NCBI GenBank assembly: GCA_963817895.1
Contig: CAWFQB010000005.1
Coordinates: 416,001-480,000 of the forward strand
Length of the DNA: 64,000 nt
Direction: 5' to 3'
DNA from: an uncultured Chthonomonadaceae bacterium
GTDB taxonomy: Bacteria; Armatimonadota; Chthonomonadetes; Chthonomonadales; Chthonomonadaceae
Shown: positions 1 through 64,000 of the stretch, piece after piece
How positions within the stretch are numbered: position 1 is the first letter of the stretch
Layout: each line of letters begins with the position of its first letter
Notes under the pieces: generated by a model
Database searches by the model: none
The model's input: only the letters and a program-made list of their open reading frames with translations
Told to the model about the DNA's origin: nothing
Program-made: the position numbers and the translations under genes

Positions 1-1612
1 AATGCAGCGGGAATTTCTGGCCGTTGAGGGAGGGCGCGACGGTCAATATGATTTGCCCATCCAGCGGGTAGCGCGTTTCCTGCGTGAGCGTGACGGTGAA
101 GCGGGCGGGCATCTTTCCCGGCATAAAGCCGGGAGTAAAGGGAAACTTCGTGTAGCCTTCCAGTATCTCTGTGGCCGTGCCGCTGTTGTAGATATTCACG
201 ACAAGGCCGCCGTCTTTACCGGTCATAGTGGCGAATTCGGGAATCAGGGCAATGCCGCGCGGCCCCGAAGAGTGGCAGCAGGTCGTGGCGGTATCGTAGG
301 GTTTGTGGCCGTCAAGCGGCGTGTAGTACGCCCAATCGTCCCCGGTCGGCTTTTGCGCCCCAAGCAGATGATTGTAAACGGACTTTTCCAGTTGGTCGGC
401 AAACTGCGCTTCCCCGGTCAGGCGCAGCAGTTCCAGATTCATCTGTTCCCACGTCACTGTCACGCAGGTTTCGCAAATGTTGGCGTTTTGCGCGTTGGGC
501 AGGTTGAAACTCGTCCTGAAAATGCTCGAACGAGGACGCGCTTCCCGTAATATACAGCCGGTTAGCGACAATGTCTTTCCACGCCGTTCGCATGTCGTCC
601 AGCAACCGCTTATCCCCGGTCACGCGGTACAACTCCAATAGCCCGTTGAAATTGGAGGTCATTTCGTAGGCTTTGGCATTGGCGACCTTGCGCACTGAGC
701 CGGTTTTTTCCAGACTCGCCAGTATCGCGGGACCACCCGGCGCATCATAATGCCGAACGATGTACTCCGCGAACTGTTTGTAACGCGCCTCATCCGTCGC
801 CCGGTACAGCAGCACAACCGCTTCCAAAACGCTGTCGGGAGCCATGCCCACATGCTCACCCGACTTGTTAATATCCCGTTGCCCCGCCCCATCCCCGAAC
901 GTTTGTATCAGCAGATCGCCGATTTTGCGGCATGCGTTTAATACGGTGGTTGGTGGTTGGTGGCTGGTGTTAGGTTCCTGTAAGGATGAGGGATGAGGGA
1001 TGAGGGATGAATCTCTCCTGCACTTTTCCCTTTTCCCTTTTCCCTTTTCCCTTCCTCTGTCTCTTCCCTTTTCCCTTTTCCCTCTTCCCTACTGTATTGG
1101 TAATACGTGAGCAGGCCGAGCAGGTCGTATTTGTGAACCCAGACATCCCAGCTTGTCCAGCGTTTGTTAGTGGGGTAAGTGCCTAAATAGCCGTCCGGTT
1201 CCTGCGTTTTGAGCAGGCGGGCAACGACGCGATCCAGTTTGGTTTTCAGCGCGGCATCGCCCGTGTTCTGCCAGGCGAGCGTGGCCGCGTGGAGGAATTT
1301 GCCGACGTGTTCGCCCTGCCAGTCCTGATGCGGAGCGTTGCGCCGCTCAAAGCAGTCGAGCATGTCGTCTTCGTTGACGTTGAGCAGGCGAATCTTTTCG
1401 TTCCGGTCAATGCGCGGGCCGAGCATCCCGCCCGTCAGCCGGATTTGATCGGGCGGCAGGGGCGAAAACACGTCCTGAACCTGCGCGGTATGGGGCAGAG
1501 CCAATCCCGTCGGGTTCTGCTGCGCCCGCGTCAGCATGGGCGCAGCGGCAAGCCCGAAACTTAGAGCAAATGTAGATACCGCGCGAAAGCGAAGTTTATT
1601 TTTTAGCAGCAT
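1..1612 (-). CDS. Secreted GH127-family glycoside hydrolase (beta-L-arabinofuranosidase-like); runs off the window edge; frameshifts at ~945-1090 and ~508
   Basis: ATG 1612 with signal-like N-terminus (MLLKNK...TRAQQ). Motifs WQGEHVGKFLHAA, QEPDGYLG, WDVWVHKY, KAYEM, and after manual reframing NICETCVTVTW and YYTPL...TCCHSSGPRG. Pieces lie in ORFs 938..2509, 312..851 and a third frame. Confidence 0.88.
945..1090 (-). repeat. Mosaic heptamer-repeat insert inside the GH127 gene
   Basis: Coding strand reads (GGGAAAA)n, (TCATCCC)3, (CCACCAA)n between YYQYS and VLNACRKIGDLL. Confidence 0.85.
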
Positions 1613-1620
1613 GGCGAATG

Positions 1621-2509
1621 TTAGTGCAGCAGTGAACCGGACGAGCCGGAATCTCGTCTGAATTTTGAAGGTTTTTTCCAGTTTGTAGGTGCGGCAGATG
1701 TCATCCAGCGCATCGTCGGCACTCCGAGCGGAATCATCGGCTTCCGAAGAGGCCGTACCCATCATGCCGGTCAGGGCGTTGAGCGCGTCGCCAGATTGCC
1801 CGCTGTTGGCCTGCGAAACGGCGTCATGCACCTTGTTGAACATGCCCTGAATTTTGCCCAGATGGTTGTAATACTTGTCGTGCAGTTCCACACACTCCTG
1901 CGGGGGGCGACGCGCCAGAAACGCCTGCGTCAATTTGTTCCACTCGTCGGACAGGTTGGCCGGGTTTTTGTTGATGTTGGGCAGGAACTCCGCCGACTTC
2001 TCATCATCCGTCGCCGCTTCCACCTCCTTCGCCATCATGCCCGCGTACTGACTGAGCGTGGCGGCAAGCTGCCGATGAATCAGACCCGCTTTGGTGCGCT
2101 CGACCTGCCGCACAAAGCGCAGATAATCATCAATATAGCTGTAATCGGCTTTGGGCGTGGGTTGCGTGGGCGGCGCAAGGATGGGAGTTTGCGGTTTGGT
2201 TTCCGCCGGGGCCTGTATCAGCGGGCCGGGGGCGCTTGTATTGGGAGCCTGTACCAGCCCGACCGCGTGGGTTTCGCCCGGTTTTTGCGCCAGCGAACTT
2301 TTCACCATCCAGCCGACGAGGGCAAGGACGGCAACCGCCAGCAGGCCAATAATGGCATACAGCGGACGCTGATTGTTTGCGGCGACCGGCATGGGAGCAT
2401 GCTGCGCGACAGGGGGCGCGTAGTTGGCGGCGGCATTAATGGGCGTACCGCAGCGCAGACAGAATTGAGATTGCCGGGGAACCTCGGCGGAACATCGCGC
2501 GCACTTCAT
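1621..2509 (-). CDS. Zinc-ribbon, single-TM, helical extracytoplasmic-domain protein; frameshift at ~1654
   Basis: CxxC...CxxC N-terminus, hydrophobic segment LYAIIGLLAVAVLALVGWM, Pro-rich linker. Removing one base gives ...FKIQT-DSGSSGSLLH* ending at TAA 1621, just upstream of the GH127 ATG. Confidence 0.72.
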
Positions 2510-2836
2510 AGCCTTTTCCTCCTGCGAAACAAACGGGTGTGGCTCACCTCTAAGAAGACAGGGAAAACAGAAAAATTATAACCGTTGCAACATCATACCA
2601 CGAACCCGATTGCCTGTCAATCAGGCGGGGATTCGCCGCGTATCACCCTTCTATACGGCATATTTTGGAGAAATATTCAGCATTATGCCGGGTCTTCAGC
2701 AGGAACGCGCTTGCGTCCACAGAATGAGGGACTATTCCCGATGAATATGACGTTTCCCTGTCAACGTTTGAACAATCCAGTATCGGAGGTTACGCAATGC
2801 CACGCATCCTGCAAAGGCGCAGCAAGCCGCCATTTT

Positions 2837-2860
2837 GGGCGCAGCAAGCAGCGCCCCTAC
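2837..2860 (-). repeat. GTAG-family REP palindrome (partial second copy at ~2816-2832)
   Basis: Minus strand GTAG-GGGCGCTGC-TT-GCTGCGCCC: GTAG tetranucleotide followed by an imperfect hairpin. Confidence 0.65.
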
Positions 2861-2906
2861 CTGCCTCTTCTAACTTGATGGTGTACCAGTCAAGACAGCA
2901 AAACAA

Positions 2907-2945
2907 CCGCCCTCCTGTTCCTTATAATAAGGAACAGGAGGGCGG
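2907..2945 (-). terminator. Intrinsic terminator of the PEP-CTERM gene
   Basis: Perfect inverted repeat CCGCCCTCCTGTTCCTTAT/ATAAGGAACAGGAGGGCGG followed by TTGTTTT on the minus strand. Confidence 0.75.
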
Positions 2946-2977
2946 CTAATATGGTTTTGCATTTGCCCGAACGGAGG

Positions 2978-4069
2978 CTACATGCGTTTGCGGCGGGCAA
3001 ATACGCCTGCGCCCGACAAGCCCATTCCCGCAAGCAGGGCGATTGCGCCCGGTTCCGGCACGTTCGCGCCTTGAACGTTCAGGTTGCCGGTGAACTTCAG
3101 ACCCTGCCCGAAATGCTCCTCAAAGCCATGCCCCGTCAGCGTGTTGGCAATGAGATTGCCCTCAAAAAGCTGATTCTGGTCCACAAACGCGCCTGGCGCG
3201 AGGATGGAACCCTCGAAAGCGCGGTTGTTGATGTCAATCTCCGTCGCGTCCGCGAAGTTCCATAGGATATGGGAGTAGTCGCTGTTGCTGATGTCATTGA
3301 CCAGCGAAAAGAAGGTTTTTGTCAACTGCGCGCCAGTCACGTTGATGACCAGCGTATCATTGCCGCTCAGGTTCTGCACATGGATATTGGTTCCGTTCGC
3401 GGTTGCCAGCGTGGCCGCGCTGACCTCGGAGAATTTCAGTTTGCCCGTACTCGTGGTCAAGCCCGTTTGGGTGGCCGTGTCAATGTACCAGTTGTTCTGA
3501 TCCTGCATGAAGATCGCGCCATGCCCCGCCGCCGACTCGGTCTTGAGCGTACTCGCCTGACTCAGCGAAAAAGTTTTCTGATTGGTGAACACGTTGGTAT
3601 CAACGGCGTAACTGTACCCCGATGGAGTCACGAGCGGGCTGCCGGTGTAGATGTGTCCGCCGCCATTGAGATTGACGGGATGCTGATTGGGATTATCCGG
3701 GGGCGTGATAGTGTTGAACACGTACACGTCGCCGCCGTTGAGAACATTGGGCGAGTTGAACACATTGAGGTTTTTGCCCACATAAATGGCGATGTTGCTT
3801 TGTGTGCCGAGCGAATTGTCCGTTTTTTTCAGGCCGCTAATGGAGCCGCCAACGACCGCGCCCATGTGTCCAATATTGGTGTTGTAGCCAGTCACGTTAA
3901 ATGTGCCGCCCACCGCAACCCCGCCCTCCGCCTCGCCCGCGTTCACCATCGCATCGCCGAAAGTAAACACGTTGAACGCATTTGCTGTGCCAAGCGAAGT
4001 TTGTGCCGAAGCAGACCCGCCGACAAGCGCCAGCAGCAGAGCGGGAAGCAGTCTTTTGCTCAAATTCAA
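2978..4069 (-). CDS. Choice-of-anchor A domain PEP-CTERM surface protein
   Basis: Signal peptide; FNVFTFGD, EAEGGVAVGG, ILWNF, GSILAP; C-terminal VPEPGAIALLAGMGLSGAGVFARRKR. Confidence 0.85.
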   Translation of the reverse strand: MNLSKRLLPALLLALVGGSASAQTSLGTANAFNVFTFGDAMVNAGEAEGGVAVGGTFNVTGYNTNIGHMGAVVGGSISGLKKTDNSLGTQSNIAIYVGKNLNVFNSPNVLNGGDVYVFNTITPPDNPNQHPVNLNGGGHIYTGSPLVTPSGYSYAVDTNVFTNQKTFSLSQASTLKTESAAGHGAIFMQDQNNWYIDTATQTGLTTSTGKLKFSEVSAATLATANGTNIHVQNLSGNDTLVINVTGAQLTKTFFSLVNDISNSDYSHILWNFADATEIDINNRAFEGSILAPGAFVDQNQLFEGNLIANTLTGHGFEEHFGQGLKFTGNLNVQGANVPEPGAIALLAGMGLSGAGVFARRKRM

Positions 4070-4528
4070 TTTCGTAATTCCCCATCACGGCGTCCCTTGC
4101 AGCAGACGCCGTTCGCGTGTAAAAATGCTATAAGCGCAGCCGCAATATAGCAATGATAGCAATCAAGCGCAAATACCAGACGCGCATTTCATGCGCCGGG
4201 GAGAGTATAACACGCCTTTCGTATCAGTGTCCAATGATTTCGCGAAAACACGCACAATTGCCAGAGTTTGTATGCAATTTTCATGTACAATCGCTAATGC
4301 GAGTACCAGCAAATTACGGAGAACAGGGTATCGCAGTATCCTGCCGCGCTTTGGAAAATGGATAGGAAGGCATCGTTGTCTGATCGAACAACGGTGTCTC
4401 AAAACGCAGAAAAGGCGCAAAGATACTGCGAGAACAGTAGCTTTGCGCTTTGTGAAGAGGGGATAGCAAACAGGGATTATTTAGCTTTGATAATCCGGCA
4501 GAGGGGCTTGACAGCGTTGCCGAAAGTT

Positions 4529-6022
4529 TCAGGAGGCGGGTTTCGTCTCGCTTTTCGGTTCGCTCTTTTTTGCGCCTCCGGGCGGCGTCCCCGCGCCGCG
4601 CAAATTTATGAACTTGCTTAACGTGTCGAACCAGAACGGAGCGCCGAGCGAAACCGCAAAAGCCGACAGCCCCAGCCCGATTGCCTTGAACAGCAGACCG
4701 CCCAGCAACCCCCGCAACAGGGCCAGGAAAATGACCGCTACAGATGTGGATTGAACATTTTCTTCAACTGCGGCGGGAATCGTCCAGGGAACGTGGCGGG
4801 GATCGTTTCGATCCAGGGACCACCCGAACGGCAATTGCAGCGTGTCGGCCTCCTTCTGAACCGTTTCGCGCAGTTGGACGAGATCAGGATTGCCGGTCTT
4901 TGTCTGAGAATCGACAGTCTTCTTCGCGGCTGCCGTAATGGAGTTGCGCAGTTCTTTGTCGCTGGACAGGCGATTGTAGAGCATCAGCGTGTCCACGTTC
5001 AGCAGTAACACGAACGCGATGGACAGGCACAACAATACCTTCTGCGTCCACCGCTTGTACCAGCCGCCGACCCGCTCCATGGAGTTGTTGTACCAGTCGC
5101 TGAGGTTCTTTTGAAACGTCTGGAGAAACACTTCCCCTTTAGTGGTCGCATTAGTGGTGGCATTTTCCAGCAGGGCTACGTCGCGGCTTGTTTTGTCCAG
5201 CAGCGACAGTAGCGACTCGCGCGTATGCCCCGGCGGAAGAGACTTGACGGCATTCTGGAGGTTCTCCAGCGCAGCGTCGACAGTGGCTTCCTTGCCCTTC
5301 GCGGCGGCAAGCCCCTCTTCCAGAAGCGTTTCCAGTTCCGGCACGAGCAGCAGATCATTCGCCACACGGCCCCGCGCATCGTAGAAGGTTTGTCCCGGCG
5401 AAGAGGAGCCGAACCGGGCCGCCAGATTCGCGAGGAAATTGGCGAAGCCGCCCCCGCCGGGCATTTGGGCGCGGGCAAATAGCAGGGCCTTCTTTAGTTC
5501 CTGATGGCTCTTCCGCAAATTGGTCCGGGCGGCGGCGATGGCTTGCGTATCTGAGGGCGAATTTTTCAGCGCGGCTTCCAGCGTTTTGTTCGCGTTCGTG
5601 ACCGTATCCGCTTTCACCTGAACCGCCTTGTACGCCGCTTTGCCCGGAGCGGAGAATTGCGCTTTGATGGCCTCCATAGGCTCCTTCAGGCGGTCTGTTG
5701 GTTTCGCGCCGTGCGCGCGGAGAATATTCATCAGCACGAGGGCAAACGTTTCGGGTTGCATGTAGGAGGGCAGGCGGTTGGGTTTGTCGGGGTTCGCCCC
5801 ATCCTGCGACGTGCCTTCCACCAGACCGTGACTGTATACAAGCTGCGCCAGTCCGGTGAAGGTGGGATCGTTGAGCAGGTTCCCGATGCCTTCAAACAGG
5901 TTTTTGCCGCGCTGATTGAGGAACGAGGCGATCCATTCGTTGACGGCGGTGCAGACCAGACTGATGAGCAGGTAGATGAAAATGATTCCGATAGCGATTT
6001 CGAGAACGTTGGAACCGAACAT
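4529..6022 (-). CDS. Conserved hypothetical multi-pass membrane protein with coiled-coil loop
   Basis: GGAAGGAG RBS then ATG 6022. N-terminal TM (LEIAIGIIFIYLLISLVC), WYNNSMERVGGWYKR, C-terminal SLGAPFWFDTL. Confidence 0.8.
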   Translation of the reverse strand: MFGSNVLEIAIGIIFIYLLISLVCTAVNEWIASFLNQRGKNLFEGIGNLLNDPTFTGLAQLVYSHGLVEGTSQDGANPDKPNRLPSYMQPETFALVLMNILRAHGAKPTDRLKEPMEAIKAQFSAPGKAAYKAVQVKADTVTNANKTLEAALKNSPSDTQAIAAARTNLRKSHQELKKALLFARAQMPGGGGFANFLANLAARFGSSSPGQTFYDARGRVANDLLLVPELETLLEEGLAAAKGKEATVDAALENLQNAVKSLPPGHTRESLLSLLDKTSRDVALLENATTNATTKGEVFLQTFQKNLSDWYNNSMERVGGWYKRWTQKVLLCLSIAFVLLLNVDTLMLYNRLSSDKELRNSITAAAKKTVDSQTKTGNPDLVQLRETVQKEADTLQLPFGWSLDRNDPRHVPWTIPAAVEENVQSTSVAVIFLALLRGLLGGLLFKAIGLGLSAFAVSLGAPFWFDTLSKFINLRGAGTPPGGAKKSEPKSETKPAS

Positions 6023-6396
6023 GCGCTTCTCCTTCCACAGCAGTTTGTTGTTCATTACCTACAGGCCATCATTATACCTGCTGATTTTGTGTGATATGCT
6101 TGTGATTTTACACTGATTCTGCAACAAACGCGAAATTTACGGTATGTGGAGAAATCGTCGAAATAGTGGCAATGCAGCGCTTCCAGCCCGAAGTCTCGAT
6201 AGTTTATGCGGTTGTGTGTAGAGGCGTCGTGGCCTCGCGCGCGTTATGGCTGTCGGATGTGGACAGGCATCGGCTTCACCTCCCTTCCTTGTTTGTGGGG
6301 ACCGTATTCCGTTTTGGCAAGCAGGGTATATTAACATTGGGCGGCTTTTTAAGAAGTATGTCAATGCTGTTTTGGGGAAATATTTTGGAAGTTTCT

Positions 6397-6587
6397 ACCC
6401 TCATCCGTCGGGGGCCACCTTCTCCCTGCAAGGGAGAAGCGTCAATTGTTCAATAGGCGGCTGAATGGGAGATTGGGAAACATATAAAGAAACCATACAC
6501 CGAAACAAAATTTATCGTCAACGCACCCGATGAATAGTTTAGCCTTCTCCCTTGCAGGGAGAAGGTGGGCGAAGCCCGGATGAGGGT
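6397..6587. repeat. Inverted pair of REP-like palindromes (REPIN/BIME-like)
   Basis: ACCCTCATCCG..GCCACCTTCTCCCTGCAAGGGAGAAG (6397-6439) and its near reverse complement (6544-6587), about 105 bp apart. Confidence 0.8.
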
Positions 6588-6767
6588 AAAAACTTTTGTT
6601 TACGTGAACCGTTTGCGCAGCCCTTGTTTCCTTTGCGCGTCACCGAAATTGGACAAGTATTCTTCGTTGTACGGATGGTCGGCAGGCCGTGCCATCCTCC
6701 GCAAATCGAGGTACACTAAATCAGCAATAATACAGCCGGTTGGCATGGGGGCAGGAGAGAGAGAATT

Positions 6768-8811
6768 ATGGTTAGCGCGATAACTACAGATTTATATGAT
6801 GTGCAGACAAAGGCGCGGGGGCCGGTGGGCGAACTGCCGGTCACGGCGGATATGCTGCTGCACCGACCGAGCGGCGATATTTTCGCTCTGTCGCAGAACG
6901 CGGGCATGGGCTGGAATCCGAAACAGCTCAACCGCCGCGAATTTTTGATTCTGTCCACGCAGGGCGGCATCCGCAACCCGGACGGTTCGCCCGTCGCGCT
7001 CGGCTACCATACCGGGCATTGGGAAGTGGGGTTATTGATGCAGGCCGCGGCGGAAACGCCTGTCGGCAAACGATTGCCTGCCGTTTGCCGCGTTTTGTTC
7101 CGATCCGTGCGACGGGCGTTCGCAGGGCACGACGGGGATGATGGACAGCCTGCCGTACCGCAACGACGCGGCAACGGTTTTCCGCCGTTTGATACGCAGC
7201 CTGCCCAACCGTAAAGGCGTTTTGGGCGTGGCGACGTGCGACAAGGGCCTACCGGCGATGATGATGGCTCTGGCCGCGATGCGCGATTTGCCCTGCGTCC
7301 TGGTTCCCGGCGGCGTCACGCTTCCCGCCGAACATGGCGAGGACGCGGGCAAAATCCAGACAGTTGGGGCGCGGTTCGCGCATGGCCTGATTACCTTAAA
7401 AGAGGTGGCGGAAATGGGATGCCGAGCCTGCGCCACGCCGGGCGGAGGCTGCCAGTTCTTCGGCACGGCGGCGACTGCGCAGGTCGTGGGCGAAGCATTG
7501 GGCATGTCCCTGCCCCATTCCGCGCTCGCTCCCTCGGGGCAGGCCATCTGGCTGGATATGGCGCGGCAGTCCGCGCTGGCAATGATTGAAATGGCGACAA
7601 ACGGCGTGACCATGCGCGACATTCTCACAGACGACGCGGTGCGCAACGCCATGACGGTACACGCGGCCTGTGGCGGAAGCACGAACCTGCTGCTGCACAT
7701 TCCCGCCATTGCCCATGCCGCCAAACTGCGCCGCCCGACTGTGGACGACTGGCACACAATCAATGTCCGCACTCCCCGCCTCGTAGACGTGCTTCCCAAC
7801 GGCCCGACCGACCATCCGACCGTGCGCTTTTTCCTGTCCGGCGGCGTTCCCGAAGTGATGCTGCACCTACGCGAAATGGGATTGCTGCATCTGGACGCGC
7901 GGACCGTGTCCGGCAAAACCGTCGGCGAGAACCTGAACGAGTGGGAACACTCCGAACGCCGCGAACGATTGCGCGAACGATTGCGCGAACAGGACGGCGT
8001 TGATCCCGATGATGTGATTTTATCCCCCGCCCGCGCCCATGAAAAGGGATTGACCAGCACCGTCACCTTCCCGCGCGGCAACCTCGCCCCGCAGGGATCG
8101 GTCATCAAAAGCACGTCCATTGCACCCGAAGTGGTAGACGCGGACGGCATCTACCGCAAAACGGGACTGGCCCGCGTGTTCACGACCGAACGGGCGGCGA
8201 TTGAAGCGATCAAGGGCGTGGAAGAGGTCACGGAAGAAGAGGAGAAAAGGAGAAAAGGAGAAAAGGAGAAGTTGCAGTCAGACCTTTCCTCTTCTCCTCT
8301 TCTCCCCCTCTCCCCCTCTCGCGTTTTGCCCGGTGACATTCTCGTCCTCATCTGCCGGGGGCCGATGGGGGCGGGGATGGAGGAGATTTACCAGATTACG
8401 AGCGCGTTGAAGTTTCTGCCCTGGGGCAAGCAGGTGGCGGTGATTACGGACGCGCGGTTTTCGGGGGTTTCGACGGGCGCGTGTATCGGACATGTCGGGC
8501 CGGAAGCGCTGGCGGGCGGGCCGATTGGCAAAATCGTGGACGGGGATGTTATCGAGATCGTGATTGACCGCAACAGTCTGGAAGGCACGGTCAACTTGAT
8601 CGGGCATGGCGAAACGCGGTTCGGGGCGGAGGAGGGGACGCGGGTTCTGGCCGAGCGTCCGATGCGTCCCGACCTGCATACCGACCCGGATTTGCCGGAC
8701 GATACGCGGCTGTGGGCGGCGTTGCAGGCGGTCAGCGGTGGGACGTGGGGCGGCTGCGTATACGATGTAGACGAGATCGTGTCACGGCTAAACGTTGTCG
8801 GCGGCGTTTGA
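6768..8811 (+). CDS. yagF: YagF/YjhG-family D-xylonate dehydratase (IlvD/Edd family); frameshift at ~7059
   Basis: [21 protein letters not shown] (after removing one C), [45 protein letters not shown]. Confidence 0.88.
8241..8320 (+). repeat. In-frame octamer inverted-repeat insert in the dehydratase
   Basis: (GGAGAAAA)3GGAGAA, a spacer, then (YTCTCCYC)n; encodes [26 protein letters not shown]. Confidence 0.85.
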
Positions 8812-8814
8812 TAT

Positions 8815-9702
8815 TCAGCGCTTCGCGGCGGTATCCACATTCCGGCGGATGAATGCTGTAAGCTGCTCGTAGTCTTTGGCGTGGGAGGTCAGCTTGATCT
8901 TCTGACCGTCGCCTTCAATCGTCGTCTGGTCGTAGTGGGTGTGCTGTGTGTGAACCGTTTGCGACGTGACCGAGGTGATGGCGTGGAAAGGGATGTGGCG
9001 GGTACGAAAGACGCTGCCTTCCGTGATGCCGTCCGGGGTGAACATCAGGTATTGGGTGAGCGCAAGTATCAGGCCATACACGAACAGAAGCAGCATGCTG
9101 CCCATAAACAACACCACCAGTACGAATGCAGCCTGTTCGCCGGGGCGCACAGGCTGCATGCATACGAATATCAACATGCCGCCCACAACCGTCACCATGA
9201 TAATGCCTGCCCCGGTCAGGCCACGCTTGGGGTGATAGATGTTGTTGATGCCGCCTATTTCGCTCAATTGTCGTTCGCACACAGGGGCGAGATGCTTGTT
9301 CAGGAGGCGGTTGAGTTCGTACAGGCTCGTTTTTTCAATCAGGCCGCGTTGTATGCGGAGTTTGTTGCCCTGATAATCGGTTAGCGTCAGTTGACTGCTC
9401 TCGCCGCCCTCGCCTTCAAAGTGGGTCACGTCACTCCATGCCATGCGCTTTGCGCCGTTCCAGCCTTTGCGCGTGATGCTATCCGCATCTATACCGTAAG
9501 TTGTGAACAACTCAACCAGTCCCCACAGGGCAAGCGCGCCCTGCCCTCCGGCCAGCAACAACATCACGCCGACAAAGGCATAGTAGGTGGCATCCTTATG
9601 GTTGGGGGGTGTCGTGCCGAAGAAAATCAATCCGAACGCGCAAATCATCGTCCAGAACAGAAACATTCCCCGACTGCCCCAATCCCCGGTAAATTTCTGC
9701 AT
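8815..9702 (-). CDS. Membrane protein with two bacterial PH-like repeats (paralog 3, C-terminally shorter)
   Basis: Starts MQKFTG; closely similar to the adjacent paralog (LTDYQ.NKL.IQRG, E.GGINN.YHPKR, FT.DGIT..SVFR.RHIPF). Confidence 0.8.
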   Translation of the reverse strand: MQKFTGDWGSRGMFLFWTMICAFGLIFFGTTPPNHKDATYYAFVGVMLLLAGGQGALALWGLVELFTTYGIDADSITRKGWNGAKRMAWSDVTHFEGEGGESSQLTLTDYQGNKLRIQRGLIEKTSLYELNRLLNKHLAPVCERQLSEIGGINNIYHPKRGLTGAGIIMVTVVGGMLIFVCMQPVRPGEQAAFVLVVLFMGSMLLLFVYGLILALTQYLMFTPDGITEGSVFRTRHIPFHAITSVTSQTVHTQHTHYDQTTIEGDGQKIKLTSHAKDYEQLTAFIRRNVDTAAKR

Positions 9703-9704
9703 CG

Positions 9705-11105
9705 TTATCCTCCGGCGGCTTGTTTGCGCTTGCGGGTGAAGGGCGTGATTGCCAGCAGGATCGGGAAAACGGTTCCCAAAACGAGCAGCATATAGCCGGA
9801 ACGGACTTTGCCTTCGGCCTGTTTGCGCCCGATGGATTGTTCCAGGCGGGAAACGTTTTTGCGCCCCGGCACATAGATAACGCGGGCGGACGCGCCGACC
9901 CGCGTACCGGCGTAATCTTCCCATGAAACGGGGCTTGCCGCCTGTATATGTTGTCCGTTCGCGTCATCGAAGGCGTATTGCAGCAGATAGGTGGTGTGCT
10001 TGCCGCCATTTTGCGTGTCCTTGCCTGTAATGCGCCCCGCTGCCGTTTTGCCCTGCGTGTCCATCAGGCGGTAGTGTTCCATGCGCTCGTTCCCCTCGCG
10101 CAGTGACCATACGCCGATGCCGCCCAGAAACAGCATGTAAACCACCGCAAGAATGGGCAGGAGAATTTTGGCCTGTTTGTCGTTTTTGCGCTGTATCTCT
10201 TCAGATTTTGCTTCGCCCTGCTGCTTCGCCCCGGCGTCCACATGCGAACGGATATAATCTATGAGCAGTTCGTAATCGTTGGCGTGGGAGGTTAGCATAA
10301 TCTTCTGCCCCTCGCCCTCTACGGTCGTCAGGTCGTAACTGCCGTTTTTGGTGCTGACCCGGCGCGACATGACGGAGGACACACTCCGAAAAGGGATGTG
10401 GCGCGCGCGGAATACGCTGCTGTCCGTGATACCGTCGGCGGTGAACATCAGGGAATGGGTGAAGCCTAAAATGGTCAGGTACACGAACAGCAGTTCAATG
10501 CCGCCGAAAATAATTATCACGGCGATAAACGCCCCCTGTTGATTGGATGGCACGGGCTGCGCGGCGATAAATGCCAGCATCGCGCCCACAAGGGTTGTCA
10601 TAATCACGCCCGCCCACGCCGCGCTCCGTTTGGGATGGTACACGTTGTTGATACCGCCCATTTCGCTCAGTTGCCGTTCGCGGATGGGAGCCAAATGCGT
10701 ATCCAGCAGTTGATTCAGTTCCGCCAGTTTCGCGCCGCCCATCATGCCGCGCTGAATACTTAGTTTGTTGTTCTGGTAGTCGGTCAGCATCAGGGCGCTG
10801 TCCGCGCCGCCCCCGGCAGCAAAGTGGGTGACATCGCTCCAGCGCATCTGCTGTTCGCCATTCCAGCCCCGCCGCGTGATCCCGTCCGCATCCACGCGGT
10901 AGGCTGTCAGGCACTCCAGAATAATGTAACTGAAAAGCGCGATGATGCCCAATCCGAGCAGGCCGAAGAACGCGCTCACGCCCCCATGCCGGCTCGAAAC
11001 CCGCGAGTCCACGTCCCAGGCCAGCCACAACGAGCCGCCGCCCATCAAGCAGAGCATGAATATTGCTGAAATCAGATTGGAAACTTTGCCGCGAAAGGTT
11101 TGCAT
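9705..11105 (-). CDS. Membrane protein, PH-like repeats plus DUF3592-like C-terminal domain (paralog 2)
   Basis: Starts MQTFRG; TM pairs alternate with DGITRR..W.D motifs; C-terminal GxITG...Y..QY.F...VIYVP then a TM segment. Confidence 0.8.
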   Translation of the reverse strand: MQTFRGKVSNLISAIFMLCLMGGGSLWLAWDVDSRVSSRHGGVSAFFGLLGLGIIALFSYIILECLTAYRVDADGITRRGWNGEQQMRWSDVTHFAAGGGADSALMLTDYQNNKLSIQRGMMGGAKLAELNQLLDTHLAPIRERQLSEMGGINNVYHPKRSAAWAGVIMTTLVGAMLAFIAAQPVPSNQQGAFIAVIIIFGGIELLFVYLTILGFTHSLMFTADGITDSSVFRARHIPFRSVSSVMSRRVSTKNGSYDLTTVEGEGQKIMLTSHANDYELLIDYIRSHVDAGAKQQGEAKSEEIQRKNDKQAKILLPILAVVYMLFLGGIGVWSLREGNERMEHYRLMDTQGKTAAGRITGKDTQNGGKHTTYLLQYAFDDANGQHIQAASPVSWEDYAGTRVGASARVIYVPGRKNVSRLEQSIGRKQAEGKVRSGYMLLVLGTVFPILLAITPFTRKRKQAAGG

Positions 11106-11207
11106 GGTCGTATCCGAAGACTGAAAAGAATGAATATAGCCGCGAATGAACGCGAATACACGCGAATGAGAAAATCATTTTCTATGGGGAAACGCGCTGT
11201 AACAGTG

Positions 11208-12689
11208 TCAGGGCGTTTCCATCTGTTCCAGGCGGCGGATGGCTGCCGGGGAGGTGTATTTGCGCTTGTAGGCGATGTAGGATAACAGCCCGAACGCGAA
11301 CGGGAGGCTGAACGCGACGCTCAACATGACATGTCCGTTTCGCGCCATTTCCGCGCCCAACTCTTTGCCTGTCGAGGCGACCGCGTGTTTAATAGCGGGA
11401 TTGGACGGCAGGTACACGACCGAAATGCTGCCCGACTGCTGCGCCTGCGCGTACTCCTGATAAGGCACGTAACTGCTGCCGTCGTAGCGCTTGCCTGCCA
11501 GAACGAGCGTATAATCAACGGAATAGCGCGGCTTGTTTCGCCCTTTTTCGCGTGTGTCGGTCACGCGGGCCATCATGGTTTGCCCCTGCGCATCAAGCAG
11601 ACGGTAGTGTTCCAGCCGTTCCCTGCCGTCCTGCAAAAACATCCAACCCAGCAGGCCGAACAGAAACCCCATTATCATGCCCACAATGGGCATTTGCCAC
11701 GCCATCGAACGCGCCTCTTTTCGCTCCATTTCGGCGTTTGCGCTTGCCTGCGCGTTGAGGGCGTCGGACGGGATGCGGGCGCGGACGAAATCCATCAGCA
11801 GGCCGTAATTGGGCAGCAGGGAACTGAACACAATGGTTTTGCCGTCGCCTTGCAGCGTGACGCGCTCCAAACCCTGTTTCACGGCGCGAACGGCGAAAAC
11901 GTGAATGTGGTCGAAAGGAATGGTGACGGTTTTCCATGGGGTTTGCCGCGTAATGGCCGTATCGGTGACGGTCCAAACCGACAGCAGAAGCGGCAGTCCC
12001 ATTGCCAGCAGGCACAGGGAACTGAATACGAAAAATCCGCTCAATCCCACAATCACGGTGTTGTCGGCTGCGGAACCTGCGGAACCTGCTGAAGTGGGTT
12101 GAAACATGGGAGCGAACCGGATAAAAGCAGCCATGAGCAGGCCAACCACAGGCATCACAATGCCCAGTGATCCGGCGGGAGAGTTGAAGGGGTGGCGGAA
12201 CGTTTGCCCCTGTCGCGCGGATTGCTGCATTCGCGCTTGCAGCGGCTGCAATCGTTCGTTCAGCGCGTCCGCCAGACTGTTGCCGCCCGCGTCCCGAAAG
12301 CCGTAACCGGTAACATGAGAGCCGAAAACCACTTTTACGCGCTGCGCCTGATTGTCCGTGAGCGTGAGCGTATTCTTTTTTTCGCTGAGTTCAAAGCGGT
12401 TCAAGTCCTGCCAGCGCAGGCGCGTTTCTCGCCCCAACCGGCGCTTTGTGATGCCGTCCTCATCCAGTTCGTAAACTACAGCGGTGTCCAGCAGTCCGAG
12501 CAGGCTGTAAACGACGGGCAGGAAGAATATGGGCAGGACAATGGCAAGACACCAGAGCGTGGTGGCATTGGCATGAACGCGCCCCGAGAGCAGGGGCAGC
12601 AGAAAGAAGAAGCCGGGGCAGCCCGCATACACGGCCATAACCCCCAACAGTTTCAATCTGGCGACAAACCGACCCGTAAACGTCTGCAT
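11208..12689 (-). CDS. Membrane protein, PH-like repeats plus DUF3592-like C-terminal domain (paralog 1)
   Basis: Starts MQTFTG; same architecture as paralog 2, sharing ER.EHYRL.D.QG.T and VVYLPSNP. Confidence 0.8.
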   Translation of the reverse strand: MQTFTGRFVARLKLLGVMAVYAGCPGFFFLLPLLSGRVHANATTLWCLAIVLPIFFLPVVYSLLGLLDTAVVYELDEDGITKRRLGRETRLRWQDLNRFELSEKKNTLTLTDNQAQRVKVVFGSHVTGYGFRDAGGNSLADALNERLQPLQARMQQSARQGQTFRHPFNSPAGSLGIVMPVVGLLMAAFIRFAPMFQPTSAGSAGSAADNTVIVGLSGFFVFSSLCLLAMGLPLLLSVWTVTDTAITRQTPWKTVTIPFDHIHVFAVRAVKQGLERVTLQGDGKTIVFSSLLPNYGLLMDFVRARIPSDALNAQASANAEMERKEARSMAWQMPIVGMIMGFLFGLLGWMFLQDGRERLEHYRLLDAQGQTMMARVTDTREKGRNKPRYSVDYTLVLAGKRYDGSSYVPYQEYAQAQQSGSISVVYLPSNPAIKHAVASTGKELGAEMARNGHVMLSVAFSLPFAFGLLSYIAYKRKYTSPAAIRRLEQMETP

Positions 12690-12772
12690 GGCTCACTCCC
12701 AACACAAAAACTTACGCGAAAATAAAGGTAAACTTAACAAACTACCAACCACCAACCACCGGAGAATAATTC

Positions 12773-14881
12773 ATGCCGCGCCCCATTGCCATAGACGATT
12801 TTATGAGACTGCGCCTTGTCAGTGATCCGCAGATTACGCCGGATGGAACGCGCGTCGCCTGCGTGGTCAAGCGCATTGAGCGCGACAAAAACAGATACGT
12901 GTCGCAGATTTGGGTTGTTCCAACGGATGCTGAACAGGATGGACAGGCAGCCGGCAGAGAAGCGCGTCCGTTTACCGGGGAGGAGAGCAGCGCGTCGCAT
13001 CCCCGCTGGTCGCCCGACGGCAAACGGCTGGCGTTTCTGTCGGATCGGCAAAAGCCGCTCAATCAGATATACGTGATGCCCTCAGATGGCGGCGAAGCGC
13101 GGGCGTTGACGCATCTGGAAGCGGAGGGGAGTATCGGCGGCTTTCGCTGGTCGCCGGATGGCAGCAAAATCGCGTTCACGTTCCGGGCAACCCCGCAAGC
13201 GTATCGGAAAGACGTTGTAGAGGAACGGAAGAAGAAAGAATTATCGTCACCTGTTCGGCATCACGACCGCCTGTTTTACCGGCTGGACGGTATGGGGTAC
13301 TGGGATGGCGAGTATTTTCAGGTTTGGGTGGCGGACGCGAAAACGGGTGACGCGAAACAACTGACAGACGGCTCGTACAATTGCGCCCTGCCCACATGGT
13401 CGCCGGACAGTCGGACGCTGGCGTTTCTATGTGACCGCCGCGAGGATGGCGATATTGCGCCCGCGCAAAATGACATCTGGACAATCGCGGCTGCGGACGT
13501 GTTTGCGGCAGGGGAGGGCGTGAAGGCCGAGTCAGACAGCGCGATGCAAGAGAAAAGTGAAAACTCTTTGACGCGCATCGCTTCGCCACCCGGCGCAAAG
13601 GAGTCGCTGGCATGGTCGCCGGATGGCAAATCTTTCGCGTATGTCGGGCTTGCCGATCCGCTGGATACGTGGCACTCCTCGAACGAGCGCGTGTTCGTCC
13701 TGCCCGCAACGGGAAGCGATACGGCGCGTGACTTGACCGGGCATACCGACTGGTCTGTCGGCTATCTGAACACTGCCGACTCGCATGAGGTCGGGGCAGG
13801 CGATATGGCACAATGGCTGCCGGACAGCGATAGTCTTTTCGTGCCGATGAGTTCTGACGGGGATATTGTTGTGTTTAGCGTGGGCTTAAATGTGATGCAG
13901 TCCGGCACAGTGACTTCCCTGTTCGGAGAAATCGGCGGCTTCAGCATATCGAATGACGGCGGAATCATTGCCTGCACACACGGCAATTCTAACGAGCCAC
14001 ATGCGCTGTATATTGCCAAACACAGACGATATGCGGGGGTAGTCACACTGGAAAAATGCGCGTCTTTCAACGACGATCTTCTTGCTGAAGTTCAGGTTGC
14101 CGCGCCGGAACCGATTGATGTGGACAACGGCAGCGGCGGGAAAGTTCCCGGCTGGCTGCTGAAGCCTGCGGACATGCAGCCCGGAGAGAAATATCCGCTT
14201 GTCGTGTATGTGCATGGCGGGCCGCATTTGCAGTACGGCAACACGTTTCATCACGAACTGCAATGGCTGGCGGCGCAGGGGTATGTCGTGCTGTACACCA
14301 ATCCGCGCGGCAGCAAAGGGTACGGGGAAGCGCATACGAAAGCCATTGCGGGTAACTGGGGGAGCGTAGATTACGACGATGTGATGGCCGCGACGGATTG
14401 GGCATGTGGTTTGGAATTTGTAGACGCGAGTCGAACCGCGATTATGGGCGGCTCGTATGGCGGCTACATGACGGCGTGGGCTATCGGGCATACCAATCGG
14501 TTCCAATGCGCCATTGCCGACCGACTGGTTGCCAACCTGCATAGCATGAGCGGAACCTGTGATTTTCCGTGGCGTCCCGACCATCCGTTCAAGGGTGACG
14601 GCTGGAACAATCCCGCGCAGTTATGGAAGTGTTCGCCGCTCGCGTATGCGGGCAATATAACGACGCCCCTGCTGCTCATCCACTACGACGGCGACCTGCG
14701 CTGCCCATCCGAACAGGCGGATCAACTGTTTTCCGCCCTCCGGCATCAGCGCAAGGTTGTGGAATACGTCCGCTATCCGGCAGAAGCCTCGCACGGCCTG
14801 TCGCGCTCCGGCCCACCCGACCTGCGGCTGGACCGTTTGCAGCGCAACCTGGATTGGCTGAACCGCTGGCTAAAAGCGTGA
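12773..14881 (+). CDS. S9-family peptidase (acylaminoacyl/dipeptidyl peptidase) with beta-propeller
   Basis: Repeated WSPDG motifs; VHGGP, NPRGS, nucleophile GGSYGG, catalytic D (DLRC) and H (ASHG). Confidence 0.93.
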   Translation: MPRPIAIDDFMRLRLVSDPQITPDGTRVACVVKRIERDKNRYVSQIWVVPTDAEQDGQAAGREARPFTGEESSASHPRWSPDGKRLAFLSDRQKPLNQIYVMPSDGGEARALTHLEAEGSIGGFRWSPDGSKIAFTFRATPQAYRKDVVEERKKKELSSPVRHHDRLFYRLDGMGYWDGEYFQVWVADAKTGDAKQLTDGSYNCALPTWSPDSRTLAFLCDRREDGDIAPAQNDIWTIAAADVFAAGEGVKAESDSAMQEKSENSLTRIASPPGAKESLAWSPDGKSFAYVGLADPLDTWHSSNERVFVLPATGSDTARDLTGHTDWSVGYLNTADSHEVGAGDMAQWLPDSDSLFVPMSSDGDIVVFSVGLNVMQSGTVTSLFGEIGGFSISNDGGIIACTHGNSNEPHALYIAKHRRYAGVVTLEKCASFNDDLLAEVQVAAPEPIDVDNGSGGKVPGWLLKPADMQPGEKYPLVVYVHGGPHLQYGNTFHHELQWLAAQGYVVLYTNPRGSKGYGEAHTKAIAGNWGSVDYDDVMAATDWACGLEFVDASRTAIMGGSYGGYMTAWAIGHTNRFQCAIADRLVANLHSMSGTCDFPWRPDHPFKGDGWNNPAQLWKCSPLAYAGNITTPLLLIHYDGDLRCPSEQADQLFSALRHQRKVVEYVRYPAEASHGLSRSGPPDLRLDRLQRNLDWLNRWLKA

Positions 14882-14996
14882 GTCGGGAAGGGCCGGGGAT
14901 TTTCAATCCCCGGTAAATTGTAAATTCGTAAAAATGCCGGGAAGTGTGGAATACTAAAAGGGAACGCTTACATTGAACTTTGTTTGGGAGCTATAC

Positions 14997-17438
14997 ATGA
15001 CCGTATCTTTCGTTAAGTTTCGCTTTTCTCGCATCCCCCGACAGGCGGCTGTTGGCGGATTGCTTTCCCTTTTGAGTATTGTACCGGTTTCTTCTCAGGC
15101 GGCGGAAAAAGGCAAGCGACCGCCTACGCTGGACCCAACGTATGGCCTGCGCGTTCCTAAAACCGCGCCTGCCAGCGCCTTTGACCCGAAAACGGACGCG
15201 CATTGGATATGGGCGGAGCGTACCGCCAGTGAGCAGACAGTGGGGCTGCGGGGCGCGTTCACGCTTGCGCAACCGCCGCATACGGTTACGCTGTATGTGA
15301 CGGCAGACGACTTTTTCACCTGCTATGTCAACGGCAAGCAGGTGGAGCAATCGGTTCCCAATCCGCAGGATACGTTCGTGTGGAAGCATGTGCATCGGCA
15401 GAACATCGCCCGCTATTTGCAGCCCGGTAAAAACGTGATCGCTCTCAAAGCCCTGAACAATACGGGGCTGGCGGGCGCAATCGCACGGGTGGAAGCGGAT
15501 GGCAAGCCCCTGTTGCTGACAGACGGCAGTTGGCGGGTATTCGACGGCCAGAACCTGCCCGCGAACTGGACAAACGCGGACTTTGCTGATGGCGCGTGGC
15601 AAACCGCGCATGTCGTGACCGACCTGATTGGCGATCCCTGGGCAAGCGCGGGCGGATTGGAGGGTTGGCCGGGGTACGACGTCACCGCCCCGTATATGGC
15701 GCACATTACGCTGGATCCCGCTGCCAATCTGGACGCGAAAAGCGGTAAAGGGAAACTGGAAGCCACAGGCCCGGGCGTGTTTACAACAACGTTTGCGGGA
15801 AATGACCCGCTGAACGCGCCCTCCATTGTCGTGGATTTCGGCAAGGAGATCGCGGGGCGCGTGGAAATCACCGCCACCACCGGGAGCGGCATCGTGGTTG
15901 TAGGTACGGGCGAATCAAAAGAAGAGGCCGTGAAATCGCCCTGGGGCGGCGCGCATAAATTGGAATTGACGGACGGCAAAGCCGCGTACACGCCGTACAG
16001 CGCGTTCCGCTACGCCAAAATAACGTTCCTTCCGCCCGCTGAAAGCGCGACTGCGGACAAAACCGCGTCTGTTGTCGTGAAATTGGATCACAAATACTAT
16101 CCCGTCGAGTATAAGGGCGCGTTCGATTGTTCCGACCCGCTATTGACGCGCATCTGGTACACAGGCGCGTATACGAGCCATTTGTGTATGCAGGAGGACA
16201 TCTGGGACGCGCCCAAACGGGACCGGGCAAGATGGATGGGCGACCTGCACGTTTCCGGCGCAGTCATCAATCTGGCGTTTGCCGACCGCTTTTTGATGGA
16301 ACAGACCATGCAGAAATTGCGGGACGAGGCGCAGGGGGGCGCGTCGTCGGGCGACCTGCCCAAACAGCACGTCAACGGCATCCCCGGCTACTCGTGCGCG
16401 TGGATATGCGGGCTGGCGGATTTTCACCGGCACATTGGCGACTACGATTATCTCAATCGGCAGCATAAAGCGCTGATTGGAATGCTGGACTACTTCAAGG
16501 GCGTCCCCAACGCTTCCGGCGTGGGCAGCGATGGCGGCGAAATGGACGGCAGGGGACTGTTCGCCAACAACCGGAAAGCCTGGCCGTTCGTGGATTGGGC
16601 GCCGGATTTCAATGGCGACACGCCCCGCGCCCGCGTCGCCACGCACCTGTTTCTTGTCCGCGCGGCGCGGGACGCTGTATTCCTGCTGTACGAGATGGGC
16701 GACGAGGCGAACGCCAGACGGTACGCGAAATGGGCGGATGATCTGGCGGACGCGGCGCAGCGGTATCTGTTCGATATAAAAACGCGTCTTGTCAGCGACC
16801 GCCGACAGGACAACGCGATGGCGATTTATGCGGGGGTTGCCGATAAGGAGCAGACGCAGGCCATCTATGACAACATCCTCAAGCCCGACAGCGCGGCATG
16901 GAAGCAGATCGCTACGCCGTATTACAACAACTACATCATCTACGCGATGAGCATGGCGGGGCATACAAGCGAGACGCTGGGCGTCCTGCGCAACTACTGG
17001 GGCGGGATGCTCAACGAGGGCGCGACAAGCTGGTGGGAAGCCTACGATCCCTCCTGGGAAAAGCAGGATTTCCACGCGCATTTAGAGGCCGATAACGGAA
17101 CGGGTTACTTCGTCAGTCTGGCGCATGGCTGGTCTGCCGGCCCGACAAGCTGGCTGACGGAGCGCGTATTGGGCGTTCGCCCGACCGGCGGCGGCTTCAA
17201 AACGCTGGATGTGGCCCCGGAACTGGGCGACCTGGCCTGGGCGGAGGGCGACGTGCCGACCCCGCGCGGAACGCTGCATGTGCGCGTGGAAAAGCAGACA
17301 TTCGGCCTGAAACTCAGCGCCAACGTGCCTGCGGGCAGCCGCGCCACCCTGTCCGTTCCCGGCAAAACCGTCTTCGTGTCCGGCCCGAAAACCGTCACCG
17401 TCTCGTCCCCCAACAGGCCGCTTCCCAAACCGCTGTAG
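14997..17438 (+). CDS. Secreted alpha-L-rhamnosidase (GH78)
   Basis: Signal peptide; VDFGKEIAG, DAPKRDRARWMGD, EGATSWWE, SLAHGWSAGP, VPTPRG. Confidence 0.88.
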   Translation: MTVSFVKFRFSRIPRQAAVGGLLSLLSIVPVSSQAAEKGKRPPTLDPTYGLRVPKTAPASAFDPKTDAHWIWAERTASEQTVGLRGAFTLAQPPHTVTLYVTADDFFTCYVNGKQVEQSVPNPQDTFVWKHVHRQNIARYLQPGKNVIALKALNNTGLAGAIARVEADGKPLLLTDGSWRVFDGQNLPANWTNADFADGAWQTAHVVTDLIGDPWASAGGLEGWPGYDVTAPYMAHITLDPAANLDAKSGKGKLEATGPGVFTTTFAGNDPLNAPSIVVDFGKEIAGRVEITATTGSGIVVVGTGESKEEAVKSPWGGAHKLELTDGKAAYTPYSAFRYAKITFLPPAESATADKTASVVVKLDHKYYPVEYKGAFDCSDPLLTRIWYTGAYTSHLCMQEDIWDAPKRDRARWMGDLHVSGAVINLAFADRFLMEQTMQKLRDEAQGGASSGDLPKQHVNGIPGYSCAWICGLADFHRHIGDYDYLNRQHKALIGMLDYFKGVPNASGVGSDGGEMDGRGLFANNRKAWPFVDWAPDFNGDTPRARVATHLFLVRAARDAVFLLYEMGDEANARRYAKWADDLADAAQRYLFDIKTRLVSDRRQDNAMAIYAGVADKEQTQAIYDNILKPDSAAWKQIATPYYNNYIIYAMSMAGHTSETLGVLRNYWGGMLNEGATSWWEAYDPSWEKQDFHAHLEADNGTGYFVSLAHGWSAGPTSWLTERVLGVRPTGGGFKTLDVAPELGDLAWAEGDVPTPRGTLHVRVEKQTFGLKLSANVPAGSRATLSVPGKTVFVSGPKTVTVSSPNRPLPKPL

Positions 17439-17748
17439 CCCTCAATGGATGGTGTCCACTGATGGATTAACCCCTTCTCTCACAAAACGCATTTTAAAAG
17501 TAAAGCAGAAGTACGTTTTGTGAGAGAAGCGCTCTGAGAGGCATATCGTTCTCGCGAGATAGATCAAAACAGCAACACGCAGGGCGTGATGAAGGTTTTG
17601 ACTGTTGCTGTTTTGCTTGTATACTCGTGATTTCTCAGCGCATACCAAAAACATTTCCAAACCGTTGCTTATCCTGACGTTTTTGCAACGGTCACTTGTT
17701 ATACTTCCTTCAGCGCTATGAGCGTGGATTATGAGAAGGAGGTTTGTC

Positions 17749-18045
17749 GTGTTCAACCGTCATCGCAATCTGTTGTTTGTTCTAATTGTGTGGGGCTTTT
17801 TGTGTAGTACCCTTGTAGGATGCAATTCCAGTTCTCCTGGTTCTGGAGCCTCTACCTACCCGGCGGCCACTGGCAATACCTACGATAGCTCCACGGAAGC
17901 AAGAATGGAGTCTTTGCGTCAGGGACAACGTGAGATTGAGGCGGAACACAGGAGAAAGATGGCAGAAATAGACGCGGCAGAAGCGGCGGCTAGAGCGCGA
18001 GACAGAGAAAGGCAAGCAGACAGCTACCGGAATGGATTTCGGTAA
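17749..18045 (+). CDS. Small putative lipoprotein in an AT-richer segment
   Basis: AGGAGG RBS before GTG 17749; hydrophobic stretch and lipobox LVG-C; Ser-rich linker and coiled-coil tail. Confidence 0.6.
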   Translation: MFNRHRNLLFVLIVWGFLCSTLVGCNSSSPGSGASTYPAATGNTYDSSTEARMESLRQGQREIEAEHRRKMAEIDAAEAAARARDRERQADSYRNGFR

Positions 18046-18299
18046 ACCTGTGTTCGCCGATTGTGCGCTGTGGCTATTTCGCTGTTTAGGTTTGTTTTCG
18101 AGGCCTGTCTTTTGTTTTCGCAGAAGGCAGGCCGTACTATCATGTTTCTTTGAACATGCAGAGAATGAGTTCTAATACCGTTCAAGGGCCGCGAGTTGAA
18201 ACTCACGGCCCTTGCTTGCGCAGCATTAGCGGCAGCGTGGTATAATTACAATTGTTTCAACATACGTTCGCAGCGCAATCCAGAAGCAGGAGTAAGTTG

Positions 18300-18701
18300 A
18301 TGAGCGACATGGAACAATGGCAACTGATACCTGAGTCGGGGTGCGACGATCAGGACGATTACGCGGATGATGAGCAGATACGGCGCGACATAGCCGGATG
18401 GGAACAGGAATATGCCGCCTGGGAACGCAACGAGATGCCTCTTCGCGCAACCATGTTCACGGAAAGTGGGCAGCGACTCGAACTGGAAATGATGACGCGG
18501 GTACAGCATGATACGCGCCTGGCGGAACTCAAGGCCGGTAACTCTGCCGGGGACGCCTCCGAAGCGGTTACGTTGCTGGCGCAACTGCTGACGTGGACGG
18601 GACGCGCCGCCATGACGCCTGACGAAACAGAACAGGTGCAAAACTTGCGCCGCCGCGCCGAAACGCTGCTACAGCAGGCGGGCGTTCTCGAACTCGCGTA
18701 A
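18300..18701 (+). CDS. Hypothetical acidic helical protein, first gene of the signalling operon
   Basis: AGGAG RBS then ATG 18300; ends 27 bp before the kinase start. Confidence 0.65.
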   Translation: MSDMEQWQLIPESGCDDQDDYADDEQIRRDIAGWEQEYAAWERNEMPLRATMFTESGQRLELEMMTRVQHDTRLAELKAGNSAGDASEAVTLLAQLLTWTGRAAMTPDETEQVQNLRRRAETLLQQAGVLELA

Positions 18702-18728
18702 ACCGCAGCCGGAGATGTTTTCGGGAGG

Positions 18729-20306
18729 ATGCTTATGTCTATCGCTCATTTTCTCCCCGGGTTTGCCGTGATTACCTGTCTCGAACTGGCCGTTATCTTC
18801 TTCCTGCTTTACCGGTATGTGGATGCCGAAAAGTCCAACGCGATCTTCAGTTTGCTGTGCCTGTGTTTCGCCTGCATGATCTGGAGCACCTACGAGTTGG
18901 TTCATGCGGAAAGCGTGACTTTCCGGCTGCTAATGGTTCGGTTTCACCTGACAACCGCGACTTTCGGCCTGCTGATGTATCGGATTCAACTGATGAGCGG
19001 GATTTTCGCCGCTGCCGCATCGGTCCACTTTGCGCGGCTTATCACGCAAGCCGCCCCTATTTCCACTGTGCCTTCAGCCTCACCCCTTCCACAACGCTTT
19101 GCGGCGCGATGGCGCGCGCTGACAGCCGTTCTCGCGCTCTGCCCCTGGCATCCCTTCGTGCTGCATCGCCTGTACAAATATGCGCCTGTGGATGATTACG
19201 ATTCGGCAATGGCCGGCCCGTGGTTCCGCCACTACATTCTTGTTATATTTTCAGGGTCCCTTTATGCGTGTGGCCTCTTCATTGTCGCCTGGAAACAAAA
19301 CAGGAAGAATAAGAGGACGGCTATAGAGGTTGTGGAGGAGGGTTATCGCGTATTCGCCAGTCAGACTTTGTGGCTGGTGTTCAGTTTTGGATTGATCCTG
19401 CTGGCAAGCGTTATAGAATTCATTCAGGCGGTGGAGGGTCCCAAAAACACCTGGTATTTCCCCGTATTTCCGCGCGCGTGGGCAATCCTGGTCTTTTGTT
19501 TTACCACCGCGTACAGCCTGGCAAAGCAGATTGTGGTGAACGAGCGGCGCAAAGCGCAGATCAGAGCGGTTGCCGAAACGCGCCTGGAAGCCACGCGGCA
19601 TATCCAGCATCAGGTGCGAAACGCGCTGGCGCAAATTCAACGGCCGTTGCACACCGTTCTGGAGCAATCGCCGGTCGAACCTTCGGAAGCGGGGCAGGCC
19701 GCAAACCGGCAGCGCGTGATACGCGCAACGGCAGCCATTGAGGAACTACAGCACACGCTGGATGTCGCGCTCAATCTGGCCCGCGTGGAGGTGGGCGAAC
19801 CGGTCAAATTGGGCGCGAAAACTTCGGTTCCGATTGCGAATTGGGTGGAAATGTTGTGCCGCGCCCGGCTCGGTTTGGAGGACGCGGCTTCCCCTTCGCT
19901 CGCCCAAATTCTGCAATTGAAGTTCCATGCCGATCTGTCTGTCGTGGACGTGTATGTGTATGCGGACGCGCTGCGGGAAGTGTTCGCGGTTCTGCTGGAC
20001 AACGCCTGCAAGTACGCCCCGAAAGGCAGCCTGCTCACCGTTCAGGTCTGGAACACTCCCGACCGGCTCTGCTTTTGCGTGGCCGATCAGGGCTGTGGCG
20101 TCCGCCCCGAAGATAAAGAGCGCATTTTCGAGTTGTACAGGGGACGGCAGCCTGCTGTGGGGCATATTGCGGGTACGGGCATCGGCCTGACGCTGGCAAA
20201 ACGTTACATCGAGGCGCAGGGCGGCGGCATCCGCGTTGAAAGCGAAGGCGACGGACAGGGCAGCGCGTTTTATTTCCATATCCCTCTGGAAAAGGATGAA
20301 GGATGA
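18729..20306 (+). CDS. Multi-TM sensor histidine kinase
   Basis: About 7 hydrophobic segments; H-box IQHQVRNAL, N-box LLDNACKY, G1 DQGCG, G2 GTGIGL. Confidence 0.9.
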   Translation: MLMSIAHFLPGFAVITCLELAVIFFLLYRYVDAEKSNAIFSLLCLCFACMIWSTYELVHAESVTFRLLMVRFHLTTATFGLLMYRIQLMSGIFAAAASVHFARLITQAAPISTVPSASPLPQRFAARWRALTAVLALCPWHPFVLHRLYKYAPVDDYDSAMAGPWFRHYILVIFSGSLYACGLFIVAWKQNRKNKRTAIEVVEEGYRVFASQTLWLVFSFGLILLASVIEFIQAVEGPKNTWYFPVFPRAWAILVFCFTTAYSLAKQIVVNERRKAQIRAVAETRLEATRHIQHQVRNALAQIQRPLHTVLEQSPVEPSEAGQAANRQRVIRATAAIEELQHTLDVALNLARVEVGEPVKLGAKTSVPIANWVEMLCRARLGLEDAASPSLAQILQLKFHADLSVVDVYVYADALREVFAVLLDNACKYAPKGSLLTVQVWNTPDRLCFCVADQGCGVRPEDKERIFELYRGRQPAVGHIAGTGIGLTLAKRYIEAQGGGIRVESEGDGQGSAFYFHIPLEKDEG

Positions 20307-20530
20307 AGGGATTTTCGATTTTCGATTTTCGATTGTGTCTCCTCTTCTCGTATCTCGTATCTCGTATCTCCTATCTCTCCTCTAATTCTCGTAACGTATA
20401 CAGGTGTTTAGCAACCAAAATGTAGCCTGTACAGAACTCCGCTTTTGTTGTATCCTGCATCTATAGTTTTCAGGGATAACGCGCCTCCGTTATTTAAGGT
20501 GGCGTGACATTCATCCTTCATCCTTCATCC
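20294..20530. repeat. Nested heptamer arrays between kinase and response regulator
   Basis: (GGATGAA)2 containing the kinase stop, (GATTTTC)3, (TCTCGTA)3, then (TTCATCC)3 just before the regulator RBS. Confidence 0.85.
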
Positions 20531-20549
20531 TTTGCCAAAGGGGTTCGCT

Positions 20550-21209
20550 ATGTCCGTGATTCGCGTTGTGGTTGCAGACGACCGGAAAGCCCTTGTGGAA
20601 GAGGTTGTTGACGGCCTGTGTCCCGTAAGTGATATTGACATCGTTGCTGTCGCTTATAACGGCATGGAAGCCATCGAAGCGGCGCAACGAGTACGCCCGG
20701 ATGTCGTTCTGATGGATTTGGACATGCCGGGTATGAGTGGCATTGAGGCCACGCGGCATATTCGGCGGGAAATGCCGGAATGTGAGGTGCTGGTCTGGAC
20801 AGTGATGGATGACAGCCGCAGTCTGTTCGAGGCGTACAAAGCGGGAGCCAAAGGGTATCTGTTCAAGGACGCCGCGAACGCCGAAATCGCGGAAGGAATT
20901 CGCATGACGGCGCGGGGCGAGGCCACGATTCCGCCGGGGTTGGTAACGGCGATGCGTGACGCTTTCGAGCGCATTGCCAACCAGCAGGCGGCGTTGCGCC
21001 AATTGTACAGCGTTCTGACCATGCGCGAAGTGGAGGTTCTGGCGCGCATCGGGCAGGGCGAGAAAAACCGCCAGATCGCGCAGCGCCTGTTTATCACCGA
21101 GGAGGGCGTGAAAAAGCATGTCCGCGCCATTCTGGACAAACTGCAAGTGAACAACCGCATTGAAGCCGCGTTAGTCGCGCAAAAAAGCGGCCTGCTGGAT
21201 CAACGCTGA
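20550..21209 (+). CDS. NarL/LuxR-family response regulator
   Basis: VVVADD, LMDLDMP, GAKGYLFK; HTH LTMREVEVL...KNRQIAQRLFITE..VKKHV. Confidence 0.95.
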   Translation: MSVIRVVVADDRKALVEEVVDGLCPVSDIDIVAVAYNGMEAIEAAQRVRPDVVLMDLDMPGMSGIEATRHIRREMPECEVLVWTVMDDSRSLFEAYKAGAKGYLFKDAANAEIAEGIRMTARGEATIPPGLVTAMRDAFERIANQQAALRQLYSVLTMREVEVLARIGQGEKNRQIAQRLFITEEGVKKHVRAILDKLQVNNRIEAALVAQKSGLLDQR

Positions 21210-21236
21210 CAGCGCGAACCGGGAGCGAGACGCACG

Positions 21237-24200
21237 ATGAAAACTGTCTGGCAGATAACGCTGTTCACCAAAATGTCCGTGTGCCGGGAAGGACAACCTC
21301 CTCTGAAATTGCGCAAGCGCCGCAGCGCGGAGTTGCTGGCCTACCTTGCGCTGCATCGGGGTCGGGAAAATCGGCGCGAAATGCTGGCATCGCAAATCTG
21401 GCCGGAAGACGGCCCGGACGTGAGCCGCCAGAACCTGCGCTCCGCGCTCACCCTTCTGCGTGAACATCTGGAAACGCCGCCTATCCTGGAAGACGGCCTG
21501 GCCGGGAATGTGGTGCTGGCGGATACGGTTGTCGCGTCCCTGAACTTCGAGTGCGTGACAACGGATGTTGCCGCTTATGAAGCCCTGCTGCGGCAGGTAG
21601 AACCCTCGGATACAAACGGCAAGCGCATTGTGTTGCTTCGGGAGGCGACGGCCCTTTACGGCCATGGGCTTTTACCCGAATGGTACGACGAGTGGGTGTT
21701 GAACGAACAGAACCGCTTGCGGCAGGAACAGCAGCAGGCTCTGATGCGGTTGTCCGGGCTATTGCGCGACCGCGACGAGAACGAGGAGGCTATCCTCCGG
21801 GCGCGGCAGGCTCTTGCCTTAGATGCCCACCATGAACCGGCTCACGAGTGTTTGATGCGCGCGTATTTGCAGGCCGGACAAACCACTTCGGTGTTGCAGC
21901 ATTACAGGCGCATGGAGCAGGTGTCCGGCGAATGTGAGGGGGACGCGCCCTCCCCGAACCTACAGGCGCTGGCGCGGCAGGCGCGAATTCAGGCGCAAAT
22001 AGCCCGCAGGACGGACAACACCCCGGCAAACTTGCGCCCCGCTAACCTGCCTGTTCCCCCGACACAGTTTTTTGATCGCGTGGACGACCTTGCCAACCTG
22101 CGCGGACTCCTGCGCTCCGAACGGAAGTTGATAATCCTGACAGCCATCGGGGGCGCGGGCAAAACCCGGCTGGCAATGGAAACCGCGCGAAGCCTGCAAA
22201 TGGATTTCGACGGGCGCGTATTTTGGGTGGAACTGGCGGCCCTGACAAACGCGGACGGCATTGCGGAAGCGATAGCCGAAACGGTTCTGCGTCAGCGTCG
22301 CGCGGACACGCCTGCTTGGGAACAACTGGCGCAGGACGCGGGTAACGCGCAAGTCCTGCTGGTTCTGGACAACTTCGAGCATCTGGCGGAAACGGGCGCA
22401 AATGTGGTTCAGGAACTAATGCGTCGGCTGCCAGTCTGGAAACTGCTGGTCACGTCGCGGCAGGCGCTGCGGATACCGGGCGAACAAACGTATGCCGTGC
22501 CACTTCTGACTCCACAAGCCAGTGTGGAGTTGTTTGCGGATCGCGCCGGACTGGTCAATTCGTCGTTTGTTCTAAACGCGCAAAACACGCCCCTTGTTAT
22601 GGCCCTGTGCAAACGTCTGGACGGCCTGCCCCTTGCGCTCGAACTGGCTGCCGCGTGGTCGGACCTGCTGACTCCGGCAGAAATTCTTCAGCGTCTGGAA
22701 TTCCGTTTCGATCTGCTGGTAAGCCACTACCGCGCGGTTCCCCTGCGCCATCGGAGCCTGTACGCCATGATTGACTGGAGCCACGCGCAATTGCCGCCCG
22801 CTCTACAACAGTTGTTCGCGCGCCTGTCCGTCTTTCGAGGCGGCTGGAACGTGGAAGCGGCGCAGGCGATAGAAGGGGTCAGGGGCCAGGAGTCAGGGGT
22901 CAGGCAGGAGGGAATAGAAGAAGCGATCTCAGCAGGCAGGAACGAGCCGCGCGAGAGGAAGTTTGATTCTGAGACGGACATTTTGTTCGGGCTGCGGGAG
23001 TTGCAGGCGCGGTCGCTGATTGTCGGGACGCAAACCGATGCCGGGACGATGCGCTACGCCATGCTGGAAACTCTGCGCGAATTTGCCCACGCGCGGCTTT
23101 CCGAAACGGAACGTTCCCACATGGCGGATAGCCACGCCGCGTATTTCCTGAATCTTGCCGAAACCGCAACTCCGCATTTGAACGGGCCGGAAGCGAAAAC
23201 ATGGCTGGACGCTCTGGACAGGGAGCGCGAAAACCTGAATGTCGCGCTGGATTGGCTGTGCGAGCAGCGACAAACGCAGGAGAGTTCGCGTCTGGCAACC
23301 GCGCTGGCCCCGTTCTGGTGGACGCGCGGCCATGCGAGTGAAGGGCGGCAACATTTTACCCGTGTTCTGGCGCTTTCCGACGAGCCAACGGTGTTACGCG
23401 CCCGGACTTTGCGCTATGCGGGCGCGCTGGCGAGCTACCAATCCGATCTGGCGGCCTCCACGCGCCTGCACATCGCAAGTCTGCGCGTGGCGCGAAAGTT
23501 GCAGGATCAGAATAGTATCGCCTGGGCGCTGTATCAACTGGGGCATACCCGGCTGACTCAGGGCAAATACCAAAAGGCGTACCGTCACCTTGACAAATCT
23601 CTACAGATTTGCGCAACGGATACGGATGAGGATACGCACCTGCAAGCCGTGACGCTGCATAAAATTGGCAGCGTCCTTCTGGTACAAAACGCCTGGGAGG
23701 AGGCGGGCCGTTATTTTCAACGCAGCGCGGCTCTGTTTCATGAACTTGGCGACCGGCAGGCAGAGGCGACTTCGCTGCTCAACATCGGCAATGTGCTGGT
23801 CAATCAGGGCCGTACGGACGACGCTCGGACGCAGTACCAACGGGCGCTACAGATGTTCGGAAGCGTCGGAGATGTCCTGATCGTGGCCGTCACGCAGCTT
23901 TGTCTGGGCGGCGTCGCCTATCGCGGCAACAGGGACGATGAAGCGCGGCAACTCATGGAAACCGCTCTGGACACATTCCGGCGTTTAGGAGCGCGCATCC
24001 ATGAAGCCTGGGCGCAGTTTTATCTGGGCAATCTGGCCTGGCAGCAGGGCGACCAGGAATCGGCGCGAGAGCTTTATAGAGATAGCCTGCTGCTGCTACG
24101 GGAAAGCGGTGATCAGCGGCGAACCGCGCTTCTCGTCATGGCCTTCGGCTGGCTGGCGCAGTCGGAAAACAACCCGCAGCGCGCGGCGCGTTTATTTGGA

Positions 24201-24389
24201 GCGGGCAATGCCTGGTATGCCCGCCTGAAAACCGCGATTTCGCCTGTGGAGCGATATGAGTACGATCCCGCTCTTGCCGCCGTCCGCGCCGATTTAGAGG
24301 AAGCCGTATTCGCCGCCTGCTGGACGGAAGGACAAGCCTACACGCCGGAACAGGCGATTGCCTGCGCCTTGCAGGAAGTGGAGGAGTAG
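21237..24389 (+). CDS. AfsR/SARP-type STAND regulator (wHTH-BTAD, NB-ARC, TPR)
   Basis: LLAYLAL/IWPE, BTAD (WYDEWV, HEPAHECLM), Walker A GGAGKT, Walker B LLVLDNFE, LDGLPLALELAA, C-terminal TPRs. Confidence 0.92.
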   Translation: MKTVWQITLFTKMSVCREGQPPLKLRKRRSAELLAYLALHRGRENRREMLASQIWPEDGPDVSRQNLRSALTLLREHLETPPILEDGLAGNVVLADTVVASLNFECVTTDVAAYEALLRQVEPSDTNGKRIVLLREATALYGHGLLPEWYDEWVLNEQNRLRQEQQQALMRLSGLLRDRDENEEAILRARQALALDAHHEPAHECLMRAYLQAGQTTSVLQHYRRMEQVSGECEGDAPSPNLQALARQARIQAQIARRTDNTPANLRPANLPVPPTQFFDRVDDLANLRGLLRSERKLIILTAIGGAGKTRLAMETARSLQMDFDGRVFWVELAALTNADGIAEAIAETVLRQRRADTPAWEQLAQDAGNAQVLLVLDNFEHLAETGANVVQELMRRLPVWKLLVTSRQALRIPGEQTYAVPLLTPQASVELFADRAGLVNSSFVLNAQNTPLVMALCKRLDGLPLALELAAAWSDLLTPAEILQRLEFRFDLLVSHYRAVPLRHRSLYAMIDWSHAQLPPALQQLFARLSVFRGGWNVEAAQAIEGVRGQESGVRQEGIEEAISAGRNEPRERKFDSETDILFGLRELQARSLIVGTQTDAGTMRYAMLETLREFAHARLSETERSHMADSHAAYFLNLAETATPHLNGPEAKTWLDALDRERENLNVALDWLCEQRQTQESSRLATALAPFWWTRGHASEGRQHFTRVLALSDEPTVLRARTLRYAGALASYQSDLAASTRLHIASLRVARKLQDQNSIAWALYQLGHTRLTQGKYQKAYRHLDKSLQICATDTDEDTHLQAVTLHKIGSVLLVQNAWEEAGRYFQRSAALFHELGDRQAEATSLLNIGNVLVNQGRTDDARTQYQRALQMFGSVGDVLIVAVTQLCLGGVAYRGNRDDEARQLMETALDTFRRLGARIHEAWAQFYLGNLAWQQGDQESARELYRDSLLLLRESGDQRRTALLVMAFGWLAQSENNPQRAARLFGAGNAWYARLKTAISPVERYEYDPALAAVRADLEEAVFAACWTEGQAYTPEQAIACALQEVEE

Positions 24390-24621
24390 GCCAATATTGA
24401 CCAGGCTTCAACCAATGTAACTGTGATGTACCGCAACAGACACGGCAATTATCTTGCCGTGTCCGTTTGTTTGTCACCTGCCACGCAAAAAATTTACAGG
24501 AAAATTTACGAGGTTGTTGATTTGCCCCCTTATCTGCACGTTTTTGCAACGCTCCTCTGTTACCATATCCACACTACCCGCAATGCGGCAGGAGTAATTT
24601 GTTTTGTGAAAGGAATTTTGT

Positions 24622-24804
24622 ATGCAAACTCTGCCTGCTTCTTTACTTACGCGCTGGCGCTCGGAGTGCTACTCTCCTCTGGTACGTAACAGGCGCGCGC
24701 GCAGACTGTGGATGATGACCCGATCAAAGAGCCGGCGAGAAAGCCTGCCACCGTCAAACCGCTGCTGCCGCCCGTTGCGCCCGCAGTGGAGAGACTTGGG
24801 ATAG
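24622..24804 (+). CDS. Candidate 60-aa Arg/Trp/Cys-rich micropeptide
   Basis: GAAAGGA RBS shortly before the ATG; followed by hairpins and terminators; no recognised family. Confidence 0.4.
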   Translation: MQTLPASLLTRWRSECYSPLVRNRRARRLWMMTRSKSRRESLPPSNRCCRPLRPQWRDLG

Positions 24805-24938
24805 AAAAGCGTGGATTCTGTTCCCAACGGTTTCAACAGGGACGACACCACGCTTTGCGGCAGCCCTGAGCAGGCATTTTGCCTGCTCACATCAACATGC
24901 GGGAACAAAGTAACCTTCAAAGCAACCTGAGAACTATG

Positions 24939-25044
24939 GCCCGCCTTCTGTTTATGCAGAAGGCGGGCTTTTTGCTATTCCTTAAAAGCCAATATTCTTA
25001 TTGGCAGCCCGGTTTCCCGTCTTATGGAAGCCGGGCGCTTTTTT
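24939..25044 (+). terminator. Two tandem intrinsic terminators
   Basis: GCCCGCCTTCTG/CAGAAGGCGGGC+T5 (24939-24973) and GCCCGGTTTCC/GGAAGCCGGGC+T6 (25007-25044). Confidence 0.8.
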
Positions 25045-25162
25045 GCCTGCGAAGGGGACGCAGCGGAAAAACACGGCAGGGAAATGCAAGGCAGGCGTCG
25101 AAATACACTCCGTTTCCACTACTTGCAGGTGGACACCAACCACATTGTTGAGGAGAAATGCT

Positions 25163-26197
25163 GTGCTGCACCCTGTTAATCTGATTTCTTTCCGCAGTTT
25201 AACGCGGCTTGTCCTTATAGTTTTGTGCGCTCTAATGCTGACAAACACAATAGCGCAAAGCCAAACGGTTCCTGTCACCACAAAAACAAAGGCGATGGAC
25301 ACTGTGGAAAAAGTGATTCTGGATACCGATATTGGCGACGATATTGACGACGCTTACGCGCTTGCCCTCCTGCTGTCGCGCCCGAACATCAAATTGCTTG
25401 GCGTCACGACCGCGTGGGGACAAACGCAGGAGCGGGCGGAACTGGCGGTCAAACTGCTGCATGTCATGGGCTACGACCACATTCCCGTATATGCCGGACG
25501 CAGGGGAACCGCCAAAATCGGGCGGCAGTACGAATGGGCGCGGCATACGGAAACAACAAACACTTCTGCCAAAAACGCGATTCCCGCCGTGCAGAAAGAC
25601 GATGCCGTCACCTTCCTGAAACGGGCCATTGAGAAATCGCCAGGAGAAATTACCCTGATTGCGGTCGGCCCGCTCGTCAACGTCGGCGATCTGGTCACGA
25701 TGCACCCGGAAGTGAAAACGAAACTGAAGCGCATCGTAATTATGGGCGGGGCCGTTCATTCGGGCTACAATGGCAGTTCCAATATAGACGTGGAATGGAA
25801 CATCAAGTGCGATCCGCAGGCGGCGAAAGCGGTCTTTTCCAGCGGTATACCCCTCACAATGGCCGGACTGGAATCCACCGCCATGCTCAAGTTCGACGTG
25901 GAGCGGCAAAAACGCCTGTTCGCGCGCGGCGCGCCCACAACCGATGCCATTGCCGCCCTGACCATTTTATGGGGCGGTAGCGTCCCCACCCTGTTCGACC
26001 CGATGGCGGTTGCCTGGGCAACGGACGGCAAGTTCTGCGAAACGGAACAGCGGCATGTGGTGGTAGACGATGACGGCAAAACCCGTATCACGGATGGCCC
26101 GCCCAACGTCACCGTGCTTATCAATCCGCAAAAAGACGCTTTCCTGGACTGGTATATCACGTCGGTTGCCGGTCCTATGACTGGAAGCGCAAAGTAA
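25163..26197 (+). CDS. Inosine/uridine-preferring nucleoside hydrolase, probably secreted (start uncertain)
   Basis: DTDIGDDIDD, GPLVN, IMGG, EWNIKCDP, LFDP motifs; signal-like N-terminus. Confidence 0.9.
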   Translation: MLHPVNLISFRSLTRLVLIVLCALMLTNTIAQSQTVPVTTKTKAMDTVEKVILDTDIGDDIDDAYALALLLSRPNIKLLGVTTAWGQTQERAELAVKLLHVMGYDHIPVYAGRRGTAKIGRQYEWARHTETTNTSAKNAIPAVQKDDAVTFLKRAIEKSPGEITLIAVGPLVNVGDLVTMHPEVKTKLKRIVIMGGAVHSGYNGSSNIDVEWNIKCDPQAAKAVFSSGIPLTMAGLESTAMLKFDVERQKRLFARGAPTTDAIAALTILWGGSVPTLFDPMAVAWATDGKFCETEQRHVVVDDDGKTRITDGPPNVTVLINPQKDAFLDWYITSVAGPMTGSAK

Positions 26198-26210
26198 TGG
26201 AAGACACGCC

Positions 26211-27026
26211 ATGAACAGGTTTCTTCTGTCGGTGGTGCTGCTATGCCTGATGTTGCGCCTGCCCGCGCTGGCGCAGGAATCGCTTCCTGCCGGATACGAT
26301 CACAGAGCGGTTGCGATGCTGGCGCAGGTTAATGGGCAAAACGCGCAAATAGAGGATAAGCCTCAACCTGCAATCAAGCAGATTGATCTGGATTATGCGG
26401 TTTCGAGTGGCAGCGTCGAAAGAGTGCGGGATGCGCTGGAACGTGGCGGAAACACCGTTACTACAGCACAACGCAAAAGAATGTTGACGCAGGCGATTGA
26501 CGCGGGCTTTCCCGATATTGTCGGCCTGCTGTTGGATCAGGGCATGAGTGTGAACGGCGGTCCTGATGGCTATACTCCCCTCATGGATGCGGCACGGGCA
26601 GGGCATATCCCGGTTATGAAATTGCTGTTACAGCGCGGCGCAAACATCAATGCAAAGTTTGCGAATGGTATAACAGCGCTGTATTATTCTGCCTCTCGTC
26701 TCGACTGTATGGAGTACCTGCTGGCGCATGGCGCGCGAGCAAGGCAGACTGATTTCAACTATGCGCTGATTGTGGCAGTAAAGCGTAGAGACCAGGCAGG
26801 AGTGGGGTTTCTGCTCAACAAAGGGGCCGACCCGAACGCGCGCAATAATGGCCTCAGTTGTATAACCGGCATGACACCCGCGCAAATTAGAGCGTATCGC
26901 GGCCCGCGCATCCTGACAGAAGCCAGGCAGTCTCTTGCTGCGGCCAGATACGTGCATAGCGCGTCCGAGATTCGCGCTGACAAACAGATTATCCAGTTGT
27001 TGCAGCGAGCAGGCGCAAAAGAGTAG
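26211..27026 (+). CDS. Secreted ankyrin-repeat protein
   Basis: Signal peptide; GYTPLMDAARAGH..MKLLLQRGANIN, GITALY, LLNKGADPN. Confidence 0.85.
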   Translation: MNRFLLSVVLLCLMLRLPALAQESLPAGYDHRAVAMLAQVNGQNAQIEDKPQPAIKQIDLDYAVSSGSVERVRDALERGGNTVTTAQRKRMLTQAIDAGFPDIVGLLLDQGMSVNGGPDGYTPLMDAARAGHIPVMKLLLQRGANINAKFANGITALYYSASRLDCMEYLLAHGARARQTDFNYALIVAVKRRDQAGVGFLLNKGADPNARNNGLSCITGMTPAQIRAYRGPRILTEARQSLAAARYVHSASEIRADKQIIQLLQRAGAKE

Positions 27027-27089
27027 TGTCACCGGGCGTTCAACTCAATCATCGAATCACCAACAAAATCATAGAACGGAAACAAAAGC

Positions 27090-28742
27090 ATGTTTGAAAC
27101 GGTGCGGTTGGAGAAAACGGAGCGTCCCGCCGTTGTGGTCATCGGGATGTTCAAGGATAGGGACGCGGTAAGCGATTTGGCGCAGGTTTTGCCCCTGTAC
27201 GGGCGTCCGGTTGTCGAAGCCGCGCTGTCCCGGCGGGAATGGACGGGCGACGCGGGCAGCATCAGCGAAGCGTTTCCACAGGGCGAAAACGCGCCGCAGC
27301 GTATTCTCATCGTTGGGCTGGGCAAGCGCGACAAGCTGAACGCCGAAGCTATGCGCGACATTGCCGCCAAAGTGGGGCGGCGATTGGCGCAAATTAAAGA
27401 GCCGAATGTCCGCGTAGAAATGGCCCCCCTGCTTAAAGCGGCAGGCGTAGACGAGACGCAAATCACGCTGTACGGACGCTGCTGGGGCGAAAGTCTGGGA
27501 CTGCTGGCCTGGAACGCGCGAACGCTGGCGGGCAGCGCGACCAAAAACAGAGCCACAAATGGCGAGCCTGGCGACACTAGCGGCGCAAACGGCAGTGAGG
27601 GCGGCAAAGAGGATACTACTGCGCCCGACCGGATCGCCCTGACCGTGACCGCTTCCGATACGGCGTTTACGGCGGGGCTGGAATATGGCCTGACGCTGGC
27701 GGATGCCGTGAATCGGGCGCGCGCTCTCAGCCAAACCCCGCCCAACATCGCCACGCCCCTCTACATCGCGCAACTTGCGCTACAGCTTGCCGCAGAAACC
27801 GGCCTCACTTGCCGCATCCTTCAGGGCGAGGAACTGGAACAGGAACAACTCGCCGGACTAATCAACGTCGGCAAAGCATCCGTCAACCCGCCGTGCCTGA
27901 TACGGTTAGAGTATATGCCGGCAGAGGGAAGAGAAGAGATACGAGATACGAGATACGAGATACGAGAAGGAGCGGATTCACCAACCACCAACCACCAGCC
28001 ACCAACCACCTTAGTCTTGATTGGTAAAACCATTACCTACGATACCGGCGGATTGTCGCTGAAAATCAACAATGGCATGGTGGGCATGAAGCGCGACAAG
28101 GATGGCGGTTGCGCCGTCCTGGGCGCGATGGCGGCGGTTGCCACGTTGCTCAAACCGAACTTTCCGGTTGTCGGGCTGCTCGTGGCGGCGGAAAACATGG
28201 TTAGCGACGCCGCGTTCCGGCCCGATGATGTGCTGACGTACCGCAACGGCGTTACGGTCGAAGTGACGAATACGGACGCGGAGGGGCGTTTGGTGTTGGC
28301 GGACGCGCTGTGCTGGGCGTGTGAACGGGAAAATCCGGGCGCGATTGTGGATTTGGCGACATTGACGGGCGGCGTGGTCACGGCACTGGGTTCCACGTAT
28401 GCGGGGCTGTTCTGCGAGGACGACGGCCTGCGCGCGCAACTGGAACAGGCGAGTGAGGCAAGCGGCGAACGCATCTGGCGGCTGCCGCTGCATCAGGAAT
28501 ACCGGGACATGCTCAAATCGCCCGTTGCCGACATTATCAATTCCAATCCTAATCGCAAAGCGCATCCCATACAGGGCGCGGCCTTTCTGAGCTACTTTGT
28601 TACGGAAAATATGCCCTGGGCGCACATAGACATTGCGGGCGTTCACGCCGTTGACGGCGACAATGGTCCCTTCGTGAAAGGTCCGACGGGCTACGGCGTC
28701 CGCCTGCTCGCCGATCTCGTCACCGCCTACACGCCAAAGTAA
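27090..28742 (+). CDS. pepA: Leucyl aminopeptidase (M17)
   Basis: IGKTITYDTGGLSLK, MKRDKDGG, NTDAEGRLVLAD, ATLTG, WRLPL, WAHIDIAG. Confidence 0.93.
   Translation: MFETVRLEKTERPAVVVIGMFKDRDAVSDLAQVLPLYGRPVVEAALSRREWTGDAGSISEAFPQGENAPQRILIVGLGKRDKLNAEAMRDIAAKVGRRLAQIKEPNVRVEMAPLLKAAGVDETQITLYGRCWGESLGLLAWNARTLAGSATKNRATNGEPGDTSGANGSEGGKEDTTAPDRIALTVTASDTAFTAGLEYGLTLADAVNRARALSQTPPNIATPLYIAQLALQLAAETGLTCRILQGEELEQEQLAGLINVGKASVNPPCLIRLEYMPAEGREEIRDTRYEIREGADSPTTNHQPPTTLVLIGKTITYDTGGLSLKINNGMVGMKRDKDGGCAVLGAMAAVATLLKPNFPVVGLLVAAENMVSDAAFRPDDVLTYRNGVTVEVTNTDAEGRLVLADALCWACERENPGAIVDLATLTGGVVTALGSTYAGLFCEDDGLRAQLEQASEASGERIWRLPLHQEYRDMLKSPVADIINSNPNRKAHPIQGAAFLSYFVTENMPWAHIDIAGVHAVDGDNGPFVKGPTGYGVRLLADLVTAYTPK
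27936..28010 (+). repeat. In-frame heptamer insert in PepA
   Basis: (GAGATAC)4, a spacer, then (CCACCAR)4; encodes EIRDTRYEIREGADSPTTNHQPPTT just before the metal-binding strand. Confidence 0.88.
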
Positions 28743-28791
28743 TTTTCGTTTCAGACCGTAACTCTTCCGCCTCATCTCCCAACGAACCAGT

Positions 28792-28837
28792 CTCCCCTTC
28801 TCCCAGGCTTTTTTGGGACAAGGGGCGGGGGTGAGGG
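28792..28837 (-). repeat. REP-like palindrome, same family as 36349-36393
   Basis: Reverse complement CCCTCACCCCCGCCCCTTGTCCCAAAAAAGCCTGGGAGAAGGGGAG matches the 36349 copy. Confidence 0.8.
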
Positions 28838-28854
28838 CTACTCCGAGGAAAACC

Positions 28855-29766
28855 ATGAAAACTACCACTGTTGCCACTGTACTGACCGGCCTCGCACTGG
28901 GAATTCTGCCCGCCCCACCCGTCCGCGCCCAGGAAACGCCTGCCGCAAAAACAAAGCCGGCTGAGAACCAGTCCAAAAAGGATGATAAAGCGAATGGCGG
29001 CGCGAATGGGCAAGCCGGACAAGAAGGAGGGGACGCGCAGGAGGACTTGATTAACCCGGATCGCCCCGGCATCGCTAACGGCAGCCAGGTCATCGGGCCG
29101 CGCCGGTTTCAGATCGAGGCGGGCGTACAAACCTACTTTTTGGGCGGCGGCAGTTCGACAGCGCGACTGTTGAGTGTCCCCACGCTGCTGCGCTTCGGGC
29201 TGGACAAACGCTACGAGATTCGCGTGGAAACTATCGGTTATTCGGCGTTAAGCACAAGCGACCCGGTTGCGGGCTTGCAGCACGCGGAGGGTTTCGGGCA
29301 GACTTCCATCGGGTTCAAGCGGACATTTCAGGCGTCGAGCGGGGCGAAGCATCCGGGCGTGGGAACTATTGTACGCTTTTTCCCCGCTTCCGGGGGCGGC
29401 GGGTTTGAAACCAAACACGCCACGTATGACGCGCTGCTGTGCGCCGACTGGGATTTTGCGCCCCACCTGTCCCTGAACCCCAACATCGGCTTTGGCGTGA
29501 ATGAGGACAGCAACGGAATTTTGTATGGCAACTTTCAACTGGCGTCCACGCTGACCTACGCCCCTACCACACATCTCGGCTTCTTCGTGGACTTCGGCTA
29601 TCAGGCCCCGGAAGAGGCGGGCGGGAGCGAGTCGCTAATCTATGACGCGGGCGCAACCTACATTGTGGGGCGCAATGTGCAGTTGGATGTTTCCGTCGGC
29701 ACGGGCGCGCGGGGCCGAAACTCGCCCCATCCCTTCTGGTCTACGGGCGTCAGCGTCCGGTTCTAG
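28855..29766 (+). CDS. Outer-membrane beta-barrel (Phenol_MetA_deg/transporter-like)
   Basis: Signal peptide, PDRPG..FQIEAG, LLRFGL, QLDVSVG, terminal GVSVRF. Confidence 0.8.
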   Translation: MKTTTVATVLTGLALGILPAPPVRAQETPAAKTKPAENQSKKDDKANGGANGQAGQEGGDAQEDLINPDRPGIANGSQVIGPRRFQIEAGVQTYFLGGGSSTARLLSVPTLLRFGLDKRYEIRVETIGYSALSTSDPVAGLQHAEGFGQTSIGFKRTFQASSGAKHPGVGTIVRFFPASGGGGFETKHATYDALLCADWDFAPHLSLNPNIGFGVNEDSNGILYGNFQLASTLTYAPTTHLGFFVDFGYQAPEEAGGSESLIYDAGATYIVGRNVQLDVSVGTGARGRNSPHPFWSTGVSVRF

Positions 29767-29796
29767 TATATAAGAACGCCCCAAAAAGGAAAACAT

Positions 29797-30825
29797 TTGA
29801 AAGCGGGAGTTTTAACGGTCAGCGATGGGTGCGCGCGTGGGGAACGGGAAGACGTTTCGGGGGCCACGCTTGCCGACACGTTGCAGGCAAATGGCTATGA
29901 AATCGTTCAGCGCGCGATTGTGCCGGACGAATTGGAAACCATTGCTGACACGCTGCGGCAGTGGCGCGCGTCCGGCTGCGACCTGATTATGACGACGGGC
30001 GGCACGGGATTTTCGCCTCGCGACATCACGCCGGAAGCCACTCGCGCCGTTGTGGAACGCGACGCGCCCGGTCTGGCCGAACTGCTGCGCTGGACGGGCT
30101 ACCAGAAGTTCCCCCGCGCTGTCCTGTCGCGTGGGGTTGCGGGCATTTGCGGCCAAACCCTGATTGTCAATCTGCCCGGAAGTCCCGGCGGCGTCCGCGA
30201 CGGTCTGGACACTCTGCTCCCGCTCCTCCCCCACGCCCTCGCCCTGCTGCGCGACGAACCGGTGGATCATACGCCTGTAAAGGAGGGTGTCGGGTTTCGG
30301 ATTTCGGGTGTCGGGGAAAATGCCAAGCCGACAAAGTCTGTTGAAAATGATAACACCCGACACCCGACACCCAACACCGTTGCCGTTCTGGAAACTAATC
30401 TGGACGATTTTTCGCCGGAGTTGTACGAGGTGGTGATGGAGCGGTTGTTTGCGGCGGGGGCGGTGGATGTGTTTTTGACCGACATTCAGATGAAGAAAAA
30501 TCGGCCTGCCACTCTGCTGACAGTTCTGGCGGCGGAAGACAAACGCGACGAAATGGCGGCAGTTTTGTTTGCGGAAACCAGCACGTTCGGGATTCGGCAT
30601 ACGGCTATGCAGCGCATGACACTGGAACGACGGTGGGAAACGGTAGAAACGCCTTATGGTTCGGTTCGCGTGAAAATCGGGAGTTGGCAGGGACGCGATA
30701 CAACCGCTTCGCCCGAATACGAGGACGTGAAAGCCGCCGCCCGCGCGCATAGCGTTCCCGCCAAAACCGTCTACGCGGCGGCGCAGGCGGCTTTCGCCAA
30801 TACGCGCCAGGCGGCTTCTTCGTAA
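29797..30825 (+). CDS. Fusion of MogA/MoaB molybdopterin adenylyltransferase and LarC C-terminal (nickel-pincer insertase) domain
   Basis: N-half LTVSD, TTGGTGFSPRDITPEA, LSRGVAG, NLPGSP. C-half ETNLDD, DVF..IQMKKNRP, ETSTFGIR, TPYGSVRVK, PEYED. Confidence 0.85.
   Translation: MKAGVLTVSDGCARGEREDVSGATLADTLQANGYEIVQRAIVPDELETIADTLRQWRASGCDLIMTTGGTGFSPRDITPEATRAVVERDAPGLAELLRWTGYQKFPRAVLSRGVAGICGQTLIVNLPGSPGGVRDGLDTLLPLLPHALALLRDEPVDHTPVKEGVGFRISGVGENAKPTKSVENDNTRHPTPNTVAVLETNLDDFSPELYEVVMERLFAAGAVDVFLTDIQMKKNRPATLLTVLAAEDKRDEMAAVLFAETSTFGIRHTAMQRMTLERRWETVETPYGSVRVKIGSWQGRDTTASPEYEDVKAAARAHSVPAKTVYAAAQAAFANTRQAASS
30285..30378 (+). repeat. Heptamer inverted-repeat element forming the MogA-LarC linker
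   Basis: GGTGTCG/GGTTTCG/GATTTCG/GGTGTCG, a spacer, then (CACCCRA)3; the arms are complementary. Confidence 0.85.
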
Positions 30826-30902
30826 ATGTTCGGGACAGGCATCAAGTACATGGCAAACTCCGGCTGTAGCGGGAGTTTGCCACGCAACAGCGCGGGACGT
30901 GT

Positions 30903-31850
30903 CTACTGAAATACCGGAAATTGAGTGTGGCTCAAACTGCTGTTGACATCATGGCGGAGGCGATCCGCAAAGACCAGGGCCGCAATTCCCAACAGAACCC
31001 CTCCCCCGATTATATAGGGCCAGGGACTGCCGCCATGAGAAACGCGGTCATTGCGAAACGCGGATTCCGCCAGAACCTGATCGTCTTTTTTTACTTGCAG
31101 CGTGGTTTTGCCGGGCGTCCCCTCCGGGCTTTCCACGATGAGCAGACGGGACGAGGCCGCTAACAGGCGCGCGGGCTTGTCGCCCACCTGCGCCTGATAC
31201 ATCAGCGCGTCTGCGCCCACATTGCCCTGTAATACCAGTGGACGTCCGATGTCGCCCCGCTTCGGCAAGATAAATTTGCCGTTTGTCGCGCCGCCGCTCG
31301 GCGGATTGTCGGACGGGGAGGCGGTTTTGGAGGAGTTGGCGGCAATTGGCGACGCAACTATGGGCAACTCCGTCTGCGCCAGTGAGCGATCCTGCGCATC
31401 CTCCAGGATCAGCGTGTTGGTATCCGGGCGCGTTTCGGCAGGCAGTGTCCAGGTCAGGGGCGTTTCCTGTACCGGGTGGTTCTGCGCGTTCCAGACCAGA
31501 TGATAGGCGGCGAGGGCGGCGCGATTCGTGGTACGCTCGGCCTCCTCTTTACCTTTGGGCTGTAGGCGCATCGTGCCGACAACGCTTTCGGAGGGATGCA
31601 GGTCCGGGGGCAAATACACGAGTATTTTGCCCTCCGGCGTCTGGTACGTGGCGATACACACGCCGGAAGCGGCATCAAGAGTGGCGCGAAACCCTTTGCG
31701 GGCATGGAACACGGAGCGCGTATCCTGCGCCCCCGCGCCCGGAAGAAAACTGCTGACAATCCCTGTATTCAGGAGAAAAGCGAGGAACAAACAACTCCGC
31801 CGCGCGCGTTTTCTCCGCGTGGACTGGCACACTGCTGAACGATAACGCAT
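30903..31850 (-). CDS. Hypothetical exported protein with C-terminal membrane anchor
   Basis: Basic then hydrophobic N-terminus (…GAGA-Q), beta-rich body, TM segment PWPYIIGGGVLLGIAALVFA. Confidence 0.7.
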   Translation of the reverse strand: MRYRSAVCQSTRRKRARRSCLFLAFLLNTGIVSSFLPGAGAQDTRSVFHARKGFRATLDAASGVCIATYQTPEGKILVYLPPDLHPSESVVGTMRLQPKGKEEAERTTNRAALAAYHLVWNAQNHPVQETPLTWTLPAETRPDTNTLILEDAQDRSLAQTELPIVASPIAANSSKTASPSDNPPSGGATNGKFILPKRGDIGRPLVLQGNVGADALMYQAQVGDKPARLLAASSRLLIVESPEGTPGKTTLQVKKDDQVLAESAFRNDRVSHGGSPWPYIIGGGVLLGIAALVFADRLRHDVNSSLSHTQFPVFQ

Positions 31851-31951
31851 GACACACTCCTTTGAATCTGCTGTTTGATCTGCGATACAATCGTCTTCTG
31901 CCTGACGCCGGTTTAACCACCAATTTGCTGTCCCGAATTTTGTCTGTTGCG

Positions 31952-32716
31952 CTACGATAGCGTCCGCGCGGCTTTAGCGGCCTGTTTGCGCCGTCGCAGA
32001 AAGGCGGCTCCGGTTACGGCCATGCCGGTAAGGAGGGCGATGCTGCCGGGTTCAGGCACGGCGGCAACCGACGTTGCCTGGAATTCGCTGATGACGAAAT
32101 TGCCGTTGTTGGGCTGTCGTCCGGGCCCTCCCGTGGGCAGGCCGTTCGCGGGATCATTGATCGCGTTTAAGAAGATGCCGGTAATCGGCGTTGCGGAGTC
32201 CACGCCGGCCTCAATGGTGTAAACATCGGTGTTCGGAATGGCCCCGCCAACGAGGATATTGCCAGTTGTCGGGAACGTGAAGGTAGACCCATTCAGCGAA
32301 CTTGCGCCATTGATTGTGAAGAGTGTTTCCGCGCTTGCCAGAGTTGGCGAGGCGTCGGTGGTATAGCCGAGGCTGAAATCGCCAAGCAGATGCTGCTGAT
32401 CATAGTTTTGAGAGATCGTGAAGGTCAGAGATTGTGGCCCGGAAGCGAGCGCGTTTTGCAGCGTGAAAAGCGCGGATTCGCTTAATGTTTGATCGCCACC
32501 GCCGTTGTTCCGATAGATTGCCCACCCGTTGAATCCTGAAAGGGTTCCATCAATCATTTCGGCGGGGTTCCAGTCCCGGTCAAATGTCTGATGGAACGTC
32601 GCCTGAGCGCTGCTGAAAGTCACCGGGTCGGCCTGCGCCGCAACAGAGCCGACAATCAAACCGGTAATTACCAGTCCCGAGCAGATGAATGTTTTGAGTG
32701 AAAAATATGGATTCAT
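31952..32716 (-). CDS. PEP-CTERM surface protein
   Basis: Signal peptide (AQA-D); C-terminal VPEPGSIALLTGMAVTGAAFLRRRK. Confidence 0.88.
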   Translation of the reverse strand: MNPYFSLKTFICSGLVITGLIVGSVAAQADPVTFSSAQATFHQTFDRDWNPAEMIDGTLSGFNGWAIYRNNGGGDQTLSESALFTLQNALASGPQSLTFTISQNYDQQHLLGDFSLGYTTDASPTLASAETLFTINGASSLNGSTFTFPTTGNILVGGAIPNTDVYTIEAGVDSATPITGIFLNAINDPANGLPTGGPGRQPNNGNFVISEFQATSVAAVPEPGSIALLTGMAVTGAAFLRRRKQAAKAARTLS

Positions 32717-32787
32717 GCAAATGTCCCTCCACGTTGAGACGGACGCGAACAGTATACGCGCAATTATTCCGTCCTTATTGTCATTAT

Positions 32788-32803
32788 TGCAAAATTCATG
32801 CCA
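32788..32803 (-). promoter_or_regulatory. Sigma-54 (-24/-12) promoter
   Basis: Minus strand TGGCATGAATTTTGCA (GG-N10-GC), about 70 nt upstream of the PEP-CTERM ATG, with an AT-rich tract further upstream. Confidence 0.7.
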
Positions 32804-32951
32804 AACTGCGCTTTTTTGCTATCCTAAATAAAAATTTTTGAAATAAATTTCTTTTGAGATAAAAAATATCTTGAATTCAAAAAAGGCAGGATGAGTTTTA
32901 ATTCATCCTGCCCTTTCGTGTCGTTATGGCGTTCGCAAAGCGCGTTCGGAC

Positions 32952-34292
32952 TTAGAAGGTCACGACGCCGTGCGGATGGGCGGCGTCCGTCAGGTTCAGA
33001 TTGACCGCGCTACCCTGTTCCGTCACGGTTCCGTCGCTGTTCACTTTCAGGGTGTGCATGTAGTTGCCGCCGTGATACGTCGGGTCCGGGTTCATGCGGT
33101 GCGAAACCACGTACAGGTACTTCTCATCCGGGGTGAGCGACAGTTCCGCCGAGCCGCTGGAGGTGATTGTCAGAATATTGGGAATCGCCACATACGTCGC
33201 GCCGGCATTTTGCAATTGGAGATGCTGAACCTCGCGCGGAGCCAACGGATTGGACAGGTCGAACATGGAAATGCTGTCGTCGCCCGTATTGGAGGTGTAC
33301 ATGCGGCTTGCGCTTTTGTTGATTTTAATCCAGCAGTTCGCGACGCCAGCAGATGCAGCGAAGGAATTGAAGGTCATTGCGCCGCTGGAATCATACGGGT
33401 ACACGCCGACTTCATGGGTGAGGGGCGAGCAGGCATAAACGATGCGCTGCGTGGGATGTACCTGTACTCCCTGCACAACGCTGTATAACGGCGCAAACAT
33501 GTCAGGCGTGCCGGCGGGAACCGGCACGGGCGGAGTCAGCGCGGCCCCGTTCTGAGTGAGGCTGCCATCCGCATTGATCTTCCAGGAGCGCAGAGGGCCG
33601 GTAGTCGGCGTCGCGATAACGGCGAAGAAGTCGTTGGTGAACATCGTCTTGCCGTCGGGCGAGGCCAGAATCTGCGCGGCGGACGCGCCCGGATTGGCTG
33701 TCACGGTATCGCCCGGTATTTGCGTGAGCGCGCCGTCTGAGGCCACATTGAAGACCGTGTAGGTTGGCGAACCGCTGCCGCCCGCGCCCGACGCCACGTT
33801 CTTGTTGGCGCAGTACAGCTTGTTGTTCAGCAGCGCCAGTGAAACGGGGTTGACGCCCCCGGACGCAAAGGGCGAACCGGAGATGTGCGTGAGCGTCCCG
33901 TCTGTGTTGACCTTCATTACGGCAATGGTATTGCTGCCGCCATTGACCGCAAACAGCAGTTTATGATCCGAGGTGGTAATGATCTGCTGATCATTGTCGG
34001 GCGGGCCGATGGTTTCCGTAGGATTGGGCAATCCCTGCCCGCGCAGGTCGAACGGGCTGCCGGCAAGCGTGGTCAGATTGCCGCTGCTGTCGGCGCGGAA
34101 GGCGAGAATGGCATTCTGGCCCGGTTCGTTGGACTCGGTGTAAACGAGGCGGGTCGGTGTGGAGGTGCTGCTCTTGCCGCCGTCACACCCAAACAGACTC
34201 AGGGACAGGCCCACAGCGGCCAATCCGGTGAAAACAAGGCGGCGTCCATTTCTTTGCGCGGACATCTTTGTGCGCGTAGTTGCAAACTTCAT
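32952..34292 (-). CDS. Lactonase-like beta-propeller lipoprotein
   Basis: Lipobox LFG-C; GSPF repeats, LFAVNGGSNTI, SPDGK, LTPDEKYLYV. Confidence 0.8.
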   Translation of the reverse strand: MKFATTRTKMSAQRNGRRLVFTGLAAVGLSLSLFGCDGGKSSTSTPTRLVYTESNEPGQNAILAFRADSSGNLTTLAGSPFDLRGQGLPNPTETIGPPDNDQQIITTSDHKLLFAVNGGSNTIAVMKVNTDGTLTHISGSPFASGGVNPVSLALLNNKLYCANKNVASGAGGSGSPTYTVFNVASDGALTQIPGDTVTANPGASAAQILASPDGKTMFTNDFFAVIATPTTGPLRSWKINADGSLTQNGAALTPPVPVPAGTPDMFAPLYSVVQGVQVHPTQRIVYACSPLTHEVGVYPYDSSGAMTFNSFAASAGVANCWIKINKSASRMYTSNTGDDSISMFDLSNPLAPREVQHLQLQNAGATYVAIPNILTITSSGSAELSLTPDEKYLYVVSHRMNPDPTYHGGNYMHTLKVNSDGTVTEQGSAVNLNLTDAAHPHGVVTF

Positions 34293-34503
34293 TTCTACAT
34301 GTTCTCCTGTCAAACGTTTACCCCTGATTTTCATGGCATCAGGCGGTTTACTGCGCGGAATTGTCAACAACGATGTTGATGTTGACATGCAGGCGAAGTA
34401 TTCGTTCTGCATGCCTGTTATTCCTGCGTGGTCAACAGACAAAATAGAGCAAAAGTTCACACGAGGAACAAAAAACTTTCAGAACGCAGGTTTTTTCAAC
34501 AAA

Positions 34504-34542
34504 AACTCCCTTTTTCCAGACGGATGCTGGAAAAAGGGAGTT
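34504..34542 (-). terminator. Intrinsic terminator after the DUF4142 gene
   Basis: 16-bp perfect stem AACTCCCTTTTTCCAG/CTGGAAAAAGGGAGTT with a T-run on the minus strand. Confidence 0.7.
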
Positions 34543-34620
34543 CAATTATGCGAGTGAAGGGATAAGGTTGAAGGAATGTGTTGAGAAAGCGGGAGAATCA
34601 AAACCACCCGCTATCATTCT

Positions 34621-35220
34621 CTACTTGCTCATCTTATCCATTTTGTCCATTTTGCCCATAGACTTCATCGCCTTCATGTCCGTAATCATCTTGTCGTGTT
34701 CCTGAATGGCGGGCAGGTATTTCTGCGCATAGGCTTTCACGTCGGCGTCCTTGCCGCTGCTGATCTCTTTCTGGAATGCCGCGATAGTCTTATCGTGGCC
34801 TGTTTTCTGTACTTTGGAGTAGCTGGCGTCGAACGCCGCGCCATTGAGCGTCATCAGTTTGGCAAGCGCAGCCTTGTTATCCGGGCTGGTGTCACCCTTC
34901 AGTTTCACGCTTTTGCTGGCAGCGAGTTGTTTCAACTCGTCCTCCGCCGTTTTATGGTCATCAATCATCTTCTGACCGAAATCTTTGAGCGGCTGTTTGG
35001 TAGCCTTCTTCAATGCCACTTCGCTGGTCTTGATCTCGGCGATATTAGAGTATTCCGCCATCTGCATGAACATTTTGTCCTGCGCGCTGACCATACCCAT
35101 TTTACCCATCTTGTCACCCTTGCCCATTTTGTCCATTTTATCCTGGGCAATCGCAAGGCCACTTAGGGTCGTAAGCGCAACGGCGGTCAAAATCAGTGTG
35201 GGCTTCACGGCATACTTCAT
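34621..35220 (-). CDS. Secreted DUF4142 (ferritin-like) protein with Met/Lys/Asp-rich termini
   Basis: AGGAG RBS, signal peptide; DKMFM..A..AEI, FGQKMIDDH, FDASY, LPAIQEH; MDKMGK repeats at both ends. Confidence 0.85.
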   Translation of the reverse strand: MKYAVKPTLILTAVALTTLSGLAIAQDKMDKMGKGDKMGKMGMVSAQDKMFMQMAEYSNIAEIKTSEVALKKATKQPLKDFGQKMIDDHKTAEDELKQLAASKSVKLKGDTSPDNKAALAKLMTLNGAAFDASYSKVQKTGHDKTIAAFQKEISSGKDADVKAYAQKYLPAIQEHDKMITDMKAMKSMGKMDKMDKMSK

Positions 35221-35496
35221 TGTGTAAACTCCTTGGAAATCTGTCGAACTCGCAAACATTTCTGCTGAAAAACAAATGGGCATTGCAGCCGACAAGTGTT
35301 TTTTCTGAAGACGGCGGCGTTAGTAAAACGGAACGCGCGGGGAAAGTGTTCCCGAAAAATTTAATATACAGGTGTTCAAGTGTTCAGGTATTTGAAAAGT
35401 GAGCAAAGTACGATGGAAACAGGATAAAACTCCACAAAAGTAGAATAACAGCAGCAGAGAAAAGCCTGAACAATTGTTTTACAGGAGCAAACGATC

Positions 35497-36333
35497 ATGG
35501 ATACGACATTGCAGCCGACGACGGCAATGCAGCCTATGGTGACGCTGACACAGGAGCAGATTGACTTTTACCATCGGGAGGGCTATCTGACTCTGGAAGC
35601 GATTACCACGCCCGAAGAGGTAGCGTGGCTGCGCGACATATACGACCGTCTGTTTGCCAGTCGCGCCGGACGCGAAGAGGGCAATCAGTTCGATCTGGGC
35701 GGCACGGATGAGGAGGGTAAGGAGGCTACTCTGCCGCAGATTTTGAACCCGGCCAAGTACGCGCCCGAACTAAAGAACGGGCAGTTTCGCGTGAACGCCC
35801 TGCATGTCGCGCGGCAACTGCTCGGCCCGGACGCGCAGGCAATGGGCGAACACGCCATTTTCAAGCCCGCCCGCATTGGAGCCGCTACGCCCTGGCATCA
35901 GGATGAAGCGTACTGGAACCCCAACATGCGCTACAATTCGTTCAGCCTGTGGATACCGCTTCAGCCGGCCACACCGGAAAACGGCTGTATGCAGTTCGTT
36001 CCGGGCAGCCACCGCTCGGACATTCTGCCGCATCACAGCATCAACCATGATGTAAGGATTCACGGCCTGGAATTAGATGAGGTGGATACGAGCTGCAGCG
36101 CAGCCGTCGCCAATGCCGTTCCCTGCCCGCTGCCTCCGGGCGGCTGCACTATCCACCACAACCGAACCCTGCACTACGCCGGCCCCAACATTTCCGACAT
36201 TCCCCGCCGCGCCTACATCCTGGGTTTCGGCCTGCCGCCCACGCCACACGAGGAACCCCGCGCCTTCCCCTGGAACGACAGCAAGCAGACTCCACGCGCC
36301 GAGCGCGCAAAGCAGGCGGAGAAAGAGAAATAG
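35497..36333 (+). CDS. PhyH-family 2-oxoglutarate/Fe(II) dioxygenase
   Basis: FYHREGYL, TPWHQD (HxD), ENGCMQFVPGSH, TLHYAGPN..RR. Confidence 0.92.
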   Translation: MDTTLQPTTAMQPMVTLTQEQIDFYHREGYLTLEAITTPEEVAWLRDIYDRLFASRAGREEGNQFDLGGTDEEGKEATLPQILNPAKYAPELKNGQFRVNALHVARQLLGPDAQAMGEHAIFKPARIGAATPWHQDEAYWNPNMRYNSFSLWIPLQPATPENGCMQFVPGSHRSDILPHHSINHDVRIHGLELDEVDTSCSAAVANAVPCPLPPGGCTIHHNRTLHYAGPNISDIPRRAYILGFGLPPTPHEEPRAFPWNDSKQTPRAERAKQAEKEK

Positions 36334-36348
36334 CCCCCCGCGGCTCCG

Positions 36349-36393
36349 CCTATCCCCGGCCCCTTCTCCCAAAAAAGCCTGGGAGAAGGGGAG
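36349..36393 (+). repeat. REP-like palindrome
   Basis: CCCCTTCTCCC-AAAAAAGCCT-GGGAGAAGGGG; same element as 28792-28837. Confidence 0.8.
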
Positions 36394-36480
36394 TCACCAA
36401 TTATCAGAATGTACGGCGAACGGAGTTCATCAGGCTAATCCATAAAACCTAAAACCATAGAACCTTAAAACCATAACCCC

Positions 36481-37677
36481 CTACTCGTGATGCTGTTTTT
36501 CCAGAGGCTCGCCGCCCTGATCTATAACGTTTGTCCACGCCTGAATCAAGCGCTGATAAGCGCGTCCAACCGGGCGCAGTTTGCGGTCTAAATCGTACAG
36601 GCCCACTTTGTACACGCGGTTGTTCTCCTGCGTCAGGCCGGTATCCCAATCCATCTGGTCGGTCAGGCTGTACCAGGTGAAGCCGACAATGGGGATGCGG
36701 TCATCGCGCAATCGAATCATGCTGGACCACTCTTTCCATAGCCACGTTACGGCCTGATCGGTAACGGCGTTGGTTTCGGTGTGCATCACGGGCAGATTGT
36801 AGCGGTCATAATACTGCTTGGTGATGACGTAGTAGCCCAAAATCTCGCCGGACGGGACCCACTCATCCTCGCGCGTCATGAGATGCTCGTTCCACTGGTA
36901 GTAGTCGTTGCCCATTACGCAGTTGCGTGGCTGTTTGCGGTTCATAAACAGCTCGTAATCCTGTTTGGGAAAGCCGTGCGCCAGCAGGTGTTCGTAGATG
37001 GAAACGCGGGCGTCGTGTCCGTAAGTGAAATCGAGGGGCAGAAAGCGGATACGATTCCAGAAGCGGGCGGCTTCGATCATGTCGGGGTGAGCGGGATGCC
37101 AGTATTCGCTGCTTTCGCTCTGAATAAAGATGGGGTCGCGGATGTGTTGGCAGATCACGTCCATCGCCAGCACGTTCATCATACACATGTGGCGCATCGC
37201 CGTGAGAAATGGGCCATGCCCGCGTTCGCGCTCGTTCCACATTCCGAGCCAGCCGCTGAACAGGGACGCGACAAAAATCTCATTTACGGGCGTCCAGTAG
37301 CGCACCCAGGGGTAGCGTTTGGCGCAGGCTTCGGCGTACTCCACGAAGTAGCGGGGCAGGTCGGGATTCTGGAAGTTGCCCATCCAGTCGGGAACTCCAA
37401 AGTGGCACAGGTCGAGAATGGGTACGATGTCAAGCCGCCGCATTTCCGCCATTGCCGCGTCCGTCCATTCCCAGTCGTACCGTCCCGGCCCGAGCCAGAC
37501 TTTGTGCAGGGGCGGCCCCCAGCGCAGATAGCGGATGCCCATTTCGCGGGTCAGGGCAAAATCTTCCTGAAAGCGGTCATAGTGGCCGCATTTCTCCATC
37601 TGGTCAATGCGTTTCCCGTCCGCGATGGTCGGGTAGCTGTTCTCAATGCCTGTGGAAAACAGAAAGGGGGCTGTCAT
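36481..37677 (-). CDS. GH1-like beta-glycosidase
   Basis: TGIENSYP, LCHFGVPDW, TPVNE (acid/base), MHTETN (nucleophile), GFTWYSLTDQMDW. Confidence 0.88.
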   Translation of the reverse strand: MTAPFLFSTGIENSYPTIADGKRIDQMEKCGHYDRFQEDFALTREMGIRYLRWGPPLHKVWLGPGRYDWEWTDAAMAEMRRLDIVPILDLCHFGVPDWMGNFQNPDLPRYFVEYAEACAKRYPWVRYWTPVNEIFVASLFSGWLGMWNERERGHGPFLTAMRHMCMMNVLAMDVICQHIRDPIFIQSESSEYWHPAHPDMIEAARFWNRIRFLPLDFTYGHDARVSIYEHLLAHGFPKQDYELFMNRKQPRNCVMGNDYYQWNEHLMTREDEWVPSGEILGYYVITKQYYDRYNLPVMHTETNAVTDQAVTWLWKEWSSMIRLRDDRIPIVGFTWYSLTDQMDWDTGLTQENNRVYKVGLYDLDRKLRPVGRAYQRLIQAWTNVIDQGGEPLEKQHHE

Positions 37678-37928
37678 GGCGTCCTCGGCGTGAATGGAAT
37701 GTCCGGCGCGCATACTTGCGCGTGAAACCCCCACTTCCCCACCATGAACATGAAATCCTTCTCATTTTCAACGGGAATTACTGATTTCAGAGTTCGATTA
37801 TAAAACTGCTTTCGTTACTCATCAAAAGCGACGGAAGTTCCGAATTTTCGTTGCAGCAAAAAGACGCGGGGAGAATCGGTTTTACGCGACAATCCCTGCG
37901 TCTTCTTTATGATTGTTCCTGTTGCGCT

Positions 37929-38117
37929 TCACGCGGCGATATTCACCCGATGGCCCGCGTCTTTGGTCAGGGCGACGCGGTTGGCGGCTTCCTGTGGCTT
38001 TACGTGAGTTTTCACGGCAGCGGTGGCCGGGACGCGAGGGGCAGCCGGTTTCTGTTTTGCCACGCGATTAACAGCAGGTACGTGAGTGATGCGTCTTGGT
38101 GTCGTGTCGATGTTCAT
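37929..38117 (-). CDS. Small basic protein under a sigma-28 promoter
   Basis: AAGGAG RBS then ATG 38117; 62 aa, ending G-HRVNIAA. Confidence 0.65.
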   Translation of the reverse strand: MNIDTTPRRITHVPAVNRVAKQKPAAPRVPATAAVKTHVKPQEAANRVALTKDAGHRVNIAA

Positions 38118-38161
38118 AAGTGAACTCCTTTCCCTCTGAAAGGCTCCGACACGCAACCATG

Positions 38162-38188
38162 TTATCGGCAAGCATCGCGCTCTCCTTA
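38162..38188 (-). promoter_or_regulatory. Sigma-28 (FliA/WhiG) promoter
   Basis: Minus strand TAAG-N15-GCCGATAA; the established consensus is TAAA-N15-GCCGATAA. Confidence 0.75.
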
Positions 38189-38209
38189 ACCGGTAAAGTT
38201 GCGGAAAAA

Positions 38210-38285
38210 GGGAGTAGGTTGTAGGGAGTAGGGGAAGCCTTGTTCAACTTGCGTATTGTCCTACTCCCTACAACCTACCCCCTAC
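38210..38285. repeat. Inverted tandem-repeat element overlapping the serine hydrolase stop
   Basis: GGGAGTAGGTTGTAGGGAGTAGG / CCTACTCCCTACAACCTACCCCC (23 bp, 1 mismatch). Confidence 0.8.
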
Positions 38286-39586
38286 ATCCTGCCAAACAAA
38301 TCGCCTTCAGGCCACGTTTTCACTTTTCCGGCGGCGACGTGCAGAGCGCCGTCTATTTCGCCGTCCGAGGGCATATTGCCCGTAGAGCGCTGATTGAACA
38401 GAGCGGCCCACGCGAGGCCGTCCCACCGGCGAATCAGCCATGTGCTTGTGCCGGGAAGACTGCCGGTATGCCAGATATTGCGCTTTGCCTGCGCCCCGTT
38501 TTCGACTTCGCGCGCCTGCCAGCCACAGCCGTAATAGACCGGGTTTGTTCCGGCGTCGGCATCCTGTAGCGCGTCAGGACGGGCGTACATGGCGCGGACG
38601 CTTTCGGGTGTCATCAGCGGTCTGCCCTGTGGAAAGTCTAAACCTCCTGCAAACCGCGCCAGATCAACCGCCGAGGCCAGCCAGCCGCCGTGCGCGTCCA
38701 TCGCCTCGATGTTGAACCCGCCATAGCACCACGACACCTGTTCACCATTGGATTCAGGGAAAATGGAAGCGGTTTCCTCCCCCGGCTGATAATAGCAGAC
38801 CTCGTTTTCGCGCCGATTCTTGCGCAGTGAACGCCCCAACGCCATGCGCTGAATGTGCAGGGGCGCGAGAACCGATTGCTGTACGTAGGTTCCATACGGC
38901 AATCCTGTCACTTTCTCAATCACGCGGCCCAACACGCAGTAGCCAAAGTTGGAGTAGGCGTAATGTGTTCCCGGATCGGTATCCAGCGGCTTGCCGAGCG
39001 TCCAGCGGATGATGGCGTGGGCGTCGGCGGGCGCGGGTGTGCCGAGGGCATGGGCGATTTCCAGCGGCCTGAACATCGGGTCGCCGGACTTGTCGCGATC
39101 CCAACCGGCCGTATGCTGCAGCAGTTGCCGAATGGTGATGAATTCAAGGCGCGGGTCGAGTTTTGCGCCGGGTTCCAGATGCGGGGCCAGTCCGAGCAGG
39201 GGAAACGCGCGAGTATCCAGCGTCAGTTTGTAGCGCGGGTTCTGTATCAGCGTGAATATTGCCACAGCGGTGAACGGCTTGGAAATGCTGGCGATGCGGA
39301 ACAGCGAACCCGGCTGAACGCGCTGCCCGGTCGCTTTATCCGCCACGCCATAACCCCGCGCATACACTAATCGCCCGTCCTTCACGACGGCAAGCGAACC
39401 ACCCGGCACATTGCGCTTCTGCATAAAGGCGGTCATGGTATCATCGAAACTTTGCAGGTCGGGATTGAAAACGCCCGTTGTAGGAAGCGCGTCGCCCCAT
39501 GGCGCGGCTTCGGAACCCTCGGTCATAGCCTGAACTCCCAATGTAGATAGCACAGTAGTCTGCAGCAGTTGTCGGCGTGTCAGCAT
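38282..39586 (-). CDS. Tat-exported serine hydrolase (beta-lactamase class C/AmpC-like family)
   Basis: TRRQLL twin-arginine signal; FRIASISK (SxxK), LLQHTAG, YAYSN, WHTG. Confidence 0.9.
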   Translation of the reverse strand: MLTRRQLLQTTVLSTLGVQAMTEGSEAAPWGDALPTTGVFNPDLQSFDDTMTAFMQKRNVPGGSLAVVKDGRLVYARGYGVADKATGQRVQPGSLFRIASISKPFTAVAIFTLIQNPRYKLTLDTRAFPLLGLAPHLEPGAKLDPRLEFITIRQLLQHTAGWDRDKSGDPMFRPLEIAHALGTPAPADAHAIIRWTLGKPLDTDPGTHYAYSNFGYCVLGRVIEKVTGLPYGTYVQQSVLAPLHIQRMALGRSLRKNRRENEVCYYQPGEETASIFPESNGEQVSWCYGGFNIEAMDAHGGWLASAVDLARFAGGLDFPQGRPLMTPESVRAMYARPDALQDADAGTNPVYYGCGWQAREVENGAQAKRNIWHTGSLPGTSTWLIRRWDGLAWAALFNQRSTGNMPSDGEIDGALHVAAGKVKTWPEGDLFGRM

Positions 39587-39715
39587 GTTTCTTCTTTCTT
39601 TCAGGATTGTTCTGTTTGATTATGCCTGTTTCGCCATTGTCCGTGACGCTTCCTGCCTTGCTTTGGACGTATGCACTGTTGAACACACTATACAAAAGGA
39701 GTTCTGCCCCTTCCT

Positions 39716-40765
39716 ATGACAGACAGCACCGAACTGATTCGTGAACTGATTGCGCTTGTTGGCCCGCCCGGCGAAGAAAAAGCCGTTGCCGCGTGGGTGA
39801 CGCAGAAACTTACGGAGTTGGGTTACGCGCCCGAAACCGACGCCAAAGGCAATGTTCTTGCCCGCTTACAGGGGCGGCAGGATGGCCCGAACGTGCTTGT
39901 CACCGCGCACATGGACGAGATCGCCACGATGATTACCCACATCGAGGAGGACGGCAAAATCCGAATCGCGGCGTATGGCGGCTCGTACCCGTGGAAATGG
40001 GGCGAGGGCGCATTGGATATACTGACCCGTGAGGGAACCGTGACGGGCATTTTATCGTTCGGCGGCATTCACACCAATAACGAGAAAAGCGTGGCCGAAT
40101 ACGCCCGCCACAATCCGCTGACATGGGATCGCGCCTACGTTTTTACCGGCCTGAACCGGGCGGAACTGGAAGCGCGGGGCGTTCGGGTCGGGCTGCGTGT
40201 CGTCCTTTCCCCTTCCCGGCGCGGCCTGACCGAGTTCGGCGCGTTCATAGCCGGGTATTTTCTGGATGACCGGGCGGATATTGCCGTGATGCTGCTGGCG
40301 CTGGAGATGCTGAAATCACAGCCCGACGGCGAAAACGCGCGATACGGGCAGATAACCTTTGCGGCTACCGCGTCTGAAGAAGTAGGCGGCGAGGGCGCGT
40401 TGTGGATTATGAACCAGAAGCCGCCCGACATCTGCATCGCGCTGGAAATCGGCCCGAAAACTGTAGACGCGGATTTCCCCATTGACGCGCAGCCCACGCT
40501 CTGGGTACGCGACGCATACGCCGCTATGGACGCGCATGACGGCGACCTGCTGACAGACTGTTGCCGCGAATTAGGACAGACTCCCCACTGGCAATACCTG
40601 TCTCGTGGGGGAAGCGATGCAAGCTGCGCGGCGGCGAAAGGTCTGTGCGCCCGTCCCGTCACGCTCGGCCTGCCCGTTGAAAACTCGCATGGCTATGAAA
40701 TTATGCATCGCGACGCCCCGAATGAACTCGCCCGCCTGCTGCTTGCCTACTTGAAAGCGATTTAA
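39716..40765 (+). CDS. M42-family metallo-aminopeptidase
   Basis: GPPGEE, AHMDE, LDDRAD, SEEVG, GGSDA, NSHGYE. Confidence 0.9.
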   Translation: MTDSTELIRELIALVGPPGEEKAVAAWVTQKLTELGYAPETDAKGNVLARLQGRQDGPNVLVTAHMDEIATMITHIEEDGKIRIAAYGGSYPWKWGEGALDILTREGTVTGILSFGGIHTNNEKSVAEYARHNPLTWDRAYVFTGLNRAELEARGVRVGLRVVLSPSRRGLTEFGAFIAGYFLDDRADIAVMLLALEMLKSQPDGENARYGQITFAATASEEVGGEGALWIMNQKPPDICIALEIGPKTVDADFPIDAQPTLWVRDAYAAMDAHDGDLLTDCCRELGQTPHWQYLSRGGSDASCAAAKGLCARPVTLGLPVENSHGYEIMHRDAPNELARLLLAYLKAI

Positions 40766-40781
40766 CAGGAGAGACAGAAGA

Positions 40782-40950
40782 AATAGACAGGATTAACAGG
40801 ATTTTCAGGATTAAACAGGATTAAAATCACGAAAAGAGGTTATTCACATTGCGTAACCACGTTTGTAAATCGTGTTGACAGAACAGCCTCTTCATCTTGC
40901 ATCCGAACTAATCCTGTTTAATCCTGAAAATCCTGTTAATCCTGTCTATT
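40782..40950. repeat. 42-bp perfect inverted repeat built of CAGGATT-based 9/10-mers, 85-bp spacer
   Basis: 40782-40823 is the exact reverse complement of 40909-40950. Confidence 0.92.
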
Positions 40951-40959
40951 GTATCCATC

Positions 40960-42121
40960 ATGCTTACTTACCAGATCATCGTTACTTTGTTGCTGCTGAA
41001 CTTTGTCTTTCTGGTGGCGCGGAATTTGCGCGATTATGCCGTTTTGCCGCCCGATTTGCCGCCTGCGCGTCCGCTTGAACGCTTGTTCGTGCTGATACCG
41101 GCGCGGAACGAGGCGGAGAATATTGGGGATTGTTTGAACGGGCTATTGGCGCAGCCGGAACACGCCGCGCCCTTTCCGTTCACGCTGCTGGTACTCGACG
41201 ACGCTTCGGACGATGGTTCGGACGCTATTATTGAGGAGATTGCCGGTCGAGATAACCGCGTTCATCTGCTGCGCGGCAAGCCCATCGAAGCGGGATGGGC
41301 GGGCAAGGTGTGGGCGTGTACTCAGTTGGGAACCGAAGCGCTGAACCGGGGCGCAGACTGGCTGCTGTTTCTGGACGCGGACACGCGGGCGAAACCGGAG
41401 TTGTTGAGCGCATCCTTGGCCCACGCGCAGGCAACCGGCGCGGGCATGGTCAGCACGTTTCCCTATCAGGTGACAGGCACGTTCTGGGAGCGGGTCGTCC
41501 TGCCCATGTTGCATTTTCTGATTATCACATTTTTGCCGATTCGTATGGTGTGGGAAAGCAAGTTTCCGCAACTGGTGGCCGCGTGTGGGCAGTTCGAGTT
41601 GTTTTCTGCGGAAGCGTACCGGGCGGTCGGGCGGACACGGCAGTATTCCCCACTCGTTTCACGATGGCCTGCAACTCGCGCGGCGCGTCAAGGCGTCAGG
41701 CCGGAATGTTCGCCTGTGCGACGCCAGCAGTCTGATTTCGTGCCGCATGTACGCGGGCGGGAAGGCGGTCTGGAACGGCTTCACCCGCAACGCCTATGAG
41801 GGATTGGGCGGCGTTGCGCCCTTGATTGTGATGAGCGGCCTGCAAACTATTTTGTTTCTGCTGCCATTTGTGTTTGGGGCGTTGGCTGTTGGCTGTTGGC
41901 TGTTGGGCATTCGAGTATGGGGCGTCTCTTTTCCCTTGTTGGGAGTACAAATTTTGCTAATTCTGCTGATACGGGTGATGCAGGCGCGGCGGTTCGGACA
42001 CGTTGATAGTATCTGGCTGCACCCGCTTTCGATTGCCGCGCTGGTCATTATTCAATGGGCGTCGTTCTGGAAAACGCTTCGCAAATCGCATGTCGCGTGG
42101 AAGGGCCGCGTGTATTCGTGA
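40960..42121 (+). CDS. GT2 glycosyltransferase (carotenoid CrtQ/CruC-like); frameshift at ~41630
   Basis: IPARNE, DDASDD, GWAGK, LFLDAD, ACGQF; continues in ORF 41585..42121 (GGH, CRMY, WKGRVY). Carries (GTTGGCT)3 at 41881-41901. Confidence 0.85.
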
Positions 42122-42260
42122 TATGGCGCATGGGGACGGGGAACAAAACGGCATTGTTCCCCGTCCGTTATCATAACGCCCATTTAACACGCTCGATGTT
42201 GAGCCGCTATGCCGGGGTTGCTATGAAGCAGCCCGCTGAAGAAGGATCACAAAAACCATT

Positions 42261-42608
42261 ATGAAGACACTCTTTACACTGCTGACGGTGTGCGCGTTGG
42301 CCGGATCGTATCTGCTGCCGGTTCGCGCCGATGGCAAAGACGACCTGAAACACGCGACCGCGCACCTGAACCGCTCCCTGAACAAGGCGTCGAAAAGCGC
42401 CAACCGAGACTTGAACAAAGCCTCCAAAAGCGCGAACCGCGACACCAACCGCGCTTCCAAGAGCGCGAACCGCAACGTGAATAAAGCGTCCAAAAGCGCG
42501 AACCGGGATACCAATCGCGCTTCCAAACATGCCAACCGGACGGCAAATCAGGTATCCAAGGACGTGAACCACACGGCGCAGGGCAAGCCGGACGCCGACA
42601 AAAAGTAA
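42261..42608 (+). CDS. Secreted hydrophilic 11-mer repeat protein (LEA-like)
   Basis: Signal peptide (VRA-D) then about 6 repeats of [LTV]N[KR]ASKSANR[DN]. Confidence 0.8.
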   Translation: MKTLFTLLTVCALAGSYLLPVRADGKDDLKHATAHLNRSLNKASKSANRDLNKASKSANRDTNRASKSANRNVNKASKSANRDTNRASKHANRTANQVSKDVNHTAQGKPDADKK

Positions 42609-42663
42609 CGAATGCCAGGCTGCTTTGCCGCTTCGAACCATTCGTTCAAAAACAATAACAATC

Positions 42664-42701
42664 AAGCGCACAGGAGAACCAACTGATTCTCCTGTGCGCT
42701 T
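42664..42701. terminator. Hairpin between convergent genes
   Basis: 15-bp perfect stem AAGCGCACAGGAGAA/TTCTCCTGTGCGCTT. Confidence 0.7.
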
Positions 42702-42746
42702 CATTTATTCCTGTTGGTTGGATGCAATTCAGAAGCGACAAAGGAC

Positions 42747-42956
42747 TCACTGAATGTGAAGGACGTTGCGGAGATAGGCGATGGTAATCGCGCCCGTGAC
42801 GAACGCGACGAACAGGAAAAAGGCATACGCGGCAATCATGGGGCGGTTCACATCGCCCCGGCGCAGGACGCGGCAGCGCGGGCATTGCGTTTCTTCGTCG
42901 CCAAGCGCCTGACCGCACGAGTGGCAGGCCGTTTTTTTCGCCTTTGCCATCATCAT
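42747..42956 (-). CDS. Small zinc-ribbon membrane protein
   Basis: CHSC...CPRC followed by one TM helix; start overlaps the upstream stop. Confidence 0.7.
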   Translation of the reverse strand: MMMAKAKKTACHSCGQALGDEETQCPRCRVLRRGDVNRPMIAAYAFFLFVAFVTGAITIAYLRNVLHIQ

Positions 42957-43259
42957 TCCACTTCTCCCAATGAGGGTTTGTTCAGCGTCAGGCGCACCGA
43001 ACCCTCTACAAACGTCGTAATCTCTTCTTCCTGTCGAATGGCCGCGATCTGCTTATCCAACTCCGCGATTTTGGCGGACATGGCGGACTTTTCGCGCTCG
43101 TTCGCGCTGCGCTCCCGATCTCGATTGAAATCCGCTTCGCCGCTGTTCCAGCGCGCCGCGCATCAGGCGCAATTCGCGCGCGCGCGGGTTTTCGCCCATG
43201 AATTCGTCAAGGATTTCCTCTTCGTCCAGCACGTCATCATTGTAACCTTCGATCCGCAT
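42953..43259 (-). CDS. Small coiled-coil hypothetical protein; frameshift at ~43135
   Basis: AGGAG RBS; reframing gives ...ADFNRDRERSANEREKSAMSAKIAELDKQIAAIRQEEEITTFVEGSVRLTLNKPSLGEVE*. Confidence 0.65.
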
Positions 43260-43487
43260 TTTTCGCTCCTTCCATTCTGGAAGTGTTCAGGAGGAGTTCC
43301 TCTGGAGAATACTGCTGCCTTTATAGAATACGAATTTGGGAGGGTTACTGTTTGCCGAAACATCGGAAAAACAACAAGGACGCGGGAAGCCTGATTGTTT
43401 CTGCTCCACGCGCCATTGTTTAGGATTGAGTTTGAGAATTGCTGTCAGCATTGAACGTGGTCGTTATTCATGCCAACTTGCGCCGGG

Positions 43488-44174
43488 TTAGCGCAGGGTG
43501 GCGTTGACAAGCAATTCGCTCAGGTTGGCAAGCCCGAGCGGAACAGTGGACACTTTACGCTTGATACGCGCCAGAGCATTGTCTACGGATTTGGTTTTGC
43601 AATGCAGTTCGCAGGCGATTTCCCGGTACGATTTCCCGATCTGATAGCCGGCGAGCACATGCCATTCAAAATCCGAAAGCACCTGTTGAAGCATCTCATG
43701 AAGAACTTTGGTGTCTTCGCCCTGAATGACGAGGTCTTCAGGGTCCAGCGTCTCGGTGGCGGGAATGATGTCGGAGAGGTTCCAGTCGGGGCCGGAGTTT
43801 TCGGCGGGACTTTCCAGCGAAAGCGACTGGTTGAGCGGCATCTGTTTCTGGCGCGTGGCCGTTTTGATGGCCGTGATGATATGCCGCTGAATACAGACTT
43901 TGGCGAAGGCCGGGAAAGAGATAGCCTTGTCACAGCGAAAGTCAATGATCGCCTGCCAGAGTCCGATCATCCCGACCTGAAGCAGGTCTTCTTTCTCGGC
44001 GCCGACGAGAAAGTAGGATTTGACTTTGGTGCGAACGAGATTACGATATTTGTAGAGCAGGTATTCCGAAGCGGTTTCGTCGCCCCGCTGCGCCCGCTCG
44101 ACAATGTCCCGATCCGCCATGTCGCAAAATTTGATATGGCTGGCGGGCAGATGGTGCTGCAAGTCACTGATCAC
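43488..44174 (-). CDS. sigH: SigH (Spo0H)-like RNA polymerase sigma factor (start 44174 or 44120)
   Basis: KYRNLVRTKVKSYFLVGAEKEDLLQVGMIGL, IITAIKTATRQKQMPLN, GKSYREIA...KSVDNALARIKRK. Confidence 0.88.
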   Translation of the reverse strand: MISDLQHHLPASHIKFCDMADRDIVERAQRGDETASEYLLYKYRNLVRTKVKSYFLVGAEKEDLLQVGMIGLWQAIIDFRCDKAISFPAFAKVCIQRHIITAIKTATRQKQMPLNQSLSLESPAENSGPDWNLSDIIPATETLDPEDLVIQGEDTKVLHEMLQQVLSDFEWHVLAGYQIGKSYREIACELHCKTKSVDNALARIKRKVSTVPLGLANLSELLVNATLR

Positions 44175-44351
44175 CCTGTGGCCCTCGATCCATGGAGTGT
44201 AGTTTCTTCGATAACCGTCTGGCGCGATGTGAGGCTTCGTGGATCCATCGCAAGACCCGAGGAATTGCAGCAATGTGCTTCCGGCCTATTATACTAGAAA
44301 AACGATGATTCTACAACCCTCCGCAATAATTTTGCGACCACGTTCGATGCG

Positions 44352-44432
44352 AGGGAGTAGGAAATAGGGAGCAGGGAGTAGGGGAATACAGAATTGCTTT
44401 ACCTCTACTCCTATTTCCTACTCCCTGCTCCC
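44352..44432. repeat. Heptamer inverted-repeat element
   Basis: (AGGGAGY/AGGAAAT)n arm and complementary (CTACTCC/CTATTTC)n arm. Confidence 0.8.
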
Positions 44433-44507
44433 ATCTATGACTTACTTCACAAGCGCAGCGTGTCCGGCTTCACGGCGAAAAGAGAACAAATGGGACATAA
44501 TAAGTCA

Positions 44508-44758
44508 TGTTCGCTTCTCCGGCAGCCAATGACGCTTGTTGGAGGGGCGAATAGGACAACCGGCGCCGGAAGGCCGGTTCTGTGAAAAGGGACAACGCGC
44601 TAATACAATAATTTGCTTCAAGCAGATTGTTTCGCAATCCTGTCGCGCCGTGTTCCTCGCCTCGACGCGGGAAAGAGAAGTCCGGGGACCTGCGTGCGTC
44701 CTCGCGCTGACAGGCGCATTGCCCGATGAACGTTGTAACGTTCATCGGGCGCTTTTTT
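44508..44758 (+). ncRNA. Candidate structured RNA or attenuating leader ending in an intrinsic terminator
   Basis: CATAAT just upstream; stems at 44508-44553, ~44558-44579, ~44607-44631 and ~44639-44714; terminator GCCCGATGAACGTT/AACGTTCATCGGGC+T6. Confidence 0.4.
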
Positions 44759-44830
44759 GTATGCCCCAAAATTGGGTATATTTAAGGGGACGCGAAAACG
44801 CGCGGGGCGCAATGTAAGAGGAGCAACAAC

Positions 44831-45394
44831 ATGCGGCTTCAGGAAAGAAGTAAGGGCGTAGCGAGGGCGGCAACAGGCGCGGCGGTTTGTTTTGTTTTGA
44901 TGGGCGCGAACACGGCGGGAGCGCAGGAACTGCCCGCCCAATTTGCCGTTCGCGGCGGGTTCCATCTGGGCAACGATTTCAACAACAACGGCGCGCGCAA
45001 TCATCTGGAGGGCTTTGAAATCGGCGCGGACCTGCCCCTTATCCACAAGGTCAAGTATCTGGGCGGCATCTACTTTTCCCCAACCATCACTCTGGGCGGC
45101 AGCAACCGTTCGGGCGCGGATACGGACGGCAACATCTACCGATTTCTGGTCAACGCGAAATACGGCATTGCCAACACGGGCGCGTATGGCGGATTGGGAT
45201 TGGGGTATAGCTTCACGCAGGCGCGGGTTCACGAGTTCCGCAACGTCAACGGGTTCGCGACCGAATATCTGTTGGGCTACAACTTCCACGTGCCGCATCC
45301 CAAACAAACGCAGCCTTTCCTCGAACTCACCTACCACGACGGCGAACACAATCAACTGCGCGGCTTCTCCTTCAACGTCGGCGCAAGGTTCTGA
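44831..45394 (+). CDS. Small outer-membrane beta-barrel protein
   Basis: GAGGAG RBS, signal peptide (AGA-Q), amphipathic strands (YGGLGLGY), terminal NVGARF. Confidence 0.8.
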   Translation: MRLQERSKGVARAATGAAVCFVLMGANTAGAQELPAQFAVRGGFHLGNDFNNNGARNHLEGFEIGADLPLIHKVKYLGGIYFSPTITLGGSNRSGADTDGNIYRFLVNAKYGIANTGAYGGLGLGYSFTQARVHEFRNVNGFATEYLLGYNFHVPHPKQTQPFLELTYHDGEHNQLRGFSFNVGARF

Positions 45395-45410
45395 AAATCA
45401 GGCTTACCCC

Positions 45411-45716
45411 CTACTTCCCCTCTACCAGAGTGTAGGCGTGTTCGCGCGCGGCGCACAGCTCTTTCGCCATAATGGAGACAATTCTAGGCGCGGCATGTTG
45501 CAGTACATCTTCTTCTGCCGCGTCCTCGAAATGATCTAGAAATACGCGTTTGTCCAGATCAAGGCGAACGCCGTATTGCATCTCCTGCCCGTACTGTTTA
45601 TAGCGAATCAAAGCAAGAGAACTGCGGACGCCTGCGGGCATTTCTGCCCGTAAGAATTCAATTCCCGCGCTTCCCGGAACACGTCCGTGTAAGGGAATGA
45701 TGAATAGTTCGGGCAT
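45411..45716 (-). CDS. 101-aa hypothetical protein, candidate antitoxin/immunity partner
   Basis: AAGGAG RBS then ATG 45716 directly behind the ART-like gene; motif GVRLDLDKRVFLD. Confidence 0.7.
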   Translation of the reverse strand: MPELFIIPLHGRVPGSAGIEFLRAEMPAGVRSSLALIRYKQYGQEMQYGVRLDLDKRVFLDHFEDAAEEDVLQHAAPRIVSIMAKELCAAREHAYTLVEGK

Positions 45717-45726
45717 ATATTTCTCC

Positions 45727-46287
45727 TTACCATACAGCAATACGGTTAATGACGCGCGAATTCGGTAATGATGTTCGCCAGAATCTCTGCATCTCGCAAC
45801 GCGCGTACAAACGTTTCCACTTCAATCGTTAGATTGGGACGGCGCGGCGTTGCGCCACCGGAAGGCAACAACGCTGGCTTTGGCGTGATAGTTATATCAA
45901 TATATCAATGACGCTGAGTAGAAAGTCCTGCCCTCCGTCGTGTTGGTAGGGCGGATTGAGAGGAGTGGTAATAGCCGTTGCTACCTCCTTGACGGGATCA
46001 AGAAGGATGACGCCTGCCGGCAGCGGGTCATTTAATTCAATCTCATACACGTATCCCGGAACTGTTGAGGTTGGCACGGCATTTCCATTTACGGCGTAAT
46101 CCCAGGCAATGGCGTAGGAGCGTGTCAGTGAGATATAAGGGCTATTTGTATTGCCCCGCGCAATGTGATGCATCAAGCGATCTGAAGTTTGCGGCATTGT
46201 TGAAGTGTGCGGTGTGAAACCTAATAGCCGAGCGTCGTTTTTGTGCCAGTATGTTCCAACACCAGCCCCTTTGTAGTAAATCGGCAT
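45727..46287 (-). pseudogene. ADP-ribosyltransferase-fold (R-S-E type) toxin-like gene interrupted by an 8-bp duplication
   Basis: YYKG, SPYISLTRS, GYVYEIE. Deleting one TATATCAA copy (45893-45908) extends the frame to ...LTIEVETFVRALRDAEILA. End is 45746, or 45727 with one more frameshift. Confidence 0.6.
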
Positions 46288-46639
46288 ACAGCGTCCTCAA
46301 TGGTTTGGATTTGTTTTGTCGCTCGTCCATTATAACATAGTCAGGCTGATGCGTCAACATGACGTCATGGGTTGCTGTCTTGACTTTTGCCGCCCGGAAA
46401 TGCTACGCTTGCCGGAAGCGCGCGCCACCTTTCGCCTCTGTTATTCAGCCCTGTACCCAGTGTTTTCGGCACTGTTCGCGTTCCTCCATTCTGATTTCAG
46501 GAACGGGTTCGCCGTTCTGCGCCGTATGATAAGCGTAGCCTTCGCATTTTTCAGTGTCTCTTTTTTCATTGTTTCGCTGTTATTCTGTGTCTTTTATTCT
46601 GCGCGCGGACTGCGCGGTTCGCGAGGAAAGCAACTTCTC

Positions 46640-47949
46640 ATGAGTACCCGACAATCCACTTTGCCCGACTGGTGGCAGCGCGAAAAGCAGCGGCGGCAGA
46701 TACATCTGCTGATTCTGCTCGGCCTGCTCGGTTCCCTTATCGCCTTCTTCTATTATCTTTCCCATGCCGGCGTGACGGGCATCACCGGCAGCATTGATTT
46801 CGACACGAGCAACACCATTGCGTTTATCCGGCAAAACGACAAAGGAGAAGCCACGCTATACGATATTCGCGCCGATGGAACCGGTTTGATTCCCCTGACA
46901 CCTGGCGACGACACTTCCGACAAGAGCGCGCCCGCGTGGAGTCTGGACGGCAAGCAGGTTTACTACTCTTCCAATCGCGGCGACCGCAAAAAGATGCAAA
47001 TTTTTATTCGCGGCGCAAATGACGTTTCACAGCTTACTTACGGCACGGGCCGCAAGGAGAATCCCTTCGCCTCGCCGGACGGTAAGCGCGTCGGGTTCCT
47101 GACGCTCGGCGCGGTGAAGACCGTGCTTACCAACGGCAAAGGTGTGGAGCAGATTTTGCCGCCCCCCGCGAAGAGAAGGCTTCAGGCGACGAAAACGGCC
47201 CCCCTGCCGAGGCGGGACTGAACGGCGCGTATTTGAACGCCGCGCTTGCCTCCGACAGCGAGGGCATCGCGGGCGTGAAGGAACTGGGATCAGACAATGA
47301 CTTTCGCTTCGATCCGCGCCTGCAGGGACTTACCAACGGCGATCAGATGGTGGAAGCGGTTCCGGCAGGCGGCAAGCTGCTGACGCTGGTGGGCGCCAAC
47401 GCCGTCAGCATCGCGTGGGAACCCAATGGCAACCGCCTGATGGTGGCGTATGCCGAAAGCCCGCAGCCGGTTCCCGGCAAGGGAACGGAACTGGTAAGCG
47501 GCATCGTGCTGTACAATTTCCCCAAACCCGGACAGGTCGAGGCGCATCCGTTGATGATCAGCGTGGGCAACAACATTGAGCCGCGCAACCTTGTCTGGTC
47601 GCCGGACGGCAGAAAGATCGCTTATGAGACGTGGCTGCTCAAAGGCAATAAGGAGCGCCAGCCGCTGGGTATTCGCGTGGACGATATTCCCGAAAAGCCG
47701 CTGCTCTTCCGCCCGCAGGACGCCGCGCAATTTCAGGCCACTCTGCCCACCAACGCGCAGGGAACGCCGCATGTGCCGCGCTTTTCGCCGGACGGTTCGC
47801 GCCTGCTGTTTCAGGTCACGCGCCCCAACAACAAAAACGATCTGTTCGTCATCAATACTGACCTGACCAATGTGACCAACCCGCTCGCCCTCACCAAAGG
47901 CGAGGGCGACAACACGCAGGCAGTCTGGTCGCCGGCAAAACCGAAGTAA
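46640..47949 (+). CDS. Membrane-anchored TolB-like (PD40/WD40) beta-propeller; frameshift at ~47165
   Basis: N-terminal TM; PAWSLDGK, ASPDGK, VWSPDGR, FSPDGS, VWSP; break in a C homopolymer. Confidence 0.82.
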
Positions 47950-47977
47950 TCGGCCCCAATTACGTCCAGCCTCTAAT

Positions 47978-48016
47978 CGTAAGTGGGCGTCCCATTCCCG
48001 ATAGTCGGTACGCCCC
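47978..48016 (+). repeat. REP-like palindrome copy A
   Basis: CGTAAGTGGGCGTCCCATTCCCGATAGTCGGTACGCCC. Confidence 0.8.
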
Positions 48017-48079
48017 CCTTACAGCCTTTTTCAAAATTAATCGCTAACTCGCCTCGCCGCATATAGGTACAATATTTGC

Positions 48080-48679
48080 ATGAGCAGCCCAATCACGCCC
48101 GATCCTATGCCGCAACTTCATGCGGATGTTACTGCCCTGATCGGCGCAACGCAACAACTAACCGGGCGAAAGTCTACATGGAGCGGGCGCGTTATTATCG
48201 GCACGGAATTGAACGCTTTAGGTCGTCCCGCCTACTTTGGCGCAAAGCCGTGGAACTGTGACATCGTGATCCATCAGGATAGGATTGCGCATATCGGCAG
48301 GTACTCTACGCTACTCCACGAAATTTTCCATTCTGTCAGTGTCGGCCTCAAGAAGCCTGATTTTCAGTTGCTGCGGGGATTTGAAGAGGGTGTGGTGGAA
48401 GCGTGTACCCGCCTGTTCCGCGATTCGCTTCTGATTGCAGCCGGATTGCCGCCTGCCGCTGATGTCCGTACTTCTTATAACCGCTACCTGACTGCTTTAG
48501 AAACGCTCAGAAGCCGAACGCTAAAAACCGAAGCAGATTTTTATCTGGCGCTTCTGGCTATGCCTTTATTCAATCGGGAAGCCACTGTGTTACAATGGAT
48601 ACAAGATGTTGAGCCGACAAATTCTCGCGTACAAATCGCGCTGGATACCGATGCGGCGAGACAGGAGTTGCAACGATGA
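48080..48679 (+). CDS. HExxH zinc-metallopeptidase-like protein, candidate toxin
   Basis: STWSG, KPWNCDI, TLLHEIFHSVS...FEEGVVE; no signal peptide. Confidence 0.7.
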   Translation: MSSPITPDPMPQLHADVTALIGATQQLTGRKSTWSGRVIIGTELNALGRPAYFGAKPWNCDIVIHQDRIAHIGRYSTLLHEIFHSVSVGLKKPDFQLLRGFEEGVVEACTRLFRDSLLIAAGLPPAADVRTSYNRYLTALETLRSRTLKTEADFYLALLAMPLFNREATVLQWIQDVEPTNSRVQIALDTDAARQELQR

Positions 48680-48891
48680 CACTTGATGATGTGCTGCGCT
48701 TTATGGGCGGCGTTCGGACGCTGGAAGACTGCAAGCGGGCGTGGGAATTACAGGCGGAATGGCTGCGCGAACATCCTGAAGACGAAGTAGTCATTGACGA
48801 AGGCGAAGCCCTGTTTATGCACGAGGAAGCCCTCAAAAACATGGCCGCGCAAAAGCAGGAAGTACCGCAACAAGCCGAGCGCGCCGCCTGA
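48676..48891 (+). CDS. 71-aa acidic protein, candidate immunity/antitoxin
   Basis: AGGAG RBS; ATGA overlap with the upstream stop; WLREHPED motif. Confidence 0.7.
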   Translation: MTLDDVLRFMGGVRTLEDCKRAWELQAEWLREHPEDEVVIDEGEALFMHEEALKNMAAQKQEVPQQAERAA

Positions 48892-48918
48892 CTCGCAAAC
48901 CCCGCAACCATTCCTGAC

Positions 48919-48960
48919 CGTAAGCGGGCGTACCGTTCCCCGATAGTCGGTACGCCCACC
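48919..48960 (+). repeat. REP-like palindrome copy B (direct repeat of A)
   Basis: CGTAAGCGGGCGTACCGTTCCCCGATAGTCGGTACGCCCACC. Confidence 0.85.
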
Positions 48961-49373
48961 CATCCTTATTGCCTTTCTAAATGCCTTGTGTGAGACGCCA
49001 TTTTTCATGTAAGTTCTCTGGTACGCATGTTTCGCTCGTTCAAGAAGCGTGTGCGTTTATCCGCATAGCGTGTGCGCCCAAAATACACGATAAACAGATA
49101 AGCATACAACGTTCATCGTCTTGCATACATGCTTCTCCGCTAAGGTATATTGGCATATAGACCACAAAACATGGTTCCGCAATGCCCCTAACCGTTTTTC
49201 GGGAGGACGCAACGCCCATCACGACCGGCGCAAGCTACCTCATACCCGCCTATTCCCATCGTCGGGCAGCACTCCCGACCCGGTGAGCGTGAGCGGCGTG
49301 TGTAACCCCGTCTTGCATCAGGCCGTGCTGATATAGACCCCTTCCGCGGCCTGAATATTTTTAAAGGCTATCA

Positions 49374-49407
49374 GGGTGGGTGGGGCGTACCGACTATCGG
49401 GGAACGG
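49374..49407 (-). repeat. REP-like palindrome copy C (inverted, partial)
   Basis: Reverse complement CCGTTCCCCGATAGTCGGTACGCCCCACCCACCC. Confidence 0.8.
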
Positions 49408-49449
49408 GATTCCTTCGGTTACGCCCCGGCTGTGCTTGCGAGTACGATT

Positions 49450-51861
49450 TTAGAGAAGTTTGTCCAGCGTGATGGGCAGTTCGCGGATGCGCTTGCCGGT
49501 CGCGTGGTAAACCGCGTTGGCGATGGCGGCGGCAACACCGGTAATGCCAATTTCGCCCACGCCGCGCGCGCCCAACGGATTGATATGCGGATCGGGAATG
49601 TCCAGGAAATGAACGTCGAAAACGGGAATGTCGGCGTGTACCGGGACGTGATACTCGGCAAGGTCGGCGTTCAGGATGCGGCCGGTGCGACTGTCAGCGA
49701 TGGTATGCTCGTGCAGAGCCATGCCGATGCCCATTGTCACGCCGCCCAATATCTGGCTGCGGGACGTTTTGGGATTCAGGATGCGCCCGATGTCGAAGAC
49801 GTTGACCACGCGCGCCACGCGAATTTCCCCCGATTGCGGGTTGACACGCACCTCGACGAACTGCGCCCCGAACGACTGAAACGCATACTTCGACTGGTCG
49901 GCATTGCTGTCGGCGGGAATATCGGCGGCGATGGCGTTGGGCGCGCTGCCGCCCGGAGCCACTTTTGTTCGGGTATCCGGTTGGCTGCCCTTCCCGCCAC
50001 TCGTTTGCCCGCCCGTATTGTCCGCCGCGTTCGCGCTGTGACCTTTCTTGCCGCCGCCGCTGGCGTCCGACGCGCTTGACGCGGGCGGGGGCGCGGTTTT
50101 CGCGTTTACAACCACTTCAACGCGCTCCTGGCCCGTTTGCTTTACCACGTCCCCGAACGATACCATGCGGGCGGGCGCGGCGCGTACCAGCAGTTTGCCG
50201 TTTTGCGCGTCAATATCGGAGGGCGACGCGCCATACAGGGGCGAGTTGGAATCCGCAAGCGTGAGCGCAATCAAGCGGTCAATCAAGGCCTTTGCCGCCG
50301 CCTGCACCGCAGGACTGACGCTTGCAACCGACATGGAACCGCCGGATACGGGCGCGGGCGGCAGGCTGCTGTCACCGAGCGTAAAGCGCGTCTGCTCAAG
50401 CGGCAGTCCCAACGCGTCCGCCGCCACCTGCGTCATAACCGTGTACGTGCCGGTTCCTATATCCTGCGTGGCGCTTGAAACTACAGCGCGTCCGTCCGCG
50501 AACATCTGCGCCCGCGCCGACGCGCCCTGCCGATAACCGGGATAGGTGGCCGTCGCCATGCCGTACCCGATCAGCCAGCCGTCGTCCGATACCATGCTGC
50601 GCGGCTTGGGATTGCGCTGCTTCCAGCCGATTTTTTCCATACCCAGCGCGTAGCATTGCAGCAGATTTTTGCTCGACCAGGGCTTGTTGACCTGTGGGTT
50701 GGTGTCGGCATGGTTGCGGATGCGCAGTTCCACGGGGTCTATGTTCAGCGCGTACGCCAGTTCGTCCATTGCGGATTCGAGCGCGAACATGCCGGGAGAC
50801 TCGCCCGGAGCGCGCATGAACGTGGGCGTGCTGCGGTTGAGGCGCGTGAGGGTGTGCGACACGTCCAGATTGGGGCAGGCGTACAACATTCGCGTGGTCA
50901 GGCCGCAGGGTTCGCTGAACTCGTCTACCGTGGAGGTGTGACTGAGCGTAGCGTGATGAATGGCTGTGAGTTTTCCGTCCGGCGTGGCTCCCAAACTCAT
51001 TTTTTGGATCGCGCGAGCGCGATAGCCGTTGGACGTGAACATCTGCTGGCGGGCGAGAACCACTTTAACCGGCCTGCCCACTTTGCGGCTGGCAATCGCC
51101 GCCAGAACCGTATGCCACCAGAACGACCCCTTGCAGCCGAAGCCGCCGCCGACAAACGGCGAAATCACCTGCACATTGTCGGGCGAAATTCCCAACACCT
51201 GAGCGCAGATGGCCTGATCCGCGACGACGGCCTGCGTCGCCTCGTACAGCGTTACTTTATCGCCGTTCCACGCGGCGATACTGGCGTGAGGCTCCAGCGG
51301 GTTATGATGCTCGATGGGCGTGGAATACGTCTGCTCCACCTTGACGGGCGAAGCGGCCAGCGCGTTTGCGGGATCGCCGCGCTTTGTTTGCAGCGGCTCA
51401 TAGCCCATGAACGAGGACGGCTTGTAGGTGTGGCCCATGTTCTGCTCGATCTCGACGGCGGGCTTTTCCACCTCATACGTAATCGTGACCAGGTCGGCGG
51501 CGAAACAGGCCTGCTCGAAAGTTTCCGCGACCACGACGCCCAGATGCTGCCCGTTGTAGTGGATGATGTTGTCTTGCAGCGGCGCATACGCCTCGCCCGG
51601 CTTGCCGCCTGCCGGGTCTTTGGGATCGGGCAGGTTTAGTTTGGGCGCGTTGAGATGCGTGATAATGGCAAGCACACCCGGCGCGGCCTGCGCCCGCGTG
51701 AGATCAAATGCCTTCACGCGCCCCTTGCTGATCGCGCTTTCAATCAGATAAGCGTGGGCGAGATTATCCAGCGGATGTTCGGCGGCGTAGACGGCGGTTC
51801 CGGTCACTTTCAGCCGTCCGTCCACGCGGCTGATCGGCTGTCCTACATTTCCAAATCGCAT
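49450..51861 (-). CDS. paoC: Xanthine dehydrogenase-family Mo-binding subunit (PaoC/YagR-like)
   Basis: RVDGRLKVTG, HNPLEPH, GGGFGCKG, MRAPGE, QDIGTGT, GARGVGEIG. Confidence 0.92.
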   Translation of the reverse strand: MRFGNVGQPISRVDGRLKVTGTAVYAAEHPLDNLAHAYLIESAISKGRVKAFDLTRAQAAPGVLAIITHLNAPKLNLPDPKDPAGGKPGEAYAPLQDNIIHYNGQHLGVVVAETFEQACFAADLVTITYEVEKPAVEIEQNMGHTYKPSSFMGYEPLQTKRGDPANALAASPVKVEQTYSTPIEHHNPLEPHASIAAWNGDKVTLYEATQAVVADQAICAQVLGISPDNVQVISPFVGGGFGCKGSFWWHTVLAAIASRKVGRPVKVVLARQQMFTSNGYRARAIQKMSLGATPDGKLTAIHHATLSHTSTVDEFSEPCGLTTRMLYACPNLDVSHTLTRLNRSTPTFMRAPGESPGMFALESAMDELAYALNIDPVELRIRNHADTNPQVNKPWSSKNLLQCYALGMEKIGWKQRNPKPRSMVSDDGWLIGYGMATATYPGYRQGASARAQMFADGRAVVSSATQDIGTGTYTVMTQVAADALGLPLEQTRFTLGDSSLPPAPVSGGSMSVASVSPAVQAAAKALIDRLIALTLADSNSPLYGASPSDIDAQNGKLLVRAAPARMVSFGDVVKQTGQERVEVVVNAKTAPPPASSASDASGGGKKGHSANAADNTGGQTSGGKGSQPDTRTKVAPGGSAPNAIAADIPADSNADQSKYAFQSFGAQFVEVRVNPQSGEIRVARVVNVFDIGRILNPKTSRSQILGGVTMGIGMALHEHTIADSRTGRILNADLAEYHVPVHADIPVFDVHFLDIPDPHINPLGARGVGEIGITGVAAAIANAVYHATGKRIRELPITLDKLL

Positions 51862-51876
51862 AGTGGTGTTCTCCGG

Positions 51877-52863
51877 TTAGGCCATGCCTGCCACGATGGT
51901 CAGGGCGCGGATAATAGTACGCTTGGCGAGTTCAGGCTTGAATCCGTTGTGTTTGTATTTCTTCGCGCTGCGCATAGCCGCTTCCGCCGCCATTTTGAAG
52001 GTGTTTTCGTTCGCGGGCTTGCCGGTCAATGTTTTTTCGGCTTCCAGGCTGCGCCAGGGCTTGTGCGCCACGCCGCCAAGCGCGACGCGGCAATGCTGTA
52101 TTACGCCGTTCTGTATGTCGAGCGCGGCGGCAACGCTCACAAGGGCAAACGCGTAACTGGCCCGGTCGCGGACTTTAATATAATGCGAGCGGGCGGCAAA
52201 CGAACTTGCCGGCAGTTCCACGCCTGTAATCAGTTCGCCGTGTTCCAGAACGGTTTCGATGTGCGGGGTATCGCCGGGAAGCAGATGAAAGTCGTTGATG
52301 GCAATGCGGCGCGCGCCCTTCGGCCCCTGCGTCAGCACAACGGCGTCCAGCGCGTTCATCGCGACCGCCATGTCGGAGGGATGAGTGGCGATGCACTTGT
52401 TGCTCGTTCCCAGAATGGCGTGGATGCGGTTGTAGCCCTCGATGGCGGGACAGCCGGTTCCGGGTTCGCGCTTGTTGCAGGGCGTGGCCGTGTCGCGGAA
52501 ATAGTAGCAGCGGGTTCGTTGCAACAGATTGCCGCCCGTTGTCGCCATGTTGCGCAATTGCGCCGACGCGCCCGACAGCAACGCCTCGCTGAGTACGGGA
52601 TAGTTCTTGCGGATAGTCGGGTCATACGCCAGATCGCTGTTGCGGACAAGCGCACCGATGCGAACCCCGCCGTCCGGCAACCATTCGATTTTATTCAGCG
52701 CAAGACTGTTGATGTCCACAAGCTGTAACGGCGTCTGCACATTCAATTTGATGTTGTCGATCAGGTTGGTTCCGCCCGCCAGGAAAGCGGCCTGCGGATT
52801 GGCGGACACGTCCGCGATGGCGCGGTTTTCTTCAGTGGCGCGGCTGTATGTAAACGGCTGCAT
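51877..52863 (-). CDS. paoB: FAD-binding subunit (PaoB/YagS-like, with 4Fe-4S cysteines)
   Basis: LAGGTNL, QLRNMATTGGNLLQRTRCYYF, CNKR..GC, CIATHPSD, KVRDRASYAFA. Confidence 0.92.
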   Translation of the reverse strand: MQPFTYSRATEENRAIADVSANPQAAFLAGGTNLIDNIKLNVQTPLQLVDINSLALNKIEWLPDGGVRIGALVRNSDLAYDPTIRKNYPVLSEALLSGASAQLRNMATTGGNLLQRTRCYYFRDTATPCNKREPGTGCPAIEGYNRIHAILGTSNKCIATHPSDMAVAMNALDAVVLTQGPKGARRIAINDFHLLPGDTPHIETVLEHGELITGVELPASSFAARSHYIKVRDRASYAFALVSVAAALDIQNGVIQHCRVALGGVAHKPWRSLEAEKTLTGKPANENTFKMAAEAAMRSAKKYKHNGFKPELAKRTIIRALTIVAGMA

Positions 52864-52866
52864 CTG

Positions 52867-53706
52867 TTACTTGCTCCCTTCTGAAACCAACCCCGAAGCG
52901 GCGAACGCGGCAGTGTTGGGCATTGTCGCCTGCGAAGCCGTGTCCCTGCCGTTTTTGCCCTCCAAAACCGATTTCACGGCGGCCACGATGTTGGGGTACG
53001 CGCCGCAACGACATATATTGCCGCTCATCTGCTCCTGAATTTCCGTGTCGGTATGCGCGTGGCCCTCATGGACAACCGCCACTGCCGACATGATCTGTCC
53101 GGGCGTGCAATAACCGCACTGATAGCCGTCGTGTTCGATAAACGCGGCCTGCATCGGGTGCAGGGTTTCGCCCTGAGCCAGCCCCTCAATCGTGGTGATC
53201 TTCTGTCCCTGGTGCATGACGGCAAGAGTCAGGCAAGAATTTACGCGCCGTCCGTCAATATGGACGGTACACGCGCCGCACTGCCCATGATCGCAGCCCT
53301 TTTTCGTTCCGGTCAAATGAAGCCGTTCACGCAGGGCGTCCAGCAACGTCACGCGGGGTTCCAGAGACAGGGCATGATCCGCGCCGTTGATATTGAGCGT
53401 AACATTCACGGGCGGTACGGTTGGAGCGACGGGCAGCGCGTGGGGCGTCAGGGTTTGCGCCCCGGCCTCTCCCTCGCTTTCCACAAGCAGGGGCGCAATG
53501 GCAAACGCGGCGGTTACGCCCGCCGCGTTTGCCAGAAATTCGCGCCGGGACGCGCCCTCCTGCGCCGCGTGAGAGGACGGGGAATCAGGCGTGTCCGGCT
53601 TGAAATCCAGCACATGCGGGCGGGCAGGCGCTTCCTCTACGGGATTACAGTGTTGATGAGTCTCTTCCAATGGGAACCTCCACGGGCTGACAGAGCGGAT
53701 ATGCAA
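52867..53706 (-). CDS. paoA: 2Fe-2S subunit with Tat signal (PaoA/YagT-like; start uncertain)
   Basis: SRREFL; GTKKGCDHGQCGACT, QCGYCTPG, GNICRCGAY. Confidence 0.92.
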   Translation of the reverse strand: MHIRSVSPWRFPLEETHQHCNPVEEAPARPHVLDFKPDTPDSPSSHAAQEGASRREFLANAAGVTAAFAIAPLLVESEGEAGAQTLTPHALPVAPTVPPVNVTLNINGADHALSLEPRVTLLDALRERLHLTGTKKGCDHGQCGACTVHIDGRRVNSCLTLAVMHQGQKITTIEGLAQGETLHPMQAAFIEHDGYQCGYCTPGQIMSAVAVVHEGHAHTDTEIQEQMSGNICRCGAYPNIVAAVKSVLEGKNGRDTASQATMPNTAAFAASGLVSEGSK

Positions 53707-53760
53707 AATGGGTTATTGGCAGTATAACTTACGAAGTAAATGGCTTTATGTTGCGGTGAT

Positions 53761-54819
53761 CTATCTCTGATTGAGGGAAGCCATGTCAATGACGAAGCGG
53801 TAGCGCACATCGCTTTTCAGGACGCGCTCAAAGGCCTGGTTGATGTCCTGAATGTTAATCATTTCCACGTCACAGGCAATACCGCGTTCGGCGCAAAAGT
53901 CCAGCACCTCCTGCGTTTCCGCAATGCCGCCCGCGCCGGAACCCGCAATGGATTTGCGTCCTGCCATGAGCGCCACACCCATAACCGGCGGTTCGAGCGG
54001 ATCAAGCTGCCCGACAAGTATAAGCGTGCCGTCCCGTTTCAGCGTTGCTAAATAGGGGTTAAGGTCGTGCGGGGCGGGTACGGTGTCGAGTATGAAGTCA
54101 AAGCGGTTGACGGTCGCCTGCATCTGCGCCGCATCCGTTGAGAGAATCACCTCGTTCGCCCCCAATCGCCGCGCTTCGCTCTCCTTGTTCGGTGTTCGCG
54201 TGAACAGCGACACCTCCGCGCCCATCGCGTGGGCAAACTTCAGTCCGATATGGCCTAATCCGCCCAACCCGACAACCGCCACTCTGCTGCCGTCGCCAAT
54301 GTTCCAGTGGCGCAGGGGCGAATACGTGGTAATTCCCGCGCACAGCAGGGGGCCGGCGGATTTGGGATCGAGTTTTTCCGGCAGGCGCAGCGCGAACTTA
54401 TCGGAAACGAGGATGCGTTGCGAGTAGCCGCCGTATGTGGGCAGGCCGTCATGCCGATCTTTGTCGTTGTAGGTTTGGGTGCAGATGTTTTCGCAGTACA
54501 CTTCCAGTCCCGCCAGACACGCCTCGCAATGCAGGCAAGAGTCCACCATTACGCCCACGCCCACCATGTCACCAGGCTTGAACTTTGTAACATCGCTTCC
54601 CACGCTTGCCACTCGCCCGATGATCTCATGGCCCGGAACCATTGGGTAGACGGCATTGCCCCACCCGTTGCGCGTCTGGTGGATGTCGGTATGGCAGACA
54701 CCGCAGTAAAGGACGTCAATCACGACATCATCCGGGCGCGGGTCGCGCCGCTCGAAGTCAAATGGCGCGACGGGCGTTGTAGCGGACTGCGCCGCGTAGC
54801 CTGAAACATTCATACTCAT
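53761..54819 (-). CDS. Zn-dependent NADP alcohol dehydrogenase (CAD/YahK-like)
   Basis: CGVCHTD, PGHEIIG, CxxCxxC...C, PLLCAGITTY, GLGGLG, DVRYRFVID. Confidence 0.93.
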   Translation of the reverse strand: MSMNVSGYAAQSATTPVAPFDFERRDPRPDDVVIDVLYCGVCHTDIHQTRNGWGNAVYPMVPGHEIIGRVASVGSDVTKFKPGDMVGVGVMVDSCLHCEACLAGLEVYCENICTQTYNDKDRHDGLPTYGGYSQRILVSDKFALRLPEKLDPKSAGPLLCAGITTYSPLRHWNIGDGSRVAVVGLGGLGHIGLKFAHAMGAEVSLFTRTPNKESEARRLGANEVILSTDAAQMQATVNRFDFILDTVPAPHDLNPYLATLKRDGTLILVGQLDPLEPPVMGVALMAGRKSIAGSGAGGIAETQEVLDFCAERGIACDVEMINIQDINQAFERVLKSDVRYRFVIDMASLNQR

Positions 54820-54949
54820 TGTTTTCTCCCTGTTTTCCTGTTTCTGGCCGGATTTCTGTATTCCGGTGTTCATTGCGGCAAAACGGTTCGTCGCAGCGTA
54901 CAGGAGTATATAACTATCCTACTCGCGGGGGTGAAGAAACGAGTAGCCG

Positions 54950-54980
54950 GATACTGCAAGAAATTTGCCCGATCCTGCAA
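54950..54980. promoter_or_regulatory. Probable AraC-type operator (direct repeat, 21-bp period)
   Basis: GATACTGCAA (54950) and GATCCTGCAA (54971) between the divergent adh and araC genes. Confidence 0.55.
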
Positions 54981-55031
54981 ATGCGAGCCTTTCACAGGGA
55001 AATCAGGCGACACAGAACGAGGACAGAAACG

Positions 55032-55987
55032 ATGCGGCAAATTGAGCTTTCCGGTCAGGACAAGAATAGTAGTCTGGAAGACGCGCTTCGACATAAACAC
55101 GAGGAACTGGTCCAATTGATTGACAGGCTGGCCGACGCGGACGGCGCGTATTCGACCGCCATCGCGCCCCTCACTTTGTACCGGCTGTCAGCCGCTTCTC
55201 AGCCGGTTTACGGGATTCAAAAGCCGACATTTTGCATTGTCGCCCAGGGCTGCAAGCAGGCCACGTTGGGGGAGGAATACCATCTGCACGAGCCATCCCG
55301 GTATCTGCTGGTGACGGTCGGCCTGCCGATTACCGCGCAGATTATTCAGGCCTCGCCTGAAGCGCCGTACCTGGGATTTTGCCTCGACCTTGACCCCCGC
55401 GATATTGCCGCATTGCTGATGGAAATGGACTTTGCGGAGAACGTCCCGCGCGATTATGCCGGGGAAACGTCGGCGCGCAGTCTGTCCATAAGCCGCACAG
55501 ACGCGCCCCTGCTCGACGCCGTCGTGCGCCTGCTGCGCCTGCTGGGTACCCCGCGAGACATTCCCGTACTGGCCCCCTTGCGTTGCGCGAAATCCTGTAC
55601 CGTCTGCTGACGGGAGAACAGGGCATGCGGCTGCGCCAGGTTGCTTTGAACAACAGCCCGACACAACGCATCGCGCAGGCGATTGACTGGCTTAAGCGTC
55701 ACTACGCCGAACCGTTAGATATTGAAACCCTCGCGCAAAACGTGTGCATGAGTCCGTCCGGGCTGTATCACCACTTCAAAGCCGTCACCGCCCTGAGTCC
55801 GCTTCAGTATCAGAAACATCTGCGCCTTCAGGAAGCGCGGCGATTGATGCTGGTGGAGGATACGGACGCCGCGCTTGCCGGTTATCGCGTTGGTTATAAC
55901 AGTTCCTCCCAGTTCAGCCGCGAATACAGCCGATTGTTTGGGACTCCCCCATTACGCGACATTGTCCGGCTTCGCCGCGCCTCCTGA
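55032..55987 (+). CDS. AraC-family regulator (YqhC-like); frameshift at ~55578
   Basis: CIVAQGCKQ, PEAPYL, REILYRLL, HFKAVTALSPLQYQK, VGY.S.SQFSREY. Confidence 0.9.
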
Positions 55988-56092
55988 AAATTTCTTCTAG
56001 CTTTTTGGCCTGTCAAGGTAGAATGTAGGAGTAAATTGTATTGGGAGCGGGCGACCATCTGTGAACGCCCGGAGTGAGGCACTTAAAATGGC

Positions 56093-57007
56093 ATGGGGCA
56101 AACGCGCAAAAAAGAGGAACCGCTGGTTTACAATTCGCTGGATGAGCTGCTGGCATTGCTGGCAGAAGAGCGGCAAAAGACGCTGAAACGCCGTCGCAAT
56201 GCGAAAATCGGCCTGAGCATCTATCTCGGCGTTGTTATTCTGATCCTGATTGACGGGATATTAACCAACTTTCACGGCTTCGGAGGCATAGGCAGTATGT
56301 TCGGCAGCCTGAGCGGAGTAATTGCGAGTATGTATGCGGCAACCAGTACGCAGAAAAAAGGCGTTCAGGCGCTGGCAGAATACAACGACCTTCGCGCCGC
56401 GCCGCGCTTGATTGAAATATTGGAATACAACGATAATTCTCTCAAAGCAGACGCCGCCACGCTGCTGGAAAAGTTGCTGCCGAAGCTGCAAGCCTCCGAC
56501 GCGCCCATGTTCACGCCGGAACACCACGCCATTCTGAACCGGGTGCTTGCCGGCAAAGTGGCGCTTGCCGGCAAAGATAAAGCGCTGGCCCTAACCTTAA
56601 CAGCCAAACTGCTGACAGCCATTCTGGTGGCGTTGCGGCAGGTCGGAACGGAGAGTTCCCTGCCCGTTGTTACCGAACTGGCGGAAGGCAAAGGCAGGGC
56701 TAAACAGTTTCCTCAGCTGAAGGAGGCGGCGCAAGAGTGCCTGCCGTTCCTCCAAAGCCGTGTGGAAAATCAGCGACAAACCCAAACCCTGCTCCGCGCT
56801 TCCGATGGCAACCGGACACCTGCCGACATGCTGCTGCGCCCCGCGCTGGATTCACCCTCAACGACGCCCGCCGACGAACTGCTGCGCGCTGCCCCGGAAA
56901 CAAATGCGTTGCCACCCCTGTCCGTTTCCACCGCGCCCGCTTTCAATCCCACGCCGCATCTGGAACCGGAAGCGCAACCGGAAGCCCAAATCGCGCGTTT
57001 GTCGTAG
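56093..57007 (+). CDS. Membrane protein with HEAT-like repeats and Pro-rich tail
   Basis: Two TM segments, DLRAAPRLIEIL, ALRQVG...LPVV, repeated LLR[AP] motifs. Confidence 0.75.
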   Translation: MGQTRKKEEPLVYNSLDELLALLAEERQKTLKRRRNAKIGLSIYLGVVILILIDGILTNFHGFGGIGSMFGSLSGVIASMYAATSTQKKGVQALAEYNDLRAAPRLIEILEYNDNSLKADAATLLEKLLPKLQASDAPMFTPEHHAILNRVLAGKVALAGKDKALALTLTAKLLTAILVALRQVGTESSLPVVTELAEGKGRAKQFPQLKEAAQECLPFLQSRVENQRQTQTLLRASDGNRTPADMLLRPALDSPSTTPADELLRAAPETNALPPLSVSTAPAFNPTPHLEPEAQPEAQIARLS

Positions 57008-57107
57008 GGCTTTTGTTTCCGTTCCTCATCCGGCTGCCAGCCATGTAACGGCTTTTCGTTGAATGTTGGCGGCTTCTGTATCTCTATCAACTACAAACTA
57101 TCAACTA

Positions 57108-58064
57108 TCAACTTTTCAGCAACGATTGCAGCGCGGGTTCTAATGTGGGAAAGCGAAAACGGTAGCCCTGCTGTTCCGCGACGGCAGGCAGGACTTTCTG
57201 CCCGGTGAGCAGGGTTTCAGCAAACTCGCCCAGCAGGGCGCGGAGAGCGAAGGCGGGTACGGGCAGAATGGTGGGACGATGAAATATGTGGCCGAGCGCG
57301 TGGGCGAAATCCGCGTTGGCGCGGGGATTAGGCGCGGTCATATTGACGGCCCCCTGTACCTGCGCGTTCGTCATGGCCCACGTAATCAGCCCCAATACAT
57401 CATCCAGATGTATCCACGACAGCCACTGTTTGCCGCTGCCAATCGGCCCGCCCGCGCCGAGTTTGTAGGGATTGAGCGGCAGGGGAAGCGGGTGCAGCAT
57501 CTTTTCCAGCGCGCCGCCATGCCCTAAAACCACCCCGATTCGCAGCCTGACGACGCGAACGCCCAATGCTTCCGCTTTCTGCGCTTCCGCTTCCCACGCT
57601 TTGCACACGTCCGCCAGAAAATCGTTTCCCGGCGCGTCCGCTTCTGTGACCGTTTCATCCTTGCGGTCGCCATAGTAGCCGATACCGGACGCGCTGAGGA
57701 ATACGGGCGGGCGACGTTCCGATGCGCGCGCGGCGTCCACCAACCTGCGCGTCGTATCCACGCGGGAATCGAGAATTTGCTTCTTGTACTCCGGTGTCCA
57801 GCGCTGTCCCGCAACCGGGGTTCCCGCCAGATTGATAACGGCGTCTGATTCAGCAATCGCCTGCTTCCACTCGTCGGCAGGAGCAGACGCGGCGGCATCA
57901 CCGGCTTTCTCTTCCCATGCCAGACTGCGTACTTGTTTCCCCAATGTCGCCTGCGCCTTTACCGCGTCTCGCGATACAACTGTGACCTGATGCCCGCTCC
58001 CGACTAATTCGGCGCACAATGGCGGCCCGATAAACCCCGTTGCGCCCGCGATTACAATCTTCAT
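57108..58064 (-). CDS. TIGR01777-family NAD-dependent epimerase (YfcH-like)
   Basis: GATGFIG, AVINLAG, SRVDTT, SASGIGYYG, GSGKQWLSWIH. Confidence 0.92.
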   Translation of the reverse strand: MKIVIAGATGFIGPPLCAELVGSGHQVTVVSRDAVKAQATLGKQVRSLAWEEKAGDAAASAPADEWKQAIAESDAVINLAGTPVAGQRWTPEYKKQILDSRVDTTRRLVDAARASERRPPVFLSASGIGYYGDRKDETVTEADAPGNDFLADVCKAWEAEAQKAEALGVRVVRLRIGVVLGHGGALEKMLHPLPLPLNPYKLGAGGPIGSGKQWLSWIHLDDVLGLITWAMTNAQVQGAVNMTAPNPRANADFAHALGHIFHRPTILPVPAFALRALLGEFAETLLTGQKVLPAVAEQQGYRFRFPTLEPALQSLLKS

Positions 58065-58206
58065 GCTGTTTCCCTCTGCCTTTCCACAAAATCCATTAGT
58101 ATTCAATGATACGTTGTAAGTGTCTGAATTTCTGCCTGTCGCGCGACAAACAAAAAACCGAGCGTAACTAATGTACGCTCGGTCTTGCCGCTCTCACTCT
58201 CCACTC

Positions 58207-58992
58207 TCACTTTTTGGTATGCTGCAAAAACCACGCGCCCAAATCTTCCTTGCCGTAGGCGTTGTCCCACGAATTGTGGCCGACGCCGGGATAGGTAGTC
58301 AATTTCACGTCGCCGCCCGCCGCTTTCACGGCATCCACCATCTCATGCGATTTTTCCACTTTCACGGTCGGGTCGGCCTCCCCGTGAAAACACCAGATGG
58401 GTAGGGGCTTGAGGGTTGTGGCGGTGGCGACATCGCTCCAGCCGCAAACCGGCGCAAGGGCCGCGAACATTTCAGGATGCTTCGCGCCAATCATCCATGT
58501 GCCGTGTCCGCCCTGCGATAGGCCCGTCAGGTACAGGCGGGTTGTATCCACCTTGTAATCGGCTTTGGTCTGATCCAGCATCGCCATGACAAGCGCGTCG
58601 TGGTCTTCCCAATTGGAGCGCGCCGTGGGCTTTTGTGGAAACACAACCAGAAACGGCCATTTAGTGGCGTCCTTCATAATGGCCGGACCAAGCCCCGTCG
58701 CGACGTGCTTCCAGCCATCTCGCCCGCACTCGCCCGCGCCGTTCAGGAAGACAATCGTGGGATACGCTTTGCTGCCGTCGTAATCGGCAGGCACGTACAC
58801 CACGTATTTGTATTCTTCCGCGCCCTGTTTGATGGTTTTGGTTAAAAAGCCTTTAGACACAGTTTCCGCCTCGCGCCGCGCTTTCGCTTTGGGGGCGCGG
58901 GGCGCGGCCAAAGTCATTGGAGAAACAGCAACCGTTCCGCTCGCCAGCAGCAGCGCGGCAGCAGTGAAAAATAGAGAACGTAGACGCAACAC
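58207..58992 (-). CDS. Secreted alpha/beta hydrolase (predicted peptidase/esterase)
   Basis: Signal peptide; FLNGAGE, GLSQGG nucleophile, HGEAD, GHNSW. Confidence 0.85.
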   Translation of the reverse strand: MLRLRSLFFTAAALLLASGTVAVSPMTLAAPRAPKAKARREAETVSKGFLTKTIKQGAEEYKYVVYVPADYDGSKAYPTIVFLNGAGECGRDGWKHVATGLGPAIMKDATKWPFLVVFPQKPTARSNWEDHDALVMAMLDQTKADYKVDTTRLYLTGLSQGGHGTWMIGAKHPEMFAALAPVCGWSDVATATTLKPLPIWCFHGEADPTVKVEKSHEMVDAVKAAGGDVKLTTYPGVGHNSWDNAYGKEDLGAWFLQHTKK

Positions 58993-59042
58993 TTGTTTAT
59001 CCTTTCCGTCACCCTGAATACGAACTCTCCTGCCAGCCTTGA

Positions 59043-60347
59043 TTACATACCGGTCAGCATGGCAATTATGATCGCGATCAACGCCAGCGCGTTCAGCCCC
59101 ACGCCGATACCTGCCAGCCATAATGCGGCGGTGGCGGTTCCCTGCCCGCCGAGGCGCGGGTCGGCCTGCATCATGCGCCGCGCTTTCAGGGCGAGGTACA
59201 GCGCGATAGGAGAAAAGACGATTGCCAAACCGGTACAGCCGAGCGGCAGGCCAAGAATAGCCAGAATCAGCGCCACAGTCGCTTCTTGCGGAACTACAGG
59301 CTGCGTCACCACATACTGCTGCGCCCCGCCGTACCCATAAGCTCCGGGGGGCGCGTATCCCGCGCCATACGGCGGCTGGCCGTAGGGCGGCTGACCATAA
59401 GGCGGGGGCTGGCCGGGAATTGGCGGCTGTCCATACGGCTGCGGTTGACCGTAGGGCAGTGGCTGTCCGGGCATTTGCGCCTGCTCCGAGCGTGGCGGCG
59501 CGTATCCCGGCCCATATCCCGGCGGCGTTGGCCCGTATCCGGGCGGCGGGGGCAACGCATAGGGGTTGGCGCCGTATCCGGGCGCGTAGGGATTGAGAGG
59601 CGGCGGAACATTCGGCGGAATGGCGGGCGAATATTCGGATGCGGCGGGCAACGGCGGCGTTGCGCTCGACGCGCCTGCTGAAGCGGAATTAGCGGGCGTG
59701 CCGCTCTGATGCCCCGCCCCGTGTTCCGTCGGAAAGGCCGGGGTTGCGGAAGAGGTCGGCGTGTATTCGGAGGGAGTGGGCGCGGCGGGCAATGTAACGA
59801 AAGCGGGCGCGGCCTTGCCGAACGAGGAGTTGACCGGCCTTGCAAAGATAGGCTTTTCCCCGGCAGGCGAAGCGTCCGCGTTCGACGCAGAATTGCCGCT
59901 CGTTGAGGAAATACCACTCGAATTGGCAGCGCTTCCCGGCGCAATCGTAAGGTCCGGTTCGGAGGCGGAACGCGATTGGGCGGCAAAACTCGGCCCGTTC
60001 AAACGCGCTTCCACCCGCTCCAGAGCCTCGTGCGCGACAGGGTACTCCGCCTGTAGCAAAATGGCCTGCTGAAACGAGGACTGAGCGCCAATCAAGTCGC
60101 CGCCCTGCTCCTGCGCGATTCCCAGATTGAACCGGGCTTGCGCGCTGTCGGGCTGAAGTTCTGTGGCCCGCGATAATACCCGCGCCGCGTCCCCGTGCCG
60201 CTTCATCTGATGGTACACGCCGCCCAGATACAGGTGAGTCTCGAAATCCTCTTTATTCTGTCGGACAACCTGTTCCAGCAAAATCGCGGCTGTCGGCAGG
60301 TCGCCTTTTTGCAGCGCGGCCAAACCGTCCTCGCGTTCCCTCGCCAT
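59043..60347 (-). CDS. TPR, Pro/Tyr/Gly-rich linker, DUF4190-like membrane protein
   Basis: Three TPRs; PYGQP repeats; ATVALILAILG...G.G.ATAA C-terminus. Confidence 0.8.
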   Translation of the reverse strand: MAREREDGLAALQKGDLPTAAILLEQVVRQNKEDFETHLYLGGVYHQMKRHGDAARVLSRATELQPDSAQARFNLGIAQEQGGDLIGAQSSFQQAILLQAEYPVAHEALERVEARLNGPSFAAQSRSASEPDLTIAPGSAANSSGISSTSGNSASNADASPAGEKPIFARPVNSSFGKAAPAFVTLPAAPTPSEYTPTSSATPAFPTEHGAGHQSGTPANSASAGASSATPPLPAASEYSPAIPPNVPPPLNPYAPGYGANPYALPPPPGYGPTPPGYGPGYAPPRSEQAQMPGQPLPYGQPQPYGQPPIPGQPPPYGQPPYGQPPYGAGYAPPGAYGYGGAQQYVVTQPVVPQEATVALILAILGLPLGCTGLAIVFSPIALYLALKARRMMQADPRLGGQGTATAALWLAGIGVGLNALALIAIIIAMLTGM

Positions 60348-60363
60348 GTCAATCTCCTGAAAA

Positions 60364-60429
60364 TGATGAATGATGAATGATGAGTGATGAACAGAATTCT
60401 ATTCATCACTCATCATTCATCATTCATCA
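60364..60429. repeat. 28-bp perfect inverted repeat of (TGATGAR)4
   Basis: 60364-60391 is the exact reverse complement of 60402-60429. Confidence 0.9.
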
Positions 60430-60464
60430 ATGTTGTTTCCTCTCCACTCTCCACTGAAATGAAC

Positions 60465-62096
60465 CTAATGCGCCATCGAAGACGCCATGCCGACAAACAT
60501 TGAAGCCAGCGCGAAACTCAGGACAAAACCAATGCCTATCATCACGATGAAACTGACGATGACGGTGCCGATGGCCCCGCCCGTGGAAAGGTTCTGCGTG
60601 GCGCACAAGCCCATGCCCAGGAGGACAGCCATCCAGACGCACATGCCCAGCCCAATCAATCCCATAACCATGAGTATGCCTAATCCCATAGCCGCGAAAG
60701 GGTTGGCACGGGAAGAGCGGGAAGAGTAGGGGCTGTTATAGGGGCTGCCGTAGCCGGACTGCATACCACCGGGCGTGTAAGCTCTATTGCCGGGATTACC
60801 GAAGGGAGACCGACTGGTACTGGGCTCGGTATACTGCGCGTGGAGGAGAACGCCCTGTGGCGCGGCGGAACCCATCCGATTGCCGCCCATCATAGCAGCG
60901 CGAATCGTGCCCATAAAGCCCATTCCGATAACCATTATCGTTACCAGCACGGCGTAGGTAGGAGCCATGGAGTAGATATAGGCCCCGACCGTGCCTGAAT
61001 ATTCGCCATTGCCGCCGAACAATCGGCTCACGCCATGGATGATTCCTCCGATGATGAACACGCAAATCAGGGAAATCACCGCGCCGATAGCCGCCCCAAT
61101 TATCGCGCCTATCCCTCCGGCTATGCCCAATGTGAGCGAGGCGATTATCATATACACGCCCGCATACGCCAGCATATACGCCGTGAACATGGCGAGCGGA
61201 GCCATGAGGCCGGATGCGCCCTGCCGCGCCGCAAAGAAGGCGCGGGGCGTAAACAGCAACTGGAACCAGCCTTTATAGGCTTCCACCAGGCTGAAATTGT
61301 CTTCTATAGCCATCTGCCCCTGCGCGGGATAGGGCGACCACTGCTGCCCCTGATAGCCGGCAGGGCCGGGGGGCGGCGCTGCCATGCCGGGAGCGGCCTG
61401 CCCGTAGGCCGGCTGCGCGGGGGCAATGGGATTTCCGGCAAGGTCGTACTGCTGCGGCTCACCATAAGCCGTAGGCTGCGCGTAACCGGGCGGAACGTTG
61501 GGCTGCGCATAGCCCGATTGGACGGGTGGCACGGGCGGGGCATAGCCGGGTTGCGCCGGGGGCGCATAGTTGGGCTGCGCGGCATACGGCGCGACGGGCT
61601 GCGTTTGATCCTGCATGTAGGGCTGCGCGGTGGGCGCGGACTGATAAGCGGGCGCGGCAGGCGAGGCGTAGGTCGCTGTATTTGTGGTTGCTTCATAGCC
61701 GGTGGGCGCGGGGGCCGCGCCGTACATGCCGGTCGGTGGCGCGGCTTGCAGCGCTTTTTGCATCCGCTCGATACCCTGTTGCGCCAGCGGGTAGTTGTCC
61801 TGTAAGGCCGTCGCTCTGCGATAAGTCTCCAGGGCCTGCGCCTGCGAACCCAGCGCTTCCAGCGCGATGCCGAGATTGTACTGCGCCTGCGAACTCATGG
61901 GCAGCAGTTCGGTCGCCCGCGTCAACACGCGAACGGCATCCATATCGCGTTGTTGTTGATGGTATACGCCGCCCAGGTACAGATGCGCCTGCGCGTCCTG
62001 CGGATTCTGGGAAATGGCCGCTTCCAGTTTCGTCTGCGCGGTTGCAAAGTCGCCGTTTTGCAGCGCGGCCAGCCCTTCTTCACGTTCGTTTGCCAT
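60465..62096 (-). CDS. TPR, Pro/Tyr/Gln-rich linker, Yip1-like membrane protein
   Basis: TPR N-terminus paralogous to 59043..60347; LFTPRAFF, IHGVSRLFGGNGEY, five TM segments. Confidence 0.8.
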   Translation of the reverse strand: MANEREEGLAALQNGDFATAQTKLEAAISQNPQDAQAHLYLGGVYHQQQRDMDAVRVLTRATELLPMSSQAQYNLGIALEALGSQAQALETYRRATALQDNYPLAQQGIERMQKALQAAPPTGMYGAAPAPTGYEATTNTATYASPAAPAYQSAPTAQPYMQDQTQPVAPYAAQPNYAPPAQPGYAPPVPPVQSGYAQPNVPPGYAQPTAYGEPQQYDLAGNPIAPAQPAYGQAAPGMAAPPPGPAGYQGQQWSPYPAQGQMAIEDNFSLVEAYKGWFQLLFTPRAFFAARQGASGLMAPLAMFTAYMLAYAGVYMIIASLTLGIAGGIGAIIGAAIGAVISLICVFIIGGIIHGVSRLFGGNGEYSGTVGAYIYSMAPTYAVLVTIMVIGMGFMGTIRAAMMGGNRMGSAAPQGVLLHAQYTEPSTSRSPFGNPGNRAYTPGGMQSGYGSPYNSPYSSRSSRANPFAAMGLGILMVMGLIGLGMCVWMAVLLGMGLCATQNLSTGGAIGTVIVSFIVMIGIGFVLSFALASMFVGMASSMAH

Positions 62097-62286
62097 GGTG
62101 GTTCCTCTCGTTAAATCGCCCGTTGTTGCTCACAGCGCAAAACTTGCTTTGCGCTGCCGTTCCTGATAAATGAGTGCAAAAACTCAGACCAACCCGTAAA
62201 AACAGGGGACATATTATGATTTTACGGCCTTTCGGCGCGATGTAAACGCCGCTACCTGTCATTACGCAAACATTCTGTAGTCGGCA

Positions 62287-63934
62287 TCAGCGCAGTTTCA
62301 CGACGCGCTCTTCCGTGCGCAGGTCGCGCTGACGCTGCAAGTCGTGAATGGTGGCGCACAGATAGCGGTTGGCGTCAATGGTGAAGTCAATGCGCAGACG
62401 CGCCTGCGTGCCCGAACCCGGCGGAGCCAGGCGCAGGGCATCGCCCTCGTTGAGCGTAATCACGCACTCGCCCTCTTCCTGCCCGGTGGGAAGCCAGTAT
62501 TCGTTGCCGTTGATGCGCTTGCCCCACGGCAGGGACACGCGCCCGCCATAGCCCACCTCGCAGATCGGCAGGCGGAACAGCTGCTGCCCTTCCGTGACCG
62601 CGTAATAGCGGGTTTCAAACGGGTTGGGCGTGGGGTAGCCCGTGCCGCGCTTGACCAAGCCGCTCGTATTCGGGTCGTTGCTGGCTGTCATTATACACGC
62701 GAATGGCGTAATCGTGGTGAACGATCTGATCCACGCTGAAGCCCGCGCCGAAGACCGCCGCGCCCTTGACAACCGCCTCGAACGGCTCCCAGTAGTGGAC
62801 GCGCTGCGGCCCGAACAGCCGCTCGAACAGTTCGCGGACACCCGGCAGCAGGGTCGAGCCGCCGACAAGCAGAATGGCGTCAATCTGCGCTTCGCTGATC
62901 TCGTGCTTGCAGTCGTCGAGCGTGGCGTCGGACAGGATTTCCAGCGTTTTGTACAGGCCGCGCTCTTCCAGCATGTCGAGGAAGTCCTGCCGGTTCACTT
63001 CGATGCGCCCGCCGCCCTGCAGCAGGAAATAGCTGCTGTCCGATACCGCCGCTTTGTTGCTCAAATCCTTTTTAATGGCCTCGGCCTGATTAAGCAGCAT
63101 GGGGCGCAGGGTATCCTGATGCGCCATCAGGCGCGAACAGCCCAAATCGGCGATCCAGCCGTCAATGGTTTCGCCGCCATAATTGGCTCCGCGCGCCGCC
63201 AGAAGAGTGGCGCGATGCTGGCCTACCGCGTCCTTGCCGCCCGAAGATGTGGGCGGATGGGTGCGGACAATGGCAAGGTCGAGCGTGCCGCCGCCGAAGT
63301 CCACCACCATGATGTGCTTTTCGTCGGTCAAATCCACGCCGTAGCCGAGCGCGGCGGCGACGGGTTCATCCAGGGTACGAAAGCGGCTGCGGGAGATGCC
63401 GAGTTTGCCCGCGATTTGCGACAGTTCGGCGCGGTACGGCTCGTAGCTTTCTACGGGAACGGTCATGGTCAAGTCCGTGACCTGTCCCTCCTTGCGCCAC
63501 CAGCGCAGGGCGCGCATGATTTTCTGCATGGCCGTCTGGTGCGGGTCGGCGCGCTGCCGCTCATACTCCCCACTGGCTTCCAGCAGCTCTTTCAGGAAAA
63601 CGGTAGCGCATTGCCGGGCGGAAATGGTCTGCGAACCCACCTGCGCGACGGACTGCTGACTGGCGCGGGCCAGCGTTTTCTTGAACGAGCGGGCGAGCGG
63701 CCCCATCGTCTGCATATCGCTGCCGTGCATAAATTCGCGGGCGGCGAGCGCGGGCCTGCCGATGATGGCGCGTTTTTCGTCCTGAAAAAAGATGGCGGAG
63801 GGAATCAGCGGCGTTCGCCAGGCCGGTTCGTAATCCGCGAGTTCTTCCAGCGCGACGGTAACGGCGTGTGTGCCAACCCACTTGGCGATCAGCGTGTTGG
63901 TCGTCCCCATATCAATGGCCCAGTGCGTTTCCAT
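62287..63934 (-). CDS. Hsp70-family ATPase (non-DnaK); frameshift at ~62660
   Basis: IDMGTTNT, DEPVAAALGYG, VDFGGGTLD, LVGGST; continues in ORF 62287..62883; lacks the DnaK lid. Confidence 0.88.
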
Positions 63935-64000
63935 AGGTTAAGCGACGTGCCCCTTACTTTATAAAGCGTGATAAAACGTGGTCGGACCGGATGAAATTTA

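Follow-up and report, generated by a model that had tools for sequence, protein, structure and literature searches.

Dozens of genes in the genome examined here (G000, likely from the Chthonomonadaceae; 7.48-Mb assembly, 81% complete), likely about 175 in total, carry in-frame inserts made of 7-8-base repeats. On sequence comparison, the sites of these repeats persist between species while their units turn over, and two unit families are mixed in one element mainly inside genes, most likely because selection acts on the peptide that the arms encode. The 64-kb stretch of G000 that was analysed (the window) had been reported in a preliminary description to hold heptamer insertions inside at least six protein-coding genes. 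Tandem Repeats Finder matched an array at every position named (Table 1), the peptides EIRDTRYEIR, PTTNHQPPTT and GVRGQESGVR were present in reading frames, and the Pfam domains agreed with the gene labels, that of GT2 lying on an upstream, frameshifted piece. The claim of six insertions needs qualifying: all six genes contain arrays, but the GH127 gene is frameshifted as assembled, and the GT2 array, only 3 bases longer than the G001 and G013 sequences, replaces part of a hydrophobic membrane segment. Two arm types are present in the other genes, while STAND and GT2 show a single arm. All intergenic recurrences given earlier were recovered, together with further intergenic members of the window.

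Table 1. Repeat elements located in the 64-kb window
Element	Position	Strand	Arms and remarks
GH127 insert	945..1090	-	G-rich GGGAAAA arm 1023-1090; spacer; C-rich TCATCCC 984-1010 and CCACCAA 945-969
YagF/IlvD-family dehydratase insert, in frame	8235..8320	+	AGAAAAGG arm and TCCTCTTC/TCTCCCCC arm
Solo 10-mer arm	11141..11169	+	CGCGAATGAA; type bracketing GxxExxY gene on contig C8
Solo C-rich arm	12740..12760	+	CCACCAA; just upstream of S9 peptidase
Nested intergenic element	20292..20532	+	Outer AAGGATG/TTCATCC pair; inner GATTTTC and TCTCGTA arms; fold z -3.4
Solo G-rich arm in STAND ATPase, in frame	22874..22904	+	AGGGGTC
Hybrid insert in PepA, in frame	27936..28010	+	GAGATAC arm 27936-27967; 11-base spacer; CCACCAA arm 27979-28010
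Near-complementary element in MogA-LarC linker, in frame	30285..30378	+	GGGTGTC (30285-30315)/GACACCC (30353-30378)
Solo 8-mer arm	36440..36476	+	CCATAAAA; outside called ORFs
AGGGAGT-family hairpin	38209..38290	.	3' end of beta-lactamase-family gene; fold z -9.2
Gene-less hairpin	40787..40945	.	ACAGGATTA arms, matching those around GxxExxY gene on contig C1; fold z -13.1
Solo arm in GT2	41881..41906	+	GTTGGCT; read as hydrophobic residues, membrane part; net +1 codon
AGGGAGT-type hairpin	44352..44420	.	AGGCATT hairpin at same site in G002
Solo arm between genes	57084..57113	+	CTATCAA
Intergenic hairpin and short arm	60362..60455	.	AATGATG/ATTCATC hairpin, short CTCTCCA arm; fold z -14.1

Compared with G001, the GH127 insert adds 104 bases and the PepA insert 66, and the dehydratase insert adds 90 relative to G013, with 35 residues at this place against 2 in the solved relative 6ovt. 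The dehydratase site is occupied by GATGAAT/TCATCAC in G002 and by other units in G003, the MogA-LarC site by other units in G002 and G001, and the site of the gene-less hairpin at 40787..40945 by the same family in G001 and a GATATTA hairpin in G002. Seven of 16 STAND paralogues have a repeat insert at the position equivalent to 22874..22904, with four unit types among them. The nested element, with arrays at 20346-20377 and 20510-20532, supplies from its outer arm the last codons and stop of a histidine kinase. The PepA arms cannot pair (fold z +3.1), and the insert is predicted to form a loop between two strands; AlphaFold confidence is low at the insert, as would be anticipated with an empty alignment there, and is weak evidence of disorder.

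A genome-wide scan found 557 period-7 and 174 period-8 exact arrays of at least three copies in the 7.48 Mb of G000; an order-5 Markov simulation (3 Mb, scaled up) gave 0 of either period, which excludes chance; exact arrays of period 10-14 were absent from the same 7.48 Mb. The arrays fall into about 1,200 clusters, many with two arms of ~30 bp, and copy number per arm peaks at 4-5 (1,098 of 2,007 arrays), the median arm being 31 bp in both G000 and G002. These counts bear out the earlier view of a modular, non-coding repeat family with arms drawn from different unit families. That a G/purine arm precedes a C/pyrimidine arm on the coding strand held as to order: by G/C skew, G-rich then C-rich outnumbered the reverse 569:4 among 737 adjacent pairs, a better separation than purine/pyrimidine content gave (477:24). 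The tie to the coding strand did not hold, since G-then-C order reads identically on either strand and is thus a property of the element. No C-then-G order occurred among 175 in-gene clusters. The commonest four units (ACGAGAT, AAGGATG, AGGTTGTT and AAAAGGAG) lack GGG, which is present in some lesser families.

Between genes, the two arms were complementary hairpins in 192 of 212 cases in G000 and 55 of 58 in G002, whereas inside genes they were non-complementary hybrids in 84 of 106 and 23 of 31; the G000 counts come from the clusters remaining after the coding model left 695 of 1,208 unclassed. At homology-defined in-gene sites the reading frame was kept in 68 of 82, compared with 228 of 249 ordinary coding stretches, and 12 of 82 (15%) were frameshifted against 19 of 249 (8%) random coding stretches. 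Two further genomes kept the frame as well, at 48 of 55 sites in one and at all 7 in the other, one of these 7 not being a true heptamer array. When arms at homology-defined sites, broken ones included, were classed by peptide, G000 had 137 polar, 11 stop-bearing and 7 hydrophobic arms in genes but 193, 207 and 101 between them (in-gene depletion p 1e-17 for stop-bearing, 3e-13 for hydrophobic), and G002 had 94, 10 and 6 in genes but 52, 80 and 12 between them (p 2e-15 and 0.02). Frame retention together with this depletion is indirect evidence that in-gene inserts are likely translated rather than removed from RNA. Three copies of a heptamer pass through every reading frame, and in most families one orientation would therefore spell a stop or a hydrophobic run, and the in-gene hybrids would result because such arms are filtered out at the peptide level. 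Stop-free families are also sorted in genes, by hydropathy alone: left:right ratios were 46:2 for AAAAGGAG, 27:2 for ACGAGAT, 0:16 for GGTGGTT and 0:7 for CGGTGTT, but near 1:1 outside genes. In the GT2 membrane segment the filter is reversed, hydrophobic arms being retained in two genomes; the G002 site has two other arms, both hydrophobic-reading.

Comparison with relatives took in 1.67 Mb of the ~8.0 Mb of G002 and 0.96 Mb of the ~6.6 Mb of G001, and some mapped pairs may be paralogues. Of the 438 G002 clusters 197 could be mapped, and 127 of these had shared sites; of the 1,210 in G000, 139 were mappable and 124 shared. The units of orthologous arms differed by at least 2 letters in 128 of 175 cases at a flank identity of 84%, and likewise in 34 of the 38 pairs made up of two hairpins. 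New units were drawn from a repertoire that the lineages have in common and rank differently, and four PepA relatives carried four arm combinations at 94-98% identity, so that even proteins 98% identical differ in their arms. The proposal that the inserts remodel proteins is supported by the orthologue comparisons, in which different inserts stand at the same protein sites. Among the pairs shown of 29 clean filled/empty sites, no target duplication was evident by eye, the species being at most 84% identical.

In 22 of 29 cases one hybrid module had a spacer of 9 bases, while spacers of 6 or 12 did not occur; nearly all copies were open in one frame and lay in different, mostly unrelated genes, suggesting that hybrids are probably copied as modules. 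Its strict pattern was present in G000 only, one of the 68 genomes searched, and pattern scans of metagenomes, which may leave out records near G000, returned 0 stretches with hybrid arms. Near-identical inserts were present in the G002 dehydratase and one G002 STAND protein. Spacers similar to that of PepA recur in unrelated genes, and orthologous loops are mostly unconserved (mean z about 1), so the shared PepA spacer is not considered a retained ancestral core. The open-access literature searched contained no description of hybrid in-gene arms or of unit turnover.

Four-helix-bundle (PF05635) and GxxExxY (PF13366) genes had been suggested earlier as candidates for bracketing by such arms, and in G000 all were so bracketed (2 of 2 and 4 of 4, respectively). 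Stems of at least 17 were found at 18 of 21 cassette loci examined (of 30), 3 of 21 being without a clear stem, and one cassette in another genus had reversed arm polarity. Where cassette sites of relatives could be mapped, the G000 counterpart was a gene-less hairpin of another unit at 3 of 4 (10 queried). Most dominant unit families had no cassette gene in the 81%-complete G000 assembly, and G001 has arrays and no PF05635 match. The 43 complementary arm pairs lying 150-1,500 bases apart contained 4 of the 6 cassette genes, and otherwise ordinary genes, nested elements and transposase-like ORFs. The cassette proteins, candidates for the trans-acting factor proposed earlier, are linked to the repeats by common architecture and common sites only. 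As to other movers, none of three Y1 transposase genes in G000 had heptamer arms within 300 bases, the nearest arrays being 1-2 kb off; other palindromes border the two intact genes, and a second ORF flanks the broken one. The G000 search yielded a single reverse transcriptase, which belongs to an unrelated gene cluster. Neither a RAYT nor a reverse transcriptase was therefore retained as mover.

Intergenic loops had a relative in 26 of 238 cases, the top-scoring ones via nested arms. Among 120 loops, resemblance to cassette genes did not exceed that of shuffles (22.5 vs 22.0), and their origin as decayed cassette genes was rejected. Being nearly all unique and unlike cassette genes, the loops indicate that whole intergenic elements were not simply copied. 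With regard to loops as captured genome fragments, weak matches to the genome (23 of 136 vs 8 of 136 shuffles) were mostly of 16-20 bases or to loops and arms of other elements. The loops are not themselves hairpins (mean z -0.6).

The different units at the same sites in relatives, together with the depletion of stop-bearing and hydrophobic arms in genes, point to a likely copy-and-overwrite process that rewrites predicted protein loops. On balance, a slight preference is given to the reading that in-gene inserts are translated, gene-less derivatives of the hairpin cassettes, their sites repeatedly overwritten by copying and the surviving arm picked by peptide selection. A cassette or gene-less hairpin would insert without target duplication at a tolerant place, such as an intergenic gap, an RNA helix tip, or a protein loop or linker. 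The site would remain a hot spot, where arms from other places in the genome displace the resident ones in register through gene-conversion-like events between elements that all have G-then-C polarity. In genes only a polar, stop-free arm would be retained, and a successful hybrid could then become a donor to other genes. The cassette proteins would probably supply nicking or strand handling in trans, which is the weakest step. More speculatively, a transposase-free system encoded by the four-helix-bundle gene, the GxxExxY gene or both may recognise G-then-C sites and rewrite their arms. It might serve as this lineage's standing generator of loop variants, with polar, 7-residue-periodic peptides swapped among well over 100 proteins faster than the proteins diverge, and hybrids spreading as selfish peptide cassettes.

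Serial insertion without conversion, in which new hairpins land inside older ones and the harmful arm of each is deleted in genes, leaving left and right arms from separate events, is considered rather unlikely. Nested elements do exist (20292-20532), left arms always precede right arms, there are 29 clean filled/empty pairs, and in GH127 the outer arms are common to G000 and G002 while the inner arms differ. Such a history would nevertheless require an often stop-bearing intermediate in each gene, replaced arms fill the same length with no visible remnant, and neither the 22 copies of one 9-base-spacer hybrid nor the near-identical G002 inserts would be explained. Arms might instead be made afresh at a break by a template-guided, telomerase-like polymerase adding about four G-rich units per 3' end, with the four-helix-bundle protein, presumably a relative of Avd, acting as template chaperone as in diversity-generating retroelements. 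Extension of both 3' ends would yield exactly G-rich then C-rich arms, in keeping with fixed copy number, unique loops and the lack of visible target duplication. Such synthesis appears improbable given the location of the sole reverse transcriptase, and since irregular variants recur letter-for-letter at many loci (12 copies of one interrupted arm) and spacers are common to several genes, copying of DNA modules fits better than a 7-base template.

That these are ordinary microsatellites, shaped in tolerant loops by slippage and locally arising point mutations rather than by a dispersed system, is very hard to sustain. Orthologous arms were identical in 22 of 175 cases and one letter apart in 25 of 175, above random pairs (1.6% and 4.2%), and distant homologues also show length variation in the PepA and GH127 loops, but slippage would not converge on a few dozen units at hundreds of loci; the four-copy peak and arm polarity would not be expected, and the joint change of both hairpin arms and the peptide sorting of in-gene arms contradict it. 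Splicing or bypass of the inserts at the RNA level, which had been allowed for earlier, is likewise most improbable. RNase III excises related intervening sequences from 23S rRNA (PMC4990558), and at the GH127 insert G000 and G002 have a frameshift of identical phase, the only break in the G002 gene (that of G000 has two others). Against this stand the frame retention in three genomes, the scarcity of stop-bearing and hydrophobic arms in genes, the inability of most in-gene elements to pair, and the GH127 relatives, which have in-frame inserts with other arms at the same place. Programmed -1 frameshifting at GH127 was rejected in view of these relatives and the 8% assembly background. Although the assembly is indel-prone, as the random coding stretches attest, a sequencing or assembly artefact is scarcely conceivable, because arrays of differing units, with their frames open, stand at these sites in independent genomes and in database proteins, and sorting by peptide chemistry would not be expected of an artefact. 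Reads of one run (share 0.05) placed on 21000-31000 were short pieces, none of those listed spanning an insert.

The cyanobacterial STRR heptamers (Mazel 1990) and the heptamer excess of prokaryotic genomes (Mrazek 2007) are reportedly repeats without a known mechanism. The period-7 excess of G000, far above other periods, resembles them, while its two-arm polarity, cassette link and peptide filter differ from those accounts as cited. Unlike classical MITEs, G000 copies have no common internal sequence (212 of 238 loops lack a relative). The following comparisons draw on excerpts of the papers cited. In Xanthomonas (GGGAATC) and Nostoc, G-rich heptamers form inverted, mostly intergenic pairs with a four-unit preference, at sites conserved in related species. 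Each genome there has a single unit family, 7-11% of the repeats being intragenic in Xanthomonas, and G-quadruplexes are the explanation given (Rehm et al. 2015, PMC4692102). G000 is similar in its heptamer excess, four-unit mode, inverted intergenic pairs and conserved sites, but has dozens of families, many of which lack G-tracts, units that change at fixed sites, peptide-sorted hybrid in-gene arms, and a cassette gene, of which that paper, as far as consulted, has none. In the Coxiella 23S rRNA intervening sequence, an S23p ORF for a four-helix bundle sits in the loop closed by a terminal stem of 28 bp, which is also the median stem length here, and tandem heptamers lie upstream of this ORF; the sequence is confined to an rRNA helix and is excised by RNase III (PMC4990558). 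G000 cassettes, though not in-gene inserts, share the PF05635 ORF inside a terminal stem, whereas the window elements lie in or between protein genes and their in-gene forms, for the most part unable to pair, are likely translated. In-frame insertion is also known from Rickettsia palindromic elements and intragenic REPs, which insert in unrelated genes and add short peptides, 20-30 aa for intragenic REP dimers (PMC10969869, PMC3733652). They are palindromes with conserved sequence and peptide per family, in contrast to the tandem 7/8-mer arms and unique loops of G000, where the two in-gene arms come from different families and the peptide is replaced between close species. REPIN-RAYT systems comprise two inverted arms around a poorly conserved spacer, in hundreds of copies moved in trans by a rare repeat-flanked gene (PMC3116915). 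The inverted doublets with variable spacer and their hundreds of copies are similar, but G000 has no common terminal tetranucleotide (GTAG at 20 of 450 stem ends, against GTAG or CGTC in REPIN-RAYT), and its arm-flanked genes are PF05635 and PF13366 rather than Y1 transposases.

In the literature consulted, in part as excerpts, the bacterial heptamer excess has no accepted cause and PF05635 and GxxExxY proteins no stated function; this genus ties all three together, and with hundreds of orthologous sites, filled, empty, gene-bearing or unit-swapped, it provides a test set. The in-gene subset displays a two-armed repeat sieved by translation into non-pairing hybrids, and suggests that hybrids can spread on their own. 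Should an enzyme drive the overwriting, this would amount to site-directed DNA rewriting of a new kind. The inserts also map surface positions of ordinary enzymes that tolerate 20-50 foreign residues, and peptides such as EIRDTRYEIR and SSFILHPSSF in database proteins should be annotated as repeat-derived, not as domains. A gene-less hairpin was also seen in what we take to be an rRNA gene of G002.

Every array named in the preliminary description was found in its place, and the genome-wide scan that it proposed revealed a population extending throughout the source genome, G000 (7.48 Mb in 14 contigs, 81% complete), in which the window occupies C5:416001-480000. Exact arrays of at least three copies numbered 557 at period 7, 174 at period 8 and seven at period 9, with none at periods 10-14, whereas a Markov control gave none at periods 7-8. 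A tolerant scan recovered 2,007 arrays in 1,210 clusters, totalling 62 kb. Array density was 417/Mb in the related genome G002 (1.67 Mb covered) and 87/Mb in a second relative, G001 (0.96 Mb covered), and the ranking of units differed genome by genome. For PepA, the closest named relatives were Chthonomonadaceae (87% and 69% best-segment identity), so the source organism probably belongs to this family.

The elements share a simple anatomy. Copy number was 4-5 in 1,098 of the 2,007 arrays, the median arm was 31 bp, and polarity was strong, with 569 of 737 adjacent array pairs running G-rich then C-rich, an order that reads identically from either strand, and four running the opposite way. Excluding the 695 of 1,208 clusters that the coding model failed to class, arms were reverse complements in 192 of 212 intergenic two-armed elements (median stem 28 bp; median loop 46 bases, 43% G+C, almost every loop sequence unique), while among the 175 clusters placed within open frames the arms of two-armed elements were non-complementary in 84 of 106. 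Nesting of elements occurs. A non-tandem module of ~25 bases, reading VHPQGRT, had 17 copies in G000, within some heptamer elements (in-gene ones included) and also within REP-like palindromes like those around the C2 Y1 transposase gene; the covered part of G002 held one copy.

Four-helix-bundle (PF05635) and GxxExxY (PF13366) genes, put forward earlier as candidates for bracketing by such arms, were indeed so placed in G000: both PF05635 genes are flanked by inverted 8-mer arms, and all four PF13366 genes by looser 9-10-mers. At relatives' PF05635 loci the stem was at least 17 in 18 of 21 examined, the gene's own 3' flank was the best pairing partner in 15, and polarity was reversed in one. 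Four of ten relatives' cassette loci queried were mappable to G000, where one site was empty and the other three held hairpins that enclose no gene and are built from a different unit. Conversely, the first G000 PF05635 site held a gene-less 10-mer hairpin in G002 and two hairpins in G001, while the second held a toxin-antitoxin-like small gene pair with a solo arm in G002 and was empty in G001. In G001, which also contains arrays, PF13366 matched five times and PF05635 not at all. Arms and cassette genes are linked here by association, which falls short of proving function, and the cassette proteins may have a role in the system.

Since the open-frame class is stop-free by definition, in-gene sites were redefined by homology, as those with both flanks homologous to one protein (82 of 1,208 clusters in G000). 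Arms at these sites, broken ones counted, showed a clear peptide bias (polar 137, stop 11, hydrophobic 7), as against intergenic arms (193, 207 and 101, respectively). Hydropathy alone separates the stop-free families: in genes, the AAAAGGAG family contributed its left arm (KRRKGEKE) 46 times and its right arm (LLFSFSPF) twice, and the GGTGGTT family exclusively its right arm (NHQPPTT), 16 times. Families with stops in both orientations, such as AGGTTGTT (151 arrays), had no members in the open-frame class. The filter is inverted at the GT2 membrane segment, where G000 and G002 carry different hydrophobic-reading arms at nearly constant length. The PepA insert was modelled between strands 269-275 and 307-318, that of the dehydratase sits where a solved relative shows a two-residue gap, and that of MogA-LarC lies in a domain linker.

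The preliminary description asked whether in-gene arrays are enriched in frame and suggested that they might be removed at the RNA level. The frame was open at 68 of the 82 sites, shifted at 12 and stopped at two, compared with about one third in frame expected if unselected; the corresponding share was 48/55 in G002 and 7/7 in G001. With the frame kept so widely, RNA-level removal was judged unlikely, and the inserts appear to be translated. Random coding stretches gave 228 open, 19 shifted and two with a stop; indels are thus frequent in the assembly (19 of 249 stretches with a homologue were frameshifted), and the GT2 and GH127 frames are also broken away from the arrays. The GH127 gene has a frame break of the same phase in G000 and G002. 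That the arrays are an artefact is unlikely.

Sites were largely shared between species while units turned over. An array lay at the same G000 site for 127 of 197 mappable G002 clusters, and at the same G002 site for 124 of 139 mappable G000 clusters, but orthologous arms (flank identity 84%) differed by at least two letters of the unit in 128 of 175. In PepA, one loop carried four arm combinations in four relatives, two pairs of which were 98% identical over the catalytic region, and the loop was short in a fifth (97% identity). The case named beforehand against insertion, equal-length, non-periodic loops in distant orthologues, did not apply to PepA: distant homologues had a loop of 11-28 residues (95 of 99 parsed, of 120) and lacked arm-type peptides there. 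A long loop occurred in seven of 79 parsed GH127 relatives (of 120), four being clearly arm-derived and in frame, and among 16 STAND paralogues seven were interrupted at the position seen in the window, by inserts of four unit types. Site pairs filled in one genome and empty in another numbered 29, and no target duplication was evident among those listed.

Hybrids of two unit families occur in multiple copies. The spacer between a GAGATAC arm and a TTCATCC arm was 9 bases in 22 of 29 cases and never 6 or 12, and nearly all of these hybrids are open in frame EIREGEDSSFILHPSS, in different genes. A strict pattern for this module matched 14 times in G000, while 67 further genomes from the same class gave no match. 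Near-identical twin junctions were found for 15 of 79 in-gene elements versus two of 45 short-looped intergenic ones, and in G002 the dehydratase and one STAND protein have an almost identical insert. Hybrids were probably spread by copying.

The explanation favoured, with some reserve, is repeated overwriting: a cassette would insert at a site, other elements would then overwrite it repeatedly and in register, in a gene-conversion-like manner, and translation would filter the arms. Where a hairpin was present in both species, units differed in 34 of 38, both arms were altered together and the register was often kept; slippage alone is an unlikely source of such change. Serial insertion followed by loss of the harmful arm is a distinctly less probable account. 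That arms are made afresh by a template-guided polymerase seems less probable again. Compared with known systems, REPIN or Rickettsia-type non-autonomous elements are nearest to these elements in working and the S23p intervening sequence nearest in build, but for each of them defining tests failed here. Published work describes pairs of four-unit G-rich heptamers in Xanthomonas (PMC4692102), heptamers adjoining an S23p ORF in Coxiella (PMC4990558), and in-frame repeats of the Rickettsia and REP kinds (PMC10969869, PMC3733652). Searches of open-access papers turned up no description of units being exchanged at fixed sites, nor of hybrid arms sorted by the peptide they encode.

Several further features were recorded (table). 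The two RAYT-like genes are a separate REP system. The reverse transcriptase, the only one found in G000, is putatively retron-like. The CAGGGAA-armed hairpin of G002 lies in highly conserved DNA that we take to be 23S rRNA, and lengthens the local stem, as an intervening sequence would. The fused ORF is likely an assembly frameshift, because its two parts map to separate locations in G001.

Locations of individual elements and neighbouring features (C, contig; G013, a further related genome)
Feature	Location	Remarks
Apparent fusion ORF	window 938-2509	zinc-ribbon protein + GH127 N-terminus
Short inverted repeat	window 2840-2870	ahead of ORF 3269-4150; with next, several G001 and G013 matches
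~85-base stretch	window 2978-3062	ahead of ORF 3269-4150
Dispersed non-heptamer repeat	window 6140-6290	upstream of dehydratase operon; many G002 and G001 matches
Dispersed non-heptamer repeat	window 6385-6600	same setting, likewise many matches; palindrome, ~210 bases
Nested elements	window 20292-20532	
Second PepA insert	window 27540-27640	acidic, non-repetitive, ~25 residues; variable forms common to whole genus, G001 included
Gene-less hairpin	window 40787-40945	arms of the contig-C1 GxxExxY cassette
Coding repeat, 33/66 bases	window 42369-42559	in small basic ORF (42261-42608); no relation to heptamers
VHPQGRT module	G000:C5 near 157124; G000:C3 near 342253	examples
RAYT-like Y1 transposase gene	G000:C5:223662-224000	own palindromic repeats on both sides
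RAYT-like Y1 transposase gene	G000:C2:68237-68578	own palindromic repeats on both sides
Reverse transcriptase (L291)	G000:C6:132948-133580	long N-terminal extension; downstream of 663-aa ORF
Gene pair with solo arm (L271)	G002:C24:82671-83578	
CAGGGAA-armed hairpin	G002:C49 near 339078	missing at G000:C4 near 879651
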